Part shown: positions 1 through 64,000 of the stretch, in pieces | How the letters are laid out: every line of letters starts with the position of its first letter | Numbering within the stretch: the stretch's first letter is position 1 | Virus record (IMG/VR): IMGVR_UViG_3300042473_001265 | Coordinates: 248,001-312,000 of that record | Direction: 5' to 3' (one strand) | DNA: 64,000 nucleotides | The notes under the pieces: generated by a model | Databases searched by the model: none | Seen by the model: only the letters and a program-made list of their open reading frames with translations | Told to the model about the DNA's origin: nothing | Program-made: the position numbers and the translations under genes

Positions 1-1
1 G

Positions 2-601
2 GAAAATTTAGAATTACTTCAAGAATTGAATCCCGATGTCAATCTTAGGATAAACACTAATCTTAGCAAGGTAGATACTGGAGTGTTTGATGCTGTTTGT
101 AGATTTAAAAATGTCCATTGGACCGTAAGTGTAGAAACTACTGAAGATGAATTTGAATACATACGATTTGGTGGCCGATGGCAGGATTTTTTAGATAATC
201 TAAACACAATTAGAAAACTAGATCATAAGATAAGTTTTAATATGTTATGGTTTTTGCTAAATCATGACAGTGTTTTTGATTGTGTAGATTATTTAAAAGG
301 ATTGGGATTTCATAACAATAGCTTTGTGATTGGAGCACTGCTAGGCCCTGATTACCTAAACATTAGACATTTACCGGAAAATGTGTTAAACTCATTGAAG
401 TTAAAATTAGAATCACGAATCAATGAGAATCCTGGATATCTACTTGAAGACAGTTATCAGAACATGCTACACTATATAACGCAACCAATTGAAAAGAATT
501 TAACAAATTCGTTTGATCAATTAGCAATAATGGATCAGCGGCGTGAAGTAGACAGCAGTAAAATTTTTACAGAATTATATACACTCAAAGAAGGAAAGTA
601 A
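2..601 (+). CDS. Radical SAM family protein, C-terminal part (truncated by window edge)
   Basis: Frame is open from base 2; 'WTVSVETTEDEFEYIRFGGRWQDFLDNL' resembles the S(I/V)D..G..YEYIR..W segment also seen in the radical SAM at 26410; the CxxxCxxC motif would lie upstream of the window. Confidence 0.6.
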   Translation, partial: ENLELLQELNPDVNLRINTNLSKVDTGVFDAVCRFKNVHWTVSVETTEDEFEYIRFGGRWQDFLDNLNTIRKLDHKISFNMLWFLLNHDSVFDCVDYLKGLGFHNNSFVIGALLGPDYLNIRHLPENVLNSLKLKLESRINENPGYLLEDSYQNMLHYITQPIEKNLTNSFDQLAIMDQRREVDSSKIFTELYTLKEGK

Positions 602-603
602 TC

Positions 604-1662
604 ATGGCAAAACCATTTGACATCTCAAAGTTCCGCAAGGACATCACAAAAAGCATCCAAGGACTCAGCATTGGATTCAATGATCCCACAGACTGGATTA
701 GCACAGGCAACTATGCACTCAACTATCTAATCTCAGGAGACTTCAACAAAGGCATTCCACTGGGTAAAGTTACTGTATTTGCTGGTGAATCCGGCGCAGG
801 CAAGAGTTATATTTGCAGTGGCAACATTGTAAAGAACGCACAGGATCAAGGCATCTTTGTTATTCTTGTTGACACAGAAAACGCACTTGACGAATCTTGG
901 TTACACGCACTTGGTGTCAACACGGGTCCAGACAAGTTGCTCAAACTCAACATGAGCATGATTGATGATGTTGCCAAAGCAATCTCCACATTCATGACAG
1001 ACTACAAAGCACTACCAGAAGAAGAACGCATGAAAGTTCTGTGGGTCATTGACTCATTGGGCATGTTGCTGACTCCTACTGATGTCAATCAGTTCGAAGC
1101 CGGTGACATGAAAGGTGACATGGGTCGTAAGCCCAAAGCACTGACAAGTCTTGTTCGTAACTCTGTCAACATGTTTGGCAGTTACAATGTGGGCTTGGTG
1201 GCCACAAACCATACCTATGCCAGTCAAGACATGTTTGATCCTGATGACAAGATCTCCGGTGGACAAGGCTTTATCTACGCAAGTTCAATCGTGGTTGCCA
1301 TGAAAAAAATGAAACTCAAAGAAGATGAAGATGGCAACAAGATCACTGATGTCATGGGCATCCGTGCCGGTTGCAAAGTGATGAAAACACGCTATGCCAA
1401 ACCGTTTGAAGGCATGCAGGTCAAGATCCCTTACTCCACTGGTATGAGTCCGCATTCGGGACTGGTTGACCTGGCAGAGAAGAAAGAGATTCTCAAGAAA
1501 GAAGGCAACAGTTTGGTACTTGTTACCAGCGACGGCGAAATTATCAAACAGTTCCGCAAAAAGTGGGAAGCCAATGAAGGCGGATGTTTAGATAAACTGA
1601 TGGCGGACTTTGCCAATCAGAAAGAAGAAAAACCGGTACTCGAAACAACAACGGAGGAATAA
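604..1662 (+). CDS. uvsX: RecA/UvsX-like recombinase
   Basis: Walker A 'AGESGAGKS', Walker B 'WVIDSLG', 'ISTGNYALNYLISG', 'ISGGQGFIYASSIVV'; followed by a UvsY-like gene. Confidence 0.95.
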   Translation: MAKPFDISKFRKDITKSIQGLSIGFNDPTDWISTGNYALNYLISGDFNKGIPLGKVTVFAGESGAGKSYICSGNIVKNAQDQGIFVILVDTENALDESWLHALGVNTGPDKLLKLNMSMIDDVAKAISTFMTDYKALPEEERMKVLWVIDSLGMLLTPTDVNQFEAGDMKGDMGRKPKALTSLVRNSVNMFGSYNVGLVATNHTYASQDMFDPDDKISGGQGFIYASSIVVAMKKMKLKEDEDGNKITDVMGIRAGCKVMKTRYAKPFEGMQVKIPYSTGMSPHSGLVDLAEKKEILKKEGNSLVLVTSDGEIIKQFRKKWEANEGGCLDKLMADFANQKEEKPVLETTTEE

Positions 1663-1664
1663 CC

Positions 1665-1922
1665 ATGTCAGTAGACCTATCAAGTGAAATCTGGAATGAA
1701 CTAAAACGATACATCAACACAGTTGATCGTACAGAAGCAGCAGAAGTGTTGGTTTCTGTACTGGTTGACAATGACGTTGCCCCGGACGAAATTCGTGCCA
1801 CATTCAAAGGCGACACGGATGTCAAAGCAGCATTGGCCGCGTATATCAAGGATCTCGACGACGAGCCCGAAGAAGAAGACTTTGATCAAGACGATGATAT
1901 TGAGTCCGAGTACGAAGATTAA
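1665..1922 (+). CDS. Small acidic hypothetical protein
   Basis: GGAGG Shine-Dalgarno, tight packing, D/E-rich C-terminal tail. Confidence 0.8.
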   Translation: MSVDLSSEIWNELKRYINTVDRTEAAEVLVSVLVDNDVAPDEIRATFKGDTDVKAALAAYIKDLDDEPEEEDFDQDDDIESEYED

Positions 1923-1924
1923 TC

Positions 1925-2377
1925 ATGTGGCTCAGCCGTGTCACTAGTGATCTGGGAGCAATCCCAGATTTCATTGCTCACTTTGAGCAAGAACTCACTG
2001 CTGCACGCCGTGATTGCGCCATTGGCGGCATGGTTGAACGAAATATCTCAGCACTGCCGGGCATTACAGAACATAGATTTAATCAGCTTCAAGAAATTGA
2101 AGCAGTATTAAATCATCTCAACATACAGCTACGCAAGATTCGTCGAAAACATTTTCAAAAATATCTCGAAGCATATGCTAGAGCATTGACCAGCAGAGAT
2201 GCTGAAAAATATGTGGATGGCGAAGACGAAGTGATTGACTTTGAAACTATCATCAACGAAGTGGCCTACTTGAGAAATCGTTACTTGGGCATTATGAAAG
2301 CCATGGAAAGTAAAAACTTCATGCTGGGACATGTGGTAAGATTACGAGCTGCTGGGATGGAAGACATACAACTATGA
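1925..2377 (+). CDS. uvsY: UvsY-like recombination mediator
   Basis: 150 aa helical protein, 'RALTSRDAEKYVDGEDEV' and C-terminal 'VRLRAAGMED'; next to uvsX. Confidence 0.75.
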   Translation: MWLSRVTSDLGAIPDFIAHFEQELTAARRDCAIGGMVERNISALPGITEHRFNQLQEIEAVLNHLNIQLRKIRRKHFQKYLEAYARALTSRDAEKYVDGEDEVIDFETIINEVAYLRNRYLGIMKAMESKNFMLGHVVRLRAAGMEDIQL

Positions 2378-3132
2378 CATTTAGAAACGACCAAGAACGG
2401 CACGAACACAGTTTACAAACTCTCAACACATTGGCCGAGTATGATGACTTCATGGAAAGCATTGGTACACTGGTTGATCTTGGTTGTGGCAGCGGTATGG
2501 ATCTAGAATGGTGGGCAACTAGAACCACCAGAGAGGATGCGCCGCAACCGTTGAACATTCGTTGCACCGGAGTTGACATTGCCAACGCACCATCGATGTT
2601 TAAAAAATATCCAAATATCACGCATCAACTGATTGACTTTGAACAAGTCAACCGGCTACCAAAAAAGACAAAGTTTGATGTGCTGTGGTGTCACGATGCT
2701 TTTCAGTATTGCGTAAATCCACTAGAAACTCTAGGTAAATGGAACAGCATTGCCGAAGATGGCGCCATGTTGGTAATGGCAATTCCGCAGACCACCAACA
2801 TGGACATTCGCCAACTGTCGTTTGTGCAGCCCGCTGGATGCTATTATCATCACACAGTGGTCAGTTTGATTCACATGCTGGCAGTGAATGGGTGGGATTG
2901 CAATTCGGGCTTTTTTCTAAAGCGGCCAGACGATGATTTTATACATGTGATTGCCTACAAGAGTGCCCATGCTCCTATGCCATACAGCACTACCACATGG
3001 TATGAATTGGCAGAAAAGGATCTACTGCCAGAAACAGCAATGACCAGTATACAGCGCCACGGTATGATACGGCAACAAGACCTTGTGCTACAGTGGATTG
3101 ATAAAAGTTTATCCCGGATGGGGCAACAATAA
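2374..3132 (+). CDS. Class I SAM-dependent methyltransferase
   Basis: Motif I 'VDLGCGSG', acidic beta2 end 'TGVDI', 'FDVLWCHDAFQY'; ATGA overlap with uvsY. Confidence 0.85.
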   Translation: MTFRNDQERHEHSLQTLNTLAEYDDFMESIGTLVDLGCGSGMDLEWWATRTTREDAPQPLNIRCTGVDIANAPSMFKKYPNITHQLIDFEQVNRLPKKTKFDVLWCHDAFQYCVNPLETLGKWNSIAEDGAMLVMAIPQTTNMDIRQLSFVQPAGCYYHHTVVSLIHMLAVNGWDCNSGFFLKRPDDDFIHVIAYKSAHAPMPYSTTTWYELAEKDLLPETAMTSIQRHGMIRQQDLVLQWIDKSLSRMGQQ

Positions 3133-3951
3133 ACGGCCAAGCGGTAAACCAGAGGCAATTTCTTCTGTATACCATTCGGTATGTGCCAGCTGTTCCAGCC
3201 ATGCTGTACGATCTGGTCTGGCAGGATCGTTGATACGGGACAGATCTAAATTGCCCACTGGTGCAGCCAAACTGGTTGAATTGACAAACGCCGGAACACC
3301 AGCCAACACTGCTTGTGAGCCAGGTCCGCTGTTGTGATTGATCACAGCCCACGCAGTGGCCAAACACCGATCATAGTCAAAGTTATCATAGGTTCCCTGA
3401 ACCGGCGTGGGCATTTGTATAACACAACCTGGCACTGCACCTATACGCTGTCTTGGGTGTGGCCGTATAACAATGGGTCGATCTGTATATTCTCTAATCT
3501 TGCCAGCAGTTTCTGTCAGCCAGGCCACAGTGGGCGGTTGTCCAGCCCATTGTTCACTTTCTGAACGCTGTGCTGCAATGACAATATTGTATCCAGTGTT
3601 GGTCCAGGGCTTGGCTGTCAGTCGTAGGTTGGCTGCACGACCTGGTATCAACTCAGTGCCATAATAAGCAGTGCTGCCGGTTCCGTTCAATCCCAATTTC
3701 CATGTGCTGCCGCGCCGCAGCATGCCCACCTCGGCCACTATCACAGGCCTTCCGCTGTTTCTAAATGTTTGCCATATTTCACGATTGTGCTTCATGCGGC
3801 CGTGCCACAACTGACTCCAGATAACAGCAACATCTGCCGAACTGTCCATGTTGTTATGCTTGATACCCAGTTGGTCAAGACCTGTTCTAATGGCGTCAAA
3901 CACAGGCCCGCTGTTGAGTGCGCCATATTGGTCAAAAATACTTACTCTCAT
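3109..3951 (-). CDS. Putative GT-B glycosyltransferase (KpsS/capsule-biosynthesis-like), paralog of 7192-8100
   Basis: 'IVIRPHP', 'WAVINHNSGPGSQAVLAGVPAFV', 'PDRTAWLEQLA..W..EE..SG' shared with 7192-8100. Confidence 0.6.
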   Translation of the reverse strand: MRVSIFDQYGALNSGPVFDAIRTGLDQLGIKHNNMDSSADVAVIWSQLWHGRMKHNREIWQTFRNSGRPVIVAEVGMLRRGSTWKLGLNGTGSTAYYGTELIPGRAANLRLTAKPWTNTGYNIVIAAQRSESEQWAGQPPTVAWLTETAGKIREYTDRPIVIRPHPRQRIGAVPGCVIQMPTPVQGTYDNFDYDRCLATAWAVINHNSGPGSQAVLAGVPAFVNSTSLAAPVGNLDLSRINDPARPDRTAWLEQLAHTEWYTEEIASGLPLGRLLLPHPG

Positions 3952-3963
3952 AATATACCCGGT

Positions 3964-3969
3964 TAAATA
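3964..3969 (+). promoter_or_regulatory. TAAATA late-promoter-like motif
   Basis: TAAATA in the short divergent intergenic gap, followed by AAGGA SD and ATG 3993. Confidence 0.55.
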
Positions 3970-3992
3970 TACACTTAGTTATAAGGAAAACA

Positions 3993-4799
3993 ATGAGTCG
4001 TAAATTCTCTGTGGTCACCACATTCAACGCATCTGGCTACAAAAAATACGGCAAAAGAATGATCGAAACATTCCTGAACACATGGCCTGCAGAAGTTGAC
4101 TTGATAGTGTATGCTGAAGATTGCACTGTCGTTGAATCTGCACCCAACTTGCGTGTGTTAGATCTGCATCGGGACAGTCCAGAACTAGTGGCATTCAAAA
4201 CAAAATGGCGCGGTGTTCCCAAGGCCAATGGTGATGTGTCTGCTGACCCCACAAGAAACAACCGCAAAGACGCTGCCAAAGGATTCAAATGGAATGCTGT
4301 ACGCTTTGCTCACAAAGTATATGCTATATTTGCTGCTGCCCATGCTGCAACTGATTGGCTGATATGGATGGATGCTGACACTGTGTGTCATAGTCCTATC
4401 TCGATGGCGCAATTACACAATTTGTGTCCCGCCGCAGCTGACATTTGTTTCTTGGGTCGCAAAGGCAAATACACCGAATGCGGGTTGTATGCTATGAATC
4501 TGCGTTCTCCGGCCACATCAAAATTTCTCAAAGAGTTTCAGCGTGTGTACGACGATGCAGACAACGGAATATTCACCATGAAAGAATGGCACGACAGTTT
4601 TGTGTTTGATGTTGTGCGTAAATCAATGACGTTGGAACAACACGATTGGAGTAGCCATTTGATTTCGGGCGAAGGCCATCCGTTGATCAACAGTGAATGG
4701 GGTGCCTATCTAGATCACTTGAAAGGTGATCGCAAGTCATTGGGTCGTAGTAAATTAAGCGATTTAAAAATTAAAAGAACAGAGGCGTATTGGCAATGA
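3993..4799 (+). CDS. GT-A fold glycosyltransferase/nucleotide-diphospho-sugar transferase-like protein
   Basis: 'RFAHKVYAI' followed by 'LIWMDADT' DxD motif; inside the glycan locus. Confidence 0.7.
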   Translation: MSRKFSVVTTFNASGYKKYGKRMIETFLNTWPAEVDLIVYAEDCTVVESAPNLRVLDLHRDSPELVAFKTKWRGVPKANGDVSADPTRNNRKDAAKGFKWNAVRFAHKVYAIFAAAHAATDWLIWMDADTVCHSPISMAQLHNLCPAAADICFLGRKGKYTECGLYAMNLRSPATSKFLKEFQRVYDDADNGIFTMKEWHDSFVFDVVRKSMTLEQHDWSSHLISGEGHPLINSEWGAYLDHLKGDRKSLGRSKLSDLKIKRTEAYWQ

Positions 4800-5476
4800 A
4801 AAGCTACATCATTTGTTTAAGTAATATTCCTGCAAGTTTGAATAGTGGCCTTCGTTTACAAAAAGAACTGTCTAATTTTAAAATAGAAGCCGAATTGTTT
4901 GAAGGCTCTTACGGAGATCAAGCACTGATACAATATCAAAAAAATAATCGACAGTGCCATCCTTGGGGGTTTAAAGGACCCGATGTACCGTTTTTGGATC
5001 AGTGCAAGCAAGACCGCACAACTCCGGGCATAGTCGGATGTTTTGATAGTCATTACAGACTATGGAAACTTTGTGCAAACTCTGATCAACCCATTGTAAT
5101 ATGGGAAGACGATGCTCATGTAATTCGCCCGTACTACCCGGTTGAATGGACTGATGTTTTGATTCTGGCTAGTAGTCATACTAAGAAAATGGAAAAATAC
5201 AAGCATTATTTAGAATCTCCTACAGGTGATCCCACAGCTGAATACTATCAACGCAGCAGCCTTCCCGGCGCCGCCGGCTATGCAATAAAACCACATGCTG
5301 CACAGAAACTTGTAGATTTTTATCATCAATCATTCCTGCCGGCAGACAACGCAATAAATCAATACATAGTAAAAATTCAAATACATAATTACATGATGGG
5401 ACAGGCACAGGATAGAGAAAGAACACACGGTAGATCCAGCCTCATTAAAACTAAAATTTGGGATAAGGAAAATTAA
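4796..5476 (+). CDS. Glycosyltransferase family 25-like (LPS biosynthesis)
   Basis: 'YIICL', 'GIVGCFDSHYRLWK', 'IVIWEDDA', 'GAAGYAIKPHAAQKL', 'PADN'; start moved to ATGA overlap at 4796. Confidence 0.8.
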   Translation: MKSYIICLSNIPASLNSGLRLQKELSNFKIEAELFEGSYGDQALIQYQKNNRQCHPWGFKGPDVPFLDQCKQDRTTPGIVGCFDSHYRLWKLCANSDQPIVIWEDDAHVIRPYYPVEWTDVLILASSHTKKMEKYKHYLESPTGDPTAEYYQRSSLPGAAGYAIKPHAAQKLVDFYHQSFLPADNAINQYIVKIQIHNYMMGQAQDRERTHGRSSLIKTKIWDKEN

Positions 5477-5479
5477 TCA

Positions 5480-6025
5480 ATGTCATACAGTTTAAAAACA
5501 GGTAAATCAGAAACGCTTGCGTGGTTTCAAGAACACCATGAAAAAATTACAAAAATTGTTGACATTGGACCCGGGTCTGGTACCTACGTCAATCTCATTA
5601 AAGAACAACACAACTGCTGCAACTCTGCTTATTGGATTGGTATAGAAGTATGGGAGCCATACATAAAAAAATACAATCTAGAACAGCGATACGATCAAAT
5701 TATTAATCAAGATGTGCGTGAAGTAAATTGGGAAGCTCTGGGACCTGTTAGTGTTGTAATTGCCGGAGATGTACTGGAACATATCACAAAAGAACAGGCA
5801 ATGACATTGGTAGATAAAATTTTGTCAGTTTCGGATGTGTTGATTGCGAGCATTCCAATTGTACACATGCCGCAAGACGAACATGCATACGACAACCCTT
5901 ACGAGGCGCATGTAAAGGATGACTGGAGCCATGCAGAAGTGATGGACACCTGGTCCCATTATATAAAACATCATTACCTTAAAAGTAGAAAAAGTAAATT
6001 AGGTGTATACTGGATGAAAAAATGA
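5480..6025 (+). CDS. Class I SAM-dependent methyltransferase
   Basis: 'IVDIGPGSGTY', 'IGIEVW', 'GDVLEHI'. Confidence 0.85.
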   Translation: MSYSLKTGKSETLAWFQEHHEKITKIVDIGPGSGTYVNLIKEQHNCCNSAYWIGIEVWEPYIKKYNLEQRYDQIINQDVREVNWEALGPVSVVIAGDVLEHITKEQAMTLVDKILSVSDVLIASIPIVHMPQDEHAYDNPYEAHVKDDWSHAEVMDTWSHYIKHHYLKSRKSKLGVYWMKK

Positions 6026-6564
6026 AAACTATAACACAACTACGAGATGATTTTTTATCTTTAAAAATAACTCCAACTGATTGGTTAGGCGACAGTCCTA
6101 GCCGATTTGACACATACACAAAATACGCGGCCAAAGTTGACAGCATTGTAGAGTTTGGAGTGTACACTGGATTGAGTACTGCTGCATTCTTGGCTGGCAA
6201 TCCAAAAAAATTGCGTAGCTATGACATCACTGATGAAAATCTCACAGTGTTGGACAGACTTAACCAACATGCAACACAACATCAAATTGATTTTGAATTC
6301 ATCATAGGTGATAGTCTAGCCGTAGACATAGAACCAACTGACCTGTTGTTTATTGATACTGTGCATAAAAAAAAGCACACTGCTGCTGAACTGGCCCGAC
6401 ACAGTAACAAAGTTAAACGATATATTATTTTTCATGATACCACTGATTGGCCTGGTGTGTTTCAGGCGGCCTGTGATTTTTTGTCGGAAAATCACCAATG
6501 GCACATAGTTGAACATTGCAATCGTGGATCTGGATTACTGGTGCTTGAGAAATATTGTGATTAA
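6022..6564 (+). CDS. Class I SAM-dependent methyltransferase (Methyltransf_24-like)
   Basis: 'IVEFGVYTGLST', 'GDSL', 'DLLFIDTVH', 'IIFHDT'. Confidence 0.8.
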   Translation: MKTITQLRDDFLSLKITPTDWLGDSPSRFDTYTKYAAKVDSIVEFGVYTGLSTAAFLAGNPKKLRSYDITDENLTVLDRLNQHATQHQIDFEFIIGDSLAVDIEPTDLLFIDTVHKKKHTAAELARHSNKVKRYIIFHDTTDWPGVFQAACDFLSENHQWHIVEHCNRGSGLLVLEKYCD

Positions 6565-7195
6565 TGTTGTATGCGTACTGCGACACGGCGGCAAAGTAAA
6601 TTATGATGCAGAATGGGTTGCCAAACTGCAGAGAGCAGTGGCAAGAAACTTAACAGTGCCCCACCGCTTTGTGTGTCTGAGTGACTGTGAAGTTGCAGTT
6701 GACCGAATCCCGTTGGATGCAACTGGTACAGGATTTTGGGCAAAACTACAGTTGTTCAAGCCTGGGGTGTTTTCTGAACCTGTGCTGTATCTGGATCTTG
6801 ACACTGTAATTTGTTCAAACATAGATGAAATTGTTTCAGCTTGCCAATCCAAAACTTTTGTAATGTGGTATGAAGCAGACAAACACATTCACTCAAGTGC
6901 CATGATGTGGTGGCAAGGTGACCACAGTCACTTATGGGAAATATATCAATCTCGTCCATTGGACCACTGGAAATCTTTGTATGGCCAGGTGCCGCTGTAC
7001 GGTGATCAAGCACTGATAAGCCAGCATGTTGACCATGAATTATTCACTGATTTCTTACCTACTGAGTGGATGCAGATTGCACATAAACGACAGTTAGACA
7101 ATCTTGAATTGGTTAAAATATTACATTTTAGAAAAAATAATCAAAAACCCAGCACTATGCTGCATCATCCATTGGTGGCGCAACACTGGATTTAG
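6557..7195 (+). CDS. GT-A (GT8-like) glycosyltransferase, paralog of 11285-12016
   Basis: 'FWAKLQLF', 'LYLDLDTVI', 'SSAMMWW', 'GDQALIS'; GTG start at 6557 overlaps the upstream stop. Confidence 0.75.
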   Translation: MINVVCVLRHGGKVNYDAEWVAKLQRAVARNLTVPHRFVCLSDCEVAVDRIPLDATGTGFWAKLQLFKPGVFSEPVLYLDLDTVICSNIDEIVSACQSKTFVMWYEADKHIHSSAMMWWQGDHSHLWEIYQSRPLDHWKSLYGQVPLYGDQALISQHVDHELFTDFLPTEWMQIAHKRQLDNLELVKILHFRKNNQKPSTMLHHPLVAQHWI

Positions 7196-8100
7196 ATATA
7201 TTTTTTAATGTGTTGCCAGGCTGCGCCTGACACGACTTCTGTGTGATTCCAATGGCACATGGCAATGCGTTCTATCCATGCTTGTCTATCTGGCATAGCG
7301 GGATTTTCTATCAATCTTAGATCTGTGTTGGCCACAGCAGCAGCTTGACTACGATCTGGATCAGTGACAAAAATTGGATATCCTTCTATTACAGATCCTA
7401 CAGTGGGACTGGAATTGTGATTTACCACAGCCCAACAGTTTCGGAGATCGTCTATTAGTGTAGAATCAGGCCGAGACAATGATACATTACGAAAATGATC
7501 AACGCTACCGATGTGTTGTCTTGCGGCTTTGTCTCCTGGATGCGGTCGCAGTACAATAGGGCGATCTGTTGCTTGTTGCAGTTTGGCAATGGTTTTTGTA
7601 GCCCAATCAACTATGTCGTATGTGCCCATGCTCCAACCGCCGTTGCGCTGCAAGCACACCAATATATGTTTGCCATTTTGTCGCCAATCCTTCAACCCAA
7701 TGCCAGTGTTGCGACTTATAGACTGCCAGCGAGCAGGATCTGGATTATCCCAGAAATATGTCCCTGTGTTCGGGAAAACTCCGTCGAAACTGTATCTAGA
7801 ATACTCATTTTTGCCACGATAGTTAAACAAGTTGCTATCTACTACAAGTAATCTATTGTTATTTTTTTTCTGATATTCGTGTACTGCTGATCTAAATAGA
7901 TTGTGGGTACCTTGTTTTCCGGTGGCATGCGGCCATCCTTGTATAAATGCTACTTCGCAGTTGCTCAGAACTGGGGATGAACTAACTACGCCAGTGTCTC
8001 CGTATGCGTTTACTCCACTGACAAATCTTGTTAACAATTCAAATTTATGCTGACTTTTTTTACTCGGCGGAATAGTTGATAGATATGCTATTAATTTCAT
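7192..8100 (-). CDS. Putative GT-B glycosyltransferase (KpsS/capsule-biosynthesis-like)
   Basis: 'IVLRPHP', 'WAVVNHNSSPTVGSVIEGYPIFV', 'PDRQAWIERIA'; paralog of 3109-3951. Confidence 0.6.
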   Translation of the reverse strand: MKLIAYLSTIPPSKKSQHKFELLTRFVSGVNAYGDTGVVSSSPVLSNCEVAFIQGWPHATGKQGTHNLFRSAVHEYQKKNNNRLLVVDSNLFNYRGKNEYSRYSFDGVFPNTGTYFWDNPDPARWQSISRNTGIGLKDWRQNGKHILVCLQRNGGWSMGTYDIVDWATKTIAKLQQATDRPIVLRPHPGDKAARQHIGSVDHFRNVSLSRPDSTLIDDLRNCWAVVNHNSSPTVGSVIEGYPIFVTDPDRSQAAAVANTDLRLIENPAMPDRQAWIERIAMCHWNHTEVVSGAAWQHIKKYI

Positions 8101-9008
8101 TTAATCTTTTCCCAAAATTCCGTAGTAGCAAGCCGACATTCTTCTAGAGCATGGTCACTTATTATAACATCATCAACTACATCTTTCCAGTCACCATCGC
8201 GCTTTAACATATACGGAACATGTTTCATATTTAAAAATTTACTACTCCATGCGTCGACTACAATAACTTTCTTACCCAACAGCGCACCCCAATAAGCGCC
8301 ATGATAACTATTGGTTAAAATTATGTTAGCACTGCCCAGGAGTTCAATAGACTGATCTATGTTGCTTCCAGAATTCACAAACCGCGGTATACTGTCATTG
8401 CCGAAGTTTTTAATCAACTGTTTTTTATGTTCAAAAAATATAACATCATTTTTAATTGCATATTTTTCATCAAATGCCGGGTGCATACAACTGGCACACG
8501 GCACCCATGGCTGATTTTGATTCCAGTCGCGGATACCAACTTCGTCAAACTTCATGAGCCAATCTGGATATTCAACTGCCGCATCGCCACGTTTATCCAA
8601 CGGACCGTTATGCCCTGCACCCCATATGTATCGTTTGGCCTGTGCAGGCGCAAGTTGCATCATATATTTTTTAATAAACTCTCTATGGGCAAACATAAAT
8701 TCCTTATGTGATTTTTTATTTGCCGGATCTCTCAGATCCCATTTATGTTTTTGTATTTGAATTAATTGATATAAATCAGCTGACGGCAATACCGATTCAA
8801 TGGCATCATTAAAAAACTCGTTAGCAATCAAGCCACCCCCACCTACAACCATCGGCAGTGTAGGATCGTATGCAGTATTTTTTATATTAGTAATATCAAC
8901 TACTTGATACTCTTCTGGTTCGAGGAAATACTGCAACGGATTACTGGCAAGGTCGCCTACATTGTTGCGGTCGGCACGATGTACTACTGTAAATTTAAGT
9001 TTGGTCAT
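8097..9008 (-). CDS. Polysaccharide pyruvyl transferase-like protein
   Basis: 'NNVGD', 'VVGGGGLI', 'WGAG', 'VGIRD', 'ILTNSYHGAYWGALLGK'; start taken at Met50 of the ORF track (9008). Confidence 0.65.
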   Translation of the reverse strand: MTKLKFTVVHRADRNNVGDLASNPLQYFLEPEEYQVVDITNIKNTAYDPTLPMVVGGGGLIANEFFNDAIESVLPSADLYQLIQIQKHKWDLRDPANKKSHKEFMFAHREFIKKYMMQLAPAQAKRYIWGAGHNGPLDKRGDAAVEYPDWLMKFDEVGIRDWNQNQPWVPCASCMHPAFDEKYAIKNDVIFFEHKKQLIKNFGNDSIPRFVNSGSNIDQSIELLGSANIILTNSYHGAYWGALLGKKVIVVDAWSSKFLNMKHVPYMLKRDGDWKDVVDDVIISDHALEECRLATTEFWEKIK

Positions 9009-9693
9009 TTGATAAGTGTTGTTGGCAATATTCTGTATGAATTCTTTCTTGGTGCCATTCATTGGCAAAGCTGCCTTTATCGGCAAACTCGTGAAAACAC
9101 GGCGTGCCCAAGGTATAATGTACCAGTTTTGCATTGGGGTTTGCGTCGTATTCAACGTCTAACCAATTCCATTCTTTGGGCAATTCGCCAATGCGATCAT
9201 CGTCTATCCACGAGAAGCGGTGGAGCTCGCTACCAGTGGCACGCTGGACGAACTTGGGAGTAAGAGCCCGGTTAGGAAAGCTATTACAATTCCACAGTAT
9301 AACACTACTCCAATTTTTACGAGGATAGTCTTCATTCTTTGCTCCTAGATATTTTACAGGCATACGAGTTTTGTAGTCATGCTTGACCACTTGCACATCC
9401 AGGCCAGGATTGCGTAGAGCCCAGAGTTCCGCAATGTCGCTGCGCACAATCATATCACCATCTATAAAGATAGCATGGCCAGTGTACTCCATCAAGTGCG
9501 GCACAAGAAAGCGACTGTAGATAAACTGATTGCTACCATCAGTGTGCGTTTCTGTGTAGTCGGTAAACAAGTTAAGGGCCAGTGGAATAATTGCTACAGG
9601 CTTGCTTGCATGCCTAATGATTGAGTTAACACAGGTGTGGTAAGCTATTGCTTCTCTGGGATCGTATCCGACAAAAATTGGTATTGGTTTCAT
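8995..9693 (-). CDS. GT-A (GT8-like) glycosyltransferase
   Basis: 'IFVGYDPRE', 'FIYSRFLVP', 'AIFIDGDM', 'YPRKNWSSVILWN', 'LVHYTLGTP'. Confidence 0.85.
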   Translation of the reverse strand: MKPIPIFVGYDPREAIAYHTCVNSIIRHASKPVAIIPLALNLFTDYTETHTDGSNQFIYSRFLVPHLMEYTGHAIFIDGDMIVRSDIAELWALRNPGLDVQVVKHDYKTRMPVKYLGAKNEDYPRKNWSSVILWNCNSFPNRALTPKFVQRATGSELHRFSWIDDDRIGELPKEWNWLDVEYDANPNAKLVHYTLGTPCFHEFADKGSFANEWHQERIHTEYCQQHLSNDQT

Positions 9694-10481
9694 TGTATGT
9701 TTTCAAAGTATTTTTTGTATTTAACTGGTAGATAGTCGTCTGGTAACAATTTTTTAGTTTTACCGACCAATACCCAAATTTTTGCATCAGGGCCTTTGCT
9801 AGAAAATGATTGTAGAGATCCTAAATTTAAAAAATCTTGATTTTGATAAATGCATTCGTTTTCTAAAATTTCAGTTAAGCACACCTGATCAAGTCCTGTA
9901 AAATTAGCTTTTTCTATTTTGTTTTCTATTTTTTCAACTTTTAAAAAATCTATATTTTTTATTTTTTCTTCGTATAGATCAATGACTTTTGGAAGAAAAT
10001 TTTTATATGATGATGTTAAAAATAAAAAATAAGCAGCAGTTCTTTCCCAAGCGGTGTTTTTTTGTTTTTTATAAGTTATTCCTATATTAACTGATTCAGG
10101 AAAGCTAATTAAAGAATTAAAGATAATATCAGCATCGACGATTTTAATGCAAGTTACAGAAGTGTGTTGAAATATATAATTAGAAAGATAAAATCTAGCC
10201 ATGTAATAATAACTTTTTAATAGATAAAAATTTAAATTTGACGTTTCAAAGTACTCAGTAGACCACGATAGCGGAATCTGTAATTTATCTATTATTGCTT
10301 TTAAAGTCAACACTGAATCCAGTGATGGATTAATTAAGTGTACATGCACTGGTTGATTGGTGTCGTTACACGATAAAATATTATATATTCCGTATTTTTT
10401 AAAATAATTATCGTCGCAAGAAAAAACAACTAAATTGTCACTCTTTGGAATTGAATCAAAAAGAACATTTTTAAAAAACAA
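9690..10481 (-). CDS. Very AT-rich hypothetical protein, possible glycosyltransferase
   Basis: 'IVDADII' DxD and 'GLDQVCL'; start uncertain (TTG at 10481 or 10496). Confidence 0.55.
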   Translation of the reverse strand: MFFKNVLFDSIPKSDNLVVFSCDDNYFKKYGIYNILSCNDTNQPVHVHLINPSLDSVLTLKAIIDKLQIPLSWSTEYFETSNLNFYLLKSYYYMARFYLSNYIFQHTSVTCIKIVDADIIFNSLISFPESVNIGITYKKQKNTAWERTAAYFLFLTSSYKNFLPKVIDLYEEKIKNIDFLKVEKIENKIEKANFTGLDQVCLTEILENECIYQNQDFLNLGSLQSFSSKGPDAKIWVLVGKTKKLLPDDYLPVKYKKYFENIQ

Positions 10482-10482
10482 A

Positions 10483-11247
10483 TTATTTTCTCTCAATATC
10501 TTCTTCGACACAGTCACTGCCGTACTGGATCTCAATCAGTTTCAGCGGTTTATCAGTTTCGTTACACAGCTGATGCCATTCACGACATTCAATAAAAGTG
10601 TGTTCATGCACATCAAGCTGGCACTTGACGTCACGGTCTGTGCTGGAGTCTTCCAGTGTGTACACTGTGGCTGTGCCTTCGGCCACAAACCAAAACTCCT
10701 GTCGTAGATCATGGCGTTGCATGCTTAAACAGGTCTGAGGCATCACAGTGAGCTCTTTGAGCTTGGTGTTGGCACCCACTTCGTGCAGCACACGATAGTA
10801 TCCCCAGGCTCGTTCGGTCCGGGGTGCTTTCCATTCTTGCAATATCCAACTGCTAGAATTCTTTTTATCTTCACCGCCTATGCCAAACACAAATGATAAA
10901 TTAGCATCTATCACATCCATTTCTGGAATGTTATCTCGGGTTCTGTCCCCGCCATTGGCAAATATCAGTTCGGCATCGGGGTAATGTGCTCTTGCTTGTT
11001 GAATAAAATGTTTTGCTGATCCGTCATTGTCGTCAAAGGTATAAACTTCGTCAACCATTGATAAATTATTAACAATGCAGAGTCGTTCGTTCCAGGGCAT
11101 AAAGGCTGCACCTTTTTTACGAACCAGCCACTCATCGCTATTGAGGCCAACAATCAACATGTCGCCTAGAGTTTTTGCAGCTTTAAAGTAGGCAATATGT
11201 CCCGAATGCACAGGATCAAATCCACCGGTTACTAATACTATTTTCAT
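10483..11247 (-). CDS. Cytidylyltransferase-like (HIGH) domain fused to a cupin (mannose-6-phosphate isomerase-like) domain
   Basis: 'VTGGFDPVHSGH', 'LIVGLNSDEWL', 'FANGGDR'; C-terminal 'ERAWGYY..L', 'SMQRH..R.EFW', 'EIQYG..C.EEDIER'; start at Met33 of the ORF track. Confidence 0.85.
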   Translation of the reverse strand: MKIVLVTGGFDPVHSGHIAYFKAAKTLGDMLIVGLNSDEWLVRKKGAAFMPWNERLCIVNNLSMVDEVYTFDDNDGSAKHFIQQARAHYPDAELIFANGGDRTRDNIPEMDVIDANLSFVFGIGGEDKKNSSSWILQEWKAPRTERAWGYYRVLHEVGANTKLKELTVMPQTCLSMQRHDLRQEFWFVAEGTATVYTLEDSSTDRDVKCQLDVHEHTFIECREWHQLCNETDKPLKLIEIQYGSDCVEEDIERK

Positions 11248-11252
11248 AAAGA

Positions 11253-11280
11253 TATTTATCGTTATATACGCACATAAATA
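11253..11280. promoter_or_regulatory. Divergent pair of TAAATA late-promoter-like motifs
   Basis: Minus-strand TAAATA 11258-11253 lies 5 nt before ATG 11247; plus-strand TAAATA 11275-11280 lies 4 nt before ATG 11285; no SD on either side. Confidence 0.6.
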
Positions 11281-11284
11281 TAGA

Positions 11285-12016
11285 ATGACCTCACTGATCG
11301 CCAACACACAGCCACTGGACTGTGCTTGTGTTATACACAGCAACGGATACGACTGGACCTATGTGGATCGACTGTACAGCATGTTATGCAGACATTTGAC
11401 CCGCCCAGTCCGACTACATGTTTATACCGAAGCAACAAGACCAGTTCCGGATCACATGGTCAAGCACTGTTTAGAAGATTGGGGATTTGCTGGGCCCAAA
11501 AAAAGTTGGTGGTATAAACTACAGTTGTTCAACACCCAGCATCATTCAGGCCCCATGTTGTATTTTGATTTAGATGTGGTCATTGCCAACAACATAGACT
11601 GGATCTGGCAATTGAATTTGCGACATTTTTGGTCAATACGGGACTTCAAATATCTGTGGAAGCACAACTGGACCGGATCAAATACCAGTGTGATGTGGTG
11701 GGACACTGCACAATACCAGCATGTGTGGAACACAGTGGTAGATCAGGACATAGACTTCTTTGTTCGTAAATACCGCGGAGATCAGGATTTTGTGTCAGAT
11801 GTAATACCCACGGCACATCGTCGATTTTTTCATTCTGAATGGGTAAAAAGCTGGAAATGGGAATGTGTCGACGGTGGATTTGACTTTGCTCGTAAAAAGC
11901 ACCGCACACCTGGTACAGGAACAACCTTAACCACTGATACCAGTATATTGGTATTTCATGGCCAACCTAAACCGCATGAAATAACAGATGCCACAGTGAT
12001 ATCACACTGGCAGTGA
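11285..12016 (+). CDS. GT-A (GT8-like) glycosyltransferase
   Basis: 'WWYKLQLF', 'LYFDLDVVI', 'NTSVMWW', 'GDQDFVS', 'VFHGQPKP'. Confidence 0.8.
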   Translation: MTSLIANTQPLDCACVIHSNGYDWTYVDRLYSMLCRHLTRPVRLHVYTEATRPVPDHMVKHCLEDWGFAGPKKSWWYKLQLFNTQHHSGPMLYFDLDVVIANNIDWIWQLNLRHFWSIRDFKYLWKHNWTGSNTSVMWWDTAQYQHVWNTVVDQDIDFFVRKYRGDQDFVSDVIPTAHRRFFHSEWVKSWKWECVDGGFDFARKKHRTPGTGTTLTTDTSILVFHGQPKPHEITDATVISHWQ

Positions 12017-12022
12017 TAAATA
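12017..12022 (+). promoter_or_regulatory. TAAATA late-promoter-like motif
   Basis: TAAATA, then AGGAG SD, then ATG 12043. Confidence 0.6.
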
Positions 12023-12042
12023 AACATAACAGGAGACCTTAG

Positions 12043-12738
12043 ATGGCCAATAGAACAATACAATTTTGCGGATACGCATACGGTGCAGTGCCGTTACAAT
12101 TAAACGCACACATCAATGGACAAACAGTTTTTAGCGGGGCAGTCGATACATTAACTGAAGATATTCCTGCGTTGCCAATTGATATGACCAATGCACCGGT
12201 ATTGTTTTCAGTGACCGAGTCAGCACTGTTTCCAACCAGTTTCAGCGGTTCGTATCCAATGACAATTTCTGTTGCAACTGGATCCGGCATAATACTTGGC
12301 TTTGTAAAAAGCAACTACATGTCAACAGCAACAAATATGGTAGAATTCAGTGGTTCCATTAGCGACACAACATTGAATGTAAGTAGCGTGACGTCTGGAG
12401 AAATTGTACCCGGCCAGATCATACATAACACTATTATAACCAAAGGAACAACAATTGTATCGGGCAGCGGGTCAACTTGGCAAGTCTCTGAGAGTCAGTT
12501 AGCAGGTGAAGCAACTATAAATGGTGAAATTCTTTTCCCAGGCACCGTGGACACATTTAAAATGTGTTACACTGGAGTTCCTACAAATTCAGACGGCACA
12601 CAAGATTCCCGCAGTAGTGTACAAATTAACGGCGTACCTCAGAGTCGAGAAATACCGCCATCCGGTCAGTGGACATGGTCAGTCGAGGCCGGCAGCACAA
12701 TTGAATACAATTTCAACATTAGTGCGGGCAGTGAGTAA
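12043..12738 (+). CDS. Probable virion structural protein (Ser/Thr/Gly-rich, beta-rich)
   Basis: Late motif, strong SD and its own terminator; composition typical of tail/baseplate accessory proteins. Confidence 0.55.
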   Translation: MANRTIQFCGYAYGAVPLQLNAHINGQTVFSGAVDTLTEDIPALPIDMTNAPVLFSVTESALFPTSFSGSYPMTISVATGSGIILGFVKSNYMSTATNMVEFSGSISDTTLNVSSVTSGEIVPGQIIHNTIITKGTTIVSGSGSTWQVSESQLAGEATINGEILFPGTVDTFKMCYTGVPTNSDGTQDSRSSVQINGVPQSREIPPSGQWTWSVEAGSTIEYNFNISAGSE

Positions 12739-12758
12739 CCCTTGCACTGTACAACATC

Positions 12759-12786
12759 AAAAACCCTGCTTTTAGCAGGGTTTTTT
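12759..12786 (+). terminator. Rho-independent terminator
   Basis: AAAAA-CCCTGCT-TTT-AGCAGGG-TTTTTT. Confidence 0.9.
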
Positions 12787-12790
12787 GTGG

Positions 12791-12819
12791 TTGACCATTA
12801 ATTGCCCAAATGCTATAAT
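12791..12819 (+). promoter_or_regulatory. Sigma70-like early promoter (repeat copy 1)
   Basis: TTGACC-17 bp-TATAAT with TG extended -10. Confidence 0.85.
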
Positions 12820-12849
12820 ACACACATAGCAAAGCAAAAAGGAATCACA

Positions 12850-12987
12850 ATGCAGTACACATTGATTGCAGGTAATGGTAAAGTATACATTTTTTTTCTA
12901 AAATCTGTAGCTGACTTGTACCAGCAATGCTATGGTGGTGTTGTAATTACGCCACAAGTGCTTGCAGAACAAACAGTTGACCATTAA
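12850..12987 (+). CDS. Small early hypothetical protein (45 aa)
   Basis: AAGGA SD before ATG 12850; sits between two promoter repeats. Confidence 0.7.
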   Translation: MQYTLIAGNGKVYIFFLKSVADLYQQCYGGVVITPQVLAEQTVDH

Positions 12988-13005
12988 TTGCTATTCTGCT
13001 ATAAT
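12977..13005 (+). promoter_or_regulatory. Sigma70-like early promoter (repeat copy 2)
   Basis: TTGACC-17 bp-TATAAT; spacer begins ATTAATTG as in copy 1. Confidence 0.85.
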
Positions 13006-13040
13006 TAATACTTAAACAACGCACACCAAAGGAGCCAACC

Positions 13041-14063
13041 ATGAGTGCAATTCGTATCGTTCGCGGAGAGTATCGTAAGCGTCCCGTAGCTGACCAAGTG
13101 TTTAGTCTTGTGTCGGGCTTTCAGACCGGCGCCAAAGGCAACTTTGTGACTGTTAAAAATGACGGCAATTTTCCCAATTGCCCAGATACGATCCGTATCC
13201 GTGTTGACAACATTTCTGATATTGAGTATACTAACGGCATGACAGACACAACCACCAACGCTGCCAAGGCAGTGGCTGCACCAGCAGAAACAGAAGAACA
13301 GGCCATGGATCGTATCCGTGAGCGTTTTGACATCCTGCACGAAATGACCAAAGCCACAGTGACAGGCGACATCCGCGCCATGATTGTATCGGGTCCTCCG
13401 GGTGTGGGCAAGAGCTTTGGTGTGGAGCAAGAGATTGAAAAAGCCACCATGTTTGACAAACTGGCAGGCAAGCGACTGCGAGCAGAAGTTGTGAAAGGTG
13501 CTGCTACACCCATTGGCCTGTACCAGACTCTGTACAAGTATTCAGACGCCAATTGCGTGGTTGTGTTTGACGACTGCGACAGTATCCTGTTGGATGACGT
13601 GAGCTTGAACCTGCTGAAGGGTGCATTAGACTCAGGCAAGAAGCGCAAGATTAGCTGGTTGTCAGAAAGCAGCAGCCTGCGCCGCGAAGGCATCCCAGAC
13701 AGTTTTGAATTCAAAGGCAGTGCCATCTTTATCACCAACTTGAAGTTTGACAAGATGAAATCGCAGAAACTGCGGGATCACTTGGATGCACTGCAAAGTC
13801 GTTGCCACTACCTGGATCTGACTTTGGACACCATGCGTGACAAGATTCTGCGTATCAAACAAATTGCCAAAGATGGCGTGTTGTTTGCAGACTACGATTT
13901 TGAACCCGAAGTTCAAGACGAGATCATTGCGTTCATGGACGCCAATCAGAATCGTCTGCGTGAAATGAGTCTGCGCATGGCAATCAAAATTGCAGACCTG
14001 CGCAAGATGAGCATGCTGAACTGGAAGCGTCTGGCAGAAACAACTTGCATGAAGGCGGCATAA
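13041..14063 (+). CDS. AAA+ family ATPase with small N-terminal domain
   Basis: Walker A 'GPPGVGKS', Walker B 'VVVFDDCD', sensor 'IFITN', Arg finger 'ALQSRC'. Confidence 0.85.
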   Translation: MSAIRIVRGEYRKRPVADQVFSLVSGFQTGAKGNFVTVKNDGNFPNCPDTIRIRVDNISDIEYTNGMTDTTTNAAKAVAAPAETEEQAMDRIRERFDILHEMTKATVTGDIRAMIVSGPPGVGKSFGVEQEIEKATMFDKLAGKRLRAEVVKGAATPIGLYQTLYKYSDANCVVVFDDCDSILLDDVSLNLLKGALDSGKKRKISWLSESSSLRREGIPDSFEFKGSAIFITNLKFDKMKSQKLRDHLDALQSRCHYLDLTLDTMRDKILRIKQIAKDGVLFADYDFEPEVQDEIIAFMDANQNRLREMSLRMAIKIADLRKMSMLNWKRLAETTCMKAA

Positions 14064-14064
14064 A

Positions 14065-14289
14065 ATGAACGAACGAATCAAAGCATTATACGATCAAAGT
14101 CTCATCCGTGAGCACGGCACGGATCACGAAGGTAATCCCATGCTAAAAATAACAATAGATCAACAAAAATTCGCTGACTTAATTGTCAAGGAATGTGCTG
14201 AATTTGTTAGCAACGATAGACGAAATGATGATTATGGTGTGTTTGTTGCTAACAGGATTAAAGAACATTTTGGAGTTGAGCATGTTTGA
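14065..14289 (+). CDS. Hypothetical protein
   Basis: GAAGG SD, tight packing; 'KFADLIVKECA...IKEHFGVE' is typical of small phage proteins. Confidence 0.7.
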   Translation: MNERIKALYDQSLIREHGTDHEGNPMLKITIDQQKFADLIVKECAEFVSNDRRNDDYGVFVANRIKEHFGVEHV

Positions 14290-14398
14290 AATCTGGGATG
14301 GTGACTTGTACTTGTACTCAGTGGACACTGAATACGAAGCAGATGAACAGCGTGAAGCAGGCTTCACAGTTAAATGTTTAGAATACTACGGAGCATAA
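14282..14398 (+). CDS. Small hypothetical protein (38 aa)
   Basis: GGAG SD before ATG 14282; overlaps the upstream stop. Confidence 0.6.
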   Translation: MFEIWDGDLYLYSVDTEYEADEQREAGFTVKCLEYYGA

Positions 14399-14399
14399 C

Positions 14400-14615
14400 A
14401 TGGAAAAGATTTTGGTTGTTGTTGGTGCAGTTTTTGGTGGCATTGTAGGCATCCTGCTGTTGAGTTTCTTGCTGAGTTGGCCTGTGTACATGTTGTGGAA
14501 CGGTTGCTTGGTAGGTGCTGTAACAGGTGTCAACGAAGTGTCCTGGTTGCAGGCCTGGGGCCTGACTGTGCTGTGCGGATTCTTGTTTAGGACCACAGTC
14601 AACAGAAAAAAATAA
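14400..14615 (+). CDS. Small membrane protein
   Basis: Two hydrophobic segments; GGAG SD. Confidence 0.75.
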   Translation: MEKILVVVGAVFGGIVGILLLSFLLSWPVYMLWNGCLVGAVTGVNEVSWLQAWGLTVLCGFLFRTTVNRKK

Positions 14616-14664
14616 CTCATCAGGGTTATTCCCGGGGTTGGTTGGCTCCGCCCCGGACTTTTGG

Positions 14665-14696
14665 CAGGTACCCTTAAAAAAGGTACCTGTTTTTTT
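14665..14696 (+). terminator. Rho-independent terminator
   Basis: CAGGTACC-(9 nt)-GGTACCTG followed by a T run. Confidence 0.8.
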
Positions 14697-14723
14697 GACT
14701 TCTTACTGCAATAAGTATATACT
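14695..14723 (+). promoter_or_regulatory. Sigma70-like promoter, leaderless arrangement
   Basis: TTGACT-17 bp-TATACT, 6 nt, ATG 14730. Confidence 0.7.
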
Positions 14724-14729
14724 ACTGAC

Positions 14730-15530
14730 ATGAAATTGATTTTTTCAAACAATTGCGTTATAGATCTGTCTATAGATGATAGCCCATTGGCCACGACCTA
14801 TCAAAAAATATACAAACATTTGAGTAAGATATCAATACCGTTTAGGCCCTGGGACAATCCTTACTATACAAAAAATTTAACCTATACAGATTTGGTCGAG
14901 CAGTTGATAAAGTATGCACATGGAGTATCGGTTCCTATTGATCGCTCAAAATGTTTGGCTCAGGATCAGATGTATTTTAACAGTATACATAAAATCTATG
15001 AAAAAAATTACAATGGTAATTCTGATTGGTTAGATTTTCACGAACATATTCACATGTGTGAAATGTATTTCAAAAAAACCAATGGTGTATTTTGTATAGA
15101 CTATCGCGAAAAATCTGGGTTACTAGAAAAACCAATTGATCAAAAATGGTTAATCAATACTCAAACAACAATTCAAGCCGGTGATATATATGTGCAGTGG
15201 TCAGAGTTGGGCAAGACACCGTACGCATATTGGATAAACAACGAGCCCAATGACATAAAAAGAATGTGTGAATTGGCCAAGCCCTGGCTGAAACTTAGAC
15301 CAAAGATATATGTGGCACTTGAGGACATGGACCGATTAAAAAACAAACAATGCGATGAATTCTCTTCTTGGTGGAAACATTATCAACATGAGTGGACACA
15401 GCATTGGAATATACCCAGCTGGAACATCGAGAACATATTCGGCGTCAGTGTGTTTGGAAAAACAACTCAACTTGATTTGTTAAAAGAACAATTAAAAAAT
15501 AATGCTGTGCCTGTCAGGGTTACTTTATAA
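14730..15530 (+). CDS. Hypothetical protein (AT-rich cassette)
   Basis: 266 aa ORF coupled by TAATG to the next gene; His-rich 'FHEHIH' may bind metal. Confidence 0.7.
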   Translation: MKLIFSNNCVIDLSIDDSPLATTYQKIYKHLSKISIPFRPWDNPYYTKNLTYTDLVEQLIKYAHGVSVPIDRSKCLAQDQMYFNSIHKIYEKNYNGNSDWLDFHEHIHMCEMYFKKTNGVFCIDYREKSGLLEKPIDQKWLINTQTTIQAGDIYVQWSELGKTPYAYWINNEPNDIKRMCELAKPWLKLRPKIYVALEDMDRLKNKQCDEFSSWWKHYQHEWTQHWNIPSWNIENIFGVSVFGKTTQLDLLKEQLKNNAVPVRVTL

Positions 15531-16699
15531 TGGCTTGGCCAGTGATCATTCTAGACGGACCACTTAGAAATCAAACTTTGAGTGGCATACAATTTGGTAA
15601 ACACGGGGAATCCACCCGGCAAGAAGTTTTTATTTGTAACAATTGGGCAGATGGTGTATTGTGGGCCAAGCAGCACGGGCACAAGTCTGCGCTGTTCGTC
15701 AAAAGCGGAACCATGTTCATAGATTGGCAGCAGTGGAAAAAATTAGTTGATACATATCCACATTATGGACTGATTGCACATGTGATTTGGCATCCAGGAC
15801 AGCCGGTATGTTTAGATGATCAATGTTGGTTTATGGATCTGGGTAAATTTGATGCAGAGGATTTTTCAATTAGCACAGTGTCTCATTCAGTGCCTGTGCG
15901 CAGCGATCAAAATTTGCATGACAATTATACACCTTTATGGATTAAACCTGGCGTGGCTGTGGCAGAATACACTGTTACAGCATTTGGACAAGGGCTCATA
16001 GCAAAACAATTACAAAGTAACCGAGCTGTTGTGAACTGGAACAATGCTGCTAGAGATTTAAAATTCTTTTTGTATGACGGCACCATTGATCTGACCCAGT
16101 TCCAGGATTATAAAAACATAGCCGAAAATCAGTTATGGATTTTTAACAACGAACCTATCACCGAAATCAAACAAAAACAATTGGTATCACCTGGATCCGG
16201 CCTATACTGGATCTTAAATATTATCAATGCTGCCACGCAACATATCCAAATAGTTGACATAAGCCGTGTACAAATTGATTTTTGTCAGAAACTTTGGACC
16301 ACTTGGGACGGAACAGACTATGGAAATTTTGTTTGGAACTTTATAACACAAAATAACTTAAAGCACTACGAAGTAGATAATCCAAATCTCACTCCATTGG
16401 AAAGATTGCAGTTAAAAAAGCAATCAATGTTTGTTGAATATGTCAACAGCAGATTTACAAAACAAGTGAAAGAGAATTTTAGCAGTCACTGGCAACATGC
16501 GCAAAAAACAAAAGTTGTTGAGTTTTGCAATGATAATCTAATTGACTGGGTGCTAGAAAACAATATAAGTGACTATGACAATATATGGTGTTCAAATATA
16601 TTAAACTACAAATGGACACTGTTACATACCACAGTTGAGAAATACAATAATTTTCAATTAAAAATCAATGAAATACGAAATAAGCCAGTTGATGTTTAA
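15530..16699 (+). CDS. Hypothetical protein, possible C-terminal SAM-binding fold
   Basis: 'LVSPGSGLYW...IVDIS' resembles MTase motif I and the beta2 acidic residue. Confidence 0.55.
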   Translation: MAWPVIILDGPLRNQTLSGIQFGKHGESTRQEVFICNNWADGVLWAKQHGHKSALFVKSGTMFIDWQQWKKLVDTYPHYGLIAHVIWHPGQPVCLDDQCWFMDLGKFDAEDFSISTVSHSVPVRSDQNLHDNYTPLWIKPGVAVAEYTVTAFGQGLIAKQLQSNRAVVNWNNAARDLKFFLYDGTIDLTQFQDYKNIAENQLWIFNNEPITEIKQKQLVSPGSGLYWILNIINAATQHIQIVDISRVQIDFCQKLWTTWDGTDYGNFVWNFITQNNLKHYEVDNPNLTPLERLQLKKQSMFVEYVNSRFTKQVKENFSSHWQHAQKTKVVEFCNDNLIDWVLENNISDYDNIWCSNILNYKWTLLHTTVEKYNNFQLKINEIRNKPVDV

Positions 16700-17354
16700 A
16701 AAATATGCCAACTGCAATTTGCAGTTGCCGGAGTACAATCCCTCTGCTGATTTTGAGTGGATAATGAACGCTTCTGGGTTGCCATGGTTGCAGTTAGACA
16801 TTGCAGTGCCGTATCAGGATATTCTGCACGAAATCAAAAATATTGAATTGTTGTTGGTAGACCATCGGGACAATTATGGAGAACATCGCGGCTGGAAAAG
16901 TTTTTGCATACACGGAAAGAGTTACGATGCTACTCGTGAAGAAAGTTATTACAATGACAATCGACCGTATGTATGGACAAGTGAAGCACAACAATGTATG
17001 CCATTGACTGTGGATTATTTTGCCACTAAGTGGCCCGGAGGTCAATTTAAAAGAATTCGAGTTATGTTGCTTGAACCCGGCGGATATATAAGCATTCATC
17101 AAGATTACGCAATATCCAAATTGACAGCAATCAACATTGCAATTACACAGCCCACCGAGTGCCAGTTTGTAATGGCCAAACACGGAACAGTGCCTTTTTT
17201 TCCCGGGCAAGCGTTATGGTTAGATATTTCAAATCAGCATGCAGTGATAAACAACAGTGACCAGCCGCGCTGGCACATAATTGTACACCAATCCTTTGAT
17301 AACAGTTTTCAAGACATGGTTGTGAATTCCTATAAAAAATTGTATAATAACTAA
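16668..17354 (+). CDS. Aspartyl/asparaginyl beta-hydroxylase-like 2OG-Fe(II) oxygenase
   Basis: 'RIRVMLLEPGGYISIHQD' (HxD), 'HAVIN', 'PRWHII'. Confidence 0.85.
   Translation: MKYEISQLMFKKYANCNLQLPEYNPSADFEWIMNASGLPWLQLDIAVPYQDILHEIKNIELLLVDHRDNYGEHRGWKSFCIHGKSYDATREESYYNDNRPYVWTSEAQQCMPLTVDYFATKWPGGQFKRIRVMLLEPGGYISIHQDYAISKLTAINIAITQPTECQFVMAKHGTVPFFPGQALWLDISNQHAVINNSDQPRWHIIVHQSFDNSFQDMVVNSYKKLYNN
17320..17348 (+). promoter_or_regulatory. Sigma70-like promoter, leaderless arrangement
   Basis: TTGTGA-17 bp-TATAAT, 7 nt, ATG 17356. Confidence 0.6.
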
Positions 17355-17355
17355 C

Positions 17356-18816
17356 ATGAAAACAGCCACAATCATAATTCGAGACGAAGTCAATATCAAG
17401 ATTGAAGGCCTAGACGCCGACGTTCGTCGTGCGTTGGTCACGGCTTTTAAATATGATGTGCCTGGTGCCAGATATTTGCCCGCAGTGCGCCTGGGCAGAT
17501 GGGATGGCAAGGTCAGTTACTTTCAATTGGGCGGTAGTACCTATGTAAATTTATTGCCGGACATTGTGCCCATACTGGAAAAGTTCAACTATGACATTGA
17601 ACTGGACGATCAGCGCACATACTCAACCACATTTGATTTTGATCATATCAAAGAAGATTCGTTTGCTCACAAAACATGGCCTAAAACACATCCGATAGCA
17701 GGACAACCAGTTGTTCTGCGCGACTACCAGGTTGAGATCATCAATGCTTTCTTGGGCAATCCGCAATGCATCCAAGAAGTGGCCACAGGAGCAGGCAAAA
17801 CACTGATGACAGCAGCGCTGAGTTTGAGCATTGAGCCGTATGGTCGTAGCATTGTTATTGTGCCCAACAAAAGTTTGGTCACACAAACTGAAGCAGACTA
17901 TGTGAATTTAGGCCTGGATGTGGGTGTGTACTTTGGCGACCGTAAAGAACATGGTCGCACACACACGATATGCACTTGGCAAAGTTTAAATGTGTTGATG
18001 AAGAATACCAAAGCTGGTGTAGCAGACATTACCATACAGGACTTCATTGAAGATGTGGTGTGTGTCATGGTTGACGAAGTACACATGGCCAAGGCCGACG
18101 CTCTCAAAACTCTGCTGACCGGAGTCATGTCTAGAGTGCCAATTCGATGGGGCTTGACTGGAACTGTGCCCAAAGAACCATTTGAGTTTCAAGCGCTGAA
18201 GTGTAGTCTAGGTCCAGTTATTAATCAACTCAGTGCCAGCGAACTACAGGATCGTGGTGTGTTGGCGCAGTGTCATGTGAACATTGTGCAGCTGGTCGAT
18301 CATGCAGAATTTTCAAACTATCAAAGTGAGTTGAAGTTTTTATTAGAAGATCCTGATAGACTTGCAGCCATTTCTGGATTGGTAACACAAGTAAATGACA
18401 CTGGGAATACTCTGGTGTTGGTGGATCGTGTGGCAGCTGGCCATGCGCTGGTTGAACTACTGGGAGACCGAGCAGTATTTGTGTCGGGTGCCACCAAAGG
18501 AACTAAAAGGCAGGAAGAATATGACGAAATTGCAACAAGCACTGGCAAGATTATTGTGGCGACTTACGGTGTGGCCGCTGTGGGTATTAATATCCCTAGG
18601 ATTTTTAATTTGGTTCTTGTGGAGCCCGGAAAGAGCTTTGTTCGCGTTATACAAAGTATTGGGCGAGGTATTAGAAAAGCAGAAGACAAGGATCACGTCC
18701 AGATCTGGGATGTGACCAGCACTTGTAAATTTGCCAAGCGTCACTTGACCAAACGAAAAGTATTCTACAGAGATGCCAACTATCCCTTCTCACAGGAAAA
18801 GTTAGAGTGGAAATAA
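17356..18816 (+). CDS. uvsW: UvsW-like superfamily 2 DNA helicase
   Basis: 'LRDYQ', 'ATGAGKT', 'VDEVH', 'GLTGT', 'VGINIPRI', 'QSIGRGIR'. Confidence 0.92.
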   Translation: MKTATIIIRDEVNIKIEGLDADVRRALVTAFKYDVPGARYLPAVRLGRWDGKVSYFQLGGSTYVNLLPDIVPILEKFNYDIELDDQRTYSTTFDFDHIKEDSFAHKTWPKTHPIAGQPVVLRDYQVEIINAFLGNPQCIQEVATGAGKTLMTAALSLSIEPYGRSIVIVPNKSLVTQTEADYVNLGLDVGVYFGDRKEHGRTHTICTWQSLNVLMKNTKAGVADITIQDFIEDVVCVMVDEVHMAKADALKTLLTGVMSRVPIRWGLTGTVPKEPFEFQALKCSLGPVINQLSASELQDRGVLAQCHVNIVQLVDHAEFSNYQSELKFLLEDPDRLAAISGLVTQVNDTGNTLVLVDRVAAGHALVELLGDRAVFVSGATKGTKRQEEYDEIATSTGKIIVATYGVAAVGINIPRIFNLVLVEPGKSFVRVIQSIGRGIRKAEDKDHVQIWDVTSTCKFAKRHLTKRKVFYRDANYPFSQEKLEWK

Positions 18817-18819
18817 AGG

Positions 18820-18847
18820 TTGCGATTTCTAACAAACCTGCTATAAT
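18820..18847 (+). promoter_or_regulatory. Sigma70-like promoter, leaderless arrangement
   Basis: TTGCGA-16 bp-TATAAT (TG extended -10), 6 nt, ATG 18854. Confidence 0.6.
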
Positions 18848-18853
18848 AACAAC

Positions 18854-19357
18854 ATGCGAATTCTACAATTAGACACAAACACATTCTTTGATCTTGATCA
18901 TCTTCCGGAAGAAGTTGATGACATGAGATTTGCTATATTTGACAACAGTGATCCTAGAGATCCCGACTATCATTATATTCCATTGATTTTTCTCGAAAGT
19001 TTCAACGCTCCTGCACTGGTATTAAAAATTGGCGAGCACAAGATACGCATGCCCATGGACTGGCAAGTGTTGATCGGCGAACCGGACGTGGGTGATCTCG
19101 AAGTGTTGCCTTTGACCAGCATCAATGATCGTGGGTTTAAAGTGTTTGAATTCAACCCGCTTAGTAGTTTCCGCCCAAGTTTTCCCACCATTGAGATTGT
19201 GGATGTGTATCATGAAGTGGCATGGTATGCCCCCAAACTAAAAAACGGACAGATGTTGTGTGTTCCTATTTCAGATGGTCCCAAGCCCGAGTGTGTTTAC
19301 TTTGTCAAAGACATCAGCCGCAATTGTGAAATTGTTGACTATTCGCGAGCTTGGTAA
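18854..19357 (+). CDS. Conserved-looking hypothetical protein in the replication block
   Basis: 167 aa ORF with core-like composition, coupled by TAATG to the next gene. Confidence 0.75.
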   Translation: MRILQLDTNTFFDLDHLPEEVDDMRFAIFDNSDPRDPDYHYIPLIFLESFNAPALVLKIGEHKIRMPMDWQVLIGEPDVGDLEVLPLTSINDRGFKVFEFNPLSSFRPSFPTIEIVDVYHEVAWYAPKLKNGQMLCVPISDGPKPECVYFVKDISRNCEIVDYSRAW

Positions 19358-19806
19358 TGAGCGATAAACTAAACATTGGCAACGAGATGCGGCAGTTCGA
19401 TCAAAAGAATCGTGGATTCTATGACGAGTTGACCGATGACGAGCGCAAGAAGTTCTCAACATTTTTAATGCTGCGTTGGGGCAGTGCTGTAGAAGGTTCA
19501 CGAGAACTGCAAGAGTTCTATCTCATTGCCACCAATGAACGACTCAACAAAAACTTTTTTGCAATGGGAAAACATCCCAAACTACAATGGCTCTGTGCAA
19601 CAACAGTTAGTCCAGACATGGGCACACCAAGACACAACTGGATCGCTCCCAAAAAGAAAGAGCCAGGCGCCAGCAGCATTCGTCGACAGTTGGCAGAAAT
19701 ATATCCAGAAATGAAAGATGACGACATTGCTGTGCTGGCATCAATTACCAGCAAAAAACAAATTGACGAGCACCTTAAGTTGATGGGTCAAGAAACTAAA
19801 AAATGA
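19357..19806 (+). CDS. Putative clamp-loader small subunit (T4 gp62-like)
   Basis: Size and pattern 'F..LRW.S...N..LN..FF...KH..LQW......R..WI..KK' recall gp62; replication context. Confidence 0.45.
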   Translation: MSDKLNIGNEMRQFDQKNRGFYDELTDDERKKFSTFLMLRWGSAVEGSRELQEFYLIATNERLNKNFFAMGKHPKLQWLCATTVSPDMGTPRHNWIAPKKKEPGASSIRRQLAEIYPEMKDDDIAVLASITSKKQIDEHLKLMGQETKK

Positions 19807-20477
19807 AATACACCTGTCAGTTTTGTCGTAAAGACTTTGTCAAAGAAACAAGTCTCACTGTGCATAGCTGTGAGCCACGCAGACGCAGACAAGAACGAGC
19901 CGAGCGCGGTGTGGAATTGGGGTTCCAAGCATATATCAAATTCTTTGAAATGACACAAGGCAGTGCCAAATTAAAAACCTATGATGATTTTTGTGAAAGC
20001 CCGTACTACAAAGCATTTGTGAAGTTCGGTCGTTATTGTGTTGATATCCGTGCTGTCAATCCTGCAAGATTTATGGAATGGGTACTGAAACAAAATAAAA
20101 AAATTGATCACTGGTGTCGTGATGTAGTTTACACCGAGTACTTGACTTTTTATCTGCGTGTGGAAAGTGTGACAGATGCCCTGGCCCGAGCAATGGAGTT
20201 TGGCATTGATTGGTCAGAAAAGACCGGCAATCCACCGCATGATTGTTTGCGTTATGGCGGTACCAACGCAATGATCTATGCAGTCACAGCAGGCAGGATC
20301 AGTCCGTGGATAATCTTCAACAGTGAATCTGGACAGAAGTTTTTGAGTGAACTCAATGCTGAACAGATTGCCATAGTGTATCCGTACATAGACGTGGATC
20401 ATTGGCAGAAACGATTTCAAGACTACCCGTCGGATCAAGAGTATGCCAAAGAAATACTAACACAAGCAGGATGGTAA
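19803..20477 (+). CDS. Hypothetical protein with N-terminal C2H2/C2HC-type zinc finger
   Basis: 'YTCQFCRKDFVKETSLTVHSCE'. Confidence 0.7.
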   Translation: MKYTCQFCRKDFVKETSLTVHSCEPRRRRQERAERGVELGFQAYIKFFEMTQGSAKLKTYDDFCESPYYKAFVKFGRYCVDIRAVNPARFMEWVLKQNKKIDHWCRDVVYTEYLTFYLRVESVTDALARAMEFGIDWSEKTGNPPHDCLRYGGTNAMIYAVTAGRISPWIIFNSESGQKFLSELNAEQIAIVYPYIDVDHWQKRFQDYPSDQEYAKEILTQAGW

Positions 20478-20478
20478 C

Positions 20479-20822
20479 ATGATTCATGGAATAATACCCG
20501 GTCCGGGACTAGTGACCACAGGCGGCAGCTCTATGCAGCCGTATATAAGCCCGGGATCTCAGAGTGCTGGAATATTACGGTACAATACAAATTTAAAAAA
20601 TATAGAAGTGTATGACGGTGTCAGCTGGCTGGCCTTGTCCAGCAGCCATACGCAGATAAGTCTTGACGGTCCAACACAGGAAGCTGTCCAGTGGGCACGT
20701 CGTCGAATGGAACAAGAAAAGCGCCTGGAAGAATTGGCCAGACAACATCCTGCTGTGGCTTAGCCACAGTGGCACGGGCACAGGAACAACTGGACATAAT
20801 AACTGCTTTGGTACAACGATGA
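20479..20822 (+). pseudogene. Small hypothetical gene with an apparent frameshift at ~20761
   Basis: Frame 1 stops at TAG 20761-63; frame 3 continues ATVARAQEQLDIITALVQR and ends in TGA overlapping the next ATG (ATGA). Confidence 0.55.
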
Positions 20823-21397
20823 GCGCAGACATTGACATTGACTTTGCTGATCGTAATCAGCTGTTGGAATTGATTCGGCATACACCGGCACGGCAACTGC
20901 ATCAAGGACAGGTACGTCGACACAATTCTGGTGTTTATGTAACAGACATTCCGCTGGACCCTGTGAATCGTTGTGCAGCCATTGATTACGAAACCGCAGA
21001 ACAGCTGGGCTATTTTAAAATTGACCTATTGAACATGAGTGTTTATCAGCTTATCACCAGTCCTGAACACTATGCCACTGCTGTGGCCACGGAGCCTACA
21101 TGGAGCAGACTGTGGCAAGACTCTGCGTGGGCAAAACAACTAGCGCACGTCGGCAACTACACAGACTTGTTAACGGAAATGCAGCCAGATTCGATTCCAC
21201 GAATGGCAGCATTTATCAGTATCATCCGTCCGGGCAAAGCACACTTGCAACGACAGCCCTGGAGCACTGTGTTTGAAACAGTGTGGGACGGTGACGAAAG
21301 CAGAGGCTACACATTTAAAAAAAGCCACGCTGTTAGTTACGCAGCCTTGGTAGCACTACACATGAATCTGCTTACTCCATCCGCCGCACAAGAGTAA
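20819..21397 (+). CDS. Miniature DNA polymerase III alpha (DnaE)-like catalytic domain
   Basis: 'ADIDIDF', 'HNSGV', 'YFKIDLL', 'IIRPG', 'GYTFKKSHAVSYA' in only 192 aa. Confidence 0.75.
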   Translation: MSADIDIDFADRNQLLELIRHTPARQLHQGQVRRHNSGVYVTDIPLDPVNRCAAIDYETAEQLGYFKIDLLNMSVYQLITSPEHYATAVATEPTWSRLWQDSAWAKQLAHVGNYTDLLTEMQPDSIPRMAAFISIIRPGKAHLQRQPWSTVFETVWDGDESRGYTFKKSHAVSYAALVALHMNLLTPSAAQE

Positions 21398-21749
21398 TAC
21401 TTTTTCTTTTGCCCTTCTTCAGTGCAATGTCTGCAAGACTACACACAGGTCCGTGCAAGATTTCTAGGTCTTTGTTGGCAAATGTGCGCAGGCAAGGCTT
21501 GAACATTTCCCAGTCTTTTTTCAGAAAAATGTTGATGGGAATGCTGCGATTGCTTTCCCACCACCATATATTGGCCAACTCCAAAAACTTCTGTTTCATT
21601 GCAGAATCGTGTATGCTGCCAAAGTCGTATATGGTAGTGATTGCGGCATCTTGATTCTGAACGATCCCCACATATTCCGTAGATGAATACACGCACAGCG
21701 TGATAAACGGATACTGTTCAGTTAGTTTTGTAAAGATATCGTTGCCCAT
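21372..21749 (-). CDS. Hypothetical protein (late)
   Basis: 125 aa; TATAAATA 5 nt upstream of the ATG. Confidence 0.75.
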   Translation of the reverse strand: MGNDIFTKLTEQYPFITLCVYSSTEYVGIVQNQDAAITTIYDFGSIHDSAMKQKFLELANIWWWESNRSIPINIFLKKDWEMFKPCLRTFANKDLEILHGPVCSLADIALKKGKRKSITLVRRME

Positions 21750-21754
21750 CTGGA

Positions 21755-21820
21755 TATTTATACACTAGCATTTTGGTCGATTCCAAAGAGTCTTCGTTTG
21801 CTATTTGTTGGCGCTAAATA
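21755..21820. promoter_or_regulatory. Divergent TAAATA late-promoter-like motifs
   Basis: Minus TATAAATA 21762-21755; plus TAAATA 21815-21820, 6 nt before ATG 21827. Confidence 0.65.
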
Positions 21821-21826
21821 CATCAT

Positions 21827-22939
21827 ATGTATTCAACCACTGTATACCTTTACCAGCAAGTAATTAGAGTTCTAACTCCTGACACCAGTGGTGCTTATTT
21901 CAATCTGAGGTACGATCCTGTGTATGCTAAAAAACTAACAATTAACAAAGGTGTTGACAATGTGGTGTTGTTTGAATTCATCAATCAAGATGAAAAACCT
22001 GTAAACATCACCGGCAGCGCACTGACATTCAGAATTGTCAGTCAAAACGGCGCAGAAGTACTGGCACAAAAAGACATGGTCATTATCAATGCTGCTTATG
22101 GTCGTGCCAAAGTAACACTGACTCCAGCTGATCTGGATGTTGTACAGGCACAGCCAGCAGGCTACAGTATTGTGCGAGCCAGTGGCAATCTAACAGAAGC
22201 AGTGTTTACTGATGCTCAAGCTGGCGCTAGAGCACCAGTTGACATTGTAGACAGCGTATATCCAGAGTTTGTGCCCAGTGTTGAATTAACAATTCCCACT
22301 GTTAATCTGTCAGCGCAGACCAGTTATGGTGGCAGCAGTGGATCACAATATCCAGATTGGGCCCTGCAGGCCGGTCAATTCATCGGATCAACCACACCGT
22401 ATCAGAGCACTGAATATTTCAGCAGTCAGATTGAACCCATGGGCCCAGTGACCAGCATACAGATGGACCTGATTGGCTACACCGGCACTATCAAAGCACA
22501 GGCAGCAGAAACATATCAAAGCATCTGGTACAATGTGACACCGTCTACACAGTACTTGAATGCAACCGAAACTATTCATATGACAGTGATTGGATGGCAT
22601 CCCTTGTTGCGCCTGTGTTTCAACAACAGTGTGACCACCACTGGCATCAACGGAACAAACTTTGGAGTGGCAGCCACAGCCAATGCTGTGGTAACTGACG
22701 GAGTTGTCACCAGTGTATCTATTACCAACCCTGGATTCGGCTACCAAGCTCCACCGCTGATTACATTTGTGGGCAATGGTGCAGGCGCCACTGCAACATC
22801 CACCATCGGAGAAAATGGCATTGTGACTGATATCAATTTGGTGTCAGGCGGCTCAGGATATCGTCCAAATCCCTACACCATGCTGTCAATTGCTGTGATA
22901 GTGTCCACTGGGTATGTGGAAAATATAAAATACCGTTAA
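21827..22939 (+). CDS. Virion structural protein (baseplate/tail-like)
   Basis: N-terminal BppU-like 'LTINKGVDN...F...DEKPVNIT'; C-terminal 'GVVTSVSITNPGFGY...NLVSGGSGY' repeats; late motif. Confidence 0.6.
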   Translation: MYSTTVYLYQQVIRVLTPDTSGAYFNLRYDPVYAKKLTINKGVDNVVLFEFINQDEKPVNITGSALTFRIVSQNGAEVLAQKDMVIINAAYGRAKVTLTPADLDVVQAQPAGYSIVRASGNLTEAVFTDAQAGARAPVDIVDSVYPEFVPSVELTIPTVNLSAQTSYGGSSGSQYPDWALQAGQFIGSTTPYQSTEYFSSQIEPMGPVTSIQMDLIGYTGTIKAQAAETYQSIWYNVTPSTQYLNATETIHMTVIGWHPLLRLCFNNSVTTTGINGTNFGVAATANAVVTDGVVTSVSITNPGFGYQAPPLITFVGNGAGATATSTIGENGIVTDINLVSGGSGYRPNPYTMLSIAVIVSTGYVENIKYR

Positions 22940-22950
22940 ACCAAAACAAG

Positions 22951-22979
22951 TTGATTGTTGCAGTAAAACATGTTATAAT
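22951..22979 (+). promoter_or_regulatory. Sigma70-like promoter, leaderless arrangement
   Basis: TTGATT-17 bp-TATAAT, 6 nt, ATG 22986. Confidence 0.65.
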
Positions 22980-22985
22980 ACTAAC

Positions 22986-23978
22986 ATGATTGATGTGTTG
23001 GCATTTTTACCTGCAAAAAGAAAACAGTCTAGTTCTGGATGGCTCAGTTTCAATGCACCCTGTTGCGTACACAACGGCAACACACCAGATCGCAGAAGCA
23101 GAGGCGGCATTAAACTTTCCGAACAAGGCTGGAGTTATCACTGCTTCAACTGTGGATACACTGCAAGTTTCATACTGGGACGCAATATCAGTTTCAAAGC
23201 ACGTCGACTGCTTGAATGGTTAGGCGTTCCAGAAAACGACATCAATCAAATCAATCTTGAAAGCATGCGCCATCGCAGCATGGAAGGCATGCTGGAGGAT
23301 CGTCAGCGTGTGTGGAACCAGTTGGCACCAATAGAATTCAAAGAAGCAGATCTTCCTGATTTTGTAGATTTTGTAACACCCGATACTCCTAAAGAATGGG
23401 CATACCTACAAAGCAGACATGTGCCAGAAGATTATCCTGTAATGGTAGTACAGCCGGGTTTCAGGGAAGGTGTTGTAGTGCCATTCACATACAACAACCG
23501 AGTTGTAGGCAGTACAATACGATTTTTAGACAATCGTAATCCACGCTACATCAATGACATGCCCCGGGGCTATGTGTTTGGCATGGATCTACAGCAAACA
23601 GGATGGCAACATGTGATTGTGACCGAAGGCATCTTTGATGCGTTATGCATTGGTGGGCTGGCAGTGATGCACAATGAGATAAGTGACGAGCAGGTAAGAT
23701 TGATACGCAGTTTAGGTCGCGATGTCACAGTGGTGCCGGATCAAGATTCAGCAGGACTTGCACTGATAGACCGTGCAGTAGAGTTGGGGTGGGCAGTGAG
23801 TATTCCTGATTGGCCAGACCAAGTAAAAGACGTCAATGACGCTGTGAAACTGTGGGGAAAGCTGCCAACCTTGCTAACTATACTGCAATCAAGAGAGACA
23901 AGTAAGATAAAAATTGAGTTGCGGAAACGACAACTTGAAAAGAAAATCAACAGACCAAGAGAACTACTAGATGCTTAA
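22986..23978 (+). CDS. DNA primase (gp61-like)
   Basis: Zn domain 'CCVH...YHCFNCG', TOPRIM 'IVTEGIFDAL', 'VVPDQD', 'KDVND'. Confidence 0.9.
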   Translation: MIDVLAFLPAKRKQSSSGWLSFNAPCCVHNGNTPDRRSRGGIKLSEQGWSYHCFNCGYTASFILGRNISFKARRLLEWLGVPENDINQINLESMRHRSMEGMLEDRQRVWNQLAPIEFKEADLPDFVDFVTPDTPKEWAYLQSRHVPEDYPVMVVQPGFREGVVVPFTYNNRVVGSTIRFLDNRNPRYINDMPRGYVFGMDLQQTGWQHVIVTEGIFDALCIGGLAVMHNEISDEQVRLIRSLGRDVTVVPDQDSAGLALIDRAVELGWAVSIPDWPDQVKDVNDAVKLWGKLPTLLTILQSRETSKIKIELRKRQLEKKINRPRELLDA

Positions 23979-25380
23979 AGAATACGGATTAGATGTACAG
24001 AGATTGTTTCTGGAAATGATGCTGGAAGATGCTGCCAGCTATGTGCGGGTACAGAACATTTATAATCCGGCCAACTTTGATCGCAGTCTAAGACCAGCAG
24101 CAGAGTTCATCAAAGAGCATTCTGAAAAACACAAGACCTTGCCGGATCGCACACAAATCTCGGCCACAACCGGAGTTAAACTGGCCGCAGTGCCAGACCT
24201 GAACGAAGGACACTACGAGTGGTTCATGACTGAGTTTGAAGCGTTTACTAGACGTCAAGAACTTGAGCGGGCCATTTTAAAAAGTGCTGACCTATTGGAA
24301 AAAGGCGAGTATGATCCTGTAGAAAAACTGATCAAAGATGCAGTACAGATCAGTCTAACAAAAGACATGGGCACTGATTACTTTGCTGATCCTGCTGCTC
24401 GAATTAATCGATACTTCAATTCAGGTGGACAAGTAAGCACAGGTTGGCCACAAGTGGACAAGTTGTTGTATGGTGGATTCAGTCGTGGCGAACTGAACAT
24501 TTTTGCCGGTGGCTCAGGATCAGGCAAAAGTTTGGTAATGATGAACATTGCATTGAACTGGTTACAGCAAGGACTTTCGGGTGTGTATATCAGTCTTGAA
24601 TTGAGTGAAGAACTTACCAGTTTGAGAACTGACGCCATGTTGACCAACATGAGTACCAAGGACATTCGCAAGGATATTGATACAGCAACATTAAAAGTCA
24701 AAATGACTGGTAAGAAGTTTGGTCAGTATCGCGTCAAGGCCTTGCCGGCACAGAGCAACATCAACGACATTAGAAGTTACATCAAAGAAGTACAGATACA
24801 AACTGGTATCCGTGTGGATTTTATCATGTGCGACTATCTGGACCTGCTGATGCCGGTCAGTGCCAAAGTCAGTCCCAACGACTTGTTTGTCAAAGACAAG
24901 TATGTGAGTGAAGAACTGCGCAACCTGGCCAAAGAATTGAATGTGTTGTTTGTAACAGCATCGCAGTTGAATCGATCGGCTGTGGAAGAAATTGAATTTG
25001 ATCACAGTCACATATCCGGTGGTATCTCAAAGATCAACACAGCAGACAATGTGTTTGGTATCTTTACCAGTCGTGCCATGAAAGAACGCGGCAAGTATCA
25101 GATACAGTGTATGAAAAGTCGCAGCAGTACCGGTGTTGGACAAAAGGTCGATCTAGAGTACAACATTGACACCATGCGCATCACAGACAACGGCGGTGAT
25201 GATGACAACAGCAGCGGATCCGTTAAAAAGCCCAGCATTTACGACAGCATCAAGCCGCAAAGTCGCATCAACAATCCAACAGAAAAGATTGACAGCGACA
25301 CAGGCGAAATAAGCAAAATCACAGCAGATGTACAAAGTGCTAAACTAAAACAATTACTTGGACAAATCAAGCAGGCATGA
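23971..25380 (+). CDS. Replicative DnaB-like helicase (gp41-like)
   Basis: 'STGWPQVDKLLYGG', 'GGSGSGKS', 'ISLEL', 'DYLDL', 'TASQLNR', 'MKSR'. Confidence 0.93.
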   Translation: MLKEYGLDVQRLFLEMMLEDAASYVRVQNIYNPANFDRSLRPAAEFIKEHSEKHKTLPDRTQISATTGVKLAAVPDLNEGHYEWFMTEFEAFTRRQELERAILKSADLLEKGEYDPVEKLIKDAVQISLTKDMGTDYFADPAARINRYFNSGGQVSTGWPQVDKLLYGGFSRGELNIFAGGSGSGKSLVMMNIALNWLQQGLSGVYISLELSEELTSLRTDAMLTNMSTKDIRKDIDTATLKVKMTGKKFGQYRVKALPAQSNINDIRSYIKEVQIQTGIRVDFIMCDYLDLLMPVSAKVSPNDLFVKDKYVSEELRNLAKELNVLFVTASQLNRSAVEEIEFDHSHISGGISKINTADNVFGIFTSRAMKERGKYQIQCMKSRSSTGVGQKVDLEYNIDTMRITDNGGDDDNSSGSVKKPSIYDSIKPQSRINNPTEKIDSDTGEISKITADVQSAKLKQLLGQIKQA

Positions 25381-25871
25381 CCATTGACCATAATTTCTGG
25401 AGAGATCAGCAATTAAACGGATTTAAAAATCTCACTGGCACATGCACAATATTAGAGCAAGAATCGGTGATGTTAAATTTTGTAAAAACATGCACTGATG
25501 TGGTATGGCGGTGGGCAGCACCAGACACTAAATTTAAAAAAATATGTCAAGAGCATATTACGATCAACAACGACAAGTACAACGGTGTGATAATATTTGG
25601 TCCAGTACTGGAACAACAAACCACACAGTCATTGGTAAATACCATACAACAATTAACAAGTGAATGCGAATATGCTTATGTAGCAATCAATCGTTATGAA
25701 GTTGTACAGCATGATTTAAATATTACATTGTTCAATGAGATTAACGATAGTTTAGACACTATTATGCATCACTGCAATAATAAATTTAAAAGATTGCACA
25801 CTTTTGATCAAGTCGACGGGAATCATATGGTCGCTGCACATCCAATGGACTGTTACGGATTATGCAAATAG
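25377..25871 (+). CDS. Hypothetical protein (AT-rich cassette)
   Basis: 164 aa, ATGA-coupled to the helicase. Confidence 0.65.
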   Translation: MTIDHNFWRDQQLNGFKNLTGTCTILEQESVMLNFVKTCTDVVWRWAAPDTKFKKICQEHITINNDKYNGVIIFGPVLEQQTTQSLVNTIQQLTSECEYAYVAINRYEVVQHDLNITLFNEINDSLDTIMHHCNNKFKRLHTFDQVDGNHMVAAHPMDCYGLCK

Positions 25872-26413
25872 TACCTGGTTATAGCACAGACTTTGGACCA
25901 ATTCGTCTGATTCAGCAATTCAGATTATATCATTTGTCTCGCCCGGCTGTTAAAAAATGGCGTGCGACTCGTTACGGAATTCCGTATAAACTTGATTTTA
26001 CTGATCGATGGATTCTGGACAATTTAAAAAATAATAAACTGGTAGCAGTTGATTGCGCCGGCTGGTATTTTCAAGAGTTTGATATCAACACAACTTGTTT
26101 AGAAAGTGATATGTTATCTAAACAATACTTTCCCGGGTGCTATGTTGAGCCTGATATTCTTACGCATCGCCCAACCTACATTCCAACAGATGAAACGATA
26201 GTTTTTAAATTTCCTTGGTTTTTAAAATATGCAACTTTAACTCAATTTGTAAATTTTTTAAACGTGTGGGTCAAATCTGTTACTGTAATAAATTTTTATC
26301 CTATTTTTATTCAACATAATCATTTGAAATTTACTTTAGACTCATTGGTGAAAGAACAAGTTAGTTTTGACATAAAGATTGTTAATCCAACTCTGTGGGT
26401 GGTCTCGCCATGA
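25862..26413 (+). CDS. Hypothetical protein (AT-rich cassette)
   Basis: 183 aa, overlapping neighbours. Confidence 0.65.
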   Translation: MQIVPGYSTDFGPIRLIQQFRLYHLSRPAVKKWRATRYGIPYKLDFTDRWILDNLKNNKLVAVDCAGWYFQEFDINTTCLESDMLSKQYFPGCYVEPDILTHRPTYIPTDETIVFKFPWFLKYATLTQFVNFLNVWVKSVTVINFYPIFIQHNHLKFTLDSLVKEQVSFDIKIVNPTLWVVSP

Positions 26414-27438
26414 CTCGGTGTGTGTTAATACAACACGGATTGACGGTTAGTCATGACGGTAGTAGATTTGGAACATGTTGTTACAATCAAACAGACCCCG
26501 CAACATATACATCTGACAGTGTTGACCCAGTTGGTTGCCGTGCTTGTATAGATCAGGAAAATAATAATATATTTTCCTATCGGCAAGGAGCCAATCAGAT
26601 ATACGGGCTAGAACACAATCATTCGTTGCCTATAGTAGTGGATGTATATCCTAATAGAAATTGTGATCTAGCTTGTAAAATCTGTGGATCTCATTCTAGC
26701 TCTACCTGGGCAAAACTTGAAAATGTTAAAATCAATTCAAATTTTAACATGAATTTTTCAGATTTTAAAACTAAATTTAATAAAATTGACCTATCACAGG
26801 TGCAAGAAATTAATTTTTCAGGTGGCGAGCCGTTTTTAAACAATAATGTTAAACAGTACATAGAACAATTGTCGGACCGATGTGATTTTTCTAAAATAAC
26901 TTTACGACTTAGTACAAACGGATCACACAAACTAAATTCAAAACTAATAGATTTTTTCCTACAGTTTGCTTTAGTAAGGGTTCGATTTAGTTTAGATGAT
27001 ATCGGTACAGGACATGAATATCAACGTTGGCCATCGCGGTGGAACCAATGGGAAACCAACTGGAAGATTTTTTTAGAAGATATGCCACATACGGTCATGC
27101 CTGCTATAAATCGTACAATTGGATTACTTAATATTAATCGTTTGCACCTACTAGATAAATGGCACCAGCAACATCTGACTAGTAAATTTGGTGACCCTAT
27201 TGAATTAATAGATCACTACGTATCTGGATCATACAGTCTTGACAACTTGCCAATGGCACTGAAAGAACACATTGGTCAACATCGGGAAGTTTACAGTCGG
27301 GCATGGGCTGCTGTTAAAAATAGGTCAACTATTACGGATCTCACCAATTTAAGACAAACAATTGTAAAACACGATCAGTTGCATAACACCTCGTTAAAAG
27401 AATTCAATCCAGATCTTTATAACATTATATTTTCATGA
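26410..27438 (+). CDS. Radical SAM protein with N-terminal Cys-rich (twitch/SPASM-like) segment
   Basis: 'NCDLACKICGSHSSSTW' CxxxCxxC, 'NFSGGEPF', 'STNG', 'FSLDD.G..HEYQRWPS.W'; N-terminal C..CC...C..C. Confidence 0.9.
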   Translation: MTRCVLIQHGLTVSHDGSRFGTCCYNQTDPATYTSDSVDPVGCRACIDQENNNIFSYRQGANQIYGLEHNHSLPIVVDVYPNRNCDLACKICGSHSSSTWAKLENVKINSNFNMNFSDFKTKFNKIDLSQVQEINFSGGEPFLNNNVKQYIEQLSDRCDFSKITLRLSTNGSHKLNSKLIDFFLQFALVRVRFSLDDIGTGHEYQRWPSRWNQWETNWKIFLEDMPHTVMPAINRTIGLLNINRLHLLDKWHQQHLTSKFGDPIELIDHYVSGSYSLDNLPMALKEHIGQHREVYSRAWAAVKNRSTITDLTNLRQTIVKHDQLHNTSLKEFNPDLYNIIFS

Positions 27439-28154
27439 AAACAGTTATAGTATTTCGAGAAGGCCACAGCGGACACTATTTAAAGTCTATAATTTTAAAT
27501 AGTAGTTTGCATGGTGTTGGATTCAGAATGTCTGAAAATCATAAAGCAAGTGGTATCACGCTGACCCATAACAACAATTATCAAGATCATACATTGGAAT
27601 TTGATTTGGCATTAAGGATCTTGCCTACTAAAAAAATCTATTCAGCAATATATAATAACTTTATGAAAAAGCTAATAGACGAACAGTATTGTTTTACGGT
27701 ATTAGACAATTGGCATGCTGATACAGTGTTTTGGTACGACCGTTGTTACCACAATATAATAGAATACCATGATTTGATCACAAAAGATATACAATCTAAC
27801 TGTTATACAAATATTATTGATTTTGACCAATTGTTAGATAAAAACTATTTAAGTGATATTTTATACAAATATTTTCAAATTGAATTTGATGACAGCCGGG
27901 AAACTATTAGAAAAACATACGAAGGATTGCAGTTACCCGTAGAATTGGATCAAGACAGATCCAGTATGGAAGATATTGTAGATGTAATCGAAGACACACT
28001 ATTACTAAAAAATCCGTGGTTTTTTACCTATTGCATACACAAATATGAATTAGCAAATAATTTTACATCTCAAAATAGACTATGGTCAATTAACAACATT
28101 GACCAACCGCCGACCAAACAATTATTACTGTCGTTAGCCGCGCAATATAGTTAA
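27435..28154 (+). CDS. Hypothetical protein (AT-rich cassette)
   Basis: 239 aa; N-terminal 'VFREGHSGHYL' is weakly sulfotransferase/P-loop-like. Confidence 0.65.
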   Translation: MKTVIVFREGHSGHYLKSIILNSSLHGVGFRMSENHKASGITLTHNNNYQDHTLEFDLALRILPTKKIYSAIYNNFMKKLIDEQYCFTVLDNWHADTVFWYDRCYHNIIEYHDLITKDIQSNCYTNIIDFDQLLDKNYLSDILYKYFQIEFDDSRETIRKTYEGLQLPVELDQDRSSMEDIVDVIEDTLLLKNPWFFTYCIHKYELANNFTSQNRLWSINNIDQPPTKQLLLSLAAQYS

Positions 28155-28184
28155 TATTTAGATTTGATCTAATTGCCCATCCGA

Positions 28185-28190
28185 TAAATA
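28185..28190 (+). promoter_or_regulatory. TAAATA late-promoter-like motif
   Basis: Upstream of the 28213-31866 operon. Confidence 0.55.
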
Positions 28191-28212
28191 ACACAAAGGT
28201 GTCAGGCCCAAA

Positions 28213-28461
28213 ATGCAAAAGAAAACTAGAAGTTTGTTAGAAGAACTCGATTCAATGTACGTTGAGCGTGACAACCGCCATGTGATTGAAAACCGTGCCA
28301 GTAACATCATAGCCAGTGCCATACGCCTGCTAGAGCAGATTGACTCCATTTACGAGCCCGAAACTGCTAAGAATTTACAACGCAAATTGCTCAATGCCAT
28401 CAACCTGCGTGACCCAGGCAAATTTACCAGAACCGTGAGAAAAACTGATGCAAATTCATGA
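28213..28461 (+). CDS. Hypothetical protein
   Basis: 82 aa helical ORF after the late motif. Confidence 0.75.
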
Positions 28462-30001
28462 ACTGAGTCGTAGACGCCGCACAGACGAAGGTGTCTTTGA
28501 CGTCGTTAAAGGTATCGGTAAGGCCGCAGGTTCTGCTCTCGGGGCTGCCACCGGCGTCACCAATCCCAATGCACAAGCAGCCTCTGCAGGAATTCTTGAC
28601 CCTGCAAAAAAATTAGACGCAGTAAGAAAAAACAAGGACATGCAGAGAGTTGCTGCACAACTGGCCGCAGGATGGACTGCAGAAGCAACAAAACTAACTA
28701 AGGCACCAGCAGCTGGTGCAGCACCACTGCCCGAAGCAGTGGGCACATACAATAAAAAAACTGGCGCAGCAAATTTAGATGGTAAAACAATGACTTCATT
28801 GTCAGACTTGCCGCCTGCAATACAGCAACAGATACAAGCAAAACAACAAGCTGCTGTACCAGGCAGCGATGCTACACCAACATCTGCAGAACAAGATGCA
28901 GCCGATGCAAGAGTTGCAGCTTCTGGTGCAAGTCCCGAAGAAGTTGCAAAGCAACGAGCAGCTAGAGAACAAACAATAGCAGCCAGAACTTCGCGTACTG
29001 CACCAACGGTCAAAACAGCTGATCCATCCGTTGATCCAAGATTAAATCCAACTGCTAATCCAAGATTAAATCCAACTGCTAATCCGGCGATAAATCCAAC
29101 TGCTAATCCGGCGATAAATCCAACTGCTAATCCGGCGATAAATCCAACTGCTAATCCGGCTGCCGCAACAACAACACCAACTAAACCTGGCGCACCACCG
29201 GGATTCAATGCTGCCAATGTAATGAAGATGCCAGGCATGCAGCCGGCTGGTAAGAAACCTGCACCTGCCTCTGCTGCAACGACACCCAAGCCCGGTGCCC
29301 CTCCTGGATTCAATGCTGCCAATGTGATGAAGATGCCGGGCATGCCCGGACAACCTGCAACACCCGGGTCAATAACACCCGGAGCAGCAGGAGGTGGTGC
29401 TGGACAGCCCGACGCAGTAACACCGCCTGCTGACCCGGCAGAAAAAGAATATTGGAACAAGTTTTTAGCATATGTAAATAAAAAAACCGCCATTAGAGAT
29501 GCCAGCACTTATCAAATGATCGGGCTAGATCAAATTCAAAAGCAATCTGGATATAAAAATGAACTTGAAGCAGCCAAAGCCAAAATTTTACAAGCATACA
29601 AAGCCGGGCAAGATGTAACACCAGCAGCCACTGAATATATATTGACAGCAATGGCTGGCGCCCAACTGATATCTTCAAAAAATAGGGCCGGCGTGGAACT
29701 AGAACAGCCAGAAGTAGATCCAAACGATCCAGACGCTGCCGCAGGAGCCACAGGAGACAACGGTGCTGCCGCAGGCGGTGCAGCGCCTGGTACTGCGCCC
29801 GGTACTGCGCCCACTGCTGGTGGCAGAATTCTTGATACCGCAGGTGTACAAGGGCTATTCAAGTTGAACGGGGTTGATCCCGCACTGCTACCCAAACTTG
29901 GAACTGAATTAAGACGAGCCAGCGGAACCAACGCTGTGACCACAACTGGCAACGGCACAGTTGATAACATGCTGAAAGCATTGGGATTCAAAGTAACATG
30001 A
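28448..30001 (+). CDS. Ala/Pro/Gly-rich low-complexity protein, probable internal virion protein
   Basis: NPTANP repeats and a duplicated [18 protein letters not shown]; N-terminus MQIHE. Confidence 0.7.
29045..29161 (+). repeat. In-frame tandem repeat, 5 x 24 bp ([16 protein letters not shown])
   Basis: Units start at 29045, 29069, 29093, 29117, 29141. Confidence 0.95.
29183..29344 (+). repeat. Duplicated 19-codon motif [19 protein letters not shown]
   Basis: Copies at 29183-29239 and 29288-29344 with synonymous differences. Confidence 0.9.
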
Positions 30002-31866
30002 TATTAAAAGAAGGCGGCAATGTATTTAAAGATCAGAATGGTCGCATTCTGACTCAACGCATCAATCAAACAGACGTGAATCCCACCTTGGCCTGGTTGG
30101 AAATGCTGCTGCCGGGCCTGGATCTACAAAACAACAAACTGGGCTCAACTGGGCTAAAACCCACATCCGGTGACTTGGATATAGCAGTGGATGCCAATGT
30201 TGTCAGCAAAGACCAATTGGCTGCAAAACTGACTCAGTGGGCTCAGAGCCATGGTCTCAAACCCGAAGACTATGTGAAACGGTCCGGCATCAGTGTGCAT
30301 TTTAAAACGCCCATCAATGGAAGACCCACAATGGGCTATGTGCAAACTGACTTTATGTTTTTGACCAATGTGCCATTCTCCAAGTTTGCGCTGACAGCCG
30401 CTGCTGACAGCAAGTACGGCGGATCTGATCGCAATGTGCTGATCAACAGCATAGCCAAAAGCATGGGTTACAAACTGAATCAAACTTCGGGCATTGCCGA
30501 CCGCGCAACCAACAAAATTATCACAGATGATCCTGACAAGATTGCCAAGCTGTTGCTGAACAATCGTGCAACCAAAGAAGATTTGTACAGTGTAGAAACT
30601 ATTGTGGCTGCATTGGAACAGGATCCCAAGCGTGATGCCAAGTTGGCAGATGCTAGAGATCACTTTGCTAAAAAAGGTGTGCCTTTTATGGAAAGCGATG
30701 AACCAGTGTACAAAGAATACACCGAAGTGGATTTTCTTGCACGCCTGCGTGATCGTATTGTGAATCAAGGCATGCAGGTCATTGTGGAAGGTGCAAAGGA
30801 TGCCAGAATTGAACACTTAGAAGATCTAGTGTTTGAAAAAGGAACCCGGGGCATTCGTGAAGCAGTGGACATCATGCGACATGCTGCTGAAAATACTAGA
30901 GCAACTACCACTGTCAAGTGGGATGGAAAGCCCGCCATTATATTTGGACGCAAGCCTGACGGCACATTTGTGCTCACAGACAAAAGCGGATTCAGTGCCA
31001 AAGGCTACGACGGCTTGGCCACATCACCGGAGCATATTCAACAAATAATGGCCCTGCGCAAAGGTGACAGAACTGAACTGGTAGCTATCTATCAAAAGTT
31101 ATTTCCTCTGTTACGGGCTGCCACTCCGGAAAACATGCGCGGCTATGTGCAAGGCGATCTGTTGTACACCAACACTCCGCCCGAAGTTGCTGGCGCATTT
31201 GTGTTCCAACCAAACTTTGTTGAATACAAGATACCTGCTGGTAGTCAGCTGGGGCAGCGTATTGCTGCCAGCGAAGTGGGTGTTGCAATTCACACCAGAT
31301 ACAAAGATCCTGACAGTTCGCCTACTGCAATTAAAAACATCGCACTGGATCCTGTTCCAGGATTGTTGTTGATTGAACCCAGTGTCAAAGACATTCAAAA
31401 TATCGAACTCAATACTCAGTTGGTCAAGCAACTGAGTCAAATCATTTCTGTTCACGGCAAAGACATTGATGGATTGTTCAATCCTGCGGACCTTCGTTCA
31501 GCTGGTATCACTGACTTACCACAGTTATGCAAACGCTATATCAATTCTAGAATTACCAGCAACTACGACAACCTGCTGAATGGCTTTGGTGACTGGTTGC
31601 AGGCCAATGTGACACCACGCAAATTCAACAACATTGTGGAATATTTACAAAGCCCGCGATCCAACACCGACGGCATTACCGCAGCATTCGCAGCGTTCAT
31701 GTTGTTGCACGATATCAAAACTGACATGTTGACACAGTTGGATCGTCAGCAGCCAGGCCAGGAAGGCTGGGTACTAGCAACACCAGCAGGCCGCGCCAAA
31801 CTGGTGAATAGATTTGGATTCAGTGCAGGAAACCGTGCTCTAAACAACCCAGAACAAGCAGCCTAA
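29998..31866 (+). CDS. Two-domain nucleotidyltransferase: Pol-beta-superfamily NTase plus ATP-dependent ligase-like (KxDG) domain
   Basis: 'LGSTG....SGDLDIAVD' and 'VQTDF'; then 'TVKWDG', 'VQGDLLY', 'EGWVL', 'AKLVNR'. Confidence 0.6.
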
Positions 31867-31889
31867 CCGGTAATTTTTCTCCAAATACA

Positions 31890-31895
31890 TAAATA
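31890..31895 (+). promoter_or_regulatory. TAAATA late-promoter-like motif
   Basis: Followed by AGGAG SD and ATG 31938. Confidence 0.6.
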
Positions 31896-31937
31896 AAAGT
31901 AGGTCAACCAAGACCACATACTTTAGGAGATTTTAAA

Positions 31938-32315
31938 ATGGCAAATATCACAACAGCAACGAACGGCACATACCAACCAGTATCCAACATGGACTCTGGA
32001 ACAGTAGCATCTTCACCAGGTGCTGGTTATCCAACACCGTTAAACAGCGCAACCAGTGCTGTCACAGTTAACTTGGCTGGTCCAAAGTTAGACTTCTTCA
32101 CAATCACTTTGGCAAGTTTGGCCACTAGTGGCGCAGTTTTGAATGCATGTATGCTTGCCATTCAAACCAAGGCCACTATTGCCATGTACGAAGTCACTGA
32201 CGCTGGTACAGATACACTGGCTATTGCTGTGTATCCCACAGGCGCTTGGACCACTGCTACACTAGACACTGCCACTGGCGGTAGTACAGCAGCCACTGCA
32301 ACATTCACAAACTAA
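31938..32315 (+). CDS. Small Ala/Thr-rich probable abundant virion protein (head decoration-like)
   Basis: Monocistronic unit: late motif, AGGAG SD, terminator. Confidence 0.55.
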   Translation: MANITTATNGTYQPVSNMDSGTVASSPGAGYPTPLNSATSAVTVNLAGPKLDFFTITLASLATSGAVLNACMLAIQTKATIAMYEVTDAGTDTLAIAVYPTGAWTTATLDTATGGSTAATATFTN

Positions 32316-32333
32316 GCAATTAGTTTTTGATAC

Positions 32334-32367
32334 AAAAACCCTGGATTAAAACCCAGGGTTTTCTTTT
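32334..32367 (+). terminator. Rho-independent terminator
   Basis: AAAAA-CCCTGG-ATTAAAAC-CCAGGG-TTTTCTTTT. Confidence 0.85.
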
Positions 32368-32372
32368 GGCGT

Positions 32373-32378
32373 TAAATA
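32373..32378 (+). promoter_or_regulatory. TAAATA late-promoter-like motif, leaderless arrangement
   Basis: 7 nt before ATG 32386, no SD. Confidence 0.55.
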
Positions 32379-32385
32379 CTTCATT

Positions 32386-32640
32386 ATGATGGTGAGCAAG
32401 ATTACCGAAGTGACGATATTTGAAAGTCCAGATGGCGGCCGGACAGTGTATGCACGTCACCCAGGCGCACAGAATCGGTCACTGCATTATCAAGATCCCA
32501 AACTAAAACAAGAACTAGATGAATTAGAACACAAGCGCCGCTGGGCAGAAATATTTGAATCCCGGCACAACAATGTAGCACTCAATGAACTGTGCAGTAA
32601 AGTTGAAGTGCTGTATGAATTGAGTAAAAAGAACAAATGA
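32386..32640 (+). CDS. Hypothetical protein
   Basis: 'TIFESPDGGRTVYAR'; late motif. Confidence 0.75.
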   Translation: MMVSKITEVTIFESPDGGRTVYARHPGAQNRSLHYQDPKLKQELDELEHKRRWAEIFESRHNNVALNELCSKVEVLYELSKKNK

Positions 32641-33077
32641 AATATGCAGTACAAACTTTCTTTGACATAACAGCCACTGGAATTACAGGACATTTTAAAC
32701 CGTCAAGGATTCCGTTTCGCGACAATGCAGGAAATATGATAACCGATGCAGAATCCTGGAATCGTGCTAGAAATCAACAACGCAACTGGGAAACCGTAAC
32801 ACAGATTCTTGGACTAAGAACTCAGCTGTTCCGCCTGCAAGATCCCATAGTAGACACATCACGCAGTGCATGGATGTTTGAATTCGAAACAGAATCTGAC
32901 AACATATACGGCAATGATGTTGATCCCACCAGCATATTGAGAGCCGATGCGGATGGTGTGCCCATGCTGACCGGACTGGATAACAAGCACGAATTGGCAT
33001 CGACCATTGTCACTCAGGGCCCGGCTCAGAATATTTGGTTTGTTCCGGTCTCCATAAATAGATCAACGGAGACTTAA
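32637..33077 (+). CDS. Hypothetical protein
   Basis: 146 aa, ATGA-coupled. Confidence 0.75.
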   Translation: MKYAVQTFFDITATGITGHFKPSRIPFRDNAGNMITDAESWNRARNQQRNWETVTQILGLRTQLFRLQDPIVDTSRSAWMFEFETESDNIYGNDVDPTSILRADADGVPMLTGLDNKHELASTIVTQGPAQNIWFVPVSINRSTET

Positions 33078-33341
33078 ATGGTTGATACTACCAATATTGA
33101 AAAGAAAAGTTTAGAAGCACATGTGGAACTGTGTGCTGAACGCTACAGTGCGTTGGAATCAAGATTGGATAATGTAGATTCTAAAATTTCTCAGCTTGAA
33201 AAAATCATTTGTGAAGTGCGCGACATGGTACAGTCCATGGCCGAAAAACGCAATGATCAATTGATCAACTGGGGCATAGGTACCATTGGTACACTAGTTG
33301 CTGTGGTTGGGTACCTTATTACACAATACGTTCTTAAATGA
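33078..33341 (+). CDS. Coiled-coil protein with C-terminal transmembrane helix (XhlA/holin-like architecture)
   Basis: Heptad region followed by 'WGIGTIGTLVAVVGYLI'; TAAATA at 33055-60 and GGAG SD. Confidence 0.65.
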   Translation: MVDTTNIEKKSLEAHVELCAERYSALESRLDNVDSKISQLEKIICEVRDMVQSMAEKRNDQLINWGIGTIGTLVAVVGYLITQYVLK

Positions 33342-33835
33342 CCCTAGACACACAATTTGAACGCCTGTTTAAAACTGAGTTTGCGGCGCTACAGTCCAAC
33401 AGTCTTTGGAAAAATGATGCTGGAGAATACCAAGTATTTGGGCGTTATCGCATTGTGAAAGAATCAGCAGGCTACAGAGTATACTGTTCTCTAACTGAAG
33501 TTGGGCTTTTTCACAGCACAAGAGCAGCACTGAGCTGGTGTATTGCCGACAAGTTTGCGCGGTATAACACAGCCAGGGATATACTACAGCTGGACAATAA
33601 TTTACATTTTTTAACAGTGGATATCAACACCAGAGCTGCCCTGGGTGATCGTGCAAAAACTGCTGATCAGCATGAAATTATACTGACCAAGCTGGAAAGT
33701 AAAATTATACAGAAAAAAGAGATAGAAAATAGGTTAGACATTTGTGTCAACTGGGCTAAATATTATCAACAACAAGGATTCGACAATGAAACTGCAAGAC
33801 CTGGCCGTGCTGCCACAAACAAAACAAATCGCTAA
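33338..33835 (+). CDS. Hypothetical protein
   Basis: 165 aa, ATGA-coupled. Confidence 0.7.
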   Translation: MTLDTQFERLFKTEFAALQSNSLWKNDAGEYQVFGRYRIVKESAGYRVYCSLTEVGLFHSTRAALSWCIADKFARYNTARDILQLDNNLHFLTVDINTRAALGDRAKTADQHEIILTKLESKIIQKKEIENRLDICVNWAKYYQQQGFDNETARPGRAATNKTNR

Positions 33836-34655
33836 AGTATTCGAAAGTTACTTTGGTAATACCATTACCTTTGAATCAATTTCCAAGCGCCATGCACATG
33901 CCATGTTGGGCCGAGTACGCAGCTTGATAAGCGAGCACCGTGCCACCACTTCCTATCATGGCAGTGAAAAAAGCCCAGCCTACTTAAAGTTGGTAATGAT
34001 GGAACAAGTGCTGACCAAGAAACTTCGTGAAGAATTTCCAAGCACTGATGGCACTGCTGCGGTTGATCCAGCCAAGACCAAACAGGCCCTGGCCAAAATT
34101 CAAGATCCCAAACTCAAAGCTGCCATGACCAAAAGCGCAGCCGGACAGACACTTTCACCAGACGAACAAAAACTTGTGCAAGGTGCAGCACTGCAAGCAG
34201 TGGCCGCAGAAAGCCGTCGTAGAACTGGTCGCCGTTTGAGTGAAAGCGAAGTGCAACAAGCTCAGGTTATCCTGGCCAGTCAAGACATGGTTGACCAAGT
34301 ACAGAAGATGATTGAACAGGTCACTTCGTTACAATTTAAAGATTTGCCTGCGTTGGTAGATCAGATTCGCAATGAAATTGGCTACGAGCAAGCAACAAAA
34401 TTCAATGCCGACGCAACTGCTGCACTGGGCGGCATGGTTCAAAACTTGCAGGGCTCCAAAACACAATTGGAAGCTGCAATGGGCACAGTCACTGGTCAAG
34501 CTCCAGTAATACCCGGCGGCGATGTAGCTGCTGAATTACCAGTTGATCCAATGGCTGATCCAATGGCTGCTGCGCCAGCAGATGATTTAGACATCGATGT
34601 TGATGCAGACATTGAAGAACCAGTTTCGGCTGGTCTAGGTCGCGATCGCAGATAA
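33786..34655 (+). CDS. Helical protein with acidic tail, putative prohead core/scaffold-like protein
   Basis: TAAATA 33757-62, AAGGA SD, start MKLQDL; internal L-x-E sites; D/E/A/P-rich C-terminus. Confidence 0.55.
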   Translation: MKLQDLAVLPQTKQIAKVFESYFGNTITFESISKRHAHAMLGRVRSLISEHRATTSYHGSEKSPAYLKLVMMEQVLTKKLREEFPSTDGTAAVDPAKTKQALAKIQDPKLKAAMTKSAAGQTLSPDEQKLVQGAALQAVAAESRRRTGRRLSESEVQQAQVILASQDMVDQVQKMIEQVTSLQFKDLPALVDQIRNEIGYEQATKFNADATAALGGMVQNLQGSKTQLEAAMGTVTGQAPVIPGGDVAAELPVDPMADPMAAAPADDLDIDVDADIEEPVSAGLGRDRR

Positions 34656-34996
34656 TGCGTTTACGAGAGTTCGCTGAAGATCAAGCTGATGGTCAAAAAC
34701 TTGCGGCATTGGCCACCTTTCTCAGCGACCGAGCCAATGACGAAGCAGCAGCAAAACAAATTAGCAAAAAAACATTCATCGAACTTGCCCGCTCTGTGGG
34801 TGTCAATGTAAACGACACCAATCTCAATGACATGGTTGCTGCTGAACCACTCAGCAACATCCTCAACCCAATTGATACTGGTTCAGACATAATCAGTTTC
34901 AAAGGCGACACAGAAGCTGCCACCGGCATGAGTGTTGATCAAGCTCAAGAAGTGGTCAACAGCAATGCCAAGTCGGCAATGAAACGCCGTCAGTAA
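34655..34996 (+). CDS. Hypothetical protein, probable head-associated
   Basis: TAATG-coupled; N-terminus MRLREF. Confidence 0.7.
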   Translation: MRLREFAEDQADGQKLAALATFLSDRANDEAAAKQISKKTFIELARSVGVNVNDTNLNDMVAAEPLSNILNPIDTGSDIISFKGDTEAATGMSVDQAQEVVNSNAKSAMKRRQ

Positions 34997-35121
34997 CACA
35001 CTCAAAATCGCAGTATACTCAAAAGACTAGTAAATACACTGAGAGTGTAGTATACTATACGCATAGCTATTATTACGATAGCTGTAAATTCAACAATTTA
35101 ATACAACAGGAAATTTTTTAA

Positions 35122-35325
35122 ATGGCATCAGGTAAAGTAAAATGGTTTAATGAAACCAAAGGTTTTGGGTTTATTACTCCAGACGCAGGCGGAGAAGAAC
35201 TGTTCGCACACTACACAGCAATTCAAACAGATGGATTCAAGGTCCTCAAAGAAAATCAGCGTGTATCTTACGATGTAGTTCAAGGACAAAAAGGCCTGCA
35301 AGCATCTAACATTGTGCCACAGTAA
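35122..35325 (+). CDS. cspA: Cold-shock protein (CspA family)
   Basis: 'GKVKWFN', RNP1 'KGFGFI', RNP2 'LFAHY', 'KGLQASN'. Confidence 0.97.
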
Positions 35326-35335
35326 ATCGCAACAG

Positions 35336-35357
35336 GCCGGGTTACTCCGGCTTTTTT
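35336..35357 (+). terminator. Rho-independent terminator
   Basis: GCCGG-GTTACT-CCGGC-TTTTTT. Confidence 0.85.
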
Positions 35358-35381
35358 ATCAAATTATAAAACAATCAACAT

Positions 35382-35765
35382 ATGGCCTATTCAGAAAAAG
35401 TAGTTGATCATTATGAGAACCCAAGAAATGTAGGCAGCTTTGCCAAAGAAGATGGTGATGTCGGCACAGGCATGGTCGGGGCTCCGGCCTGCGGCGATGT
35501 GATGAAGCTGCAAATCAAAGTCACCGACGGAGTAATCACAGATGCAAGATTTAAAACATACGGTTGCGGCAGCGCGATTGCGTCAAGTTCGCTTGTTACT
35601 GAATGGGTCAAAGGACTCACCCTTGAGCAGGCGGAAACGATCAAAAATAGCGAAATTGCTACTGAGCTTGCCCTTCCCCCTGTTAAAATTCATTGTTCAA
35701 TACTTGCAGAAGATGCCATCAAAGCGGCGGTAGCTGACTATAGAATCAAGCATCCAGCGCAATGA
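35382..35765 (+). CDS. iscU: Fe-S cluster scaffold protein IscU
   Basis: 'DHYENPRNVG', 'GAPACGDVM', 'KTYGCGSAIASSS', 'LPPVKIHCS'. Confidence 0.97.
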   Translation: MAYSEKVVDHYENPRNVGSFAKEDGDVGTGMVGAPACGDVMKLQIKVTDGVITDARFKTYGCGSAIASSSLVTEWVKGLTLEQAETIKNSEIATELALPPVKIHCSILAEDAIKAAVADYRIKHPAQ

Positions 35766-36085
35766 TCGAAGTCACTGACACTGCTGCTAAAAAAATTAAA
35801 AAAAGTTTAGCCGCTCGCGGTCGCGGTGAAGGCATCCAAATTGGTGTACGAACCACTGGTTGTTCGGGACTTGCTTATGTGTTAGAATATGTAGACAATC
35901 CCAATTTGCATTGTGTACGACATTACGATTCAAATGGTGTACGGGTGTTCATTGATCCCAAACACCTGCCGTACTTGGATGGCATGATAGTAGATTTCAA
36001 AAGGAACGGCCTCAACGAAGGTTTTGAGTTTATCAACAAAAACGAGCGCGACCGCTGCGGTTGCGGAGAATCATTCAGAGTTTAG
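35762..36085 (+). CDS. iscA: Fe-S cluster carrier protein IscA
   Basis: 'GVRTTGCSGLAY', 'CGCGESF'. Confidence 0.95.
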   Translation: MIEVTDTAAKKIKKSLAARGRGEGIQIGVRTTGCSGLAYVLEYVDNPNLHCVRHYDSNGVRVFIDPKHLPYLDGMIVDFKRNGLNEGFEFINKNERDRCGCGESFRV

Positions 36086-37714
36086 ATGAGAGTAAAATTT
36101 TGTTCGCATAGTCTGACACAACTAATCAAGCATGAAAAAGTCAGTGTAAATCCTGCATGGCTCTACATGCAAAAATGGTACGAACTGCATGGAAAAAATC
36201 CCAATGTAAAATGGTTGCTTCCTGGGATTGTATTATTAGATCCAATGGATGTTGTAATTGATAAAATTGTGCAAGAACAACCTGATATTTTGGGTCTTGG
36301 ATTCTATGTTTGGAACTTTGACTTGCAATATCACATTGCCAGAGAAGTTAAAAAACAATTACCAGATATAATTATAGTCTGCGGCGGTCCGCAACTATCG
36401 GTACACAAAGAAACAGAGACTGACAACCAAGTTGATTTTTTCATCAACCATCCGTATATAGACTATGTAGTGTACGGCGACGGCGAACGACCATTTCAGC
36501 AAATTATTGATTATCATTCCGGGCTCCTGTTCAATAAAGACGAGTTTGTTAACATTATTGAAAATGCCAATGGGGTAAGAAAAATATATCCGCACGAAAC
36601 GTTGACAGATGAACTTTACCTAAGTCAAAGTCCTTATGTGAGTCAAGAAGCTCATATGGCCGAAGTGCGTGATCATCTGGCAGCTTACGGAATTCCAATC
36701 GAAGACCAATACTGGGCTATTGAATTTGCCCGAGGATGTATGTATAGTTGTACATTTTGTGATTGGTCACAAAATTTAACTAAAAAAGTCAAACGTCGTA
36801 CACACAACTGGAAACACGATATTGATTTGTTCCATCGACTAAATGTGGCCATACGAGAAACAGATGCCAACTTTGGACAATGGCCAGATGACATAAAAGC
36901 GTTTGATTATGCAATTTCTTTATATGATCCTGCTCGTAGTTTTTCTTTTATAGTGAACAACACTCCCAAACTCAAGAAAGATGTAACCGAGTATATTATT
37001 ACTCAAAATAGTCTTGTGTATGATGTTCCGCCTGTGATCAATCTTCAAGATGCCGATGAAGATGTATTAAAGGCAATCGATCGTCCAGCAGTTCCGTGGG
37101 AAGCTATTGTTAAAATGACAAACAATCTAAGAAATAACTTACCGCCTGAAAAATTTCGCAAGACAGAACTGCAATGCATACTAGGGTTACCGGGGCAAAC
37201 AGTTGACAGTCTAATTAATTCTTATGTTAAGTTTTTTGAATTGGGCTTGTTAAGAGCTTCATGGGCCAATTGGTCATTTTTACCAAACAGTCCAGCAGCT
37301 GATCCTGCTTATCAAAGATTCTGGGGGCTTGATATCAAGGAAGTGTACTTTGCATTTGAGTCTCATGTGGTGCCAGATCTTGGGGAACTATACAGCGAGT
37401 TAGCGTCTGGCAACAGTTTGTCAGACAAATTTTATAAGCTACCAATGGTGGTTGGTCATAAAACAATGAAAATGTTAGATTTATGGACTGCTCAAATACT
37501 AGCAAAAAAATGGAACGAGTTGACTAGTCGTGTAGATCTAGTAGAAAAATACAATAGTTCTCAGGTAAGAAACATACTGGGTAAATTAAAAACACACGCA
37601 ATAAAAGAAGCAACAACACAATATGACATACATCAACACCATATCAACCAGCATGGTATTGTTGTATGGGGTCATTACCAAACTGAATCAAAACTCATAC
37701 ACAAAAATCTTTAA
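36086..37714 (+). CDS. B12-binding-domain radical SAM protein
   Basis: 'PDILGLGFYVWN', 'IVCGGPQ', 'VVYGDGE', 'EFARGCMYSCTFCDW', 'ILGLPGQT'. Confidence 0.88.
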   Translation: MRVKFCSHSLTQLIKHEKVSVNPAWLYMQKWYELHGKNPNVKWLLPGIVLLDPMDVVIDKIVQEQPDILGLGFYVWNFDLQYHIAREVKKQLPDIIIVCGGPQLSVHKETETDNQVDFFINHPYIDYVVYGDGERPFQQIIDYHSGLLFNKDEFVNIIENANGVRKIYPHETLTDELYLSQSPYVSQEAHMAEVRDHLAAYGIPIEDQYWAIEFARGCMYSCTFCDWSQNLTKKVKRRTHNWKHDIDLFHRLNVAIRETDANFGQWPDDIKAFDYAISLYDPARSFSFIVNNTPKLKKDVTEYIITQNSLVYDVPPVINLQDADEDVLKAIDRPAVPWEAIVKMTNNLRNNLPPEKFRKTELQCILGLPGQTVDSLINSYVKFFELGLLRASWANWSFLPNSPAADPAYQRFWGLDIKEVYFAFESHVVPDLGELYSELASGNSLSDKFYKLPMVVGHKTMKMLDLWTAQILAKKWNELTSRVDLVEKYNSSQVRNILGKLKTHAIKEATTQYDIHQHHINQHGIVVWGHYQTESKLIHKNL

Positions 37715-37717
37715 CCA

Positions 37718-38434
37718 ATGTACAATCCAAAATTCAACTATCACTCACTTGCCCGAGAGCAAGTGGACGGAAAACGTCTATATGCCACTCCTGATGGCAA
37801 CAGGGTTCCTAGTGTAACCACTATTCTTGACAAGACCAAACCTGCAGAAAGTCGCATTGCACTGGCCAACTGGCGTAAAGCAGTGGGCGAAACAAAAGCA
37901 CAGCAAATCACAACAGAAGCGGCCAACCGCGGCACAAGAATGCACACCTATCTTGAAAACTATGTCAAGACAGGCGAAATCAAAGACAAAGGCACCAATC
38001 CGTTTGGATGGGCAAGTCACGCCATGGCCGAAGTTGTGATCGAAAACGGGCTTAAAAATGTAGATGAGTTTTGGGGTGTGGAAGTGCCCTTGTACTTTCC
38101 CGGCATTTACGCAGGTACAACAGACTGCTGTGGCATGCACAACAACCAACAAAGTATTTTGGACTTTAAGCAAACAAACAAGCCCAAAAAAATTGAGTGG
38201 ATTGAAGACTATTTCTTGCAACTGTGTGCCTATGCCGAAGCGCACAACGAAGTGTACGGCACAGACATACGCAAAGGTGTCATTTTAATGTGCGTTAAAC
38301 CCACCACAGATGACATGGGCAATGTGACCAGCGCACCGCAATACCAAGAATTTGTCATTGAAGGTGCGGAATTTGACCACTGGAAATCCCAATGGTGGAA
38401 AAGAGTCGAACAGTATTATCTGCTAAATAGTTGA
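37718..38434 (+). CDS. PD-(D/E)xK exonuclease
   Basis: 'PSVTTIL', 'RGTRMH', 'EVPLY', 'AGTTDC', 'LDFKQ', 'LQLCAYA'. Confidence 0.85.
   Translation: MYNPKFNYHSLAREQVDGKRLYATPDGNRVPSVTTILDKTKPAESRIALANWRKAVGETKAQQITTEAANRGTRMHTYLENYVKTGEIKDKGTNPFGWASHAMAEVVIENGLKNVDEFWGVEVPLYFPGIYAGTTDCCGMHNNQQSILDFKQTNKPKKIEWIEDYFLQLCAYAEAHNEVYGTDIRKGVILMCVKPTTDDMGNVTSAPQYQEFVIEGAEFDHWKSQWWKRVEQYYLLNS
38424..38429 (+). promoter_or_regulatory. TAAATA late-promoter-like motif
   Basis: Followed by GAGG SD and TTG start at 38453. Confidence 0.55.
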
Positions 38435-38452
38435 CAACAGAGGACAACTAAA

Positions 38453-40036
38453 TTGGCTATTGTACAAATTTCGCGAATTACCCAGCGTAAAGGGTTACAA
38501 GAAGATCTACCGCAATTGGCAGGCGCTGAATTGGGATGGAGTATCGACGAACGCAGATTGTTCATTGGTAACGGAACATTGGAAGAAGGTGCTCCAGTAA
38601 TTGGTAATACAGAAATTCTCACTGAATTTTCTGACTTATTGTATCTGGTGCAAGATTATGTATATTCGGGCCAAGAAGCCACCGGATACACAGTACAAAC
38701 AGGTGCAACACCCGGAACTCCGGTTCAACTGTCCTTGCAAAACTGGATGGATCAATTTGCCACAGTCAAAGACTTTGGTGCAGTTGGCAACGGTGTTGCT
38801 GACGACACTGCGGCCATTAACCGCGCACTTTATCAATTGTACTGTAGAGAAGTGAATCCTGCAATTCGTAGAAGTTTATTCTTTCCAGCTGGCATTTACA
38901 AAGTTTCAGGCACTATTGTTATTCCACCCTATGCCACACTGATTGGCGAAGGCCCCAAGAACAGTATTATTCAACTGACAGCAACTGCCACAGCAGTTTA
39001 CACAATGCAGACTGGCGACAGCCTACAACAGACCGGTGTCAACATTGGCACCAATGGCGCTCAACCTCCAATAAGTGTCACATGTGAAAATATGGCCTTT
39101 GCCAGTCTCAAAGCAACAGATGTTGCATGTATAGAACAGGCAACTGAATTTGTGTTTAATCAGGTTGAATTCCTTGGACCATTGACCACTGTTGATTTGA
39201 CATCGGCTGTGGCCGATATTTCGTGTGTTAAATTTATCAGTACTGCTGCCAATGACACGCATCAGATCAAGTTTGACAACTGTACATTCTCCGGCTGTAC
39301 CTATGGCATGCGAACAGATCAGCAGGTGCGTGGTATTGACTTTACTGGATCACATTTCTCCACACTGTTCGAAGGCATACTGGTTGAGCCAAACCCCCTG
39401 GGTTCTGCCTATGACCCGCGTGGTATTGGCATACAAAGTTGCGACTTTGATACTATCTATGCTCGCGGCATTGTGTTTGAAGTGGAACGCAATGCCACTG
39501 CACAAAATACATTCGGTGATGTCGGCAACCACTTTGGTGGTGTCACACAGCCCTACACTGCCATTATTGATTTTGTATCGCCCAACAACATCAGCGTTGG
39601 CGATATTTTTGATCGACCAGACCAATATGCCACACTGTATCCCAGAGTTGATTTGAATGGCACTGCCAGCATTGCGTTTACCAATGGTCAACAGTTGGCC
39701 ATGGGTCCGTATGTGCGAGAATCTGGCCTCACAGCAACATTGAACAACAATGTAACTTCGCCCACTGCTGCTTTTTCTTACAGTGAACTTGACACCTGGT
39801 CACTCAACATTGATTACAGCATTTCTAGAAGCACTGCATATAGAACTGGCAGAATTACTGTTGTTTTATTTGACGGCGCCGGTGCGCTAACATACACTGA
39901 TGATTTTTCTGAAAATACTTCTACTGGCATCACGCTGACAGTGTCACAGACCGGTAATGAAATTTTTGTAAACTACGTCAGCACAAATACCGGCACCGGT
40001 GGATCGATAACCTACAGCATAAACCATATACATTGA
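38453..40036 (+). CDS. Tailspike/tail-fibre protein (Mtd_N-like N-terminus, pectate-lyase-like beta-helix)
   Basis: 'GAELGWSIDERRLFIGNG', 'TVKDFGAVGNGVADDTAAI', 'FFPAGIYKV'. Confidence 0.8.
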   Translation: MAIVQISRITQRKGLQEDLPQLAGAELGWSIDERRLFIGNGTLEEGAPVIGNTEILTEFSDLLYLVQDYVYSGQEATGYTVQTGATPGTPVQLSLQNWMDQFATVKDFGAVGNGVADDTAAINRALYQLYCREVNPAIRRSLFFPAGIYKVSGTIVIPPYATLIGEGPKNSIIQLTATATAVYTMQTGDSLQQTGVNIGTNGAQPPISVTCENMAFASLKATDVACIEQATEFVFNQVEFLGPLTTVDLTSAVADISCVKFISTAANDTHQIKFDNCTFSGCTYGMRTDQQVRGIDFTGSHFSTLFEGILVEPNPLGSAYDPRGIGIQSCDFDTIYARGIVFEVERNATAQNTFGDVGNHFGGVTQPYTAIIDFVSPNNISVGDIFDRPDQYATLYPRVDLNGTASIAFTNGQQLAMGPYVRESGLTATLNNNVTSPTAAFSYSELDTWSLNIDYSISRSTAYRTGRITVVLFDGAGALTYTDDFSENTSTGITLTVSQTGNEIFVNYVSTNTGTGGSITYSINHIH

Positions 40037-40461
40037 AGTGGCCTGCAACATTTGAAGCAAGACTCGACAGCTGGAATCAACTTCGAACACAAGTTGCTGA
40101 CCAGCCTGTTGAATCGGCACTGGAAACCATTAACTCTTGGTGGTTTCAATCTCCTTGGACTGCTTACCATTTGCACTGGGACGACCAAATCACTTGGCCG
40201 GATCCTTGGCAGTTGTTGAGCGACAACATGTATTGTGAGGTTGCAAGAGGGCTGGGAATCCTGTATACTATAACATGCTTGAATCGTGGCGATATGGACT
40301 CTGCAGAGCTGGTTTTGACCAATGATGGCCGTAATTTAGTCCTCGTGGACAAATCTAAATATATACTGAATTGGGACCGGACAGTTGTATTAAATACCAG
40401 CTCGGAGATAGAAGTCAAGAAGAGCCTGCACCAGTCACAGATAACACAGCAGTACAAGTAA
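40033..40461 (+). CDS. Hypothetical protein, weak transglutaminase-like Cys-protease resemblance
   Basis: 'WPDPWQLLSDNMYCEVARGLG'; GTG start overlapping the upstream stop. Confidence 0.6.
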   Translation: MKWPATFEARLDSWNQLRTQVADQPVESALETINSWWFQSPWTAYHLHWDDQITWPDPWQLLSDNMYCEVARGLGILYTITCLNRGDMDSAELVLTNDGRNLVLVDKSKYILNWDRTVVLNTSSEIEVKKSLHQSQITQQYK

Positions 40462-40478
40462 AATAACAAGAGAAGTAA

Positions 40479-42797
40479 ATGTCAACAATCAATGTAGTAA
40501 AACGAAGCGGTCGGCGCGAGATCATGGCCATCGAAAAATGGCAAACCCAAGTAGCAAAAGTGTGCCAAGGCATAGCAGATGTCAGCCAAAGTATGGTGGA
40601 GATCAAAGCACAATTGCATTTCTACGATGGTATCACCACCAAAGAAATTGACGGTATCACACTTAGAGCTATTGTGGATTTGATCGATGTTGAATCAAAT
40701 CCTGATGTGGGCCATACCAACTATCAATATGTGGCCGGCAAACAAAGACTTAGCATGTTGAGAAAAGATGTGTACGGCAGCTATGATGTGCCATCACTGT
40801 ACACGATTGTAAAAAAGAATGTGGCCACTGGCCTGTACACTCCTGAGCTGCTGGAATGGTACACTGAAGATGATTGGAACCGAATGGATTCTTTCATTGA
40901 CCACAGCAAAGATGAACTGTATGGTTATGCAGCCATTGAACAGCTGATTGAAAAATATCTAGTTAAAAATCGTTCAACAGGACAAATTTATGAAACTCCA
41001 CAAATTAGATACATGGTCGCGGCCGCTACTGTATTTCACTCAGAAGAACCGAACACAGCGAGAATGCGCTTCATCAAAGAATACTACAACGCTGCCAGTG
41101 ATGGGCTATTTACTCTTGCTACTCCTGTTCTTGCTGGGCTTGGTACTCCTACGAAACAATTTTCATCTTGCGTTCTTATTAGATCAGATGATGATTTGGA
41201 TAGTATTTTCGCGTCTGGTGAAATGATGGCCAAGTATGCCAGCAAGCGAGCTGGCATTGGATTAGAGATTGGTAGATTGCGTCCACTAGGTTCGCCCATT
41301 CGTGGTGGTGAGATCATGCACACAGGTATGATACCATTCTTGAAGAAATGGTTTGGAGATTTGCGTAGTTGTAGTCAAGGAGGTATTCGTAATGCTAGTG
41401 CTACTGTGTTTTACCCTATTTGGCATCATCAATTTGATGATCTTATTGTACTCAAGAACAATCAAGGGACTGAAGAGACCCGAGTTCGACACATGGATTA
41501 TGGAGTCGTATTGTCAGCATTCTTCTGGAGACGATTTAAAAACAAAGAAGACATAACATTCTTTGATCCTAACGAAGTGCCCGACTTGTATCAAGCGTTC
41601 TATAGTAATACAGAACTATTCGAAGAACTTTATGTAAAGTATGAAAAGCAATCTGGCCTGCGTAAGAAAACTATGAGTGCTGAAGAAGTATTTAAATCAG
41701 GCATCTTGAAGGAGCGCACAGACACTGGACGCATCTATCTAGTGTTCATTGACAATGTGATGAAGCAAGGACCGTTTGATCCTGAATACCACACCATTTA
41801 CCAAAGTAACCTTTGTTGTGAAATACTTTTACCTACTCGTTCTTTTAAGCGTCTCGATGATGCTGATGGGCGCATCGCTTTATGCACTCTTGGTTCAATT
41901 AATTGGGGTGCCTTCCGTAATCCTGAAGATATGCGCAGGGCTTGTCGCATTCTACATAGAAGCCTCAATAATATACTGGACTATCAAGATTTCCTATCAA
42001 TTCAGTCGAAGTTGAGCAACGATGAAATCAGACCACTGGGAATTGGTATCACCAATCTTGCCTACTGGCATGCCAAGCGTAGTTTGAAATATGGTGAGAA
42101 GGATGCTCTGGCAGAAGTCAAAACTTGGATGGAACATCAGACATATTATCTAACTGAGATGAGTGTTGAACTGGCTGAGGAGCGAGGCCGATGTGAAGGC
42201 AGTGATCACACACGCTATGGCCAAGGACAGTTTCCCTGGGAACTTCGTGCAGTAGGAGTCAATGAACTGACTGATTTTACCCCGGAACTTGAATGGGAAA
42301 CACTTCGTGCTAGAATGAAAGTGAGTGGCGTTCGTAATGCTACTAATGGAGCAATTGCTCCTGTTGAATCCAGTTCGGTGGCCATCAACTCAACCAACGG
42401 CATTGAAATGCCCATGAGCCTGATCACTGTGAAAGAAAGCAAGGCCGGCAGTTTGATTCAAGTGGCGCCCGAATACAACCGGTTGAAAAACAAATATCAA
42501 CTGATGTGGGCACAAAAAGATTGTGATGGCTACTTGAAAACAGCCGCAGTACTAGCTGCCTATGTGGACCAAAGCATCAGTACCAACACATTCTACAATC
42601 CTGCACACTTTGCAGATCGTAAGGTACCAACAACTCTAATTGCTCGGAACTTGATGCAGTCGCACTACTGGGGTCTAAAAACTTTCTACTACAGCCTGAT
42701 CAACAAAGCAGGTAGCAAAGGTCAAGACGAAGTTGTTGCACCATTGGAAGCGATTGAGTTTGATGATCAAGAAGATTGCGAGGCATGCAAGCTCTAG
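40479..42797 (+). CDS. nrdA: Ribonucleotide reductase class Ia alpha subunit with ATP-cone
   Basis: 'VVKRSG', 'FSSCVL', 'NLCCEI', 'IAPVESS', 'KTFYY', C-terminal 'CEAC'. Confidence 0.97.
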   Translation: MSTINVVKRSGRREIMAIEKWQTQVAKVCQGIADVSQSMVEIKAQLHFYDGITTKEIDGITLRAIVDLIDVESNPDVGHTNYQYVAGKQRLSMLRKDVYGSYDVPSLYTIVKKNVATGLYTPELLEWYTEDDWNRMDSFIDHSKDELYGYAAIEQLIEKYLVKNRSTGQIYETPQIRYMVAAATVFHSEEPNTARMRFIKEYYNAASDGLFTLATPVLAGLGTPTKQFSSCVLIRSDDDLDSIFASGEMMAKYASKRAGIGLEIGRLRPLGSPIRGGEIMHTGMIPFLKKWFGDLRSCSQGGIRNASATVFYPIWHHQFDDLIVLKNNQGTEETRVRHMDYGVVLSAFFWRRFKNKEDITFFDPNEVPDLYQAFYSNTELFEELYVKYEKQSGLRKKTMSAEEVFKSGILKERTDTGRIYLVFIDNVMKQGPFDPEYHTIYQSNLCCEILLPTRSFKRLDDADGRIALCTLGSINWGAFRNPEDMRRACRILHRSLNNILDYQDFLSIQSKLSNDEIRPLGIGITNLAYWHAKRSLKYGEKDALAEVKTWMEHQTYYLTEMSVELAEERGRCEGSDHTRYGQGQFPWELRAVGVNELTDFTPELEWETLRARMKVSGVRNATNGAIAPVESSSVAINSTNGIEMPMSLITVKESKAGSLIQVAPEYNRLKNKYQLMWAQKDCDGYLKTAAVLAAYVDQSISTNTFYNPAHFADRKVPTTLIARNLMQSHYWGLKTFYYSLINKAGSKGQDEVVAPLEAIEFDDQEDCEACKL

Positions 42798-42808
42798 CAT
42801 GAAATGGT

Positions 42809-43306
42809 ATGAAAATAAATGAACTGTTAGAAAGTGCAGATGACATAGAGTTCAAGGCAAAAACTCTTGCTGTTGATGCACACAAGAACCAAAAATACGG
42901 TGTACACCCTTATGTCACTCATTTGGCGGATGTTGTTGCCCGTGTTAAAACAATTACACAAGACCCGGAAATAATTGCTGCTGCTTGGTTGCATGATATA
43001 GTGGAAGATACAGATGTTACCTTAGAACAAATCAAACAACAATTTGGTGATAATGTTGCCAATATAGTTTGGGCAGTGACAGGACGCGGAGAGAACCGAA
43101 AAGAAAAAATGGCAAATGCCATTGCCAAGATTGCTCAAACTCCGGGAAGTGAATTGGTAAAGAGTGCAGACCGATTGAGCAATGTTTCTGCCAGTTTAGC
43201 AAACAATCCAAAAAAACTTAAAATGTACCGAGATGAACACAAGGATTTGAGTCCAGTCTTGGGCAATAATGCATTGGCTTTAGAGCTAGTGGATTTATTT
43301 AAATAA
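42809..43306 (+). CDS. HD-domain hydrolase, Mesh1/SpoT-type small alarmone hydrolase-like
   Basis: 'AHKNQKY...PYVTHL..V', 'AAWLHDIVEDT', 'FGDNVA.IV..VT', 'VKSADRLSN'. Confidence 0.85.
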   Translation: MKINELLESADDIEFKAKTLAVDAHKNQKYGVHPYVTHLADVVARVKTITQDPEIIAAAWLHDIVEDTDVTLEQIKQQFGDNVANIVWAVTGRGENRKEKMANAIAKIAQTPGSELVKSADRLSNVSASLANNPKKLKMYRDEHKDLSPVLGNNALALELVDLFK

Positions 43307-43321
43307 AGAAAATAAATCGTA

Positions 43322-43420
43322 ATGTTAGAAACCATTTGTGATGTGATGTTGGATGCGTACGAGCGCAATTGGTCAGCCGGTGATGATTGGTTTTACTCCA
43401 TTGATGCAAAAAAAGAATAA
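43322..43420 (+). pseudogene. 32-codon ORF, possibly a deletion remnant
   Basis: MLETICDVMLDAYERNWSAGDDWFYSIDAKKE; as recalled, the N-terminus resembles phage class II aldolase-family proteins (unverified). Confidence 0.35.
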
Positions 43421-43435
43421 CAGGAAAATATTAAA

Positions 43436-44536
43436 ATGAGCCAAGCGCAATACAACTTAAAAACAAAAACAGATTATCTCAATCGTAAGATGTTTCTGGA
43501 TCCTGCGGGTCCTGTGACCATTCAACGCTTTGAAGAAGTCAAATACAACAAGATTGTAAAATTTGAACAAGAGGCTCGCGGATTCTTCTGGGTGCCCGAG
43601 GAAGTCAGCCTGACCAAGGATGCCAACGACTTCAAGGAAGCCAGCAGCACAGTCAAACATATTTTTACATCAAACCTGCTGCGTCAAACAGCACTGGACA
43701 GTTTACAAGGTCGTGGACCCACACAGGTGTTTACTCCTGTGGTATCAATTCCTGAATTAGAAGCCTTAATGTACAACTGGGGATTCTTTGAAACCAACAT
43801 TCACAGTAGAAGTTACAGTCACATCATCCGTAACATCTACAATGTGCCCAAGGATGTGTTCAGCACAATCCATGACACAAAAGAAATTGTTGAAATGGCC
43901 AGTACAATTGGCCTGTATTATGATCGCCTGCACATGATCAACTGCCGCAAAGAACTACAAGAAGATTTTGACGAATATGAACACATCAAAGCCATCTGGT
44001 TAGCACTGAATGCCAGCTACGGACTAGAAGCGTTCAGATTCATGGTCAGCTTTGCCACCAGCTTGGCCATGGTTGAGAACAGAATCTTCATTGGCAATGG
44101 CAATATCATCAGCTTGATACTGCAAGACGAAATTCTACACAAGGACTGGACAGCCTGGATCATCAATCAGGTGGTCAAAGAAGATCCACGCTTTGCCCGA
44201 GCCAAGCAAGAATGCGAAGCCGAAGTGTATCAAATGTATCTAGATGTGATTCGTGAAGAAAAAGCCTGGGCCGACTATTTGTTCAATCAAGGTCCAGTGA
44301 TTGGACTCAATGCCAACATTCTCAAAGACTTTGTGGACTACACAGCCGTGGGCGCACTGAAAGAAATTGGTATCAAGTATCAAGAACCTGCACCTCGTTC
44401 AACCCCCATTCCGTGGTTCAACAAGCATACAAACACAGCCAACAAGCAGACAGCTTTGCAAGAAAATGAAAGCACAAATTATGTCATTGGCGTGATGTCG
44501 TCTGACCTGGACTACGAACAACTACCGGAGCTATAA
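43436..44536 (+). CDS. nrdB: Ribonucleotide reductase class Ia beta subunit
   Basis: 'FFWVPEEV', 'LDSLQGR', 'ETNIHSRSY', 'LEAFRF', 'DEILH'. Confidence 0.97.
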   Translation: MSQAQYNLKTKTDYLNRKMFLDPAGPVTIQRFEEVKYNKIVKFEQEARGFFWVPEEVSLTKDANDFKEASSTVKHIFTSNLLRQTALDSLQGRGPTQVFTPVVSIPELEALMYNWGFFETNIHSRSYSHIIRNIYNVPKDVFSTIHDTKEIVEMASTIGLYYDRLHMINCRKELQEDFDEYEHIKAIWLALNASYGLEAFRFMVSFATSLAMVENRIFIGNGNIISLILQDEILHKDWTAWIINQVVKEDPRFARAKQECEAEVYQMYLDVIREEKAWADYLFNQGPVIGLNANILKDFVDYTAVGALKEIGIKYQEPAPRSTPIPWFNKHTNTANKQTALQENESTNYVIGVMSSDLDYEQLPEL

Positions 44537-44538
44537 AA

Positions 44539-44991
44539 ATGAATGACGATATTCGACAATCTATTGCAGCAACCGCACCCGGAGTAGATGATGCCTGGTT
44601 TGATGCTGGCGGTTTCCAGACCTACAAACACCCAACACCTATCAGTTATGAAACTGCCACAGACAACGGCACAGTAGATACACTAGAAGGACCTGTGGAC
44701 TACACCGTGGGTCACAAGATCATCACTGGTCCCAAAGGTGAGAAGTATCCTGTGAGCCCCATCAAGTTTGCTGCATACTACGACGACAATGGTGATGGCA
44801 CAGCAACACCCAAGAAAATCATGAAGGTGGCAAAGATTGCCGACCATGACGGTGTTGTCCGAGCCAGCTGGGGAGATTTAAATTATACCAAGGGCAATGA
44901 CTACATTGTGAAACATGGTCCTGGTGACTACGGTGTTGTGAAAGCAGACATCTTTGCCAAAACATACAACAAATCAAAAGAAGGAAAATAA
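44539..44991 (+). CDS. PGDYG-motif protein
   Basis: 'GDYIVKHGPGDYGVVKADIFAKTY'; two similar half-domains. Confidence 0.7.
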   Translation: MNDDIRQSIAATAPGVDDAWFDAGGFQTYKHPTPISYETATDNGTVDTLEGPVDYTVGHKIITGPKGEKYPVSPIKFAAYYDDNGDGTATPKKIMKVAKIADHDGVVRASWGDLNYTKGNDYIVKHGPGDYGVVKADIFAKTYNKSKEGK

Positions 44992-45219
44992 ATGAAAGCA
45001 ATTATATGGTCAAAAGACTCGTGCCCTTACTGTGTTCAAGCCAAGGCGATGTTAGAAAGCCGCGGCATAGATTACGAAGAACGCAATATTACACAAGGCA
45101 CCTGGACCCGAGAACAACTATTAGAAGCTGTACCAACAGCTCGAACACTGCCACAAATCTTCTTGGACCAAGAACTGGTGGGCGGATTTACAGAACTTAG
45201 AAAGAAACTAACAGAATGA
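44992..45219 (+). CDS. grx: Glutaredoxin
   Basis: 'CPYC', 'TLPQIF', 'VGGF'; after nrdB. Confidence 0.95.
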   Translation: MKAIIWSKDSCPYCVQAKAMLESRGIDYEERNITQGTWTREQLLEAVPTARTLPQIFLDQELVGGFTELRKKLTE

Positions 45220-45521
45220 ATATTGAAAAAACAATGGGACAGGTTTGCACATTTAAACTCAATTCAGGAGAAGAACTGATTGCAAGAGTAGAACTGATTG
45301 AATACAATTTTATCACAGTGAGCGAGCCAGTCAGTGTGGCACCGGGCCCACAAGGACTTGGTCTTGTACCCAGCGTGTTTACCGCAGAACGAAAGGGTTC
45401 TGTCACACTAAATATTAACAATGTTGCAATCTATGCACTCACTGACGAAGAAGTCAAAATGAAGTACATTGAAGCAACCACTGGCATCCGGGTGCCGGAG
45501 AAAAAACTTATACTAGGATAA
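45216..45521 (+). CDS. Small beta-rich hypothetical protein (Sm-like fold possible)
   Basis: 'FKLNSGEELIARV', 'YIEATTGI'. Confidence 0.7.
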   Translation: MNIEKTMGQVCTFKLNSGEELIARVELIEYNFITVSEPVSVAPGPQGLGLVPSVFTAERKGSVTLNINNVAIYALTDEEVKMKYIEATTGIRVPEKKLILG

Positions 45522-45522
45522 C

Positions 45523-45804
45523 ATGCCAGCAGTACAGCGAGTAGGCGATTCAAATTCAGCAGGCGGTCAAGCCACCGGTGGCGTGGCTTCTGTACGAGTG
45601 AATGGCAGTCCTATTGTTGTCGCGGGCAACGGTGTCACTGGGCATGCTCCGTGGGGAAAACCGCATCCTCCACATGCTTCTGCCACAGTCAAAGGTGGCA
45701 GCGCCACAGTGCGAGCCGGCGGCAAGCCAGTGATCCGAACTGGAGATACCGACACCTGCGGTCATCCACGATCAGGTGGTAGCTCCAATGTAAGGGCTGC
45801 ATAA
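45523..45804 (+). CDS. PAAR-repeat tail-spike tip protein
   Basis: 'PAVQRVGD', 'VRVNGSPI', 'GKPVIRTGDTDTCGH', His-rich Zn site. Confidence 0.9.
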   Translation: MPAVQRVGDSNSAGGQATGGVASVRVNGSPIVVAGNGVTGHAPWGKPHPPHASATVKGGSATVRAGGKPVIRTGDTDTCGHPRSGGSSNVRAA

Positions 45805-47753
45805 TGGCAGCAATACTAACACCATTGCAATTGCAAGCAGGTGCTGCTCTGCTGCAAAATACAGGAATTGACATTCCTTCTACACTGACAACAGCAATCA
45901 CCAATTATACCTCGTTGCCGTTGTTGGCAAATTTGATTGCAACCATTGGTAATTCTGGTTCTTTGCCCGGCAGTACACAAACAGCGCTACAGACATTTGC
46001 AGGCAACATTGGCAATAGTTGTCCTGCATTGGCGGATTCCATAGTGACCGGAACTGTGTCGTCGGTGTCGTCTACCATTGTTGATCCAGGCATGACCGGC
46101 ATCATTACATTGACTGCTGATGAGTATTTGGGCAACAACAATGTCAGCAAGTTTACACAGATATTCAACACCGCAGCAGCGTATGCAGACACTACAAATA
46201 TCTTTATCAACAGTGCTGTAAACGCCAACACTTATCTGGCAGACACATTCACCAACATGAATAGTCTGACCACCGGTGGATTGACAGATGTAAATTTGGC
46301 AACTCAGGCCATGGGCGATGATTTGTTCAATGCCGGCTATTGGATAAATTTAGGTAACTTGGCCAACCTGGGATCACCCTTGGCCTTGATACAACAAATC
46401 TCATTACGATCGGGCACAATAACTCCGCTGATTGGCGCATTGTCTGATGCCGGCATAAATGAAAATATCATATTGAACCTAAGCAACAATGATTTAATTG
46501 TCACTGACGATGTGCAAAAAATCATGTACTTGGCACTGACAGCCATAACAGGCTCTACGCTAGAACAGATACTGCAAACACTTGGCATATGGACACCCAA
46601 CATCAATTCATTGGCAGATTTATTAAACCCAGCCATAATGCTGCCCAACAGTTATGCGTCATTGACAACAGCCACTGCTGATGGTCTTCGTGGCATCTAT
46701 ATAACACCCGAACCTGTGCCACCCTACAGCACTTTAGATCAAGAAGCCGCAGCACGAGTAGTTGAACGCCCATTGGCATGTGCAGTGCGACAAAGTTCCA
46801 CGATTCCCACCACCAACAACACCAGCTCAGGTGTATTTTACACAGTGAATTCTAATTTGGAAACTACACTGCCACCGTTTGGTATAAGTCTTGAGCGCTT
46901 GTCCATCATAACTGAGCCTGGCCTGGCTTTGGCTAACAAAGCGCTTGCCAATGCTCTATTGCAAATTACCAACATCAGCAGAATGACATTGCCACAGTTG
47001 TCAGATGCATTCTTGGCAGTGGAAACAAACACTGACTTGCCAGATATCACTGCACAGACTCAGGCTGTTCCGCAAACAGATTTAGATTACTATGCCAACA
47101 CCTATGCCACGGGTTCTGGCGACAACGGCACAATACTGATAACAGATATTCTTGGCACAGCAGTGGGCACCAACATCATTGACAGTTTAAACAATTCTGT
47201 CACAGTTATCAATTCACTGTATGCTGCTGGTCAGCTGACCAATCTAATTACCATTTACAACAACATGTTGGGGAATGTGGCATCGGACGCCACAATACTG
47301 ACCTTGATTGGGCAAGCACAAACTGAAATTGGAAATATTATCACGGCCAACCCTACACAGACCACAGAACTCAACACATACTTCTCAGCAATCAGTTCAC
47401 AGATAACGTCAGAAGTCTCTTTCCAAACAGCAGCCGCAATAGATGTTGCAAATGTTGTGGCCAGTCAAACCTCCACTCAAAGTTTTATATTCTCTTTGCC
47501 CAGCTACGGCGTTGATACCAAAGTAGGTGGCACTGCGCAATATCTCGAAGATGTTGCCAATGTGGCCACAGCAGGCGGACAAGCAATAGTGGCCACCTTG
47601 AGAGAAGGACGCAGCAAGTTAGGACTAAACAGTTCAGGCGTAGGAACCGCATCCAATGTTGTGCCTGCTGATCCAGATCAAATACCACCACAGGCAAATT
47701 TGATACCGTCCATAGTGAGCGAAAGCGCTGCCCGGGCCAATGTAGTTTACTAA
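45804..47753 (+). CDS. Large Ala/Thr/Asn-rich probable baseplate/tail structural protein
   Basis: TAATG-coupled to PAAR; composition. Confidence 0.55.
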   Translation: MAAILTPLQLQAGAALLQNTGIDIPSTLTTAITNYTSLPLLANLIATIGNSGSLPGSTQTALQTFAGNIGNSCPALADSIVTGTVSSVSSTIVDPGMTGIITLTADEYLGNNNVSKFTQIFNTAAAYADTTNIFINSAVNANTYLADTFTNMNSLTTGGLTDVNLATQAMGDDLFNAGYWINLGNLANLGSPLALIQQISLRSGTITPLIGALSDAGINENIILNLSNNDLIVTDDVQKIMYLALTAITGSTLEQILQTLGIWTPNINSLADLLNPAIMLPNSYASLTTATADGLRGIYITPEPVPPYSTLDQEAAARVVERPLACAVRQSSTIPTTNNTSSGVFYTVNSNLETTLPPFGISLERLSIITEPGLALANKALANALLQITNISRMTLPQLSDAFLAVETNTDLPDITAQTQAVPQTDLDYYANTYATGSGDNGTILITDILGTAVGTNIIDSLNNSVTVINSLYAAGQLTNLITIYNNMLGNVASDATILTLIGQAQTEIGNIITANPTQTTELNTYFSAISSQITSEVSFQTAAAIDVANVVASQTSTQSFIFSLPSYGVDTKVGGTAQYLEDVANVATAGGQAIVATLREGRSKLGLNSSGVGTASNVVPADPDQIPPQANLIPSIVSESAARANVVY

Positions 47754-47779
47754 TCTGTTGCTAAAAAACAACAAAAATT

Positions 47780-47802
47780 ACCCCAAAATCAGGGGTTTTT
47801 TT
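47780..47802 (+). terminator. Rho-independent terminator (short stem)
   Basis: ACCCC-AAAATCA-GGGGT followed by a T run. Confidence 0.65.
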
Positions 47803-47816
47803 GTGGCATAAAACGG

Positions 47817-47845
47817 TTGACCCAAAATCGCCATTCTGCTATAAT
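47817..47845 (+). promoter_or_regulatory. Sigma70-like early promoter (repeat copy 3), leaderless
   Basis: TTGACC-17 bp-TATAAT, 6 nt, ATG 47852. Confidence 0.85.
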
Positions 47846-47851
47846 ACAGTT

Positions 47852-48085
47852 ATGAAATTAGATGTTAACGAAATTTTGCAGTGGGCCGGCGCTGTATTCA
47901 TAGTGGCCGGGCATAGCCTGAACGCCATGGGCCCGGAGGCTTACCCCTACAATATACTTACATTCTTTGTGGGAACAATACTGTTTCTAGCATGGACTAT
48001 TCGTGTTGCAAATAAACCACAAATGTTTGTGAATCTTGTAAGTGTAGCCATTGGCTTTTCTGGGCTGGTAAAAGCATTTGGTTGA
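47852..48085 (+). CDS. Small membrane protein (about 3 TM helices)
   Basis: Hydrophobic 77 aa ORF; real start at 47852 downstream of the promoter. Confidence 0.75.
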   Translation: MKLDVNEILQWAGAVFIVAGHSLNAMGPEAYPYNILTFFVGTILFLAWTIRVANKPQMFVNLVSVAIGFSGLVKAFG

Positions 48086-48110
48086 CTCAAAATTGCCATT
48101 CTGCTATAAT
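48082..48110 (+). promoter_or_regulatory. Sigma70-like early promoter (repeat copy 4)
   Basis: TTGACT-17 bp-TATAAT; -35 box overlaps the upstream TGA. Confidence 0.85.
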
Positions 48111-48140
48111 TAATGCATAAACAGCAAACAGGAGCCAGAG

Positions 48141-48365
48141 ATGATCAAGCAATTTGTCCAAGTTAGTGCCCACAGAGACAGCAACAATTTTGCTCATTGC
48201 AGTAATCTAAGCCTGATGGCTGATCGCGATATGAGCGCCACACAGGCCCTGCACTACCTGCAGGTCATGGCCGATGACTATGCCCAGCGCGGATATGCCA
48301 TCGAATGGATCCGCGAAGACTTTGATGCAGTGTACGAAGAAATGTACGGAGAATTGTTTGCCTAA
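48141..48365 (+). CDS. Small early hypothetical protein
   Basis: AGGAG SD. Confidence 0.75.
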   Translation: MIKQFVQVSAHRDSNNFAHCSNLSLMADRDMSATQALHYLQVMADDYAQRGYAIEWIREDFDAVYEEMYGELFA

Positions 48366-48371
48366 TTTTGG

Positions 48372-48400
48372 TTGACCCAAAATTGCCATTCTGCTATAAT
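48372..48400 (+). promoter_or_regulatory. Sigma70-like early promoter (repeat copy 5)
   Basis: TTGACC-17 bp-TATAAT. Confidence 0.85.
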
Positions 48401-48430
48401 ATACATACACAGACACAAAAGGAGTTGATT

Positions 48431-48652
48431 ATGGGCTACAAGGTACTGGCAGACAAATTCGAGACAGACCTGATGCGTGTCAAATACGGTCCACGGGCGG
48501 GACTTGAAGGTCCGTTCAACTTCTCGGGTCGTGTGCTCTACTATGATGTCAAACAAGGTCAGTACTATGATCCAACCACAGACTTCTATGTGGAACGCGA
48601 CGAGATGGACATGATCAACAACAGTTTGATGGCGGTACTGGCGGCAGCATGA
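48431..48652 (+). CDS. Small early hypothetical protein
   Basis: AAGGAG SD before ATG 48431; 'LEGPF..SGRVLYYD.K.G.YYDP.TD.Y'. Confidence 0.8.
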   Translation: MGYKVLADKFETDLMRVKYGPRAGLEGPFNFSGRVLYYDVKQGQYYDPTTDFYVERDEMDMINNSLMAVLAAA

Positions 48653-48834
48653 TATCAATCCATCCTGATCTTAATCTGTTTGAAGTCATGCTGGTGCAGG
48701 AGCACTATCGAAAGCGTGGCATCAAGTGTTACACCTTGACCAAAGGCAACGATTGCATCTGGGCTTACCATGGCGCGATCAACGAGTATTTTATTTTTCG
48801 CAACGGCCAAATTGCCGACATTCAAATTGACTAA
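48649..48834 (+). CDS. Small hypothetical protein
   Basis: ATGA-coupled. Confidence 0.7.
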   Translation: MISIHPDLNLFEVMLVQEHYRKRGIKCYTLTKGNDCIWAYHGAINEYFIFRNGQIADIQID

Positions 48835-48844
48835 GGAGTATGTT

Positions 48845-49120
48845 ATGAATATCCAAGAAATCAACACTGCCATCATTCAAGGCCCATTTACCAACGATCA
48901 GCTGACCAGCATTGTAGACGCAGTGCGATTTGCTCGTAGTCAACTCACTCGCCGCAACACTGGATCCTTTGTGATTGGTACTCGCGTCAAGTTTCACAAT
49001 CGTAAAACTGGTGTGACCTATACCGGAACAGTCAACAAGGTCAAGCTGAAGAATATTCTGGTCGACACCGATGTTGGTGTTCGATACAATGTTCCGGCTG
49101 CCATGTTGGAAACAGTATAA
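48845..49120 (+). CDS. Small hypothetical protein with SH3-like C-terminus
   Basis: AAGGAG SD; 'GTRVKF...GTVNKVKLKNILV'. Confidence 0.75.
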   Translation: MNIQEINTAIIQGPFTNDQLTSIVDAVRFARSQLTRRNTGSFVIGTRVKFHNRKTGVTYTGTVNKVKLKNILVDTDVGVRYNVPAAMLETV

Positions 49121-49136
49121 TTGACTGTGCTTGCAA

Positions 49137-49301
49137 ATGAAACAATCAACTTTTCGTCTGTGGTTAACACAGATGTGGATGGAAAATCGCGAAGAACATC
49201 AGGCCCATCGAGAGCCTGTTGTCAGCCAACAAGAGTATTTTAACCGATACAAATATTGGCTTAAACGAGAGTATAAACATCAGCAACGCAACAGTAAATA
49301 A
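49137..49301 (+). CDS. Small hypothetical protein (54 aa) missing from the ORF track
   Basis: MKQSTFRLWLTQMWMENREEHQAHREPVVSQQEYFNRYKYWLKREYKHQQRNSK; fills the gap exactly and stops 1 nt before the ligase ATG. Confidence 0.65.
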   Translation: MKQSTFRLWLTQMWMENREEHQAHREPVVSQQEYFNRYKYWLKREYKHQQRNSK

Positions 49302-49302
49302 C

Positions 49303-50679
49303 ATGAACAAAATAGATTTTAGCACAAAAGAATTTGAAGGGATCAAGTTGGCAGCAGACTGGATTCGAGATCTTGAAAGCAGCGACAGTAGATTACACAA
49401 AGAATCTGTGATCGAAAAAGCCTATGTGGCCTCACAACTTGGCAGCGCCAGTGCTCAATGCTTTTTGTTCAACTGCTATCAGGCCTACAACCCTTTCTAT
49501 GTGTTCGGCGTCAAACAAATACCCGAGACTACTGGACTTGAGAACCAACCCAACAACTGGCCTGTGTTCTGGGCCTTGTGTGAAGCACTGCGCACTCGTA
49601 GCTTGACCGGACACGAAGCTCGTGATCGTATTGCGGCCGTGAGCCAAGAGTTTGACAGTGCCGAATGGAACATGTTGTGTCGTCGAGTGCTGATCAAAGA
49701 CCTGCGATGCGGCATCAGTGAAAAGACCATCAACAAAGTTGTGGGCCGAACAGAATGGAAGATCCCTACCTTTACTTGTCAGCTGGCACAGGACTCCACC
49801 GACCACCCCAAGAAGATGAAGGGCATCAAACGCCTGGAAGTCAAATTGGACGGTGTGCGTGTGATTGCAGTGGTGTCGGGCAATAGCTGTGTGTTGTACA
49901 GCCGCAATGGCAAGGAGTTTGAAAACTTTCCGCAGATTGCTGAGGCTATCTTGGACAACCGTCGGGCATTCCAACACGGTCGAGGCACAGGTGGACACTT
50001 TGTGTTGGATGGTGAAATTGTAGGTGAGAATTTCCAAGCCTTGATGAAACAGGCACAACGCAAAAGCAATGCCAAAACAACTGGTATGGTTTATCACATT
50101 TTTGATATCATTCCATTGGATGCACTCAAAGAAGGCCATTGCAACTTGCAACAGCACAAACGTATAGCATGGCTAGAAAGTGCAAAAACGGTGTTGGACG
50201 AAACCGATTGTTTGCGTATCATGCCGGGTATGGATGTGAACCTGGACACTGCGGAAGGACATGATGTTATGCGCAGGTTTGCTGAAGCGTCAGTTGAGCA
50301 AGGATATGAAGGCATCATGATTAAAAATCTCGATGCTCCGTACGAATGCAAACGCAGTGATCACTGGATGAAATGGAAACCCACCATCACAGTGGATTTG
50401 ACCATTGTGGGTTTTGAAGAAGGAACTGGTCGCAATGCAGGCCGGTTGGGTGCTATAATTTACGAAGGAGTTGATAATGAACGAAATATTCGGGTTAATG
50501 TTGGTACTGGCTATAGTGATAATGATCGTGATGAGTTTTGGGCTGCCCGGGATCAGTTACTTGGTGTCATTGGCGAAATCCAAGCTGATGCAGTTACTCA
50601 AAATCAAGACGGATCATACAGTTTGAGATTCCCTAGGCATGTTCGGTTCCGTGGATTTGAAGCCGGGGAGAAACTGTAA
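49303..50679 (+). CDS. lig: ATP-dependent DNA ligase
   Basis: 'EVKLDGVR', 'YSRNGK', 'LDGEI', 'YEGIMIK', 'WMKWKP', 'SLRFPR'; start at Met29 of the ORF track. Confidence 0.95.
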   Translation: MNKIDFSTKEFEGIKLAADWIRDLESSDSRLHKESVIEKAYVASQLGSASAQCFLFNCYQAYNPFYVFGVKQIPETTGLENQPNNWPVFWALCEALRTRSLTGHEARDRIAAVSQEFDSAEWNMLCRRVLIKDLRCGISEKTINKVVGRTEWKIPTFTCQLAQDSTDHPKKMKGIKRLEVKLDGVRVIAVVSGNSCVLYSRNGKEFENFPQIAEAILDNRRAFQHGRGTGGHFVLDGEIVGENFQALMKQAQRKSNAKTTGMVYHIFDIIPLDALKEGHCNLQQHKRIAWLESAKTVLDETDCLRIMPGMDVNLDTAEGHDVMRRFAEASVEQGYEGIMIKNLDAPYECKRSDHWMKWKPTITVDLTIVGFEEGTGRNAGRLGAIIYEGVDNERNIRVNVGTGYSDNDRDEFWAARDQLLGVIGEIQADAVTQNQDGSYSLRFPRHVRFRGFEAGEKL

Positions 50680-50780
50680 TGCATTGGCTACTGGTATTGA
50701 TCTTGGCATTTGTTAACCTGCCGCTGGCCCTGGGGTTGGCAGCAATTTTTATATTTTTTGGCAAACAAACAAAAAATTAA
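50679..50780 (+). CDS. Small hydrophobic peptide (33 aa)
   Basis: TAATG-coupled to the ligase; MHWLLVLILAFVNLPLALGLAAIFIFFGKQTKN. Confidence 0.55.
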   Translation: MHWLLVLILAFVNLPLALGLAAIFIFFGKQTKN

Positions 50781-50798
50781 TCTAACAAGGAATTGAAA

Positions 50799-50972
50799 AT
50801 GGAAAAATTTATGGAATGGTTTGGTCGGCACCGTAAGACGATTGGATACACTGTCGGTGGTGTTAACTTAGGAGCTGGCATTGCCGCAATTGCCGGTGGC
50901 AGTGTTTGGCCTGGGATATTATGGTTAGTCTTGGGCGCTGCAATAATTTTAGATGCTAGGATGTTCAAATGA
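50799..50972 (+). CDS. Small membrane protein (57 aa)
   Basis: AAGGA SD; ATGA overlap with the next gene; two hydrophobic segments. Confidence 0.7.
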   Translation: MEKFMEWFGRHRKTIGYTVGGVNLGAGIAAIAGGSVWPGILWLVLGAAIILDARMFK

Positions 50973-51520
50973 TTTCAATGAAAGAATGGATGGAATTGGT
51001 CGACTATAAGATCACCGAAGGCAGTGCATACGGCTGGTCATGCTACGGTCCCGATGCTTATACACTAGATTCGTGGAACGGTGTTCAAGGCGAAGGCGGA
51101 TACAGTTTCAGCATTGTGTTCAGTACTGAATCTGCACAAACAGCGCATCAAGTGTCGGCATACGACTACACCAACAATCGTGCTTACCGAATGATCAATC
51201 CAGACTATGCAGAGCAGTATCATAACGAAGCCAAGTCTAGAAATGTGCCGGCTAATCAAGCCTGGGACAATGTTGACTATGTGGATTTGGAAGTGGCAGA
51301 CGACTTTATTCAAAAGTGCCTGGCCATTCGCGCCGGTGAGGATTATGACACACGAGTACAGATTACAGTTGACTTTTCAGATGAAGATCTGTTGAAGTAC
51401 ATGAAACTGGCACACGAGCGTGATATCACATTCAACGAATTGGTGGTGCAGGCCTTGACCGAGGCCATTCAACTCCGCGACGCGAACCCAGAAAGATTTG
51501 GTCAGTTGTACAACGATTAA
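50969..51520 (+). CDS. Hypothetical protein with C-terminal ribbon-helix-helix-like segment
   Basis: 'ITVDFSDEDLLKYMKLAHERDITFNELV'. Confidence 0.75.
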   Translation: MISMKEWMELVDYKITEGSAYGWSCYGPDAYTLDSWNGVQGEGGYSFSIVFSTESAQTAHQVSAYDYTNNRAYRMINPDYAEQYHNEAKSRNVPANQAWDNVDYVDLEVADDFIQKCLAIRAGEDYDTRVQITVDFSDEDLLKYMKLAHERDITFNELVVQALTEAIQLRDANPERFGQLYND

Positions 51521-51536
51521 GCACTTGGAATAACAT

Positions 51537-51731
51537 ATGAACAAGAAACTTGAAATTGATTTTGAAACAGCAGACCGCATCACAGTGCTCACACTGAAAG
51601 AACAGCGCAAGTATCTCAAAAAAGAACTGGCCGACTTCAAAAAAGGCGAATACCTGCATCCTGAAGATGTAAGCGGAAACACAATCATGATCCATCACTT
51701 GGATGCTGTGATCAAACATTTTGGTGGCTAA
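51537..51731 (+). CDS. Hypothetical protein
   Basis: 64 aa, tightly packed. Confidence 0.7.
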   Translation: MNKKLEIDFETADRITVLTLKEQRKYLKKELADFKKGEYLHPEDVSGNTIMIHHLDAVIKHFGG

Positions 51732-52172
51732 ATGAAAATTGGACTCAGTTACAGCCGATGTGTTCGAGACATTGCGGAAGGTCGTGTGGACATTGACGAT
51801 GTGCTGGTTATCATTGCTCGTACAGATTTTGATCCCAATGACGACGAGCAATGGGCAAACATGTGGTCGGCCTACGGCGGCGGCTCGCCTAGATTTGATT
51901 CTATTACGGGCTTTAGTCGTAGTGCTCCAGAGTGGGCTGGTCAAACTGACGAAGATCTTTTCCGTAGTGTGAGCGTAGGCTTATGGAAGTTGGGCAAGCT
52001 GCACCAGCCACGCAAATTTGGCGCAAATCCGAGTCGGCGTGGTGAATTTTGGTTGGAAGCAGTGCTGCCTGATTCTGAACTGGAATCACGCCCCGCAGTA
52101 AAAGACGCATGGGATCGGTTTCAGATGCTGGCCGGATTAACCAACACAAAGTTGGATCGAGATTATCAATGA
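51732..52172 (+). CDS. Hypothetical protein
   Basis: 146 aa. Confidence 0.75.
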   Translation: MKIGLSYSRCVRDIAEGRVDIDDVLVIIARTDFDPNDDEQWANMWSAYGGGSPRFDSITGFSRSAPEWAGQTDEDLFRSVSVGLWKLGKLHQPRKFGANPSRRGEFWLEAVLPDSELESRPAVKDAWDRFQMLAGLTNTKLDRDYQ

Positions 52173-52633
52173 AAAAGGTGTATTATGAAAAAATTGGACG
52201 GCGGTATCGGCCTGTGGCTGAGTATGATAGCAATCTTTTGGATAGTTTCCATCGAGGTAGTCACCTTGTCTGCGTATACCCCGGGGGACAATCCCGTAGG
52301 TTTAATGTGGAACCTAACCATGCGGCCATGATTGCCGCTGGACGGCTGGCTGAAGATGCCATCTGTCAGGCCCTACACAAGGCCAGTGAAATGCGGCCAC
52401 AAAAAACTCCCATCACTCCGGGTCAACTCAAGGCCTGGCAAAAATTAGCCAAGGAGTTTGGTGATGAATTGTGTACATTACAGCATGCCAGTGCCAGAGA
52501 TTTGGCCGAAGCAGGTGTCAAGGCCATGCAGGCCGAAGCTGACAAACTGATGAGTCATCCCGCAGTGGTTGACGCATGGGAGAAATTTATGTTAACATGT
52601 GAACTTACTAAGGAGAGAAAAAATGGCAACTAA
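52169..52633 (+). CDS. Hypothetical protein
   Basis: ATGA start at 52169 (MKKVYY). Confidence 0.75.
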   Translation: MKKVYYEKIGRRYRPVAEYDSNLLDSFHRGSHLVCVYPGGQSRRFNVEPNHAAMIAAGRLAEDAICQALHKASEMRPQKTPITPGQLKAWQKLAKEFGDELCTLQHASARDLAEAGVKAMQAEADKLMSHPAVVDAWEKFMLTCELTKERKNGN

Positions 52634-52835
52634 AGCAACAGTATCAAAAATCAGCGACAAGCTGACCAAGATAAATGAATCATACACTGTGTATCGTTAC
52701 GACAACGGCTTCATGATAGAAGCAGGCGGTCGCAACAAAAAAGGCGACTATGTTACTGCCAAGATCCTGTGCAACACACTAGATGAGGTACTGATTCTTG
52801 TGAAAGAAGCCGGCGAAATGGACCTAGACGTTTAA
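52623..52835 (+). CDS. Hypothetical protein
   Basis: AAGGAG SD before ATG 52623. Confidence 0.75.
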   Translation: MATKATVSKISDKLTKINESYTVYRYDNGFMIEAGGRNKKGDYVTAKILCNTLDEVLILVKEAGEMDLDV

Positions 52836-52845
52836 GGACAACAAC

Positions 52846-53523
52846 ATGGCCACCTGGAAACTATCACCACAGTACAAAAAATCAGCAGTAGAGACAATGT
52901 TTTTCTACAATGGCAGCAAAACTATTGTTGTTGAACAAGGCTGGCGCTGGGGCACGTTCACAGTAGAATCAGATGAGCGTCCGCTTACAGATTCAGAACT
53001 TGCAAATGAAGACGGCTATGAACTTGGTTGCATTGACAACGACGAGTCATGGGAACTTTATGAAATGACCGACGGTTGCTGGCTAGATATTGACGCAGGC
53101 CGCGACGCCACTGAAGAGGATGTGGCAGCGTTTGAACAAGCCTGGGAAGATGATGGCTACGATGGCGTGGAAGCTCTGGGCTGGAGCAATGACGATACTG
53201 AGTATTGGTACCATGGTCCGTTGGAATTAACCAACGAAGACACTGGTGAAGTATTCCTAGGTAACGCTGCGGGTACTCAAGCTCAAACTGAACAACAGTT
53301 GCTGGCAGAGTTGGACCAGCTGATTGCCGCCATGCCAGATCCAGATGAACCTGCTGTTACCGACTGGTTTACAGCAGATGTCAAGCCTGTACATAAAGGC
53401 AATTATCAAGCAATTACTGAGGCAGCACCTATGTGGCCGTTTCCTACCATGGTAGAGTGGAATGGCAAGCAGTGGGGCGAGCCTGTCAAAGAATGGCGCG
53501 GACTGGCAAATAAACCTGAGTAA
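52846..53523 (+). CDS. Acidic hypothetical protein
   Basis: AAGGA SD; D/E/W-rich. Confidence 0.75.
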   Translation: MATWKLSPQYKKSAVETMFFYNGSKTIVVEQGWRWGTFTVESDERPLTDSELANEDGYELGCIDNDESWELYEMTDGCWLDIDAGRDATEEDVAAFEQAWEDDGYDGVEALGWSNDDTEYWYHGPLELTNEDTGEVFLGNAAGTQAQTEQQLLAELDQLIAAMPDPDEPAVTDWFTADVKPVHKGNYQAITEAAPMWPFPTMVEWNGKQWGEPVKEWRGLANKPE

Positions 53524-53526
53524 AAC

Positions 53527-53555
53527 TTGACAACACTGGTTGCTACTGTTATAAT
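53527..53555 (+). promoter_or_regulatory. Sigma70-like promoter
   Basis: TTGACA-17 bp-TATAAT. Confidence 0.8.
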
Positions 53556-53590
53556 CGCTATGCATAACATACAAATGTCAAGGGTTTATT

Positions 53591-54049
53591 GTGATAAAAA
53601 ATGTAAGGACAGACTATTATTTGAATTTCATTAAAGACGACCCTGTTCGTCCTCATCTGCCGACCTTTTGGCGTGTAGAACCCAATCGCGAAGTCTATGT
53701 GTTGGAAGATGATGAAACCAACGAAGTTACTGCAATGATATGTGTGGCATTCTGCAACGAAATACCCATTGACGAAGGTGAATTAGAAAAATATTCCACG
53801 CCAACAGACGAACACAGCGCCCGAGGCACCAATGCAATATTCTATACTGTGTGGAGTTACCGGCCTGGTTCAGGTAGAACAATTGTGTTGGGTGTGGCTG
53901 AATTGATCAGAAACACAATGCCCGATGTCAAAAGATTTGTCACACTGAGTCCAATGACCGACATGGCACGCCGATTTCATCTCAGCAACGGCGCTGGTGT
54001 ACTACAGGTCAATTCAACATCGGTAAATTACGAATACAAATTTGACTAA
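53591..54049 (+). CDS. Hypothetical protein, possible GNAT-like fold
   Basis: 'AIFYTVWSYRPGSGRTIV', 'VTLSP...A.RFHL.NGA'. Confidence 0.6.
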   Translation: MIKNVRTDYYLNFIKDDPVRPHLPTFWRVEPNREVYVLEDDETNEVTAMICVAFCNEIPIDEGELEKYSTPTDEHSARGTNAIFYTVWSYRPGSGRTIVLGVAELIRNTMPDVKRFVTLSPMTDMARRFHLSNGAGVLQVNSTSVNYEYKFD

Positions 54050-54447
54050 TGAGCGACGATCAATCCCACGATGATCTGATTCGACATCTCAAAGGCATAC
54101 GAGAAATAGTCATTAACAGATGTCATGGTGGGTTTGGGCTGAGTCATGATGCTGACCTGTTGTATCTTAAACTGGCCATGATTGACTATACCCAACAGGA
54201 TCGAACAAGTCGCGATGAAACCACAAGACTGGGACCGCAACTGATGGTCGACGGAGATGAGTGGTTGTCAACTGACTTGAAAAGAGACGATCCTGTGCTG
54301 GTATCTGTGGTAAAAAGATTGGGGAAAAAAGCCAATGGTCCGTATGCCGACTTAAAAATTGTAAAAATCCCTGCCAGTGTTGAATGGGAAATTATGAATC
54401 GCGGTGGTAAAGAGTGGGTGGCTGAAGCTCATCAGCGCTGGTACTAA
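54049..54447 (+). CDS. Hypothetical phage protein
   Basis: 'VINRCHGGFGLS', 'RDDPVLV', 'EWVAE'. Confidence 0.75.
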   Translation: MSDDQSHDDLIRHLKGIREIVINRCHGGFGLSHDADLLYLKLAMIDYTQQDRTSRDETTRLGPQLMVDGDEWLSTDLKRDDPVLVSVVKRLGKKANGPYADLKIVKIPASVEWEIMNRGGKEWVAEAHQRWY

Positions 54448-54451
54448 ACCC

Positions 54452-54459
54452 TATAAATA
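54452..54459 (+). promoter_or_regulatory. TATAAATA late promoter, leaderless arrangement
   Basis: Exact T4 late consensus, 6 nt before ATG 54466. Confidence 0.7.
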
Positions 54460-54465
54460 CACATT

Positions 54466-56214
54466 ATGATATTCGGATACTTTACATTATTTGTTGCACT
54501 GGTCATCAGTGCAGTGGCAGAGTTCTATAGCATTATAGGCCTGACTTCTATTTTTTCCGCAGCTTTTTGGCCGGTGGTTATTATGGGTGTTGCACTTGGA
54601 GTAGGCAAAATCACAGCCGCAATTTGGTTGAAATTAAATTGGCACCGTGCCAGTATAACTTATAAACTGTATCTGGTTCCAGCACTGGTATTCCTCATGT
54701 TGTTGACCAGCATGGGCATTTTTGGCTTTTTGAGCAAGGCACACAGCGATCAAAGTCTGGTGTCGGGCGATGTTACCAGTAAGATTGCAATATATGATGA
54801 AAAAATCAAAACCGAAAAAGAGAATATTGAAGCAAACCGTAAGGCACTTAAACAGATGGATGAAGGAGTGGACCAAGTACTGGGCCGCTCAACATCAGAA
54901 ACGGGTGCCGACAAAGCTGTGGCTCTGCGTCGAGCCCAGCAGAAAGAACGTGCTCGCCTTCAAGCTGAAATATCGCAGTCGCAAAAGTCTATTGCGGAAC
55001 TTAACGATGCCCGTGCGCCTATTGCCGCTGAGGTCCGTAAAGTTGAAGCCGAGGTTGGACCAATAAAATACATTGCGGCATTTATCTATGGTGATAATCC
55101 CGACGCCAATTTGTTGGAAAAAGCAGTGACATGGGTGATTATTATTATTGTTGCAGTGTTTGATCCTCTGGCGCTGATGTTAATTCTTGCTGCTCAACAA
55201 AGTATAAAATGGAATCGTGAAGAAACGGATGAAGACGCCCACAAAAGGATTGAGCAAGAGTTAACAGAAACAATGCAGGATCTCGGCAGAGTGGCCGAGC
55301 CCAAGTATGAAGCCGACGACGGCGCGTTGACCGGCCATCAGGTTGAACAGATTAAAAAAACACTAGCACAGCAACACCCTTATCTGGACCAGCCGTTTGT
55401 GCATTTTAAAAATCTTACACCAATGGTGTATAAACCGGGTGAAACAACTACACTGCCAAAACATCCAAGCATCAATGACTTTGTACCGCAGACCACAGAG
55501 TACATCATTGAAGAAGATACTATCCCTTGTCACAAGTGCGGCACTGATTTAGTAAATGCACCGGGCATCGGGCTATTTTGCCCCAACAAGGCGTGTGATG
55601 TACTAGACGGCCCATTGTGGGATGATCAACTAGAACTTGATTTTACCCAGCCATTGCCCTCAGAGTACCGTTCTTACAAATTGTTTGTGCAACCGGAAAC
55701 AGTGGTTGAGCCAGAAGTGCAGCCACCAACAACAATTATCAGCAGCGACGACCCAATGGATGACGATGTCGAACTTAGTTCGATGGATTCTGTTGAAAAG
55801 GACGCGGCCAGACGATGGAAAGCAGCTCACCCCGGCCACACTTTGAAATTTCAACGACGACTAGTTGACATGGGAAAACTGGCACAACTTCCTTGGTTGG
55901 CAGCAGAATACAATTCTAGCTTGGTTCCAGATATTGATTTGGGCAATGAAACACAATCAGGATTTGGCATTGCGTTTCCTACTGCTCCCAACAAAGGCGA
56001 CAGCTATCTGCGTGTAGACCGACTGCCAAGTGTGCTGTACAAGTTCAATGGCCTTGGCTGGATAGAAGTAGACAAAGCTCTCAGTGACCGTTACGCACAC
56101 GACGAAGCATACATTGATTATCTCATCTCCAAGATAGACACTGGTGAGTATGATCCAGACCTGCTGAGTGATGCCGAGAGAGAACAGATTGAACAAAGAT
56201 TAACTGGAAACTAG
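54466..56214 (+). CDS. Multi-pass membrane protein with coiled coil and Zn-ribbon
   Basis: N-terminal TM helices, heptads, further TM 'WVIIIIVAVFDPLALMLILAA', 'CHKC...CPNKAC'. Confidence 0.75.
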   Translation: MIFGYFTLFVALVISAVAEFYSIIGLTSIFSAAFWPVVIMGVALGVGKITAAIWLKLNWHRASITYKLYLVPALVFLMLLTSMGIFGFLSKAHSDQSLVSGDVTSKIAIYDEKIKTEKENIEANRKALKQMDEGVDQVLGRSTSETGADKAVALRRAQQKERARLQAEISQSQKSIAELNDARAPIAAEVRKVEAEVGPIKYIAAFIYGDNPDANLLEKAVTWVIIIIVAVFDPLALMLILAAQQSIKWNREETDEDAHKRIEQELTETMQDLGRVAEPKYEADDGALTGHQVEQIKKTLAQQHPYLDQPFVHFKNLTPMVYKPGETTTLPKHPSINDFVPQTTEYIIEEDTIPCHKCGTDLVNAPGIGLFCPNKACDVLDGPLWDDQLELDFTQPLPSEYRSYKLFVQPETVVEPEVQPPTTIISSDDPMDDDVELSSMDSVEKDAARRWKAAHPGHTLKFQRRLVDMGKLAQLPWLAAEYNSSLVPDIDLGNETQSGFGIAFPTAPNKGDSYLRVDRLPSVLYKFNGLGWIEVDKALSDRYAHDEAYIDYLISKIDTGEYDPDLLSDAEREQIEQRLTGN

Positions 56215-56215
56215 A

Positions 56216-57424
56216 ATGACCATCAGATCAACACCCACGCATTGCAGTTTTTGTGACAAGCACAAGGATCAAGTCGTCAAACTGATTGTGGGGCACAATG
56301 TAGGCATATGCAACGAGTGTGTTGATTTTTGTCACGGGCTACTGATAAAAGAACAGGCCAAAACAAAAAACGTCACAGAAGAATCAATTTTAGATCCACG
56401 AGCAATACACAAATATCTTGATCAGTATGTGATTGGTCAACCAACTGCTAAAATTGTGTTGAGTGTGGCTGTGGCCAATCATTACAAGCGCATCAGTGAT
56501 ACAGGTCTAGAACAAGAAATACAAAAAGCCAATATCTTAATAACAGGACCAACCGGCACAGGCAAAACACTGATGGCCCGTACTGTGGCCAAATATTTAG
56601 ATGTTCCTTTTGTCATTGCAGATGCAACCACATTGACCGAAGCAGGTTATGTGGGTGATGATGTTGACAGTTTGATCACACGGTTATATCATGCCAGTGG
56701 AAATGATGTGGAACGCACACAGCGCGGTATTATATTCCTAGACGAAGTAGACAAAATAGCCCGCAAAAGCGAAAGCGCCACGGTAACACGGGACATATCC
56801 GGCGAGGGTGTGCAGCAAGCACTGCTCAAACTGATCGAAGGTACCAAGTGCAAAGTGGCCCAGCAAAATAGTCGCAAGGTCTCAACAGGTGAAACAGTTG
56901 ACATCGACACTACCAACATCCTGTTTATCTGTGGTGGAGCTTTTGTTGGGCTAGACAAAGTTATCAAAACCCGCACACACGGAACTGCCATTGGATTTGG
57001 TGCAAAGTTAACAGTGCCAAACAACGCCACAACAGAAGCAATCACTCCAGACGATCTAGTACGCTACGGAATGATACCGGAGTTTGTGGGAAGATTTCCC
57101 AGCATTATACAACTGGACGAGCTGACCAAACCACAACTTATTACCATTCTTACCGAAGTAAAAAACAACCTGGTTGGTCAGTACAGATGGTTGTTTAACC
57201 AAGATGGGGTAGCATTGGACTTTGATACCGACAGTTTAGATCTAATTGCTGAACGCACAATGGTCACAAAAACTGGTGCTCGTGGACTGCATACAGAACT
57301 AGAGCGTGTGTTGTTGCCGCATATGTACAACTTGAAAGATTATCAGTCACGCAATGTGCTAAAAATTGCCATTGACAAAACACAAGTCACAACGCCTCTT
57401 AAATTAGAACAACAAAATTCTTAA
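56216..57424 (+). CDS. clpX: ATP-dependent Clp protease ATP-binding subunit ClpX
   Basis: 'CSFC...CNEC..FC', 'GPTGTGKT', 'GYVG', 'FLDEVDK', 'IGFG', 'GARGL'. Confidence 0.95.
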   Translation: MTIRSTPTHCSFCDKHKDQVVKLIVGHNVGICNECVDFCHGLLIKEQAKTKNVTEESILDPRAIHKYLDQYVIGQPTAKIVLSVAVANHYKRISDTGLEQEIQKANILITGPTGTGKTLMARTVAKYLDVPFVIADATTLTEAGYVGDDVDSLITRLYHASGNDVERTQRGIIFLDEVDKIARKSESATVTRDISGEGVQQALLKLIEGTKCKVAQQNSRKVSTGETVDIDTTNILFICGGAFVGLDKVIKTRTHGTAIGFGAKLTVPNNATTEAITPDDLVRYGMIPEFVGRFPSIIQLDELTKPQLITILTEVKNNLVGQYRWLFNQDGVALDFDTDSLDLIAERTMVTKTGARGLHTELERVLLPHMYNLKDYQSRNVLKIAIDKTQVTTPLKLEQQNS

Positions 57425-57429
57425 ATTTA

Positions 57430-57460
57430 TTGACAGATGTTGAGATATCTGTTATAAATA
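57430..57460 (+). promoter_or_regulatory. Overlapping sigma70-like (TTGACA-17-TATAAA) and late (TATAAATA) promoters
   Basis: TTGACA 57430-35, TATAAATA 57453-60. Confidence 0.7.
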
Positions 57461-57464
57461 ATCG

Positions 57465-57525
57465 TGTAGTGCCCATGGTGGGGCTACATTTTAAAAGTCA
57501 TCTTGCTTAATAAAGGAGAAAACAA
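57465..57525 (+). promoter_or_regulatory. ROSE-like RNA thermometer in the hsp20 5'UTR
   Basis: 5' hairpin TGTAG-TGCCC-ATGGT-GGGG-CTACA; 3' hairpin CTTGCTT-AATA-AAGGAG with a UUGCU motif pairing the SD. Confidence 0.65.
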
Positions 57526-57984
57526 ATGACAAAAACTCTCACCCTTCGCTCTTTCGACATTCCTGCAATTCACAAATTTGGCATCGGATTCGACAACATG
57601 TTTGATGATCTCATGCGTGTGAGTGCTCAACAATCTACCACAAATTATCCACCTTATGATATTGTACAAATCAACGAAGATGAGTACATGATTGCTGTGG
57701 CTGTGGCCGGATTTGGCGACGACAATCTTTCAGTGATCAAGGACAAAAAAGTTTTGGTCATTGAAGGTAAGCACAGCCGTGAAACTGTGGACAATGAAGA
57801 TTCTACTGCAAAATATCTGCACAAAGGCATCAGTGAAAGACATTTCCGCAGGGAATTTCAGTTGGCTGATCATGTGGAAATTGTCAATGCAAATCTTGAA
57901 CTGGGCATCTTGAGCATACACCTAAAGCGTGATATTCCTGAAGAAGCCAAGCCAAAGACCATTGCAATCAACTACAAAAAGTAA
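57526..57984 (+). CDS. hsp20: Small heat-shock protein (Hsp20/IbpA family)
   Basis: 'IGFDNMF', 'NYPPYDI', 'AVAGF', 'YLHKGISER.F.R.F.L', 'GILSI.L'. Confidence 0.95.
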   Translation: MTKTLTLRSFDIPAIHKFGIGFDNMFDDLMRVSAQQSTTNYPPYDIVQINEDEYMIAVAVAGFGDDNLSVIKDKKVLVIEGKHSRETVDNEDSTAKYLHKGISERHFRREFQLADHVEIVNANLELGILSIHLKRDIPEEAKPKTIAINYKK

Positions 57985-58045
57985 TATAATAATCATAAGT
58001 ACAGTGGCAGCACAGTGCTGCCACTACTACAACAAAGGACACACT

Positions 58046-58360
58046 ATGACATCACCAGATATCAATACATTAATCAAATCAAAAGTAGAACTGCGTGAAC
58101 CACCAATGTTTAAGATCATCTACTTGAACGACACCAAGACATCTGTAGATTTTGTAGTTGAAAGTTTAATCACACACTTTGAATACACAGCAGACACTGC
58201 TGTCGCCATCACTGAAGATATCCATAATTCTGGATCCGCAGTGGTAGCAGTATTGCCCTACGAAATTGCTGAACAAAAAGGCATCGAAGTCACTGTGGAT
58301 GCTCGCAATCATAATTTTCCATTGCAGATCAAGCTGGAACCTGAAACAGTTGTGCATTGA
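58046..58360 (+). CDS. clpS: ClpS N-degron adaptor-like protein
   Basis: 'PPMFKIIYLND..T..DFV', 'IHNSG.AVV...YEIAE', 'FPL'; AAGGA SD before ATG 58046. Confidence 0.9.
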   Translation: MTSPDINTLIKSKVELREPPMFKIIYLNDTKTSVDFVVESLITHFEYTADTAVAITEDIHNSGSAVVAVLPYEIAEQKGIEVTVDARNHNFPLQIKLEPETVVH

Positions 58361-58367
58361 ATAAAAT

Positions 58368-59156
58368 TTAAAAATCTATGCTGATGCGTTTGGGATAATA
58401 AGTTGGTGTCCAGCCACTGTCTTCTTGTCGGCCCTTGCAATTGTTCACATAGCGTACCCCGTTGATGTTGCGATCTACTGAATTGTGATAGTGACCAAAG
58501 CACCATGTGTCTATTTTGTTTTCAGTGTCTTCGTCCAGCACTAGCGACATGTGCGAATTACCCATTTTGTTGAACTCGTAGGTGTCGGTTATGCTGACAT
58601 CGTGACTGATAAGATCCATGGCAGGCACAGTGTGCGTGACCACAACAATGCGTTTGACATCTGAATGTGTTTGTAGTTTTTTAACACTGTTGATTAGATA
58701 AGCAACATCATCAAATGCAAAAGACTCTATTTCTGCGGTGGTATCGTAATTGGTTTTCATCACATCAGTCCACCACAGCTTGCACTGTTGTTCGTCTATG
58801 TTGCGATCAAAGTCCCAGGTCCACCATCCATTGGTGCCAATGATAGCAACACCATTGATGATCACACAGTTGTTTTGTAAAAACACAACATTTGGAATGT
58901 CAGTTATTGCTTCTTCCAGTATGGAATAACTTTGTTCAATCACATCTAAATTGTATCTGTGTTCGTTGTTGCCATCTATATAAAACACTGCTTGATAGCA
59001 TTTGCCCAAGTGCTCAAGAGTTTCTCTTACCACTTCTACATCACGGGAAATGTCTCCGGCAACTATACAAATAGGACTGGTAGCTTGCCCCATCCAGTCC
59101 AGGGTCTCATGCGGATCCAAATGCAGGTCGGAAATTAAATCAAAGGTCATTTGCAT
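58368..59156 (-). CDS. Calcineurin-like metallophosphoesterase
   Basis: 'ISDLH', 'AGDIS', 'DGNNEH', 'VTHTVP', 'FGHYH'. Confidence 0.9.
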   Translation of the reverse strand: MQMTFDLISDLHLDPHETLDWMGQATSPICIVAGDISRDVEVVRETLEHLGKCYQAVFYIDGNNEHRYNLDVIEQSYSILEEAITDIPNVVFLQNNCVIINGVAIIGTNGWWTWDFDRNIDEQQCKLWWTDVMKTNYDTTAEIESFAFDDVAYLINSVKKLQTHSDVKRIVVVTHTVPAMDLISHDVSITDTYEFNKMGNSHMSLVLDEDTENKIDTWCFGHYHNSVDRNINGVRYVNNCKGRQEDSGWTPTYYPKRISIDF

Positions 59157-59162
59157 GATACA

Positions 59163-59168
59163 TATTTA
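59163..59168 (-). promoter_or_regulatory. TAAATA late-promoter-like motif, leaderless arrangement
   Basis: 6 nt before ATG 59156 on the minus strand. Confidence 0.55.
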
Positions 59169-59182
59169 AAAGGATTTACAAC

Positions 59183-59545
59183 ATGAACATTATTATTGAC
59201 CCAGATCAGCTGAAAACATATCAGGAAAAATACACTGTGTTGGAACTGGACACTATTCGCATGGTGCCAGAAAACAAACAAGTGACGGCCTACTGTGTGG
59301 TTGAATCAATTCCTATTTTGGAATTGCATTTGACAGAAAGCAAGCGAAATCTACACAATGGTCTATTGGAAAACTATCGCAAACGCGACTGGAACTACTG
59401 CCATCAGGCCCTGGACCATTTGATCGGCAGTTGGAATGGCGAATTAGATTCATTCTACGATGATGTACGCAACAGAATCAATGTGTTTATGGAAAATGAT
59501 CCCGGGCCGCAATGGGACGGCATTATAGAAAAACACACAGCATAA
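59183..59545 (+). CDS. Protein resembling the C-terminal tail (TPR-like) of class III adenylate cyclases
   Basis: 'LELDTIRM', 'YRKRDW', 'SFY..RI..F....PG.QWDGI'. Confidence 0.55.
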   Translation: MNIIIDPDQLKTYQEKYTVLELDTIRMVPENKQVTAYCVVESIPILELHLTESKRNLHNGLLENYRKRDWNYCHQALDHLIGSWNGELDSFYDDVRNRINVFMENDPGPQWDGIIEKHTA

Positions 59546-59566
59546 TTGTATTGGACACTGGTGCGA

Positions 59567-59572
59567 TAAATA
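59567..59572 (+). promoter_or_regulatory. TAAATA late-promoter-like motif
   Basis: Upstream of the 59618-64000 operon. Confidence 0.55.
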
Positions 59573-59617
59573 TCAACAAGCCAACAAAGATTGGCTGCGA
59601 TTATAAAGGCCAGTGAA

Positions 59618-60193
59618 ATGAAAAAATTAAATTACCTGGCGGCAATTTTGGGGTTTGTTGCCGTTTCTGCGTTTGCACAGTCAGACCCAATTGTGACTGA
59701 CAGTACCAGTCGTAGTACCAGCACCAGCAACAATACCAATACCAACATCAGTGACAGTCGTAGTGTGAGTGACAGCACTCAGACTCTACGGTCGCCACCA
59801 CCCACGGCCGTGGCACCAGCAGTCACAACCATCAACAATGATGTGTGCGCTGTGGTAGCATCAGGTGCTGTGCAAACACAGATTTTTGGATTCAGCATGG
59901 GCGGTACCATGCGGGACATGAACTGCGAACGCATCAAACTCAGCAAGAACTTGTTTGACATGGGCATGAAAGTAGCAGCCGTGGCCACCTTGTGCCAAGA
60001 CGAGCGTGTGTTTGCTGCCATGATTGCAGCAGGAACACCTTGCCCCATAGACGGCAAAATTGGTGTACAGGCCAAGGCTGAATGGGACAGTCGCGGTGTG
60101 CTAGCAAATGACAAAAAGGCCATTGGCTTCTACGGCGTACCGCCCAAAAAAGCACCTGCTGCTGTTGTGTCTGAGACTCCTGAGGTCAAATGA
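59618..60193 (+). CDS. Signal-peptide-bearing protein with four Cys
   Basis: 'MKKLNYLAAILGFVAVSAFA|QSD'; Ser/Thr linker; 'C..SGAVQTQIFG...NCER...LCQD..VF.AM..AGTPCP'. Confidence 0.75.
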   Translation: MKKLNYLAAILGFVAVSAFAQSDPIVTDSTSRSTSTSNNTNTNISDSRSVSDSTQTLRSPPPTAVAPAVTTINNDVCAVVASGAVQTQIFGFSMGGTMRDMNCERIKLSKNLFDMGMKVAAVATLCQDERVFAAMIAAGTPCPIDGKIGVQAKAEWDSRGVLANDKKAIGFYGVPPKKAPAAVVSETPEVK

Positions 60194-62436
60194 AACTGAT
60201 CAGTCAACTGCTTGTGGCATTGGCTGTGTCAATCTCAGGGTTGACTGTGTCAGCACAGACCACAGGAACCAGTGCTCCACTCACAGGCAGTTGGAACAAT
60301 GTAGTGACCGGCACTCATCCCGGTGCCAATGAGTGTTGCTGGGGCGGTCCACAACCTCTGTATGATCCTGCAACCAACACCATACATTTCTCCTACACTC
60401 TGACCGCAGTGCATAGAGTCATAGCCATCAATCAAGCACTGTCTGGTTCTGGTGTACAAATCAATGGGTACAACTGGGGCTATGATTTGAGAAACATGAA
60501 CGGTGTGCGTGGTGTGCAAACCGGAACTGACTCTATTGTGGCCACCACATTCATGACCAATCGGTTCAATCAGTTTCTAGCGCAAGATGACCGACACTAC
60601 AACACACAGTTTGACTGGACTAGATTTTCTGGCACAGTGGGATTGCCCACTAGTGTGAGCCTGGCAGATAGTGGTTCCCTGGGCATTCAGTTTGTGGCCA
60701 ACGACAGCGGTAACTGGGGTGGATATTACGGCCCTCAGGTGCGCGATGTTGAGATGACTGTGAACTATACCTCGGCACCGCCGGATCCTTGTGTGGCCAA
60801 TCCTCAGAGTTCGCCTTCATGCCCGGGCTACACAATTATTTCAGACAACCTGGTGCCATTTCCCAACCACTGGACCACTGCCGGCCAAGGCATCAATCAG
60901 ACCTATGCCATCAACCAGGCCCTGAGTTCAGTGGGCGCTGGTGTTGTGATCCACGGTTTCAATTATGGCTATCAATACAATCTGGGCAGCTCATACTCTC
61001 AGTGTACAGCGTTCAATCAAGACGGCAGTTGCTCATGGACCATGACATTTAATCCGCGAGTGGATGTGAACTTTAAAATTCGCAGCAACACCAATAGCCT
61101 GTTGTATGATGTTACTCACAGCGAAACTGGCAATAATACCGGCAATCGCAGTAGAGATTATCAATACAGATTTGCCAATCCCCGATCAATCACTGAACTG
61201 GGCAACATTGGATACTCAGCTACGACTGCAGGTAATTCTACAATTTTTGGTATGTATAGCCAGGCTGCTTATACCATAGACGAGTGCGTGGTCAACCCAC
61301 TTAGTTCAACCACCTGCTCGGGCTATGCACAGGCCTACTTTGACCAACAGTGCGGTGCTAATCCCCTATACAACTCACAGTGTGCTGGCTATGCACAGGC
61401 CTATTTTGATCAACAGTGCTCGAACAATGCGTTATACAGCTCACAGTGTCCAGGCTATACTCAGGCCTATTTCAACCAACAATGCACAGCCAATTCCTTG
61501 TACAGCACTGCCTGTCCAGGATATGCCACTGCCTACTACAATTATCAGTGTTCGGCCAACCCATTATACCACACAGGCTGTACAGGATATGCACAGGCCT
61601 ATTTTGACCAACAGTGCAGCTTGAACACACTTTACAATTCGCAGTGTCCTGGGTATGCTGATGCCTATTATGTACAACAATGCACTGGCAGTCCACTGTA
61701 TGATTCAGGATGTACAGGATATGCTCAAGCCTACTTTGATCAACAGTGCGGCCTGGATCCACTCTACAATTCGCAGTGTACAGGCTATCGTGAAGCTTAT
61801 GCTTTGAAATACATTGTGATTGAAAAACCCAAGGCAGAAGAAACAGTGTCAGTCGGAGTCATGGCCATAGCAAACACCGCTCCGGCAGCAGCCGAACCAG
61901 CACCTCCAGCAGCACCTGCACCAATGGCCACAGCATCGCCTGCAGAGTCTGCCACTGCCCCTGTGCAACTTGTGCCACCACCTGCACCCGTGGCCGCAGC
62001 AGCACCTGCAGAAAGCAAAAAAGAAACCAAGGCCACTGCTGATGCAACCAGCAGCACCTCCGGCACCTCCAACAGCAGCGGTTCAAAAGAACAGCCCAAA
62101 ACCAATCGGCAAGCCTTGGCCGAACGCAGAATGGAAGCAGCCCGTGAAAAAGCAACAGCCGCGGCCAAACAAAATCCTGCTGCAATGGCAGCACAAATGG
62201 ACGCAGCAGGCAGCATGGAACAACAGGTTGAACTGCAATCCGTGGTACTAGGTGCAATGGGATTTGTAGCAGGATTTGATACATACAGCCGCAGCACCAT
62301 ACCCGACGCTGTGGGATACAAGCCATTTGATATCTATCCTGGGCAGCGCAACATAGACTCACCTGCAGCAAGATTGCTGCTGGTGCGCAGTGATAGAATC
62401 CACCAAGACATGGTGGACAGTCAATACAAAAAATAA
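60190..62436 (+). CDS. Large signal-peptide-bearing protein with Cys-rich tandem repeats
   Basis: 'MKLISQLLVALAVSISGLTVSA|Q'; 8 x 22-aa repeats; Ala/Pro linker. Confidence 0.8.
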   Translation: MKLISQLLVALAVSISGLTVSAQTTGTSAPLTGSWNNVVTGTHPGANECCWGGPQPLYDPATNTIHFSYTLTAVHRVIAINQALSGSGVQINGYNWGYDLRNMNGVRGVQTGTDSIVATTFMTNRFNQFLAQDDRHYNTQFDWTRFSGTVGLPTSVSLADSGSLGIQFVANDSGNWGGYYGPQVRDVEMTVNYTSAPPDPCVANPQSSPSCPGYTIISDNLVPFPNHWTTAGQGINQTYAINQALSSVGAGVVIHGFNYGYQYNLGSSYSQCTAFNQDGSCSWTMTFNPRVDVNFKIRSNTNSLLYDVTHSETGNNTGNRSRDYQYRFANPRSITELGNIGYSATTAGNSTIFGMYSQAAYTIDECVVNPLSSTTCSGYAQAYFDQQCGANPLYNSQCAGYAQAYFDQQCSNNALYSSQCPGYTQAYFNQQCTANSLYSTACPGYATAYYNYQCSANPLYHTGCTGYAQAYFDQQCSLNTLYNSQCPGYADAYYVQQCTGSPLYDSGCTGYAQAYFDQQCGLDPLYNSQCTGYREAYALKYIVIEKPKAEETVSVGVMAIANTAPAAAEPAPPAAPAPMATASPAESATAPVQLVPPPAPVAAAAPAESKKETKATADATSSTSGTSNSSGSKEQPKTNRQALAERRMEAAREKATAAAKQNPAAMAAQMDAAGSMEQQVELQSVVLGAMGFVAGFDTYSRSTIPDAVGYKPFDIYPGQRNIDSPAARLLLVRSDRIHQDMVDSQYKK
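61285..61812 (+). repeat. In-frame tandem repeat, 8 x 66 bp (CxxNPLYxxxCxGYAQAYFxQQ)
   Basis: Unit starts at 61285, 61351 and onward every 66 bp; two invariant Cys per unit. Confidence 0.92.
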
Positions 62437-62447
62437 AGGAGACCAAA

Positions 62448-63068
62448 ATGTCAGAAGAAATTAAAGATGTCAATGCCAAAATTGACGAAGCTGAAAAAGC
62501 TGTAAAGAAGTATGCCAGCAAAGACACTGTGATCAGCATTGGCGGGTATGAATTTACTCCAGCCAAGCTCATGGTAGCAGCTACCATTGTGAGTTCAACA
62601 CTAGGCGGCTTATATGGTGCGTTTGAAGTGTACAAGGACTATCAGGGCATGAAGAAAAAGATTGCTGAATATTCAGCACCAGACTTGAGTGGCTTTGACA
62701 AAAGGCTGGCCGTGATTGAAGAAAATTCAGGCAAGACCAGCGACTACACTCGTGACATCAAAAATGATCTAAAGAACGATATTCGCCGCAACGAAACTGT
62801 GACAGAACAAGTGGAGCGCAGTGTAAAAACTGCTCAGCGTGAGACTGAAGCTGAAATGCGAGCAGCCCGCAAAGATGTGCGTGAAGACCTTGACAAGGCT
62901 CGTGCTGAAGTCAATACTATACGCAAAGAAATGGCTGATGCTCGTAGAGAGATCAATTCTGAAACTCAATCACTCAAGAGAGAAGTCAATAGAGAAGTGG
63001 AAGCATTGAAGAAAGAACTTGATCAAAAAATTCAGCGAGCCATTGATAATCCCTTGGCTGGTAAATAA
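62448..63068 (+). CDS. Membrane-anchored coiled-coil protein
   Basis: AAGGAG SD; TM 'LMVAATIVSSTLGGLYGAF'; long heptad region. Confidence 0.75.
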   Translation: MSEEIKDVNAKIDEAEKAVKKYASKDTVISIGGYEFTPAKLMVAATIVSSTLGGLYGAFEVYKDYQGMKKKIAEYSAPDLSGFDKRLAVIEENSGKTSDYTRDIKNDLKNDIRRNETVTEQVERSVKTAQRETEAEMRAARKDVREDLDKARAEVNTIRKEMADARREINSETQSLKREVNREVEALKKELDQKIQRAIDNPLAGK

Positions 63069-63083
63069 TTCAAAGGAGTTAAC

Positions 63084-63632
63084 ATGGCAGAAGAAAAGAA
63101 ACCCCTATCAAGATCAGAACGTGAAGCACAAATCAAGGACAAAGCAGGCTTAGTAATTGTTTTCATGGCCTTGTTCCTAGCAGCAAATACATACATTGCC
63201 AACAACTTCAGCAGTGTAGCACAAACCAATCTGCTGAAGGCCAGCAACACCTACGGATTTTATCAGTCCAAAAGTATCAAGCAAACTCTGGCTGAAGGAC
63301 AACTGGAAGAAGCCCGGATTGTTGGCAACAAAGAACGCATGGAAAAACTGCAGGCCAAAATTGATCGCTACGAGTCAGAACCCGACACAGGCGAAGGCAA
63401 ACGAGAGTTATTGGTCCGAGCACGAGCACAAGAAGCTGCAAGAGATGAAGCTAGACTACACAGTCCGTGGCTGAACTTTTCGGGCATGCTGTTTCAGTTG
63501 GCCATTGTGCTGTTATCTGCCAGTATTTTAGCAGTTAACATGCGTATGTATTGGGGTTCAATAGGAGTAGGAGCACTAGGTCTGGTACTCATGAGTCAAG
63601 GCCTATGGCTGTGGGCTCCGCTAAGTATGTAA
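63084..63632 (+). CDS. Membrane protein (DUF4337-like)
   Basis: N-terminal TM, 'YQSKSIKQ', coiled coil, two C-terminal TM helices. Confidence 0.7.
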   Translation: MAEEKKPLSRSEREAQIKDKAGLVIVFMALFLAANTYIANNFSSVAQTNLLKASNTYGFYQSKSIKQTLAEGQLEEARIVGNKERMEKLQAKIDRYESEPDTGEGKRELLVRARAQEAARDEARLHSPWLNFSGMLFQLAIVLLSASILAVNMRMYWGSIGVGALGLVLMSQGLWLWAPLSM

Positions 63633-64000
63633 TGACATATTTAATTTACACCTTGATAGTCACGCACATTACCATAGTGTGCGTGACTTTGTTTTTGCAC
63701 CGTAGCCAAGCACATCGTGGCGTGACTTTTCATCCTGTGATTGCTCATGCCATGAGATTTTGGTTGTGGTTGACCACAGGCATGGTCACCAAACAATGGG
63801 TTGCAATACATCGCAAGCATCATAGATTTAGTGATCAACAAGGTGATCCGCATACACCACATGTGTATGGCATCAGGCGTGTGCTATTTCGAGGAGCAAT
63901 GTTATATCATGCAGCAAGCAAAGATAAAGTCATGGTTGATTCATACGGCGTTGGTACTCCTGCTGATTGGATGGAGCGCAACATATACACTGCTCACAGT
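63632..64000 (+). CDS. Membrane fatty-acid (acyl-CoA delta-9-like) desaturase, N-terminal part (runs off the window)
   Basis: MTYLIYTLIVTHITIVCVTLFLHRSQAH...WVAIHRKHH...DPH: first two His boxes; TAATG-coupled. Confidence 0.9.
   Translation, partial: MTYLIYTLIVTHITIVCVTLFLHRSQAHRGVTFHPVIAHAMRFWLWLTTGMVTKQWVAIHRKHHRFSDQQGDPHTPHVYGIRRVLFRGAMLYHAASKDKVMVDSYGVGTPADWMERNIYTAHS

What the first reader, a model, noticed from the sequence alone, without database searches (positions are those of the whole stretch)
2374..12016. ~10 kb phage glycan-building and decorating locus
Thirteen genes: 3 methyltransferases, about 5 GT-A glycosyltransferases, a GT25, two GT-B-like paralogs, a pyruvyltransferase-like enzyme and a cytidylyltransferase-cupin fusion. 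Several sit behind TAAATA late motifs, implying late expression. Seen: motifs and layout. Inference: an assembly line for a methylated/pyruvylated glycan on the virion or host surface (receptor masking or superinfection exclusion) rather than simple DNA glucosylation.
Basis: partly seen in the sequence, partly recalled or inferred. Interest (0 to 1): 0.6.

Follow-up and report, generated by a model that had tools for sequence, protein, structure and literature searches.

The report
Late-expressed glycan-building island in a jumbo phage
A 340-kb uncultivated T4-related jumbo phage carries a 10-kb, late-transcribed cluster of 13 soluble sugar-building and sugar-decorating enzymes. The same island recurs, highly reshuffled, in hundreds of related environmental phages, so a phage-made decorated glycan, most likely on the virus particle, seems widespread but remains unstudied.

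Summary
Window 2374-12016 has 13 genes: three SAM methyltransferases (A, E, F), six GT-A glycosyltransferases (C, D=GT25, G, J=GT8, K, M), two GT-B-like paralogs (B, H), a pyruvyltransferase-family protein (I) and a nucleotidyltransferase plus PMI-cupin fusion (L).

TAAATA is the phage's late-promoter core. It is 8.8-fold enriched upstream of genes, precedes portal, sheath and baseplate genes, and a gp55-like sigma is present. It sits before C, J, L and M. The copy 11 nt before L is kept in 62-63 of 77-78 related contigs. uvsX, uvsY and the helicase never carry it.

The island fills a variable slot between uvsY and the helicase. L, J, B/H and C are its conserved core. The methyltransferases, GT25, pyruvyltransferase and K come and go.

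B/H model best on retaining beta-Kdo transferases (KpsC/WbbB). They keep the HP motif but lack the Asp nucleophile. The family has no Pfam model, at least 4,900 clusters and 2-6 copies per locus.

No protein has a membrane segment. The genome has no hydroxymethylase or T4 beta-GT homolog.

Best reading: a late, cytoplasmic, lipid-carrier-independent glycosylation line for a decorated glycan, most likely on virion proteins. The acceptor is inferred. Host LPS-core remodelling is the main rival; DNA glycosylation is disfavoured.

The parts
2374..3132 (+). A: class I SAM methyltransferase. Its start overlaps the uvsY stop (ATGA), so it is translationally coupled to uvsY. It has no late motif. It is a variable accessory gene.
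   Evidence: Pfam Methyltransf_23/31/11 above cut-off. Overlap seen. Present in only 3 of 80 related loci.
3109..3951 (-). B: KpsC/WbbB-like GT-B protein of the B subtype (QR...HPR). It is a paralog of H and diverges from C.
   Evidence: 38% identity to H over 170 aa. Member of alignment A1 with Q and HP motifs.
3964..3969 (+). TAAATA late-promoter core, 29 nt before the C start. It heads the C-D-E-F-G operon.
   Evidence: genome-wide motif statistics
3993..4799 (+). C: GT-A-type nucleotide-sugar transferase with an invariant DAD motif. It is a conserved core gene.
   Evidence: Weak Pfam GT2 hit. Invariant D127/D129 in 18 homologs. Nearest named Atlas clusters are GT8/Nucleotid_trans. Homolog present in Pelagibacter phage Mosig.
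4796..5476 (+). D: GT25-family glycosyltransferase. Its ATG at 4796 overlaps the C stop. It is a variable accessory gene.
   Evidence: PF01755, 56.7 bits. Start checked. Present in 8-9 related ORFs.
5480..6025 (+). E: small SAM methyltransferase. Variable accessory gene.
   Evidence: Four methyltransferase Pfam families at about 1e-3 and phrog_4752. GPGSG motif.
6022..6564 (+). F: Methyltransf_24 (TylF/O-methyltransferase-like). Variable accessory gene.
   Evidence: PF13578, 28.8 bits, above cut-off.
6557..7195 (+). G: PmgQ-like GT-A glycosyltransferase, a paralog of M. The ORF opens at 6509; the likely start is GTG at 6557.
   Evidence: phrog_1962, E 6.7e-25. Paralogy to M. Start candidates.
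7192..8100 (-). H: KpsC/WbbB-like GT-B protein of the H subtype (QR...HPG). It is the last gene of the L-K-J-I-H operon.
   Evidence: AF2 pLDDT 94.6. Foldseek E 5.5e-9 to KpsC. VIA Z 15.1, rmsd 3.8 over 250 residues.
8097..9008 (-). I: polysaccharide pyruvyltransferase-family protein of 303 aa, starting at M50 of the long ORF. Variable accessory gene.
   Evidence: PF04230, E 8e-4, below cut-off. More than 1,179 homologs, all about 303 aa, and about 40% of those listed carry PF04230. NxGD and SYHG motifs seen.
8995..9693 (-). J: GT8-family retaining GT-A glycosyltransferase. It is a conserved core gene that normally follows L directly.
   Evidence: PF01501, 31.7 bits. phrog_28018, 2e-38. PDB WbbM, 6.5e-6. 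Present in 68-69 related ORFs. Fused to a B/H-type domain in some relatives.
9718..9723 (-). TAAATA late-promoter core, 30 nt before the J start and inside the 3' end of K.
9690..10481 (-). K: retaining-type GT-A glycosyltransferase (GT6/GT8/glycogenin-like fold) with an invariant DxD motif. It is an insertion specific to this phage and its closest kin.
   Evidence: No Pfam, PHROG or PDB sequence hit. 26 metagenomic homologs. AF2 pLDDT 89.7. Foldseek E about 1e-7 to alpha-1,3-GalT, glycogenin and UGGT. Start.
10483..11247 (-). L: HIGH-motif nucleotidyltransferase (RfaE domain II/TagD-like) fused to a type II PMI-like cupin. It is the first gene of the late operon and is present in every related locus.
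   Evidence: PF01467, 45.5 bits, and PF01050, 69.6 bits. TIGR02199, 3e-20. PDB ECT, TagD and HldC. More than 598 IMG/VR relatives.
11253..11258 (-). TAAATA late-promoter core, 11 nt before the L ATG. It is conserved at that spacing across the lineage.
   Evidence: 63 of 78 relatives by one count and 62 of 77 by a second (56 exactly at -11).
11275..11280 (+). TAAATA late-promoter core, 10 nt before the M ATG, in the 37-bp divergent L/M spacer.
11285..12016 (+). M: PmgQ-like GT-A glycosyltransferase with a DLD motif. It is a semi-conserved core gene.
   Evidence: phrog_1962, 1.8e-21. Homologs P1 PmgQ, P7 HdmD and Mosig_183. Profile hit to the Skp1 alpha-galactosyltransferase 6mw5, E 0.004.
12017..12738 (+). 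N, with its own TAAATA (12017-12022) and an AGGAGA ribosome-binding site. It is a 231-aa Ser/Thr/Gly-rich late protein of unknown function, lying just outside the finding. It may be a virion protein; whether it belongs to the system is unknown.
   Evidence: No family hit. Only weak, low-confidence structural neighbours, all viral structural proteins. Motif.
12764..12786 (+). Intrinsic terminator hairpin (CCCTGCT-TTT-AGCAGGG followed by T6) that closes the M-N late unit. A TTGACC...TGCTATAAT sigma-70-type promoter follows it.
   Evidence: Sequence read; promoter.

Best explanation
This is a late-transcribed, cytoplasmic, lipid-carrier-independent glycosylation island in a T4-related jumbo phage.

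Shown:
- Thirteen soluble enzymes sit in five transcription units. The two large operons, C-D-E-F-G and L-K-J-I-H, and gene M are each headed by the phage's late-promoter core TAAATA.
- The island occupies a variable slot between uvsY and the replicative helicase.
- It has a conserved core (L, J, several B/H paralogs, C and often M) and a changing set of decorating enzymes (methyltransferases, GT25, pyruvyltransferase and K; in relatives also FkbM methyltransferases, a radical-SAM enzyme and NTP-transferase/HAD fusions).

Inferred:
- L supplies an activated mannose- or heptose-type sugar (or sugar phosphate). The PMI-like cupin would make the manno-configured sugar phosphate, and the RfaE-II/TagD-like domain would nucleotidylate it.
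- J (GT8) and the other GT-A enzymes add hexoses from host UDP-sugars.
- The B/H paralogs share a conserved donor-side domain with the His-Pro motif typical of transferases that release a nucleoside monophosphate. Their acceptor-side domains differ. Each would therefore add the same special residue at a different position.
- The methyltransferases and the pyruvyltransferase then cap the glycan.
- The whole unit is switched on together with head, tail and baseplate genes, and nothing in it can export a polymer. The most likely acceptor is therefore a phage structural protein, giving a virion glycan coat whose composition differs between related phages.
For: Late promoter:
- TAAATA is the most enriched upstream hexamer, 54 copies against 6.1 expected.
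- It precedes the baseplate wedge, portal, tail sheath, head-decoration-like and tail-fibre genes.
- A T4 gp55-like sigma is encoded.
- The motif before L is kept in 62 of 77 relatives. By contrast 0 of 44 uvsX, 0 of 65 uvsY, 0 of 12 helicase and 0 of 12 O genes have it.
- The replication neighbours carry TGCTATAAT-type promoters instead.

Soluble enzymes:
- No 19-residue hydrophobic segment occurs in any corrected protein.

Family and fold assignments.

Core versus variable genes, and the 2-6 B/H copies per locus.

Functional coupling of J and B/H:
- They are adjacent in Pelagibacter phage Mosig and in Caulobacter phage CcrColossus.
- They are fused into one roughly 550-aa protein in some relatives (hhalign probability 100%, E 8.5e-40).

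Late or structural context elsewhere:
- In CcrColossus the pair lies between a tail gene and the lysis cassette.
- The G/M family includes P1 PmgQ, which its record annotates as a 'putative morphogenetic function' protein.

Donor and acceptor sides of B/H:
- 20 of 165 columns in the C-domain are at least 80% conserved, against 2 of 134 in the N-domain.

Against a DNA target:
- No PF00303 and no T4 beta-GT homolog.
Against: - No glycan, acceptor or expression timing has been observed. The phage is known only from metagenomes.
- Late expression fits a virion target but does not prove one.
- Every family matched (GT8, GT25, RfaE-II, KpsC/WbbB) is best known from LPS, LOS or capsule assembly on the cytoplasmic face of the inner membrane. 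That process also needs no membrane-spanning enzyme.
- Gene A is coupled to uvsY and has no late motif. No promoter for B was identified.
- The donor made by L is a guess. The kinase, mutase and phosphatase steps would have to come from the host.
- The phage encodes no CMP-Kdo synthetase.
- I scores below the Pfam cut-off.
Confidence: 0.45

Rival explanations
1. Host-envelope remodelling. The soluble enzymes act at the cytoplasmic face of the inner membrane on lipid A-core, or on a lipid-linked primer such as the KpsS/KpsC acceptor. Host MsbA or capsule exporters then carry the altered glycolipid outward. This would mask receptors on the infected cell and its debris, so that progeny are not lost by re-adsorption, or other phages are excluded.
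For: - All the matched families are LPS, LOS or capsule enzymes: GT8 (WbbM, RfaI/J type), GT25, RfaE domain II, and KpsC/WbbB.
- Such enzymes lack membrane segments, as seen here.
- The nucleotidyltransferase domain of L is 54% identical to stand-alone genes of T4-like cyanophages S-SSM7 and P-TIM68, whose records name them after an LPS heptose-pathway enzyme. From my own knowledge, cyanophage 'LPS' gene sets are hypothesised to alter the cell surface.
- Hypervariable gene content resembles O-antigen loci.
Against: - Late-promoter control, shared with virion genes, leaves little time to renew the outer membrane and is a poor design for superinfection exclusion.
- There is no transporter, ligase or lipid-linked initiator in the locus.
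- The same island occurs in phages of very different hosts (SAR11 phage Mosig, Caulobacter phages). Their core LPS or envelope acceptors differ, which is easier to explain if the acceptor is phage-encoded.
Confidence: 0.25
2. DNA, or nucleotide-pool, hypermodification. The transferases build a decorated oligosaccharide on a modified base of the phage genome to evade restriction and other defences, as T-even glucosylation and arabinosylation do.
For: - The island lies beside the recombination and replication genes uvsX/uvsY and the helicase.
- In T4, beta-gt lies beside uvsX, separated only by segA.
- Phage GT-A and GT-B enzymes are known to hypermodify DNA with diverse glycans, including multi-sugar chains (bioRxiv 10.1101/2023.12.21.572611).
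- Hypervariability would suit an arms race with restriction systems.
Against: - The 98%-complete genome has no ThyA-family hydroxymethylase.
- There is no Tet/JBP hit, although the control for that search was silent.
- There is no T4 beta-GT sequence homolog.
- T4 beta-GT is not among the listed structural matches of H.
- DNA-modifying transferases must act during replication, whereas this operon carries the late promoter that uvsX, uvsY and the helicase lack.
- The cited study finds that DNA-modifying GT pathways are usually clustered with 5mYOX or ThyS genes. None is nearby here.
Confidence: 0.1
3. Modification of another cytoplasmic target late in infection. Candidates are host proteins or a small molecule, for example a GT8/glycogenin-like protein glycosylation that shuts down a host function, or synthesis of a soluble glycoconjugate.
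For: - GT8- and GT77-like folds include cytoplasmic protein glycosyltransferases (glycogenin, Skp1 alpha-GalT).
- All the enzymes are soluble.
Against: - A conserved core of four or five transferase families plus decorating enzymes, with 2-6 paralogs of one transferase, points to a multi-residue glycan rather than a single inactivating sugar.
- No precedent was found in the literature searches.
Confidence: 0.1

Closest known systems
Glycan cassette of Pelagibacter phage Mosig (Mosig_183-191), and the J+H pair of Caulobacter phages (CcrColossus gp128-129)
   Same: Mosig carries homologs of C (34% identity), J (45%), H (29%, two copies) and M (26%), clustered with two methyltransferases and a sulfotransferase. 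CcrColossus has H-like and J-like genes side by side, with other glycosyltransferases, between a tail gene and the lysis cassette.
   Different: Those phages lack the L fusion next to the cassette and have one or two B/H copies. They are unrelated lineages (a Kyanoviridae myophage and a giant siphophage), and their cassettes are uncharacterised and annotated mostly 'hypothetical'.
Retaining beta-Kdo glycosyltransferases KpsC (GT107), WbbB (GT99) and KrkA
   Same: These are the best structural matches of H: VIA Z 15.1-12.9 over about 250 residues, against about 11 for generic GT-B enzymes. H shares the reduced GT-B architecture, the Gln after the first C-domain strand, and the His-Pro motif (motifs as described in PMC10148158). 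Several modules with different linkage specificity act in series, as in the two-module KpsC.
   Different: The Asp nucleophile of QxxxD is replaced by Gly, Ser or Pro in all 52 aligned members. One subfamily lacks both Q and HP. Sequence identity is 10-14%. The phage encodes no CMP-Kdo synthetase. The donor and acceptor are unknown.
Virion glycosylation systems of mycobacteriophages (Freeman et al. 2023, as cited in PMC12619734) and of giant viruses (chlorovirus and Mimivirus glycan machineries, from my own knowledge)
   Same: The virus encodes soluble glycosyltransferases together with sugar methyltransferases, and in Mimivirus a pyruvyltransferase. They build a virus-specific decorated glycan on structural proteins without the host's lipid-carrier pathways. 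Tetraselmis virus 1 has several KpsC-like 'capsule polysaccharide biosynthesis' paralogs that match the H model at TM 0.70-0.78.
   Different: No sequence relationship to the mycobacteriophage enzymes was tested. In those systems the glycan on the virion was shown experimentally; here nothing has been measured.
Bifunctional PMI-GMP enzymes (AlgA/XanB/ManC type) and HldE/RfaE domain II
   Same: The C-terminal cupin of L scores 69.6 bits on the type II PMI C-terminal model. By eye it keeps the family's C-terminal sequence signature (the signature is from my own knowledge). Its N-terminal domain scores best on heptose-1-phosphate adenylyltransferase (TIGR02199, 3e-20). As in PMI-GMP, an isomerase and a nucleotidyltransferase of one sugar pathway are fused.
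   Different: The nucleotidyltransferase is of the HIGH-motif (TagD/ECT/RfaE-II) class, not the GT-A-like NTP_transferase class, and it sits N-terminal to the cupin. All equivalog cut-offs are missed by a wide margin. About 50% identical cellular versions exist in SAR86 and other proteobacterial genomes.
T4 alpha- and beta-glucosyltransferases (DNA glucosylation)
   Same: These are phage-encoded sugar transferases of a T4-related phage. In T4, beta-gt lies beside uvsX, separated only by segA.
   Different: T4 uses single enzymes acting on hydroxymethylcytosine. Here there is no hydroxymethylase and no sequence homolog, the fold matches are different, and the promoters are late rather than early.

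Membership tests
Retaining beta-Kdo glycosyltransferases (GT99/GT107) - for B and H | Modified GT-B fold shared by KpsC, WbbB and KrkA | tested here: met
   H model pLDDT 94.6. KpsC, WbbB and KrkA fill VIA ranks 1-15 at Z 15.1-12.9, well above other GT-B enzymes at Z 11 or less. Foldseek E 5.5e-9.
Retaining beta-Kdo glycosyltransferases (GT99/GT107) - for B and H | His-Pro motif (the His protonates the CMP leaving group) | tested here: met
   R185-x-H187-P188 after the second C-domain strand in B, H and 42 of 52 family members. It is absent in a third subfamily of 10.
Retaining beta-Kdo glycosyltransferases (GT99/GT107) - for B and H | QxxxD motif with the Asp nucleophile that forms the covalent Kdo adduct (PMC10148158) | tested here: not met
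   Q151 is kept in 42 of 52 members, but the Q+4 position is Gly (23), Ser (20) or Pro (9) and never Asp. The correspondence rests on strand and motif register, not on a residue-level structural superposition.
Retaining beta-Kdo glycosyltransferases (GT99/GT107) - for B and H | CMP-beta-Kdo as donor | not testable with these tools
   The phage has no CMP-Kdo synthetase (PF02348 absent, control positive). A Gram-negative host could supply CMP-Kdo.
Polysaccharide pyruvyltransferase, PF04230 - for I | Score above the Pfam gathering threshold over the domain | tested here: inconclusive
   I scores 19.8 bits against a 25.3 cut-off, over the C-terminal 42 residues only. About 40% of the 120 listed homologs (53-98% identical) carry a precomputed PF04230 hit. 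There was no PDB sequence hit and the protein was not folded.
GT8 - for J | Pfam GT8 above cut-off, with a DxD motif | tested here: met
   31.7 bits against 24.3. FIDGDMIV motif. Match to the GT8 domain of WbbM, E 6.5e-6.
GT25 - for D | Pfam GT25 above cut-off | tested here: met
   56.7 bits against 24.
Type II PMI cupin plus HIGH-motif nucleotidyltransferase - for L | Both domains above Pfam cut-offs in one polypeptide, and an HxGH motif | tested here: met
   PF01050, 69.6 bits against 23.6. PF01467, 45.5 bits against 21. HSGH lies at residues 14-17 of the corrected protein. Enzymatic activities were not tested.
T4-type late transcription unit | Late promoter element upstream, shared with virion genes, and a phage gp55-like sigma | tested here: met
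   The TAAATA core is enriched 8.8-fold upstream of genes and precedes virion genes. A gp55 homolog is present, E 8.7e-7. The exact T4 octamer TATAAATA is not enriched, so this is a variant of the T4 consensus. Transcription starts were not measured.
T-even-type DNA glycosylation system | Hydroxymethyl-pyrimidine synthesis (ThyA-family hydroxymethylase or 5mYOX) in the genome | tested here: not met
   PF00303 is absent with a positive control. PF12851 is absent but its control was silent.
Wzx/Wzy- or ABC-transporter-dependent surface polysaccharide locus | Membrane-embedded initiating transferase, flippase or polymerase, or an exporter | tested here: not met
   No hydrophobic 19-mer above 1.6 in any of the 13 proteins or the 12 flanking genes examined, apart from a spurious N-terminal extension of L and single borderline windows in E and the helicase. 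No such Pfam family was found.

The most novel reading that the evidence does not exclude
The island encodes a new viral glycosylation chemistry. L would make an unusual nucleotide-activated manno-sugar. One option is an ADP- or CDP-linked mannose or heptose. Another is a CDP-6-hexose, formed directly from the isomerase product, as with the CDP-6-fructose and CDP-6-glucitol donors of Campylobacter capsules (from my own knowledge). The B/H proteins would be a previously unnamed, virus-dominated transferase family. The family has at least 4,900 clusters at 90% identity, a KpsC-like fold and the HP motif, lacks the Asp nucleophile and carries an invariant acidic residue in the N-domain. Its members would transfer that residue, or its phosphate ester, by single displacement at several positions. 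The result would be a lineage-specific, methylated and pyruvylated coat on jumbo-phage virions.
Probability: 0.2. Interest if true: 0.75.

Novelty: new variant of a known kind. Interest (0 to 1): 0.55.

Why it matters
Virus-made glycans are well documented for giant eukaryotic viruses and, recently, for mycobacteriophages. They are almost unexplored in the jumbo phages that are common in lakes and oceans.

This locus shows several things:
- A large, uncultivated clade of T4-related jumbo phages keeps a late-expressed glycosylation operon at a fixed genomic position. More than 598 IMG/VR contigs carry the L gene alone.
- The decorating genes of that operon turn over rapidly. This is the signature of a surface under diversifying selection.
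- The island contains two components worth biochemical study. One is a nucleotidyltransferase-PMI fusion, which also occurs in SAR86 cells. The other is a Pfam-less, KpsC-like transferase family with thousands of members.

If the glycan sits on the virion, it would affect adsorption, stability, grazing or immune-like recognition of abundant aquatic phages. It would also give a handle (lectins, antibodies) for sorting them.

Tried and rejected
- Megablast of the whole locus against 50,697 phage records found nothing. The closest cultured relatives, Sinorhizobium phage Phosso and Agrobacterium phage Atu_ph07, share only flanking genes. In Phosso the uvsY-helicase slot holds three unrelated small genes.
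- NCBIfam named none of the proteins except weak hits for A and L.
- PDB sequence searches gave nothing usable for K, I and the C profile.
- The B/H profile gave only E 0.2 to WbbB by sequence. The relationship became clear only from the fold.
- The exact T4 octamer TATAAATA is not enriched. The shorter core is the real signal.
- N stays unexplained. It has no family hit, and its Atlas model has low confidence with weak viral-structural neighbours.
- The 'moraphage' paper (PMC12619734) describes another jumbo-phage lineage and was set aside.
- Literature searches for phage Kdo-transferase-like genes and for the Mosig cassette found no treatment of this module.
- The 'atlas' fold library was unavailable.
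- The Tet/JBP search is uninformative because its control did not ring.
- I considered a classical O-antigen or capsule export locus and rejected it, because no membrane components are present.

Full report
**Context**

The window is bases 248001-312000 of a single 340,172-bp virus record that CheckV rates 98% complete. Its UvsX is 64-66% identical to those of Sinorhizobium phage Phosso, Agrobacterium phage Atu_ph07, a 349-kb Vibrio phage and the CBB/GAP32 group of jumbo myophages. The genome has a T4 gp23-type capsid gene, a UvsY and a gp55-like late sigma. It is therefore a T4-related jumbo phage known only from metagenomes. No cultured phage shares the locus at the DNA level.

**The observation**

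Thirteen ORFs fill 2374-12016.

Family scans give:
- A: Methyltransf_23/31/11, above the cut-offs.
- E: four methyltransferase families at about 1e-3, plus a GPGSG motif.
- F: Methyltransf_24, above the cut-off.
- D: GT25, 56.7 bits.
- J: GT8, 31.7 bits.
- L: CTP_transf_like plus MannoseP_isomer (PMI cupin).
- C: weak GT2 hit.
- I: weak PS_pyruv_trans hit.

Further evidence:
- G and M both hit phrog_1962 'glycosyltransferase'. They are paralogs and are related to P1 PmgQ and P7 HdmD.
- B and H are paralogs without any family hit.
- K had no hit anywhere. With 26 metagenomic homologs it folds at pLDDT 89.7 into a GT-A. That model matches alpha-1,3-galactosyltransferase, glycogenin and UGGT at E about 1e-7, and K has an invariant DxD motif.
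- C has an invariant DAD motif, and its nearest named neighbours are viral nucleotide-diphospho-sugar transferases.
- I has more than 1,179 homologs of the same 303-aa length, and about 40% of those listed carry PF04230.

Several starts need correcting:

| Gene | Corrected start |
|---|---|
| L | 11247 |
| K | 10481 |
| I | 9008 |
| D | 4796 |
| G | about 6557 |

With these starts the genes form tightly coupled operons. C-D-E-F-G lies on the + strand and L-K-J-I-H on the - strand, with ATGA-type overlaps. B and M stand alone, and A is coupled to uvsY.

**Late promoters**

I made a crude gene call of the whole genome (407 genes). In the 60 nt upstream of starts, TAAATA is the most enriched hexamer, with 54 copies against 6.1 expected. 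Shine-Dalgarno words and TGCTATAAT follow it.

Its distance to the start codon is bimodal, at -9 to -13 and at -21 to -32. Genes behind it include the baseplate wedge, portal, tail sheath, a head-decoration or fibre-like protein, virion structural proteins and tail-fibre-like genes. The capsid operon has one at -69.

In the locus the motif sits at -29 of C, -30 of J, -11 of L and -10 of M. It also sits at -26 of the next gene, N. The neighbouring replication genes O, S and T carry TGCTATAAT-type -10 elements instead.

Across related contigs:
- The motif precedes L in 62 of 77 cases, 56 of them exactly at -11.
- It precedes none of 44 uvsX, 34 g02, 65 uvsY, 12 O and 12 helicase genes.

That comparison is the strongest evidence that the island is a late transcription unit set among non-late genes.

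**Comparative anatomy**

The L protein alone has more than 598 relatives in IMG/VR. I fetched 80 loci. The usual order is uvsX-(g02)-uvsY | L-J-[B/H]n-...-C-B-M | helicase or O.

- Conserved: L (all loci), J, B/H, C and often M.
- Sporadic: A, D, E, F, G, I, K and N.

Relatives carry other decorators in the same place. These include extra class I methyltransferases, an FkbM methyltransferase, a radical-SAM enzyme and an NTP_transferase-HAD fusion. A K homolog elsewhere lies next to FkbM methyltransferases, an NTP_transferase-HAD fusion, a cupin and a carbamoyltransferase.

In Phosso the same slot holds three unrelated small genes. In this phage the L...H block is inverted relative to most relatives.

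Homologs of C, J, H and M also occur together in Pelagibacter phage Mosig, with two methyltransferases and a sulfotransferase. H-like and J-like genes sit side by side between a tail gene and the lysis cassette in Caulobacter phage CcrColossus.

In some relatives J is fused to a B/H-type domain. The cassette is therefore a mobile, functionally linked module.

L also exists as a cellular gene, about 50% identical, in a housekeeping context in SAR86 single-cell genomes. Several 'MAG' hits are mis-binned phage contigs with the same synteny.

**The B/H family**

An alignment of 52 members gave an AF2 model of H with pLDDT 94.6 and two Rossmann-like domains.

- Foldseek and VIA-align both rank the retaining beta-Kdo transferases KpsC, WbbB and KrkA first. 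VIA gives Z 15.1-12.9 with rmsd 3.7-4.8 over about 250 residues, against Z 11 or less for ordinary GT-B enzymes.
- Among viral models, the best named matches are several 'capsule polysaccharide biosynthesis' paralogs of Tetraselmis virus 1.
- According to PMC10148158, these enzymes are defined by an HP motif, a QxxxD motif whose Asp is the covalent nucleophile, and a Glu base in the N-domain.

In the phage family:
- Q151 and H187-P188 are kept in 42 of 52 members.
- The Q+4 position is never Asp.
- A third subfamily lacks both motifs.
- An acidic residue (D88 of H) is present in all 52 members.
- The C-domain has 20 columns at 80% conservation or more. The N-domain has 2.

So B and H resemble CMP-sugar transferases of this fold, but they fail the defining nucleophile test. 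I do not file them as beta-Kdo transferases. I infer a common donor, different acceptors or linkages, and probably single-displacement chemistry.

The family is large. At least 4,929 clusters score E 0.001 or better, all unnamed and without Pfam domains, and several lie on contigs of 200-360 kb.

**What is absent**

- No protein of the locus or its flanks has a membrane segment.
- No initiating phosphoglycosyltransferase, flippase, polymerase or exporter family was hit.
- The genome has no ThyA-family hydroxymethylase, no CMP-Kdo synthetase and no T4 beta-GT homolog.
- No glycosyltransferase paralogs occur outside this locus.

**Mechanism**

Shown: a late-promoter-driven set of soluble enzymes able to activate a sugar, transfer sugars with several specificities, methylate and possibly pyruvylate.

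Inferred:
- L couples a PMI-like isomerase to an RfaE-II/TagD-like nucleotidyltransferase and supplies a special manno-type donor.
- J and the other GT-A enzymes use common UDP-sugars.
- The B/H paralogs add the special residue.
- The accessory enzymes cap the chain.

The unit is co-regulated with virion genes and cannot export anything. It also travels between phages whose hosts have very different envelopes. I therefore favour a phage structural protein as acceptor (confidence 0.45).

The main rival is cytoplasmic-face remodelling of LPS core or a lipid primer (0.25), which the family names would suggest. DNA hypermodification (0.1) is weakened by the missing hydroxymethyl pathway and by the late promoters. 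The T4 precedent of beta-gt next to uvsX is noted. A different cytoplasmic target remains possible (0.1).

**Novelty**

Phage- and virus-encoded glycan machineries are a known kind. New here are:
- the fixed, late-expressed, hypervariable island in a very large uncultivated jumbo-phage clade;
- the HIGH-type nucleotidyltransferase-PMI fusion;
- the expanded KpsC-like family that lacks the nucleophile.

I found no paper describing this module.

Noticed in passing
whole genome (G000); in the window e.g. 11253-11258 (-), 11275-11280 (+), 21372 (-), 21827 (+), 54466 (+): The late motif TAAATA falls into two spacing classes. 22 of the 54 upstream occurrences lie only 9-13 nt before the start codon, with no room for a Shine-Dalgarno leader. 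The rest lie 21-32 nt upstream, and some of those, such as N, have AGGAG between motif and start. The short class suggests leaderless or near-leaderless late mRNAs, including those for L and M.
   Followed up: partly
window 12739-13040: After gene N there is a clean intrinsic terminator (12764-12786), immediately followed by a TTGACC-N17-TGCTATAAT sigma-70-type promoter. This marks a sharp switch from late to early/middle transcription units. The same TGCTATAAT element precedes O (13041) and T (18854), and a TTGTATAAT variant precedes S (17356).
   Followed up: partly
window 12043-12738: Gene N is a 231-aa Ser/Thr/Gly/Asn-rich protein with its own late promoter and a strong ribosome-binding site. 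It has no family hit and a homolog in only one other related phage locus (L005, 74%). It could be a variable virion protein next to the glycan genes, or even an acceptor, but nothing supports this yet.
   Followed up: partly
G000:C1:181149-181460 (outside the window): A homolog of T4 gp55, the late sigma factor (33% identity, E 8.7e-7), lies in an open frame of 346 aa. That is almost twice the length of T4 gp55 (185 aa).
   Followed up: no
L101 6001-6777 and L100, L102-L106, L108, L110: The nucleotidyltransferase-PMI-cupin fusion also occurs, at about 50% identity, as an apparently cellular gene. In the one such locus whose neighbours were examined (L101, a SAR86 contig) it lies between a MatE transporter and housekeeping genes (RibF, MurJ, a CoA-transferase) and away from any phage genes. 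The other hits are SAR86, Porticoccaceae and Rhodobacteraceae genomes, which show L without the rest of the island within 6 kb.
   Followed up: partly
L097-L099, L107, L109: Contigs deposited in MAGs labelled Haliscomenobacter, Crocinitomicaceae and Neomarinimicrobiota carry the full phage synteny (uvsX-uvsY-L-J-H-C-B-helicase). They are probably jumbo-phage contigs binned with bacteria. They give no reliable host assignment.
   Followed up: partly
L004 8281-9534, L055 8284-9534, L057 5966-7222: Several relatives have an extra ORF of about 417 aa inserted between g02 and uvsY. It is absent from this phage and may be a mobile element or homing endonuclease.
   Followed up: no
L052 11575-13239, L076 3267-4958 and similar: In a subset of relatives the GT8-like J protein is about 550 aa long. 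Its C-terminal 250 residues are a B/H-family domain of the HP-less subtype. This is a natural fusion of two core components.
   Followed up: yes
G000:C1:7761-7979 and 34269-34484 (outside the window): Two further cytidylyltransferase-like segments elsewhere in the genome resemble the N-terminal domain of L (36-41% identity over about 72 aa). They may be NMN or pantetheine adenylyltransferase-type genes.
   Followed up: no

What the first reader, a model, noticed from the sequence alone, without database searches (positions are those of the whole stretch)
28448..43306. Shared N-terminal M-x-(I/L)-x-E tag marks a putative set of head-packaged, injected proteins, including enzymes
Starts: MQIHEL (28448), MILKEG (29998), MKLQDL (33786, D variant), MRLREF (34655), MKINELLES (42809). 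Internal (I/L)-x-E sites fall at domain boundaries (LPE|A, IVE|G, LRE|E, LSE|S). In T4, internal proteins carry an N-terminal capsid-targeting sequence (MKTYQEFIAE) and gp21 cleaves after (I/L)-x-E. Inference: the ppGpp-hydrolase-like protein and the dual nucleotidyltransferase are packaged, matured and injected with the DNA, forming a first-strike anti-defence payload.
Basis: inference. Interest (0 to 1): 0.75.

Follow-up and report, generated by a model that had tools for sequence, protein, structure and literature searches.

The report
Capsid-targeting tags in a jumbo phage
A 340-kb uncultivated phage puts a short, conserved N-terminal tag, very like the one phage T4 uses to load proteins into its head, on about 15-20 unrelated proteins including enzymes, which predicts which proteins are packed with the DNA and injected, though no experiment yet shows this.

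Summary
The five N-termini are exactly as described, and the pattern is not chance. Genome-wide the real motif is M-[KRNQI]-[ALIT]-x-E-[FLI], often followed by a second (L/I/V/F)-x-E at residues 8-11. It occurs on 20 of 410 genes (3.5-8 expected; 0 of 20,000 permutations reach 20). Ten of them lie in one cluster outside the window. It matches T4's targeting peptides (ipII/III MKTYQEFIAE, gp24 MAKINELLRE) with the register one residue shorter.

The phage is a RaK2/PA5oct-like jumbo phage with a gp21-family prohead protease. Its scaffold-slot protein has the highest (L/I)-x-E density in the genome. Tagged proteins share nothing but the tag. Orthologues keep the tag through synonymous codon turnover. 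The window block 28213-34996 lies behind T4-late-like promoters and is syntenic with PA5oct proteins detected in virions.

The HD protein is a RelA/SpoT-type hydrolase. Its tag is kept in about 100 homologues, but its packaging is the least supported claim. ORF 29998 is a PolX-like plus ligase-like fusion with an atypical tag.

Packaging, cleavage, injection and any anti-defence role remain inferences.

The parts
28184..28190 (+). ATAAATA, a motif like the T4 late promoter, 22 nt upstream of ORF 28213; heads the operon 28213-31866
   Evidence: 32 of the 50 genomic copies lie within 80 nt upstream of gene starts, many of them head and tail genes
28213..28461 (+). 82-aa protein of a 'virion structural protein' family; untagged; first gene of the late operon
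   Evidence: phrog_11854, E 7e-16; homologue of the PA5oct 79-aa gene at 148394
28448..30001 (+). 517-aa Ala/Pro-rich low-complexity protein with tag MQIHEL (nt 28448-28465); predicted internal head protein
   Evidence: Orthologues keep MQIHEL although the rest is only 32-63% identical. Same position as PA5oct gp226/gp227, both found in virions by MS. No family hit
29998..31866 (+). 622-aa two-domain enzyme: PolX-like nucleotidyltransferase (residues 8-232) plus ligase-like DUF6267 (271-616, invariant KWDG). N-terminus MILKE|GGN is an atypical tag
   Evidence: Pfam DUF6267, E 1e-37. AF2 model. Pol beta Z 9.6 for residues 11-194, RNA/DNA ligases Z 6-7 for 266-617. [LI]-x-E-GGN is kept in 17 orthologues even where the N-terminus is longer. 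The N-domain is homologous to PA5oct gp231, found by MS
30781..30789 (+). IVE262-264, a candidate protease site in the interdomain linker of the 29998 protein
   Evidence: E264 is invariant, with variable insertions directly after it. It lies in the linker 233-270, pLDDT below 50
33054..33060 (+). ATAAATA late-promoter-like motif upstream of ORF 33078; heads the operon 33078-34996
33338..33835 (+). 165-aa conserved protein. In this genome the start is degenerate (MTLDTQFE), but many orthologues start MK.DQEFER, which is the T4 register (E6, F7)
   Evidence: 79 orthologues of conserved length
33786..34655 (+). 289-aa protein with tag MKLQDLA (nt 33786-33806); the C-terminal domain belongs to a virion structural protein family
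   Evidence: phrog_14154, E 1e-11. In 48 distinct orthologues M-K-L-x-[E 32 / D 16]-L-A is invariant. Homologue of PA5oct gp237 (starts MFLKDV, found by MS)
34023..34031 (+). LRE80-82, a candidate protease site at the end of the conserved N-terminal block of the 33786 protein
   Evidence: [LIVM]-x-E in 44 of 48 orthologues; a variable, indel-rich linker begins at residue 83
34236..34244 (+). LSE151-153, a candidate protease site at the start of the conserved C-terminal domain of the 33786 protein
   Evidence: L in 46/48, P2 variable, E and the following S invariant
34655..34996 (+). 113-aa protein with two-part tag MRLREFAE|D (nt 34655-34678)
   Evidence: Over the 32 distinct orthologue N-terminal DNA sequences, E5 is invariant (GAA 16, GAG 16), R2 uses 5 codons, position 6 is F or V, position 8 is E or D, and positions 9-10 are hypervariable. 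Same position as PA5oct gp238 (MKIKDILVE|S, found by MS)
42809..43306 (+). 165-aa HD_4 (RelA/SpoT-type) small-alarmone-hydrolase-like protein with tag MKINELLE|S (nt 42809-42832), inserted between nrdA and nrdB
   Evidence: HD_4, E 1e-14. Rel/SAH/Mesh1/(p)ppApp hydrolase structures match from residue 16. The tag is kept in about 100 homologues of 60-96% identity and is almost the T4 gp24 propeptide MAKINELLRE|S. Phage homologues of other lineages mostly align from about residue 10-20 on

Best explanation
The window belongs to a RaK2/PA5oct-like jumbo myovirus with a T4-type head-assembly module (portal, small core protein, gp21-family protease, scaffold, gp23-type capsid protein).

About 15-20 otherwise unrelated proteins of this phage carry an N-terminal peptide M-[KR..]-[LIA]-x-E-[FLI]-(x)1-4-[LIVF]-x-E. 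I interpret it as the counterpart of the T4 capsid-targeting sequence. The first half (hydrophobic residue at 3, E5, hydrophobic residue at 6; compare T4 Y4, E6, F7) docks the protein onto the scaffolding core as the prohead forms. The prohead protease then cuts after the second Glu, and at further (L/I/V)-x-E sites in exposed linkers such as IVE264 of the 29998 protein and LRE82/LSE153 of the 33786 protein. This leaves the mature proteins inside the head, to leave with the DNA at infection.

In the window this applies with good support to 28448, 33786 and 34655. It applies probably to 29998, which is likely a virion protein although its tag is atypical. It applies plausibly to the HD (p)ppGpp-hydrolase-like protein 42809.

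Shown: the motif, its excess, its clustering, its conservation, the protease and scaffold context, late-promoter motifs, and synteny with virion proteins of PA5oct.

Inferred: targeting, cleavage, injection and any counter-defence function.
For: 1. Excess and clustering. E5+[FLI]6 occurs on 20 of 410 genes, against 3.5-8.0 expected, and 0 of 20,000 permutations reach 20. Ten lie in one 22-gene stretch (0 of 20,000 random placements). The strict two-part motif occurs on 9 genes against 0.8 expected. A second [LIVFM]-x-E at residues 8-11 is found in 9 of 20 tagged against 31 of 390 untagged genes (P 2.5e-5).

2. Tagged proteins share no similarity beyond the tag.

3. Likeness to T4 peptides read from the T4 record: MRAREFIAE|Q here against T4 MKTYQEFIAE|A, and MKINELLE|S against T4 gp24 MAKINELLRE|S.

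4. Machinery. There is a Peptidase_S77 hit (E 9e-25) and a Gp23 hit (E 8e-99). The scaffold-slot protein has 15 (L/I)-x-E sites against 3.4 expected, the highest density in the genome (P 3e-6). The protease itself has 7 against 2.0.

5. Conservation. Orthologue tags are kept down to 41-51% identity with synonymous codon turnover, and the residues just after the tag are hypervariable. A relative has four consecutive tagged genes.

6. Virion link. The 73-aa tagged protein between portal and protease is homologous to PA5oct gp150 (starts MKINDIITE, found by MS). 33786 is homologous to gp237 (MS). The 29998 N-domain is homologous to gp231 (MS). 34655 is syntenic with gp238 (MS). In PA5oct the relaxed two-part motif occurs in 7 of 92 MS proteins against 5 of 249 others (P 0.02).

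7. ATAAATA late-type motifs head the operons at 28213 and 33078 and many head and tail genes. Relatives' HD genes have TAAATA 7-10 nt upstream.

8. RaK2-like phages phAPEC6 and 121Q contain a proteinaceous inner body of unknown composition (PMC7247149).
Against: - No proteomic or N-terminal data exist for this phage.
- The PA5oct association is weak under strict, pre-defined motifs (5/92 against 6/249, P 0.15; two-part 2/92 against 2/247, P 0.30). It reaches P 0.008-0.02 only with patterns widened after seeing the data.
- The PA5oct MS list also contains obvious non-structural enzymes such as RNR, so it is noisy.
- The register is one residue shorter than in T4.
- 11 of the 20 tags lack a second site within residues 8-11, including 28448.
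- The window copy of 33786 has D at position 5. In T4 an Asp at the cleavage position blocks processing.
- The HD gene lies in a nucleotide-metabolism operon with no late motif within 400 nt upstream and has no PA5oct homologue.
- At least one match (window 48845, MNIQEIN) looks like a false positive, because in a relative the same residues are internal.
- Internal (L/I)-x-E sites in the window proteins are not more numerous than chance.
Confidence: 0.65

Rival explanations
1. Chance or compositional bias: N-termini are rich in K, I, N, E and L because of A/T-rich early codons, so M-x-[IL]-x-E arises without any function.
For: K, N and I are enriched at positions 2-3 of all genes. Single matches such as window 48845 and perhaps 29998 may be chance.
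Against: 0 of 20,000 permutations that keep positional composition reach the observed 20. The excess is specific to E5-[FLI]6 (20 genes, against 2-6 for E-[FLI] at most other positions). The tags are strongly clustered, correlate with a second site, and are conserved in orthologues while neighbouring residues vary.
Confidence: 0.03
2. The motif is an mRNA-level signal (translation initiation or coupling, or a recombination linker as in the T-even IP locus), not a peptide signal.
For: Many tagged genes start at overlapping stop/start junctions in operons. GAA dominates at codon 5 in this genome.
Against: Across orthologues R2 is written with 5 codons, L3 with 4 plus Ile codons, and E5 with GAA and GAG equally, so selection acts on the amino acids. 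Tags of different genes differ at the DNA level.
Confidence: 0.04
3. The peptide is real but serves another purpose: for example a degron or adaptor signal for the Clp-type proteases that these jumbo phages encode, a chaperone handle, or a signal for assembly into tail or baseplate rather than the head.
For: PA5oct encodes ClpX, ClpA, ClpP and ClpS. Cutting after E5 would expose F or L, which are classical bacterial N-degron residues (established knowledge; inference). Some tagged genes sit in replication or metabolism contexts (the 327-aa protein after the DNA polymerase; the HD gene).
Against: The close likeness to T4 head propeptides, the tagged orthologue pair in the gp67/68 slot next to the protease, the scaffold's site density and the co-occurring second (L/I/V)-x-E all point to the head protease.
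Confidence: 0.15
4. The proteins are head components cut by the protease, but the N-terminal peptide is only a cleavage site or propeptide, not a sufficient targeting signal. Loading would then depend on the body of each protein.
For: In phiKZ-like phages long propeptides, not 10-residue tags, are associated with loading (PMC5694885). The 33786 protein seems to have a propeptide of about 82-153 residues bounded by conserved sites.
Against: The same short peptide sits on about 20 unrelated proteins, including enzymes whose homologues elsewhere lack it. That is the pattern expected of a portable signal, as shown for T4 (PMC9026906).
Confidence: 0.12

Closest known systems
T4 capsid targeting sequence of internal proteins IPI, IPII and IPIII (Mullaney and Black 1996; reviewed in PMC9026906, PMC3012670)
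   Same: A short N-terminal peptide shared by otherwise unrelated proteins. The pattern is M-basic-x-hydrophobic-x-E-F/L ... (I/L)-x-E (one tag here ends EFIAE, as in T4). The phage has a gp21-family protease and a scaffold core. The cargo includes counter-defence candidates.
   Different: The register is one residue shorter (E5/hydrophobic 6 against E6/F7). There are about 20 cargo genes instead of about 3-5, scattered and in a 10-gene array. The cargo includes enzymes of up to 1,466 aa. The lineage is different (RaK2/PA5oct-like jumbo phages). Function here is untested.
T4 gp24 vertex-protein propeptide (MAKINELLRE|S)
   Same: Nearly the same residues as the HD protein's start MKINELLE|S.
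   Different: gp24 is a shell protein paralogous to gp23. The protein here is an HD_4 hydrolase.
Propeptides of inner-body and ejection proteins of phiKZ, 201phi2-1 and SPN3US (cut at S/A-x-E by a gp21-related protease)
   Same: Jumbo phages with a large mass of internal head proteins that are processed after Glu. Redundant sites occur in exposed linkers, like LRE82/LSE153 and IVE264 here.
   Different: Those propeptides are mostly over 100 residues long and the site motif is S/A-x-E. Here there is a short T4-like tag and the scaffold is rich in L/I-x-E.
Polyvalent proteins and injected effectors of phages (Iyer et al. 2017, PMC5512222), and the P1 Dar system
   Same: Large multidomain enzymes (nucleotidyltransferase, zincin peptidase, amidoligase; LysM) predicted to be packed in the head and injected. 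Genome 56241-60584 and 66378-70778 fit this description.
   Different: Those are usually recognised by MuF or portal fusions or by gene neighbourhood. Here a common N-terminal tag marks them, and marks single-domain genes that match different parts of multidomain PHROG families (phrog_727, phrog_3477).
Inner body of RaK2-like coliphages phAPEC6 and 121Q (PMC7247149)
   Same: Same phage clade by capsid protein (about 62-66% identity to cultured RaK2/PA5oct-like phages). A protein cylinder lies inside the head and its components are unknown.
   Different: That is only a structural observation. No link to any sequence signal has been made.

Membership tests
T4-type capsid-targeting / gp21-cleaved N-terminal propeptide | The phage encodes a gp21-family prohead protease with a scaffold and a gp23-type capsid protein | tested here: met
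   PF03420, E 9e-25, at genome 197443-197898. PF07068, E 8e-99. Gene order portal, 73-aa protein, 253-aa protein, protease, scaffold, capsid protein as in PA5oct and T4.
T4-type capsid-targeting / gp21-cleaved N-terminal propeptide | An N-terminal peptide of 10-20 residues resembling MKTYQEFIAE / MAKINELLRE, shared by unrelated proteins | tested here: met
   20 genes carry M...E[FLI]. They show no BLASTP similarity to each other. The register is one residue shorter than in T4.
T4-type capsid-targeting / gp21-cleaved N-terminal propeptide | The peptide ends in an (L/I)-x-E cleavage site | tested here: inconclusive
   A second [LIVFM]-x-E at residues 8-11 occurs in 9 of 20 tags, including 34655 and 42809. 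28448 and 33786 have only the first site, and the window copy of 33786 has D there.
T4-type capsid-targeting / gp21-cleaved N-terminal propeptide | The protease of this phage cuts at (L/I)-x-E | tested here: inconclusive
   Indirect only: the scaffold-slot protein has 15 sites against 3.4 expected, the top density in the genome. The fold of protease with tag peptide gave no verdict.
T4-type capsid-targeting / gp21-cleaved N-terminal propeptide | The tagged proteins are present in virions | tested here: inconclusive
   Homologues or syntenic counterparts in PA5oct (gp150, gp231, gp237, gp238) carry the ESI-MS/MS note. Genome-wide enrichment in PA5oct is P 0.02-0.3 depending on the pattern. There are no data for this phage or for the HD protein.
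T4-type capsid-targeting / gp21-cleaved N-terminal propeptide | The tag is sufficient to load a foreign protein and is removed in mature heads | not testable with these tools
   Needs fusion experiments and N-terminal proteomics.
Small alarmone hydrolase (RelA/SpoT HD_4 hydrolase domain) | HD_4 domain above the curated cut-off, with the HD metal-binding motif | tested here: met
   PF13328, 55 bits against a cut-off of 27.2. The sequence LHDIVEDT is present. Rel, Mesh1, SAH and (p)ppApp hydrolase chains match at E 1e-14 to 4e-5.
Small alarmone hydrolase (RelA/SpoT HD_4 hydrolase domain) | Hydrolysis of (p)ppGpp or (p)ppApp | not testable with these tools
   Needs an enzyme assay.
Pol X-type nucleotidyltransferase fused to an ATP-dependent ligase-like domain (DUF6267) | Pol-beta fold with the G-S ... 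D-x-D motif in the N-domain; ligase adenylyltransferase fold with the K-x-D-G motif in the C-domain | tested here: met
   Pol beta Z 9.6 and AsfvPolX Z 8.1 over residues 11-200. G49 S50 ... D59 D61 are invariant. RNA and DNA ligases score Z 5.4-7.2 over 259-622. K307 W308 D309 G310 are invariant. The ligase Z values are middling, so that fold assignment rests partly on the motif.
Polyvalent proteins (Iyer et al. 2017) | A large protein combining several effector-type enzyme domains, encoded by a phage | tested here: met
   Genome 56241-60584 (L006:241-4584): NTP_transf_2, SprT/M48/M78-like peptidase, amidoligase (weak to moderate Pfam and PHROG hits). This gene lies outside the window.

The most novel reading that the evidence does not exclude
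The tag is a portable head-loading address used throughout a widespread clade of RaK2/PA5oct-like jumbo phages (563 IMG/VR relatives of one cargo gene alone). It would then name the so-far unidentified inner-body and ejection proteins of these phages. In this genome that is about 15-20 proteins, including two polyvalent enzymes of about 1,450 aa, a PolX-ligase nucleic-acid repair enzyme and a (p)ppGpp hydrolase. All would be delivered with the DNA as a pre-made first wave against host stress and defence responses.
Probability: 0.4. Interest if true: 0.8.

Novelty: new variant of a known kind. Interest (0 to 1): 0.65.

Why it matters
- If the tag works as in T4, a simple sequence rule predicts the injected protein cargo of a large, mostly uncultivated group of jumbo phages.
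- It gives candidates for the unidentified inner body seen in phAPEC6 and 121Q.
- It points to injected enzymes (alarmone hydrolase, PolX-ligase, polyvalent proteins) as early counter-measures.
- It offers a ready-made handle for loading foreign proteins into jumbo-phage heads.
- It is directly testable in PA5oct, which carries the same kind of tag on proteins already detected in its virions.

Tried and rejected
- Megablast of the region against cultured phages found no match. tblastn of the 28448 protein also found none.
- The 28448 and 34655 proteins have no hit in Pfam, PHROGs or NCBIfam.
- A PDB sequence search with the 29998 protein found nothing. Only the fold search placed its domains.
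- The complex prediction of the prohead protease with residues 1-40 of the 34655 protein scored 0.01 and gave no verdict. It is not evidence either way.
- The PA5oct supplementary tables are not held. I used the ESI-MS/MS notes in the GenBank record instead.
- Enrichment of the strict motif among PA5oct virion proteins is not significant. Only patterns widened after seeing the data reach P 0.008-0.02.
- I tested whether the window proteins are rich or poor in internal (L/I)-x-E sites. They are neither.
- Literature searches for capsid-targeting tags in RaK2/PA5oct-like phages found nothing. The library is incomplete, so this is not proof of novelty.


Full report
**What the window is.** The window is bases 248001-312000 of a 340,172-bp viral contig from IMG/VR. 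The contig is 98% complete, linear, and 44.6% G+C. It has no close DNA relative among cultured phages. It encodes a gp21-family prohead protease (Peptidase_S77, E 9e-25, genome 197443-197898) and a gp23-type major capsid protein (E 8e-99). The capsid protein is 62-66% identical to those of Vibrio phage 2.275.O, Pseudomonas phage PA5oct, Serratia phage BF and other RaK2/PA5oct-like jumbo myoviruses. The head module has the order portal, 73-aa protein, 253-aa protein, protease, 366-aa scaffold-slot protein, capsid protein. This is the same order as in PA5oct and as T4 genes 20-67-68-21-22-23.

**Checking the observation.** No gene finder was available, so I wrote a simple one using hexamer coding potential, a Shine-Dalgarno score and a start-codon score. 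It genes covering 91% of the genome. On PA5oct it chose the annotated start for 88 of the 92 proteins checked. Expected numbers are 3.0 from overall composition, 4.5 from the rate after internal Met, and 5.3 from positional composition, giving P 0.0003-0.02. So the motif is more than chance, but only moderately so as defined.

**The real motif.** Listing the hits showed that 9 of the 11 also have F, L or I at position 6. A cluster at genome 56-75 kb (locus L006) starts gene after gene in the same way:
- MNILEL, MRALEF, MRASEL, MKTKEF, MRLYEF
- MKAKEI, MRAAEF, MILNEL, MRASEF, MKLSEL

Position 3 can be A or T. E at position 5 followed by F/L/I occurs on 20 genes. At most other N-terminal positions the same dipeptide occurs on 2-6 genes. 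The higher counts at position 7, which holds a four-copy paralogue family starting MNERIxEL, and at position 12 are not tags. Expected numbers are 3.5-8.0. None of 20,000 permutations that keep the composition of each position reached 20 (maximum 17). Ten of the 20 lie in one stretch of 22 genes (0 of 20,000 random placements). The tagged proteins have no BLASTP similarity to each other. Nine of the 20 have a second [LIVFM]-x-E ending at residues 8-11, against 31 of 390 untagged genes (odds ratio 9.5, P 2.5e-5). The strict two-part motif occurs 9 times against 0.8 expected. In the window the refined motif fits 28448, 34655 and 42809. ORF 33786 is a D variant. ORF 29998 (MILKEG) lacks the hydrophobic sixth residue. 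A further match at 48845 is probably spurious, because in a relative the same residues are internal.

**Likeness to T4.** I read the T4 sequences from the T4 record rather than from memory.
- ipII and ipIII start MKTYQEFIAE|A.
- ipI starts MKTFKEFTST.
- The vertex protein gp24 starts MAKINELLRE|S.

The tags here are the same kind of peptide, one residue shorter before the Glu.
- MRAREFIAE|Q (genome 234527) ends in the T4 pentapeptide EFIAE.
- The HD protein's MKINELLE|S is almost the gp24 propeptide.

According to the review of Black's work, targeting in T4 depends mainly on residues 4 and 7 of the tag and processing on residues 8 and 10. An Asp at position 10 blocks processing but not targeting (PMC9026906). 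By that alignment, positions 3 and 6 here would be the targeting residues, and the second Glu, not E5, would be the usual cleavage point.

**Is the protease likely to have the T4 specificity?** The protein in the scaffold slot (genome 198048-199148) has 15 (L/I)-x-E sites where 3.4 are expected. This is the highest density of all 410 proteins (P 3e-6). The protease itself has 7 against 2.0. This is what is expected if the scaffold is chopped up at such sites, as T4 gp22 is, but it is indirect evidence. A predicted complex of the protease with the first 40 residues of the 34655 protein gave no verdict.

**Conservation.** One scan of IMG/VR with the 33786 protein found 563 relatives, and 80 loci were kept.
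- In 48 distinct orthologues of 33786 (51-100% identity) the start is M-K-L-x-[E in 32, D in 16]-L-A. These residues are invariant while positions 8-10 vary. The window's Asp is therefore a minority form of a Glu tag.
- Over the 32 distinct N-terminal DNA sequences of 34655 orthologues, the tag reads M-[R/L/K]-[L/I/F]-x-E-[F/V]-[A/V]-[E/D]. E5 is invariant and written GAA and GAG equally. Arg2 is written with five codons. Positions 9-10 are hypervariable. This is selection on the peptide, not on the RNA.
- Orthologues of 28448 keep MQIHEL although the rest is only 32-63% identical.
- Untagged neighbours (28213, 31938) show no such pattern.
- The HD protein has about 120 listed homologues of 60-96% identity from metagenomes, some on contigs of 345-360 kb. 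Nearly all start M-K-[I/M/A]-x-E-[L/I/V]-x-E-S.
- In two relatives the HD gene sits in quite different neighbourhoods yet keeps the tag. One of them has four consecutive tagged genes just upstream: MKITEIIVEN, MKSHEFIKED, MRIHELFEN, MRYHELFES.
- HD homologues in cultured phages of other lineages mostly align only from about residue 10-20 on. Solved Rel, SAH and Mesh1 structures align from residue 16. So the tag lies outside the conserved catalytic core.

**Link to virions.** The PA5oct record marks 93 proteins found in virions by ESI-MS/MS (PMC7318152).
- The tagged 73-aa protein between portal and protease is homologous to PA5oct gp150 (73 aa, MS-positive, starts MKINDIITE).
- 33786 is homologous to gp237 (MS-positive, starts MFLKDVKITE).
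- The N-domain of 29998 is homologous to gp231 (MS-positive, starts MSGNAF without the extra residues).
- 34655 occupies the position of gp238 (MS-positive, starts MKIKDILVE|S).
- The window block 28213-34996, upstream of the exonuclease and the RNR genes, is syntenic with the PA5oct gp225-239 block of 'structural proteins'.

Genome-wide in PA5oct the association is only suggestive. The strict motif occurs in 5 of 92 MS proteins against 6 of 249 others (P 0.15). The strict two-part motif gives 2/92 against 2/247 (P 0.30). Patterns widened after seeing the data give 8/92 against 5/249 (P 0.008) and 7/92 against 5/249 (P 0.02). The MS list also holds RNR and other enzymes, so it is not clean. 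PHROG families for 28213, 33786 and the 253-aa head-module protein are named 'virion structural protein'. Cryo-EM of the RaK2-like phage phAPEC6 (and 121Q) shows an inner body, a protein cylinder inside the head, whose components are unknown (PMC7247149). Internal head proteins are therefore expected in this clade.

**Timing.** The heptamer ATAAATA, which is the core of the T4 late promoter TATAAATA, occurs 50 times in the genome. Thirty-two of the copies lie within 80 nt upstream of gene starts, many of them head and tail genes. In the window it precedes 28213, 31938 and 33078, that is, the operons that contain 28448/29998 and 33786/34655. The HD gene has no such motif within 400 nt upstream and starts 12 nt after nrdA. 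In two relatives TAAATA lies 7-10 nt before the HD start.

**The enzymes.** ORF 42809 is an HD_4 domain protein with the LHDIVEDT motif. It is related to Rel/SpoT hydrolase domains, Mesh1, bacterial small alarmone hydrolases and a (p)ppApp hydrolase.

ORF 29998 was folded with 17 orthologues (mean pLDDT 77.6). Residues 8-232 and 271-616 form two domains joined by a low-confidence linker (233-270), and residues 1-7 are also disordered. The first domain matches the palm-thumb of family X polymerases (Pol beta Z 9.6, ASFV PolX Z 8.1) and has an invariant G-S...D-x-D. The second domain (Pfam DUF6267) matches RNA and DNA ligase adenylyltransferase domains (Z 5.4-7.2) and has an invariant K-W-D-G. 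'Dual nucleotidyltransferase' is therefore supported, and a gap-filling plus nick-sealing repair enzyme is the natural guess (inference).

Outside the window, two tagged proteins of 1,447 and 1,466 aa carry nucleotidyltransferase, zincin-peptidase, amidoligase and LysM hits. They look like the polyvalent proteins that Iyer et al. proposed to be injected (PMC5512222). Several small tagged genes beside them match different segments of multidomain PHROG families. It looks as though a polyvalent protein had been split into separately tagged genes.

**Internal sites.** The window proteins do not have more (L/I)-x-E sites than chance, so the count proves nothing. The positions are suggestive.
- In 29998, E264 is invariant, lies in the disordered linker seven residues before the second domain, and is followed by variable insertions in diverged orthologues.
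- In 33786, [LIVM]-x-E82 (44 of 48) ends the conserved N-terminal block. L-x-E153-S (E and S invariant, P2 free) begins the conserved C-terminal domain. Between them lies a variable linker with insertions of up to 25 columns.
- LPE96 of 28448 could not be assessed, because too few full-length orthologues were available.

**Conclusion.** The best explanation is a T4-type capsid-targeting and propeptide tag, used by a whole clade of jumbo phages on a large and enzyme-rich cargo (confidence about 0.65).
- The set as a whole is not chance and not an RNA signal.
- Another role for the peptide, or a role as a mere cleavage site, cannot be excluded without experiments.
- Among the five window proteins, 28448, 33786 and 34655 are well supported as head proteins.
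- 29998 is probably a virion protein, but with an atypical N-terminus.
- The HD hydrolase has a textbook tag that is strongly conserved, but no virion or timing evidence in this genome.
- The 'first-strike anti-defence payload' idea is a reasonable inference and nothing more.

I found no description of such tags in RaK2/PA5oct-like phages in the searchable literature.

Noticed in passing
genome 56241-75289 (L006:241-19289), outside the window: An array of 10-11 consecutive or near-consecutive tagged genes just upstream of and around the DNA polymerase. It includes two giant proteins (1,447 aa: nucleotidyltransferase + zincin peptidase + amidoligase; 1,466 aa: LysM). It also holds small genes that match separate segments of multidomain PHROG families 727 and 3477, as if a polyvalent protein were split into separately tagged pieces.
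   Followed up: partly
window 28184, 31889, 33054 (also 11274, 12016, 54453, 57454, 59566) and genome-wide: ATAAATA (T4 late-promoter core) is concentrated upstream of genes: 32 of 50 copies. There appear to be two spacing classes, about 4-6 nt and about 17-27 nt from the ATG. The short class would give nearly leaderless mRNAs.
   Followed up: partly
window 35122-37714: A cold-shock protein (CSD, E 8e-28), a NifU-like scaffold (E 3e-51), an IscA/HesB-like Fe-S carrier (E 8e-17) and a B12-binding radical SAM enzyme lie in a row inside the phage. This looks like an Fe-S supply set for the phage's many radical SAM paralogues.
   Followed up: no
genome 139044-147621, 181672, 187565, 237067, 247447; window 26410-27438: A family of about ten paralogous 340-510-aa proteins related to the protein at genome 142850 (BLASTP E 1e-5 to 1e-81). 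I did not annotate them.
   Followed up: no
genome 121989, 332324, 333095, 335211: Four small paralogues (71-81 aa) all start MNERI-x-EL. This is a different conserved N-terminus and causes the secondary peak of E at position 7.
   Followed up: no
window 33338-33835: A conserved 165-aa gene that my gene caller dropped. It overlaps the start of 33786 by 50 nt. Many orthologues start MK.DQEFER, the exact T4 register (E6, F7), while the window copy has MTLDTQFE.
   Followed up: partly
window 28448-30001 (residues 200-231 and 247-299): The 517-aa tagged protein contains four tandem NPTANP(A/R)(I/L) octapeptides and a duplicated 18-residue [18 protein letters not shown] block. It has only 2 (L/I)-x-E sites against 4.8 expected.
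   Followed up: no
window 38453-40036: A 527-aa pectate-lyase-like beta-helix protein (tail spike or fibre PHROG hits) with a TTG start sits between the exonuclease and the RNR genes. Only its first ~40 residues resemble PA5oct gp241, a virion protein.
   Followed up: no
window 42809-43306 and loci L026, L028: The tagged HD gene is mobile within the clade. Here it lies between nrdA and nrdB. In one relative it lies next to NadR-like/NUDIX and NAMPT genes. In another it lies among peroxiredoxin, glycosyltransferase and ligase genes.
   Followed up: partly
genome 153279-167726, minus strand: A 4,815-aa ORF, comparable in size to the 3,857-aa virion protein gp128 of PA5oct.
   Followed up: no

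What the first reader, a model, noticed from the sequence alone, without database searches (positions are those of the whole stretch)
35382..37714. Phage Fe-S assembly genes (iscU-iscA) fused into an operon with a B12-dependent radical SAM
iscU keeps all three Cys and the HscA-binding LPPVK motif; iscA keeps CxG/CGC; the B12 radical SAM starts on the base after the iscA stop. No iscS, hscAB or fdx is in the window, so the phage would plug its own scaffold and carrier into the host ISC machinery to feed its multiple [4Fe-4S] enzymes. B12 radical SAMs typically C- or P-methylate unactivated positions, which hints at an unknown phage methylation chemistry.
Basis: partly seen in the sequence, partly recalled or inferred. 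Interest (0 to 1): 0.65.

Follow-up and report, generated by a model that had tools for sequence, protein, structure and literature searches.

The report
Phage Fe-S genes beside B12 methylase
A 340-kb T4-like freshwater phage carries its own iron-sulfur scaffold (IscU) and carrier (IscA) directly followed by a cobalamin-type radical SAM enzyme; the Fe-S genes are a widespread, already described kind of phage helper gene, while the enzyme belongs to an uncharacterised phage family whose substrate is unknown.

Summary
Window 35382-37714 holds three abutting same-strand genes. They are IscU (all ligands and LPPVK kept), an A-type carrier (three Cys kept) and a B12-binding radical SAM (CxxxCxxC).

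The window lies in a 340-kb T4-like jumbo phage. That phage has 16 radical SAM genes, a second carrier (ErpA) beside a superoxide-dismutase-like gene, and no IscS, HscB, HscA or ferredoxin. The "phage scaffold on host ISC machinery" reading is therefore reasonable, but it was already proposed for marine T4-like phages in 2017.

The "fusion" with the B12 enzyme is lineage-specific:
- In the 80 viral IscU loci examined, the conserved unit is iscU-iscA-exonuclease.
- Only the closest subclade of the B12 family sits inside that unit, and at varying positions.
- The B12 gene is compositionally atypical for the genome.
- A 90%-complete jumbo phage has 19 radical SAMs and no isc genes.

The enzyme resembles the iterative C-methylases TokK and CysS in sequence and predicted fold. 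It keeps their two signature tryptophans. No full-length relative was found in 301 sampled Burkholderiales genomes. Its substrate is unknown.

Verdict: real, partly known, moderately interesting.

The parts
35122..35325 (+). Cold-shock-domain protein gene. It is the upstream neighbour and not part of the module.
   Evidence: PF00313 CSD, E 8e-28
35334..35353 (+). Terminator-like GC hairpin followed by a T run, 29 nt before the iscU start. It probably marks the 5' boundary of the isc transcription unit.
   Evidence: Consensus scan and the sequence itself. The scan is not above chance for the region as a whole.
35382..35765 (+). iscU, the Fe-S scaffold, 127 aa.
   Evidence: TIGR01999 scores 215.5 against a cut-off of 192.4. 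phrog_8429 is a NifU-like AMG family. All ligands and LPPVK are invariant in 81 viral copies. The protein is 83-87% identical to Burkholderiales IscU. A complex model with a bacterial IscS passes its controls.
35762..36085 (+). iscA-like A-type Fe-S carrier, 107 aa. Its start overlaps the iscU stop (ATGA).
   Evidence: PF01521 E 8.4e-17. TIGR00049 scores 92.5 against 58.8. TIGR02011 scores 130.7, below its cut-off of 150.6. C34, C99 and C101 are invariant in 74 viral copies. It belongs to a viral clade with 99% support.
36086..37714 (+). B12-binding radical SAM enzyme, 542 aa, of the TokK/CysS type (class B). It starts on the base after the iscA stop.
   Evidence: PF02310 and PF04055. A family profile matches TokK 7kdx at E 1.8e-44. 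The AF2 model has pLDDT 89.5. Foldseek gives TokK TMq 0.70 and CysS 0.69. GC is 0.376, at the 7th percentile of genes in this genome.
36248..36505 (+). Cobalamin-binding Rossmann domain (residues 55-140). It contains the family-invariant W76-N77, G100-G101, H107 and Y130-G-D-G-E134.
   Evidence: W76 aligns with TokK Trp76, the residue under the cobalt.
36719..37216 (+). Radical SAM core (residues 212-377). The cluster motif C218-x3-C222-x2-C225 lies at nt 36737-36760. W227 follows it and equals TokK Trp215.
37718..38434 (+). PD-(D/E)XK exonuclease, 238 aa. It is the conserved downstream partner of viral iscU-iscA in gene order only.
   Evidence: phrog_298 exonuclease, E 2.8e-52. It follows iscA in about 48 of 80 viral loci. 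D136, D149 and K151 are invariant and no Cys is conserved, so it is not an Fe-S protein.

Best explanation
iscU and iscA form an old, phage-adapted auxiliary module of a large clade of T4-like jumbo phages. These phages are freshwater by inference and probably infect Burkholderiales. The phage makes the scaffold and the carriers, and it has a second carrier, ErpA, elsewhere in the genome. It relies on the host for the cysteine desulfurase IscS, the chaperones HscB and HscA, and ferredoxin. The extra scaffold and carrier capacity most likely serves the phage's own 16 radical SAM enzymes, which need up to about 28 [4Fe-4S] sites. It may also keep host Fe-S biogenesis running during infection.

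The downstream gene is a cobalamin-dependent (class B) radical SAM enzyme of the TokK/ThnK/CysS type, most likely a C-methylase of an unactivated carbon. It is an accessory gene that sits inside the isc module only in this sub-lineage. It is probably co-transcribed and translationally coupled with iscA. It is one Fe-S client among many, not a dedicated partner.

Shown: gene identities, conserved residues, gene order across loci, and genome-wide presence and absence. Inferred: co-transcription, cluster delivery to phage enzymes, cobalamin use and methyl transfer.
For: Identity and conservation of the isc genes:
- Family matches.
- All ligand residues are invariant in 81 viral IscU and 74 viral IscA copies.
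- The 27 predicted IscS-contact residues are 99.5% conserved and match the bacterial consensus at 27 of 27 positions.
- IscS-IscU complex model: score 0.76, best of 3 controls 0.00. That mark was reached by 51 of 78 solved complexes and 2 of 108 mismatched pairs. The runs agree in at least 90% of their contacts and the partner's pLDDT is at least 89.

Dependence on the host: no IscS, Fer2, HscB, HSP70 or NifU-C in the 98%-complete genome.

Fe-S clients and further Fe-S genes:
- 16 CxxxCxxC radical SAM ORFs. Ten pass the NF033640 twitch-domain family cut-off and two more score just below it.
- A second carrier, an ErpA equivalog (143 bits against 117), lies next to a SOD-like gene and another radical SAM.

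Age of the module:
- None of 80 viral IscU loci has IscS, IscR, HscBA or Fdx, and 77 of 80 have IscA adjacent.
- Viral IscA forms a clade with SH-aLRT 99.
- The GC3 of iscU and iscA is typical for the genome.

The B12 enzyme:
- Family profile against TokK, E 1.8e-44.
- Predicted fold: TokK TMq 0.70, CysS 0.69.
- W76 and W227 are invariant in the family. They match TokK Trp76 and Trp215, which the TokK paper says are shared only by TokK, ThnK and CysS.

Prior proposal of the same logic for marine phages: PMC5332604.
Against: - There are no expression data.
- G021 is 323 kb and 90% complete. It has 19 radical SAM hits, including a member of the B12 family, but no IscU and no carrier. A high radical SAM load therefore does not require phage isc genes.
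- Radical SAM genes are not enriched near viral IscU overall. The density is 2.4 per 100 kb of flank, against 4.7 per 100 kb genome-wide.
- PF04055 is borderline for the enzyme.
- The KedN5 subfamily model scores far below its cut-off, 66.8 against 700.
- No cobalamin synthesis or salvage gene was found. Only CobS_N and B12-binding were tested.
- The IscS-IscU model may score from memory of solved complexes.
Confidence: 0.6

Rival explanations
1. Dedicated maturation unit. The isc module is a docking site for radical SAM genes because co-translation with IscU and IscA is needed to load these particular enzymes. On this reading the B12 enzyme is a specific client of the phage IscA.
For: - There are zero or overlapping bases between the genes.
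- In the whole subclade at 46% identity or more (about 13 loci) the B12 gene sits inside the isc module. Its position varies. It lies after IscA in the query. It lies between IscU and IscA, with 4-nt overlaps, in L209 and L345.
- Other radical SAM types are inserted between IscU and IscA, or just after IscA, in 7 of 80 loci. All are downstream of iscU and on the same strand.
- The second carrier locus (IF-1, SOD, ErpA) also hosts a radical SAM in G000, and a B12-family member in L020.
Against: - 73 of 80 viral isc modules have no radical SAM within 3 kb.
- Most B12-family loci have no isc gene within 8 kb.
- The close relatives G003 and G007 keep isc genes away from radical SAM genes.
- The B12 gene has atypically low GC.
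Confidence: 0.2
2. Classical host-sustaining AMG. The phage IscU, IscA and ErpA mainly keep host Fe-S enzymes working (respiration, nucleotide and cofactor synthesis) after host gene expression is shut off, or under iron or oxidative stress. The adjacency to the radical SAM is incidental.
For: - The isc module is conserved in loci with no radical SAM nearby.
- ErpA is paired with a superoxide-dismutase-like gene.
- A radical SAM-rich phage exists without isc genes (G021).
- Marine phages carry carriers without many Fe-S clients (PMC5332604).
Against: - All four near-complete members of this capsid clade have IscU, two carriers and 12-19 radical SAM hits together.
- This explanation and the best explanation are not mutually exclusive.
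Confidence: 0.15
3. The B12-domain enzyme is not a methylase. It could do other class B chemistry, such as ring contraction, cyclisation or dehydrogenation, or it could have lost cobalamin use.
For: - No curated subfamily model passes its cut-off.
- PHROGs has no family for it.
- OxsB and TsrM are also structural matches.
- The C-terminal domain is shorter than in TokK (542 against 681 aa), and the substrate-binding residues cannot be mapped.
Against: - The best sequence and fold matches are the two iterative C-methylases TokK and CysS.
- Both Trp residues specific to that group are invariant in 34 diverse family members.
Confidence: 0.15

Closest known systems
Fe-S assembly AMGs of marine T4-like environmental viral genomes (Nishimura et al. 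2017, mSphere, PMC5332604; earlier Pacific Ocean Virome reports cited there)
   Same: - These are phage-encoded IscU and A-type carriers without the rest of the ISC operon.
- They occur in T4-like genomes that also carry up to 12 radical SAM genes.
- The same functional proposal was made: the clusters serve viral as well as host Fe-S proteins.
   Different: - The clade is different. It is freshwater by inference, and its IscU is closest to Burkholderiales rather than Gammaproteobacteria/SAR86.
- IscU and IscA occur together as a fixed iscU-iscA-exonuclease unit in most of the 80 loci examined.
- There is an added ErpA plus a SOD-like locus.
- A B12-type radical SAM lies inside the module.
Bacterial ISC operon iscRSUA-hscBA-fdx (seen here in Polynucleobacter sphagniphilus, L083)
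   Same: - IscU is 84% identical to bacterial IscU, and the IscS-contact residues are identical in consensus.
- IscA keeps the three Cys.
- The iscU-iscA order is the same.
   Different: - There is no iscR, iscS, hscB, hscA or fdx anywhere in the phage.
- Phage IscA has diverged more: 56% identity to bacterial IscA, against 71% among the bacteria themselves. It forms its own clade.
- Viral IscU carries a signature T at position 53, where bacteria have E.
TokK/ThnK (carbapenem C6 alkylation) and CysS (cystobactamid), cobalamin-dependent radical SAM iterative C-methylases
   Same: - The architecture has the N-terminal 5-stranded Rossmann cobalamin domain with a beta-hairpin, then the radical SAM barrel, then a helical C-terminal domain.
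- A Trp lies under the cobalt position (W76).
- An active-site Trp follows the third cluster Cys (FCDW).
- These are the best sequence and fold matches.
   Different: - Sequence identity is only about 22%.
- The protein is 140 aa shorter at the C-terminus, and the TokK substrate-binding residues could not be mapped.
- It is a phage-borne family with no antibiotic gene cluster around it.
- The substrate is unknown.
E. coli A-type carrier relay IscU -> IscA -> ErpA -> apo-proteins (Vinella et al. 2009; recalled from my own knowledge, not read here)
   Same: The phage encodes one member of each step: IscU, an IscA-like carrier and an ErpA equivalog.
   Different: The three genes lie at two loci 260 kb apart. 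No transfer order has been tested.

Membership tests
IscU scaffold (TIGR01999) | Equivalog model score above the curated cut-off | tested here: met
   215.5 bits against a cut-off of 192.4
IscU scaffold (TIGR01999) | Three cluster Cys, the Asp and His ligands, and the LPPVK HscA-binding motif | tested here: met
   C37, D39, C62, LPPVK 98-102, H104 and C105 are present. They are invariant in 81 viral copies.
IscU scaffold (TIGR01999) | Docks on cysteine desulfurase IscS | tested here: inconclusive
   The complex model scores 0.76, with a best control of 0.00. That mark was reached by 51 of 78 solved complexes and 2 of 108 mismatched pairs. The runs agree in at least 90% of contacts and the partner's pLDDT is at least 89. 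The interface residues are conserved. A similar complex is solved, so the pass shows likeness and not binding.
IscU scaffold (TIGR01999) | Encoded in an isc operon together with iscS | tested here: not met
   No PF00266 match in the whole phage genome. No IscS in any of 80 viral loci.
IscA / A-type carrier | PF01521 and TIGR00049 above their cut-offs, with the three conserved Cys | tested here: met
   PF01521 scores 61.8 against 26.3. TIGR00049 scores 92.5 against 58.8. C34, C99 and C101 are invariant.
IscA / A-type carrier | IscA equivalog (TIGR02011 or NF007049) score above the cut-off | tested here: not met
   TIGR02011 scores 130.7 against 150.6. NF007049 scores 122.3 against 181. The protein is IscA-like and belongs to a viral clade.
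Cobalamin-dependent (class B) radical SAM methylase, TokK/ThnK/CysS group | N-terminal B12-binding Rossmann domain | tested here: met
   PF02310 scores 38.4 against 32.1. The AF2 model shows the strand pattern plus the hairpin. The fold matches TokK.
Cobalamin-dependent (class B) radical SAM methylase, TokK/ThnK/CysS group | Radical SAM CxxxCxxC core | tested here: met
   C218, C222 and C225 are invariant in 34 homologues. PF04055 itself is borderline, at 27.7 and 29.6 against 29.5.
Cobalamin-dependent (class B) radical SAM methylase, TokK/ThnK/CysS group | Trp beneath the cobalt (TokK Trp76) and active-site Trp (TokK Trp215) | tested here: met
   The HMM alignment places the family-invariant W76 and W227 on TokK W76 and W215. 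The significance of these residues comes from 10.1101/2021.07.10.451909 and PMC13331322.
Cobalamin-dependent (class B) radical SAM methylase, TokK/ThnK/CysS group | Binds cobalamin and transfers methyl to an sp3 carbon | not testable with these tools
   This needs purified protein, with UV-vis and EPR spectroscopy and SAH, 5'-dA and product assays.
KedN5 subfamily (NF033712) | Subfamily model score above the cut-off | tested here: not met
   66.8 bits against a cut-off of 700
Single operon iscU-iscA-radical SAM | Same strand, no intergenic space, shared transcript | tested here: inconclusive
   The strand and the abutting or overlapping codons are shown. A terminator-like hairpin lies only upstream of iscU. 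No RNA data could be obtained.
Single operon iscU-iscA-radical SAM | Gene order conserved across relatives | tested here: not met
   The B12 gene is present in only 1-2 of 80 viral IscU loci. Its position relative to iscA varies within the subclade. It is absent from the isc locus of the close relatives G003, G007 and G016.

The most novel reading that the evidence does not exclude
The 542-aa protein may found a phage-specific clade of TokK/CysS-type iterative C-methylases. The word search returned at least 610 metagenomic relatives, and no full-length member was found in 301 sampled Burkholderiales genomes. On this reading the clade builds branched alkyl groups on a phage-directed product that is still unknown, such as a modified sugar or glycan, a lipid-like molecule or a carrier-tethered metabolite. 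It would act together with the arrays of twitch-domain radical SAMs, aminotransferases, dioxygenases and carbamoyltransferases of these jumbo phages. The phage isc and erpA loci would be preferred insertion sites because co-expression with the scaffold and carriers is needed to mature these enzymes.
Probability: 0.2. Interest if true: 0.7.

Novelty: new member of a known kind. Interest (0 to 1): 0.45.

Why it matters
Phage-encoded Fe-S assembly genes are counted as auxiliary metabolic genes in ocean and lake viromes, but their clients are unknown. This genome offers a compact test case. It holds a scaffold, two carriers and 16 radical SAM clients in one phage, and one client physically abuts the carrier gene.

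If the phage scaffold really feeds phage enzymes, that would explain how jumbo phages can afford large radical SAM repertoires. The B12 enzyme family is a lead for new cobalamin-dependent chemistry in viruses. It would also make phage fitness depend on host or community vitamin B12.

Tried and rejected
2. T4 late-promoter motif TATAAATA. There are 3 matches in the window against 2.0 expected, so it is not informative.
3. The exonuclease after the module as an Fe-S (Cas4-like) client. Rejected, because no Cys is conserved in 40 homologues.
4. Correlation between isc presence and radical SAM load.
   - All near-complete members of the capsid clade have both, so there is no variance to test.
   - Fragments cannot show absence.
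   - The one informative outgroup, G021, is a counter-example.
   - The result is inconclusive and leans against a strict link.
5. Enrichment of radical SAM genes near viral IscU. Not found: 2.4 against 4.7 per 100 kb.
6. Cultured phages. In the GenBank phage collection the B12 family has only two weak hits (24-25% identity), both in gut phage contigs. IscU matched one annotated phage, C48C1.
7. Host origin of the B12 enzyme.
   - In 301 sampled Burkholderiales genomes, only B12-domain matches of 55 bits or less were found.
   - One of those genomes, G325, is unpublished.
8. A carrier-protein or ketosynthase lead from a marine relative, L343.
   - The 99-aa neighbour has no acyl-carrier motif.
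   - G000 has no ketosynthase homologue.
9. The Atlas feature search returned only generic B12 radical SAM clusters.
10. The large representative search was not run. The word search had already returned 610 relatives, and that library carries no annotation.
Full report
**What is there**

Window 35382-37714 contains three same-strand ORFs with no spacing.
- iscU lies at 35382-35765.
- An A-type carrier gene lies at 35762-36085 and overlaps iscU by ATGA.
- A 542-aa gene lies at 36086-37714. Its ATG follows the TAG of iscA directly.

IscU passes the curated equivalog model (TIGR01999, 215.5 against 192.4 bits). It has C37, D39, C62, LPPVK 98-102, H104 and C105.

The carrier passes PF01521 and TIGR00049. 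It falls short of the IscA equivalog cut-off (130.7 against 150.6). It has C34, C99 and C101.

The third protein has a B12-binding domain (PF02310, 38.4 against 32.1). It has a radical SAM core with C218-x3-C222-x2-C225. PF04055 is borderline at 27.7 and 29.6 against 29.5.

A cold-shock gene and a terminator-like hairpin (35334-35353) precede iscU. A PD-(D/E)XK exonuclease (phrog_298) starts 3 nt after the third gene.

**The genome**

The window is bases 248001-312000 of a 340,172-bp virus record estimated 98% complete. The record has a T4-type major capsid gene (PF07068, 328 bits).

It carries 16 ORFs with a CxxxCxxC radical SAM motif.
- Ten pass the NF033640 "twitch domain-containing radical SAM" model, and two more score just below its cut-off.
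- One is QueE-like.
- Two are unassigned.
- One is the B12 enzyme.

If each twitch-domain protein holds an auxiliary cluster, which I infer from the family name, the demand is up to about 28 [4Fe-4S] sites.

The genome has no IscS-type desulfurase, no Fer2 ferredoxin, no HscB, no Hsp70 and no NifU-C domain. It has only one B12-binding domain and no CobS_N.

It does have a second carrier at G000:23702-24025. This is an ErpA equivalog (143 against 117 bits). Upstream of it lie a Fe/Mn-superoxide-dismutase-like gene, an SGNH-like gene, a twitch-domain radical SAM and IF-1.

The phage therefore encodes the scaffold and both carrier types. It lacks the sulfur donor, the chaperones and the reductant.

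**How the isc genes behave across viruses**

Findings for the 80 best loci:
- None has IscS, IscR, HscB, HscA or Fdx nearby.
- 77 have the carrier next to IscU.
- About 48 have the exonuclease right after the carrier.
- The B12 enzyme appears only in the query's own fragment and, as a 30% match, in one other locus.

All cluster ligands and LPPVK are invariant in 81 viral IscU copies. The three Cys are invariant in 74 viral IscA copies.

Phage IscU is as close to bacterial IscU (median 84%) as bacterial IscU sequences are to each other (85%). Its best matches are Burkholderiales such as Limnohabitans, Rhodoferax, Polynucleobacter and Hydrogenophaga. This gives a tentative host assignment.

Phage IscA is more diverged, at 56% to bacteria against 71% among bacteria. 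It forms a viral clade of 72 of 74 sequences with 99% SH-aLRT support. A single viral clade for IscU is not rejected (AU p = 0.52). Viral IscU carries a T at position 53 where 95% of the bacterial sequences have E.

The GC3 of iscU and iscA is typical of the phage genome (46th and 41st percentile). These are long-resident phage genes under purifying selection, not recent captures or bacterial contamination.

**Does phage IscU fit the host machinery?**

I modelled phage IscU with the IscS of Polynucleobacter sphagniphilus.
- The score was 0.76, against a best of 3 controls of 0.00.
- That mark was reached by 51 of 78 solved complexes and by 2 of 108 mismatched pairs.
- The runs agree in at least 90% of their contacts, and the partner's pLDDT is at least 89.

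An IscS-IscU complex has been solved (my own knowledge), so this pass shows likeness rather than binding.

The 27 predicted contact residues are 99.5% conserved among viral copies. Their consensus is identical to the bacterial consensus at all 27 positions, against 85 of 97 positions elsewhere.

**The B12 radical SAM**

No curated subfamily fits. The best is KedN5, at 66.8 against 700 bits. PHROGs has no family for the protein.

The word search found 610 relatives. Among the 120 best that were listed, the sources are almost entirely metagenome collections, and the few names they carry are automatic and inconsistent. GenBank phages gave only two weak hits. In 301 sampled Burkholderiales genomes there were only B12-domain matches of 55 bits or less. 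The family therefore looks phage-specific among what was searched.

A profile of 34 diverse members matches TokK (7kdx) at E 1.8e-44, CysS (9n1b) at 7e-23 and OxsB weakly. An AlphaFold model (pLDDT 89.5, pTM 0.88) is closest to TokK (TMq 0.70, E 4e-28) and CysS (0.69), ahead of TsrM and OxsB.

The family-invariant W76 and W227 align with TokK Trp76 and Trp215.
- Trp76 lies under the cobalt.
- Trp215 lies in the active site, in the FCDW motif after the third Cys.
- The TokK study states that these two Trp are shared by TokK, ThnK and CysS but not by other characterised cobalamin radical SAM methylases.

I therefore read the protein as a cobalamin-dependent C-methylase of that type. Its substrate is unknown.

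**Is the junction with iscA meaningful?**

I examined 58 non-redundant viral loci with a family member.

Only the subclade at 46% identity or more to the query (about 13 loci) lies in the isc module, and the order varies.
- IscU-IscA-B12 occurs in the query.
- IscU-B12-IscA, with 4-nt overlaps, occurs in L209 and L345.
- A twitch-domain radical SAM lies between IscU and IscA in L204 and L206.

More distant members sit elsewhere.
- Some lie beside twitch-domain radical SAMs, a DegT aminotransferase, TauD dioxygenases, a sulfotransferase-like gene and a desaturase-like gene.
- Others lie beside a TctA-like membrane protein and a ketosynthase in marine contigs.

Close capsid relatives keep iscU-iscA without this enzyme at the locus (G003, G007, G016). 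The gene's GC (0.376, 7th percentile) is atypical for the genome.

Against pure chance, every radical SAM gene found within 3 kb of a viral IscU (10 genes in 7 of 80 loci) lies downstream, inside the iscU-iscA-exonuclease unit. The IF-1/SOD/ErpA locus also hosts a radical SAM in G000, and a B12-family member in L020.

The overall density of radical SAM genes near IscU (2.4 per 100 kb) is nevertheless below the genome average (4.7 per 100 kb).

My reading is that the gene is probably co-transcribed with the isc genes and has been retained there in one sub-lineage. It is not a conserved operon, and no dedicated partnership is shown.

All four near-complete genomes of the capsid clade have IscU, two carriers and 12-19 radical SAM hits.
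- G000 has 15 Pfam hits.
- G003 has 19.
- G007 has 12.
- G016 has 12.

There is therefore no variance within the clade. G021 is 323 kb and 90% complete. It has 19 hits, including a B12-family member, but no IscU and no carrier. Fragments cannot show absence. The link is plausible but not strict.

**Prior knowledge**

Nishimura et al. 2017 (PMC5332604) described marine T4-like viral genomes with IscU and/or A-type carriers plus up to 12 radical SAM genes. They proposed that the viral assembly proteins serve viral as well as host Fe-S proteins. They cite earlier virome reports of sufA and iscU as AMGs. A 2026 lake study lists iscU/nifU and erpA as viral AMGs (PMC13760526). I found no paper on this B12 radical SAM family in phages.

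**Verdict**

The finding is real. The Fe-S part is a new freshwater member of a known kind of phage auxiliary module. Features I did not find described in the papers I read are the fixed iscU-iscA-exonuclease unit, the ErpA plus SOD-like locus, and the phage-specific TokK/CysS-like enzyme family.

The mechanism rests on homology, conservation and gene content. It proposes host IscS loading a phage scaffold, with phage carriers delivering clusters to many phage radical SAMs, one of which is a B12-dependent methylase. No expression or biochemical data were available.

Noticed in passing
G000:20676-24025 (outside the window; L022:676-4025): A second Fe-S-related locus. In order it holds IF-1 (infA), a twitch-domain radical SAM (516 aa), an SGNH-like gene, a Fe/Mn superoxide-dismutase-like gene and an ErpA equivalog. 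A marine or lake relative, L020, has B12 radical SAM, IF-1, SOD and a carrier in the same order.
   Followed up: partly
G000:128753-149789 (outside the window; L027/L028): Five tandem twitch-domain radical SAM paralogues lie at 139044-146694 on the minus strand. Beside them are a DegT/EryC1-type aminotransferase, a NodU/CmcH-type carbamoyltransferase and several ORFs with no family. This looks like a sugar or small-molecule tailoring cluster.
   Followed up: partly
window 1-601 and 26395-27438 (+): Two further radical SAM genes lie inside the window. One is the 3' part of a twitch-domain radical SAM (G000:247447-248601). The other is a 347-aa relative that scores just below the NF033640 cut-off (147 against 170).
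   Followed up: partly
IscU residue 53 (window 35538-35540): Viral IscU copies carry T at position 53 (88% of 81). Bacterial IscU has E there (95% of 80). This is the only strong lineage signature in an otherwise host-like protein.
   Followed up: no
window 38453-40036 (+): A pectate-lyase-like beta-helix protein with tail-spike and tail-fibre PHROG matches. It is a likely depolymerase-type receptor-binding protein, sitting between the exonuclease and nrdA.
   Followed up: no
window 40479-42797 (+) and 43436-44536 (+): A class Ia ribonucleotide reductase alpha subunit with an ATP-cone (NF006578, 808 bits, just under its 813 cut-off). A probable beta subunit lies downstream. The order isc, exonuclease, nrdA, nrdB is syntenic across many related contigs.
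   Followed up: partly
window 56216-57424 and 57929-58360 (+): BLAST matches to the ClpX-like and ClpS-like genes of a marine relative (L343): 45% and 52% identity. These are phage-encoded protease-adaptor genes, of possible relevance to Fe-S protein turnover.
   Followed up: no
L343:7001-9899 and L344:7001-9896: In a marine subclade (39-41% identical to the query) the B12 radical SAM gene overlaps a downstream TctA-like membrane protein gene. In G000 the TctA-like gene lies elsewhere, at 114442-115767.
   Followed up: partly
G021 (record of L244, 322,647 bp, 90% complete): A jumbo phage with 19 radical SAM hits, including a B12-family member, but no IscU and no A-type carrier. It is a counter-example to a strict link between isc genes and radical SAM load.
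   Followed up: partly
G003, G007, G012 (records of L293, L337, L321): Close capsid relatives carry other, longer B12-domain radical SAM proteins (603-758 aa). Cobalamin-type radical SAMs therefore recur in this phage clade in several forms.
   Followed up: no
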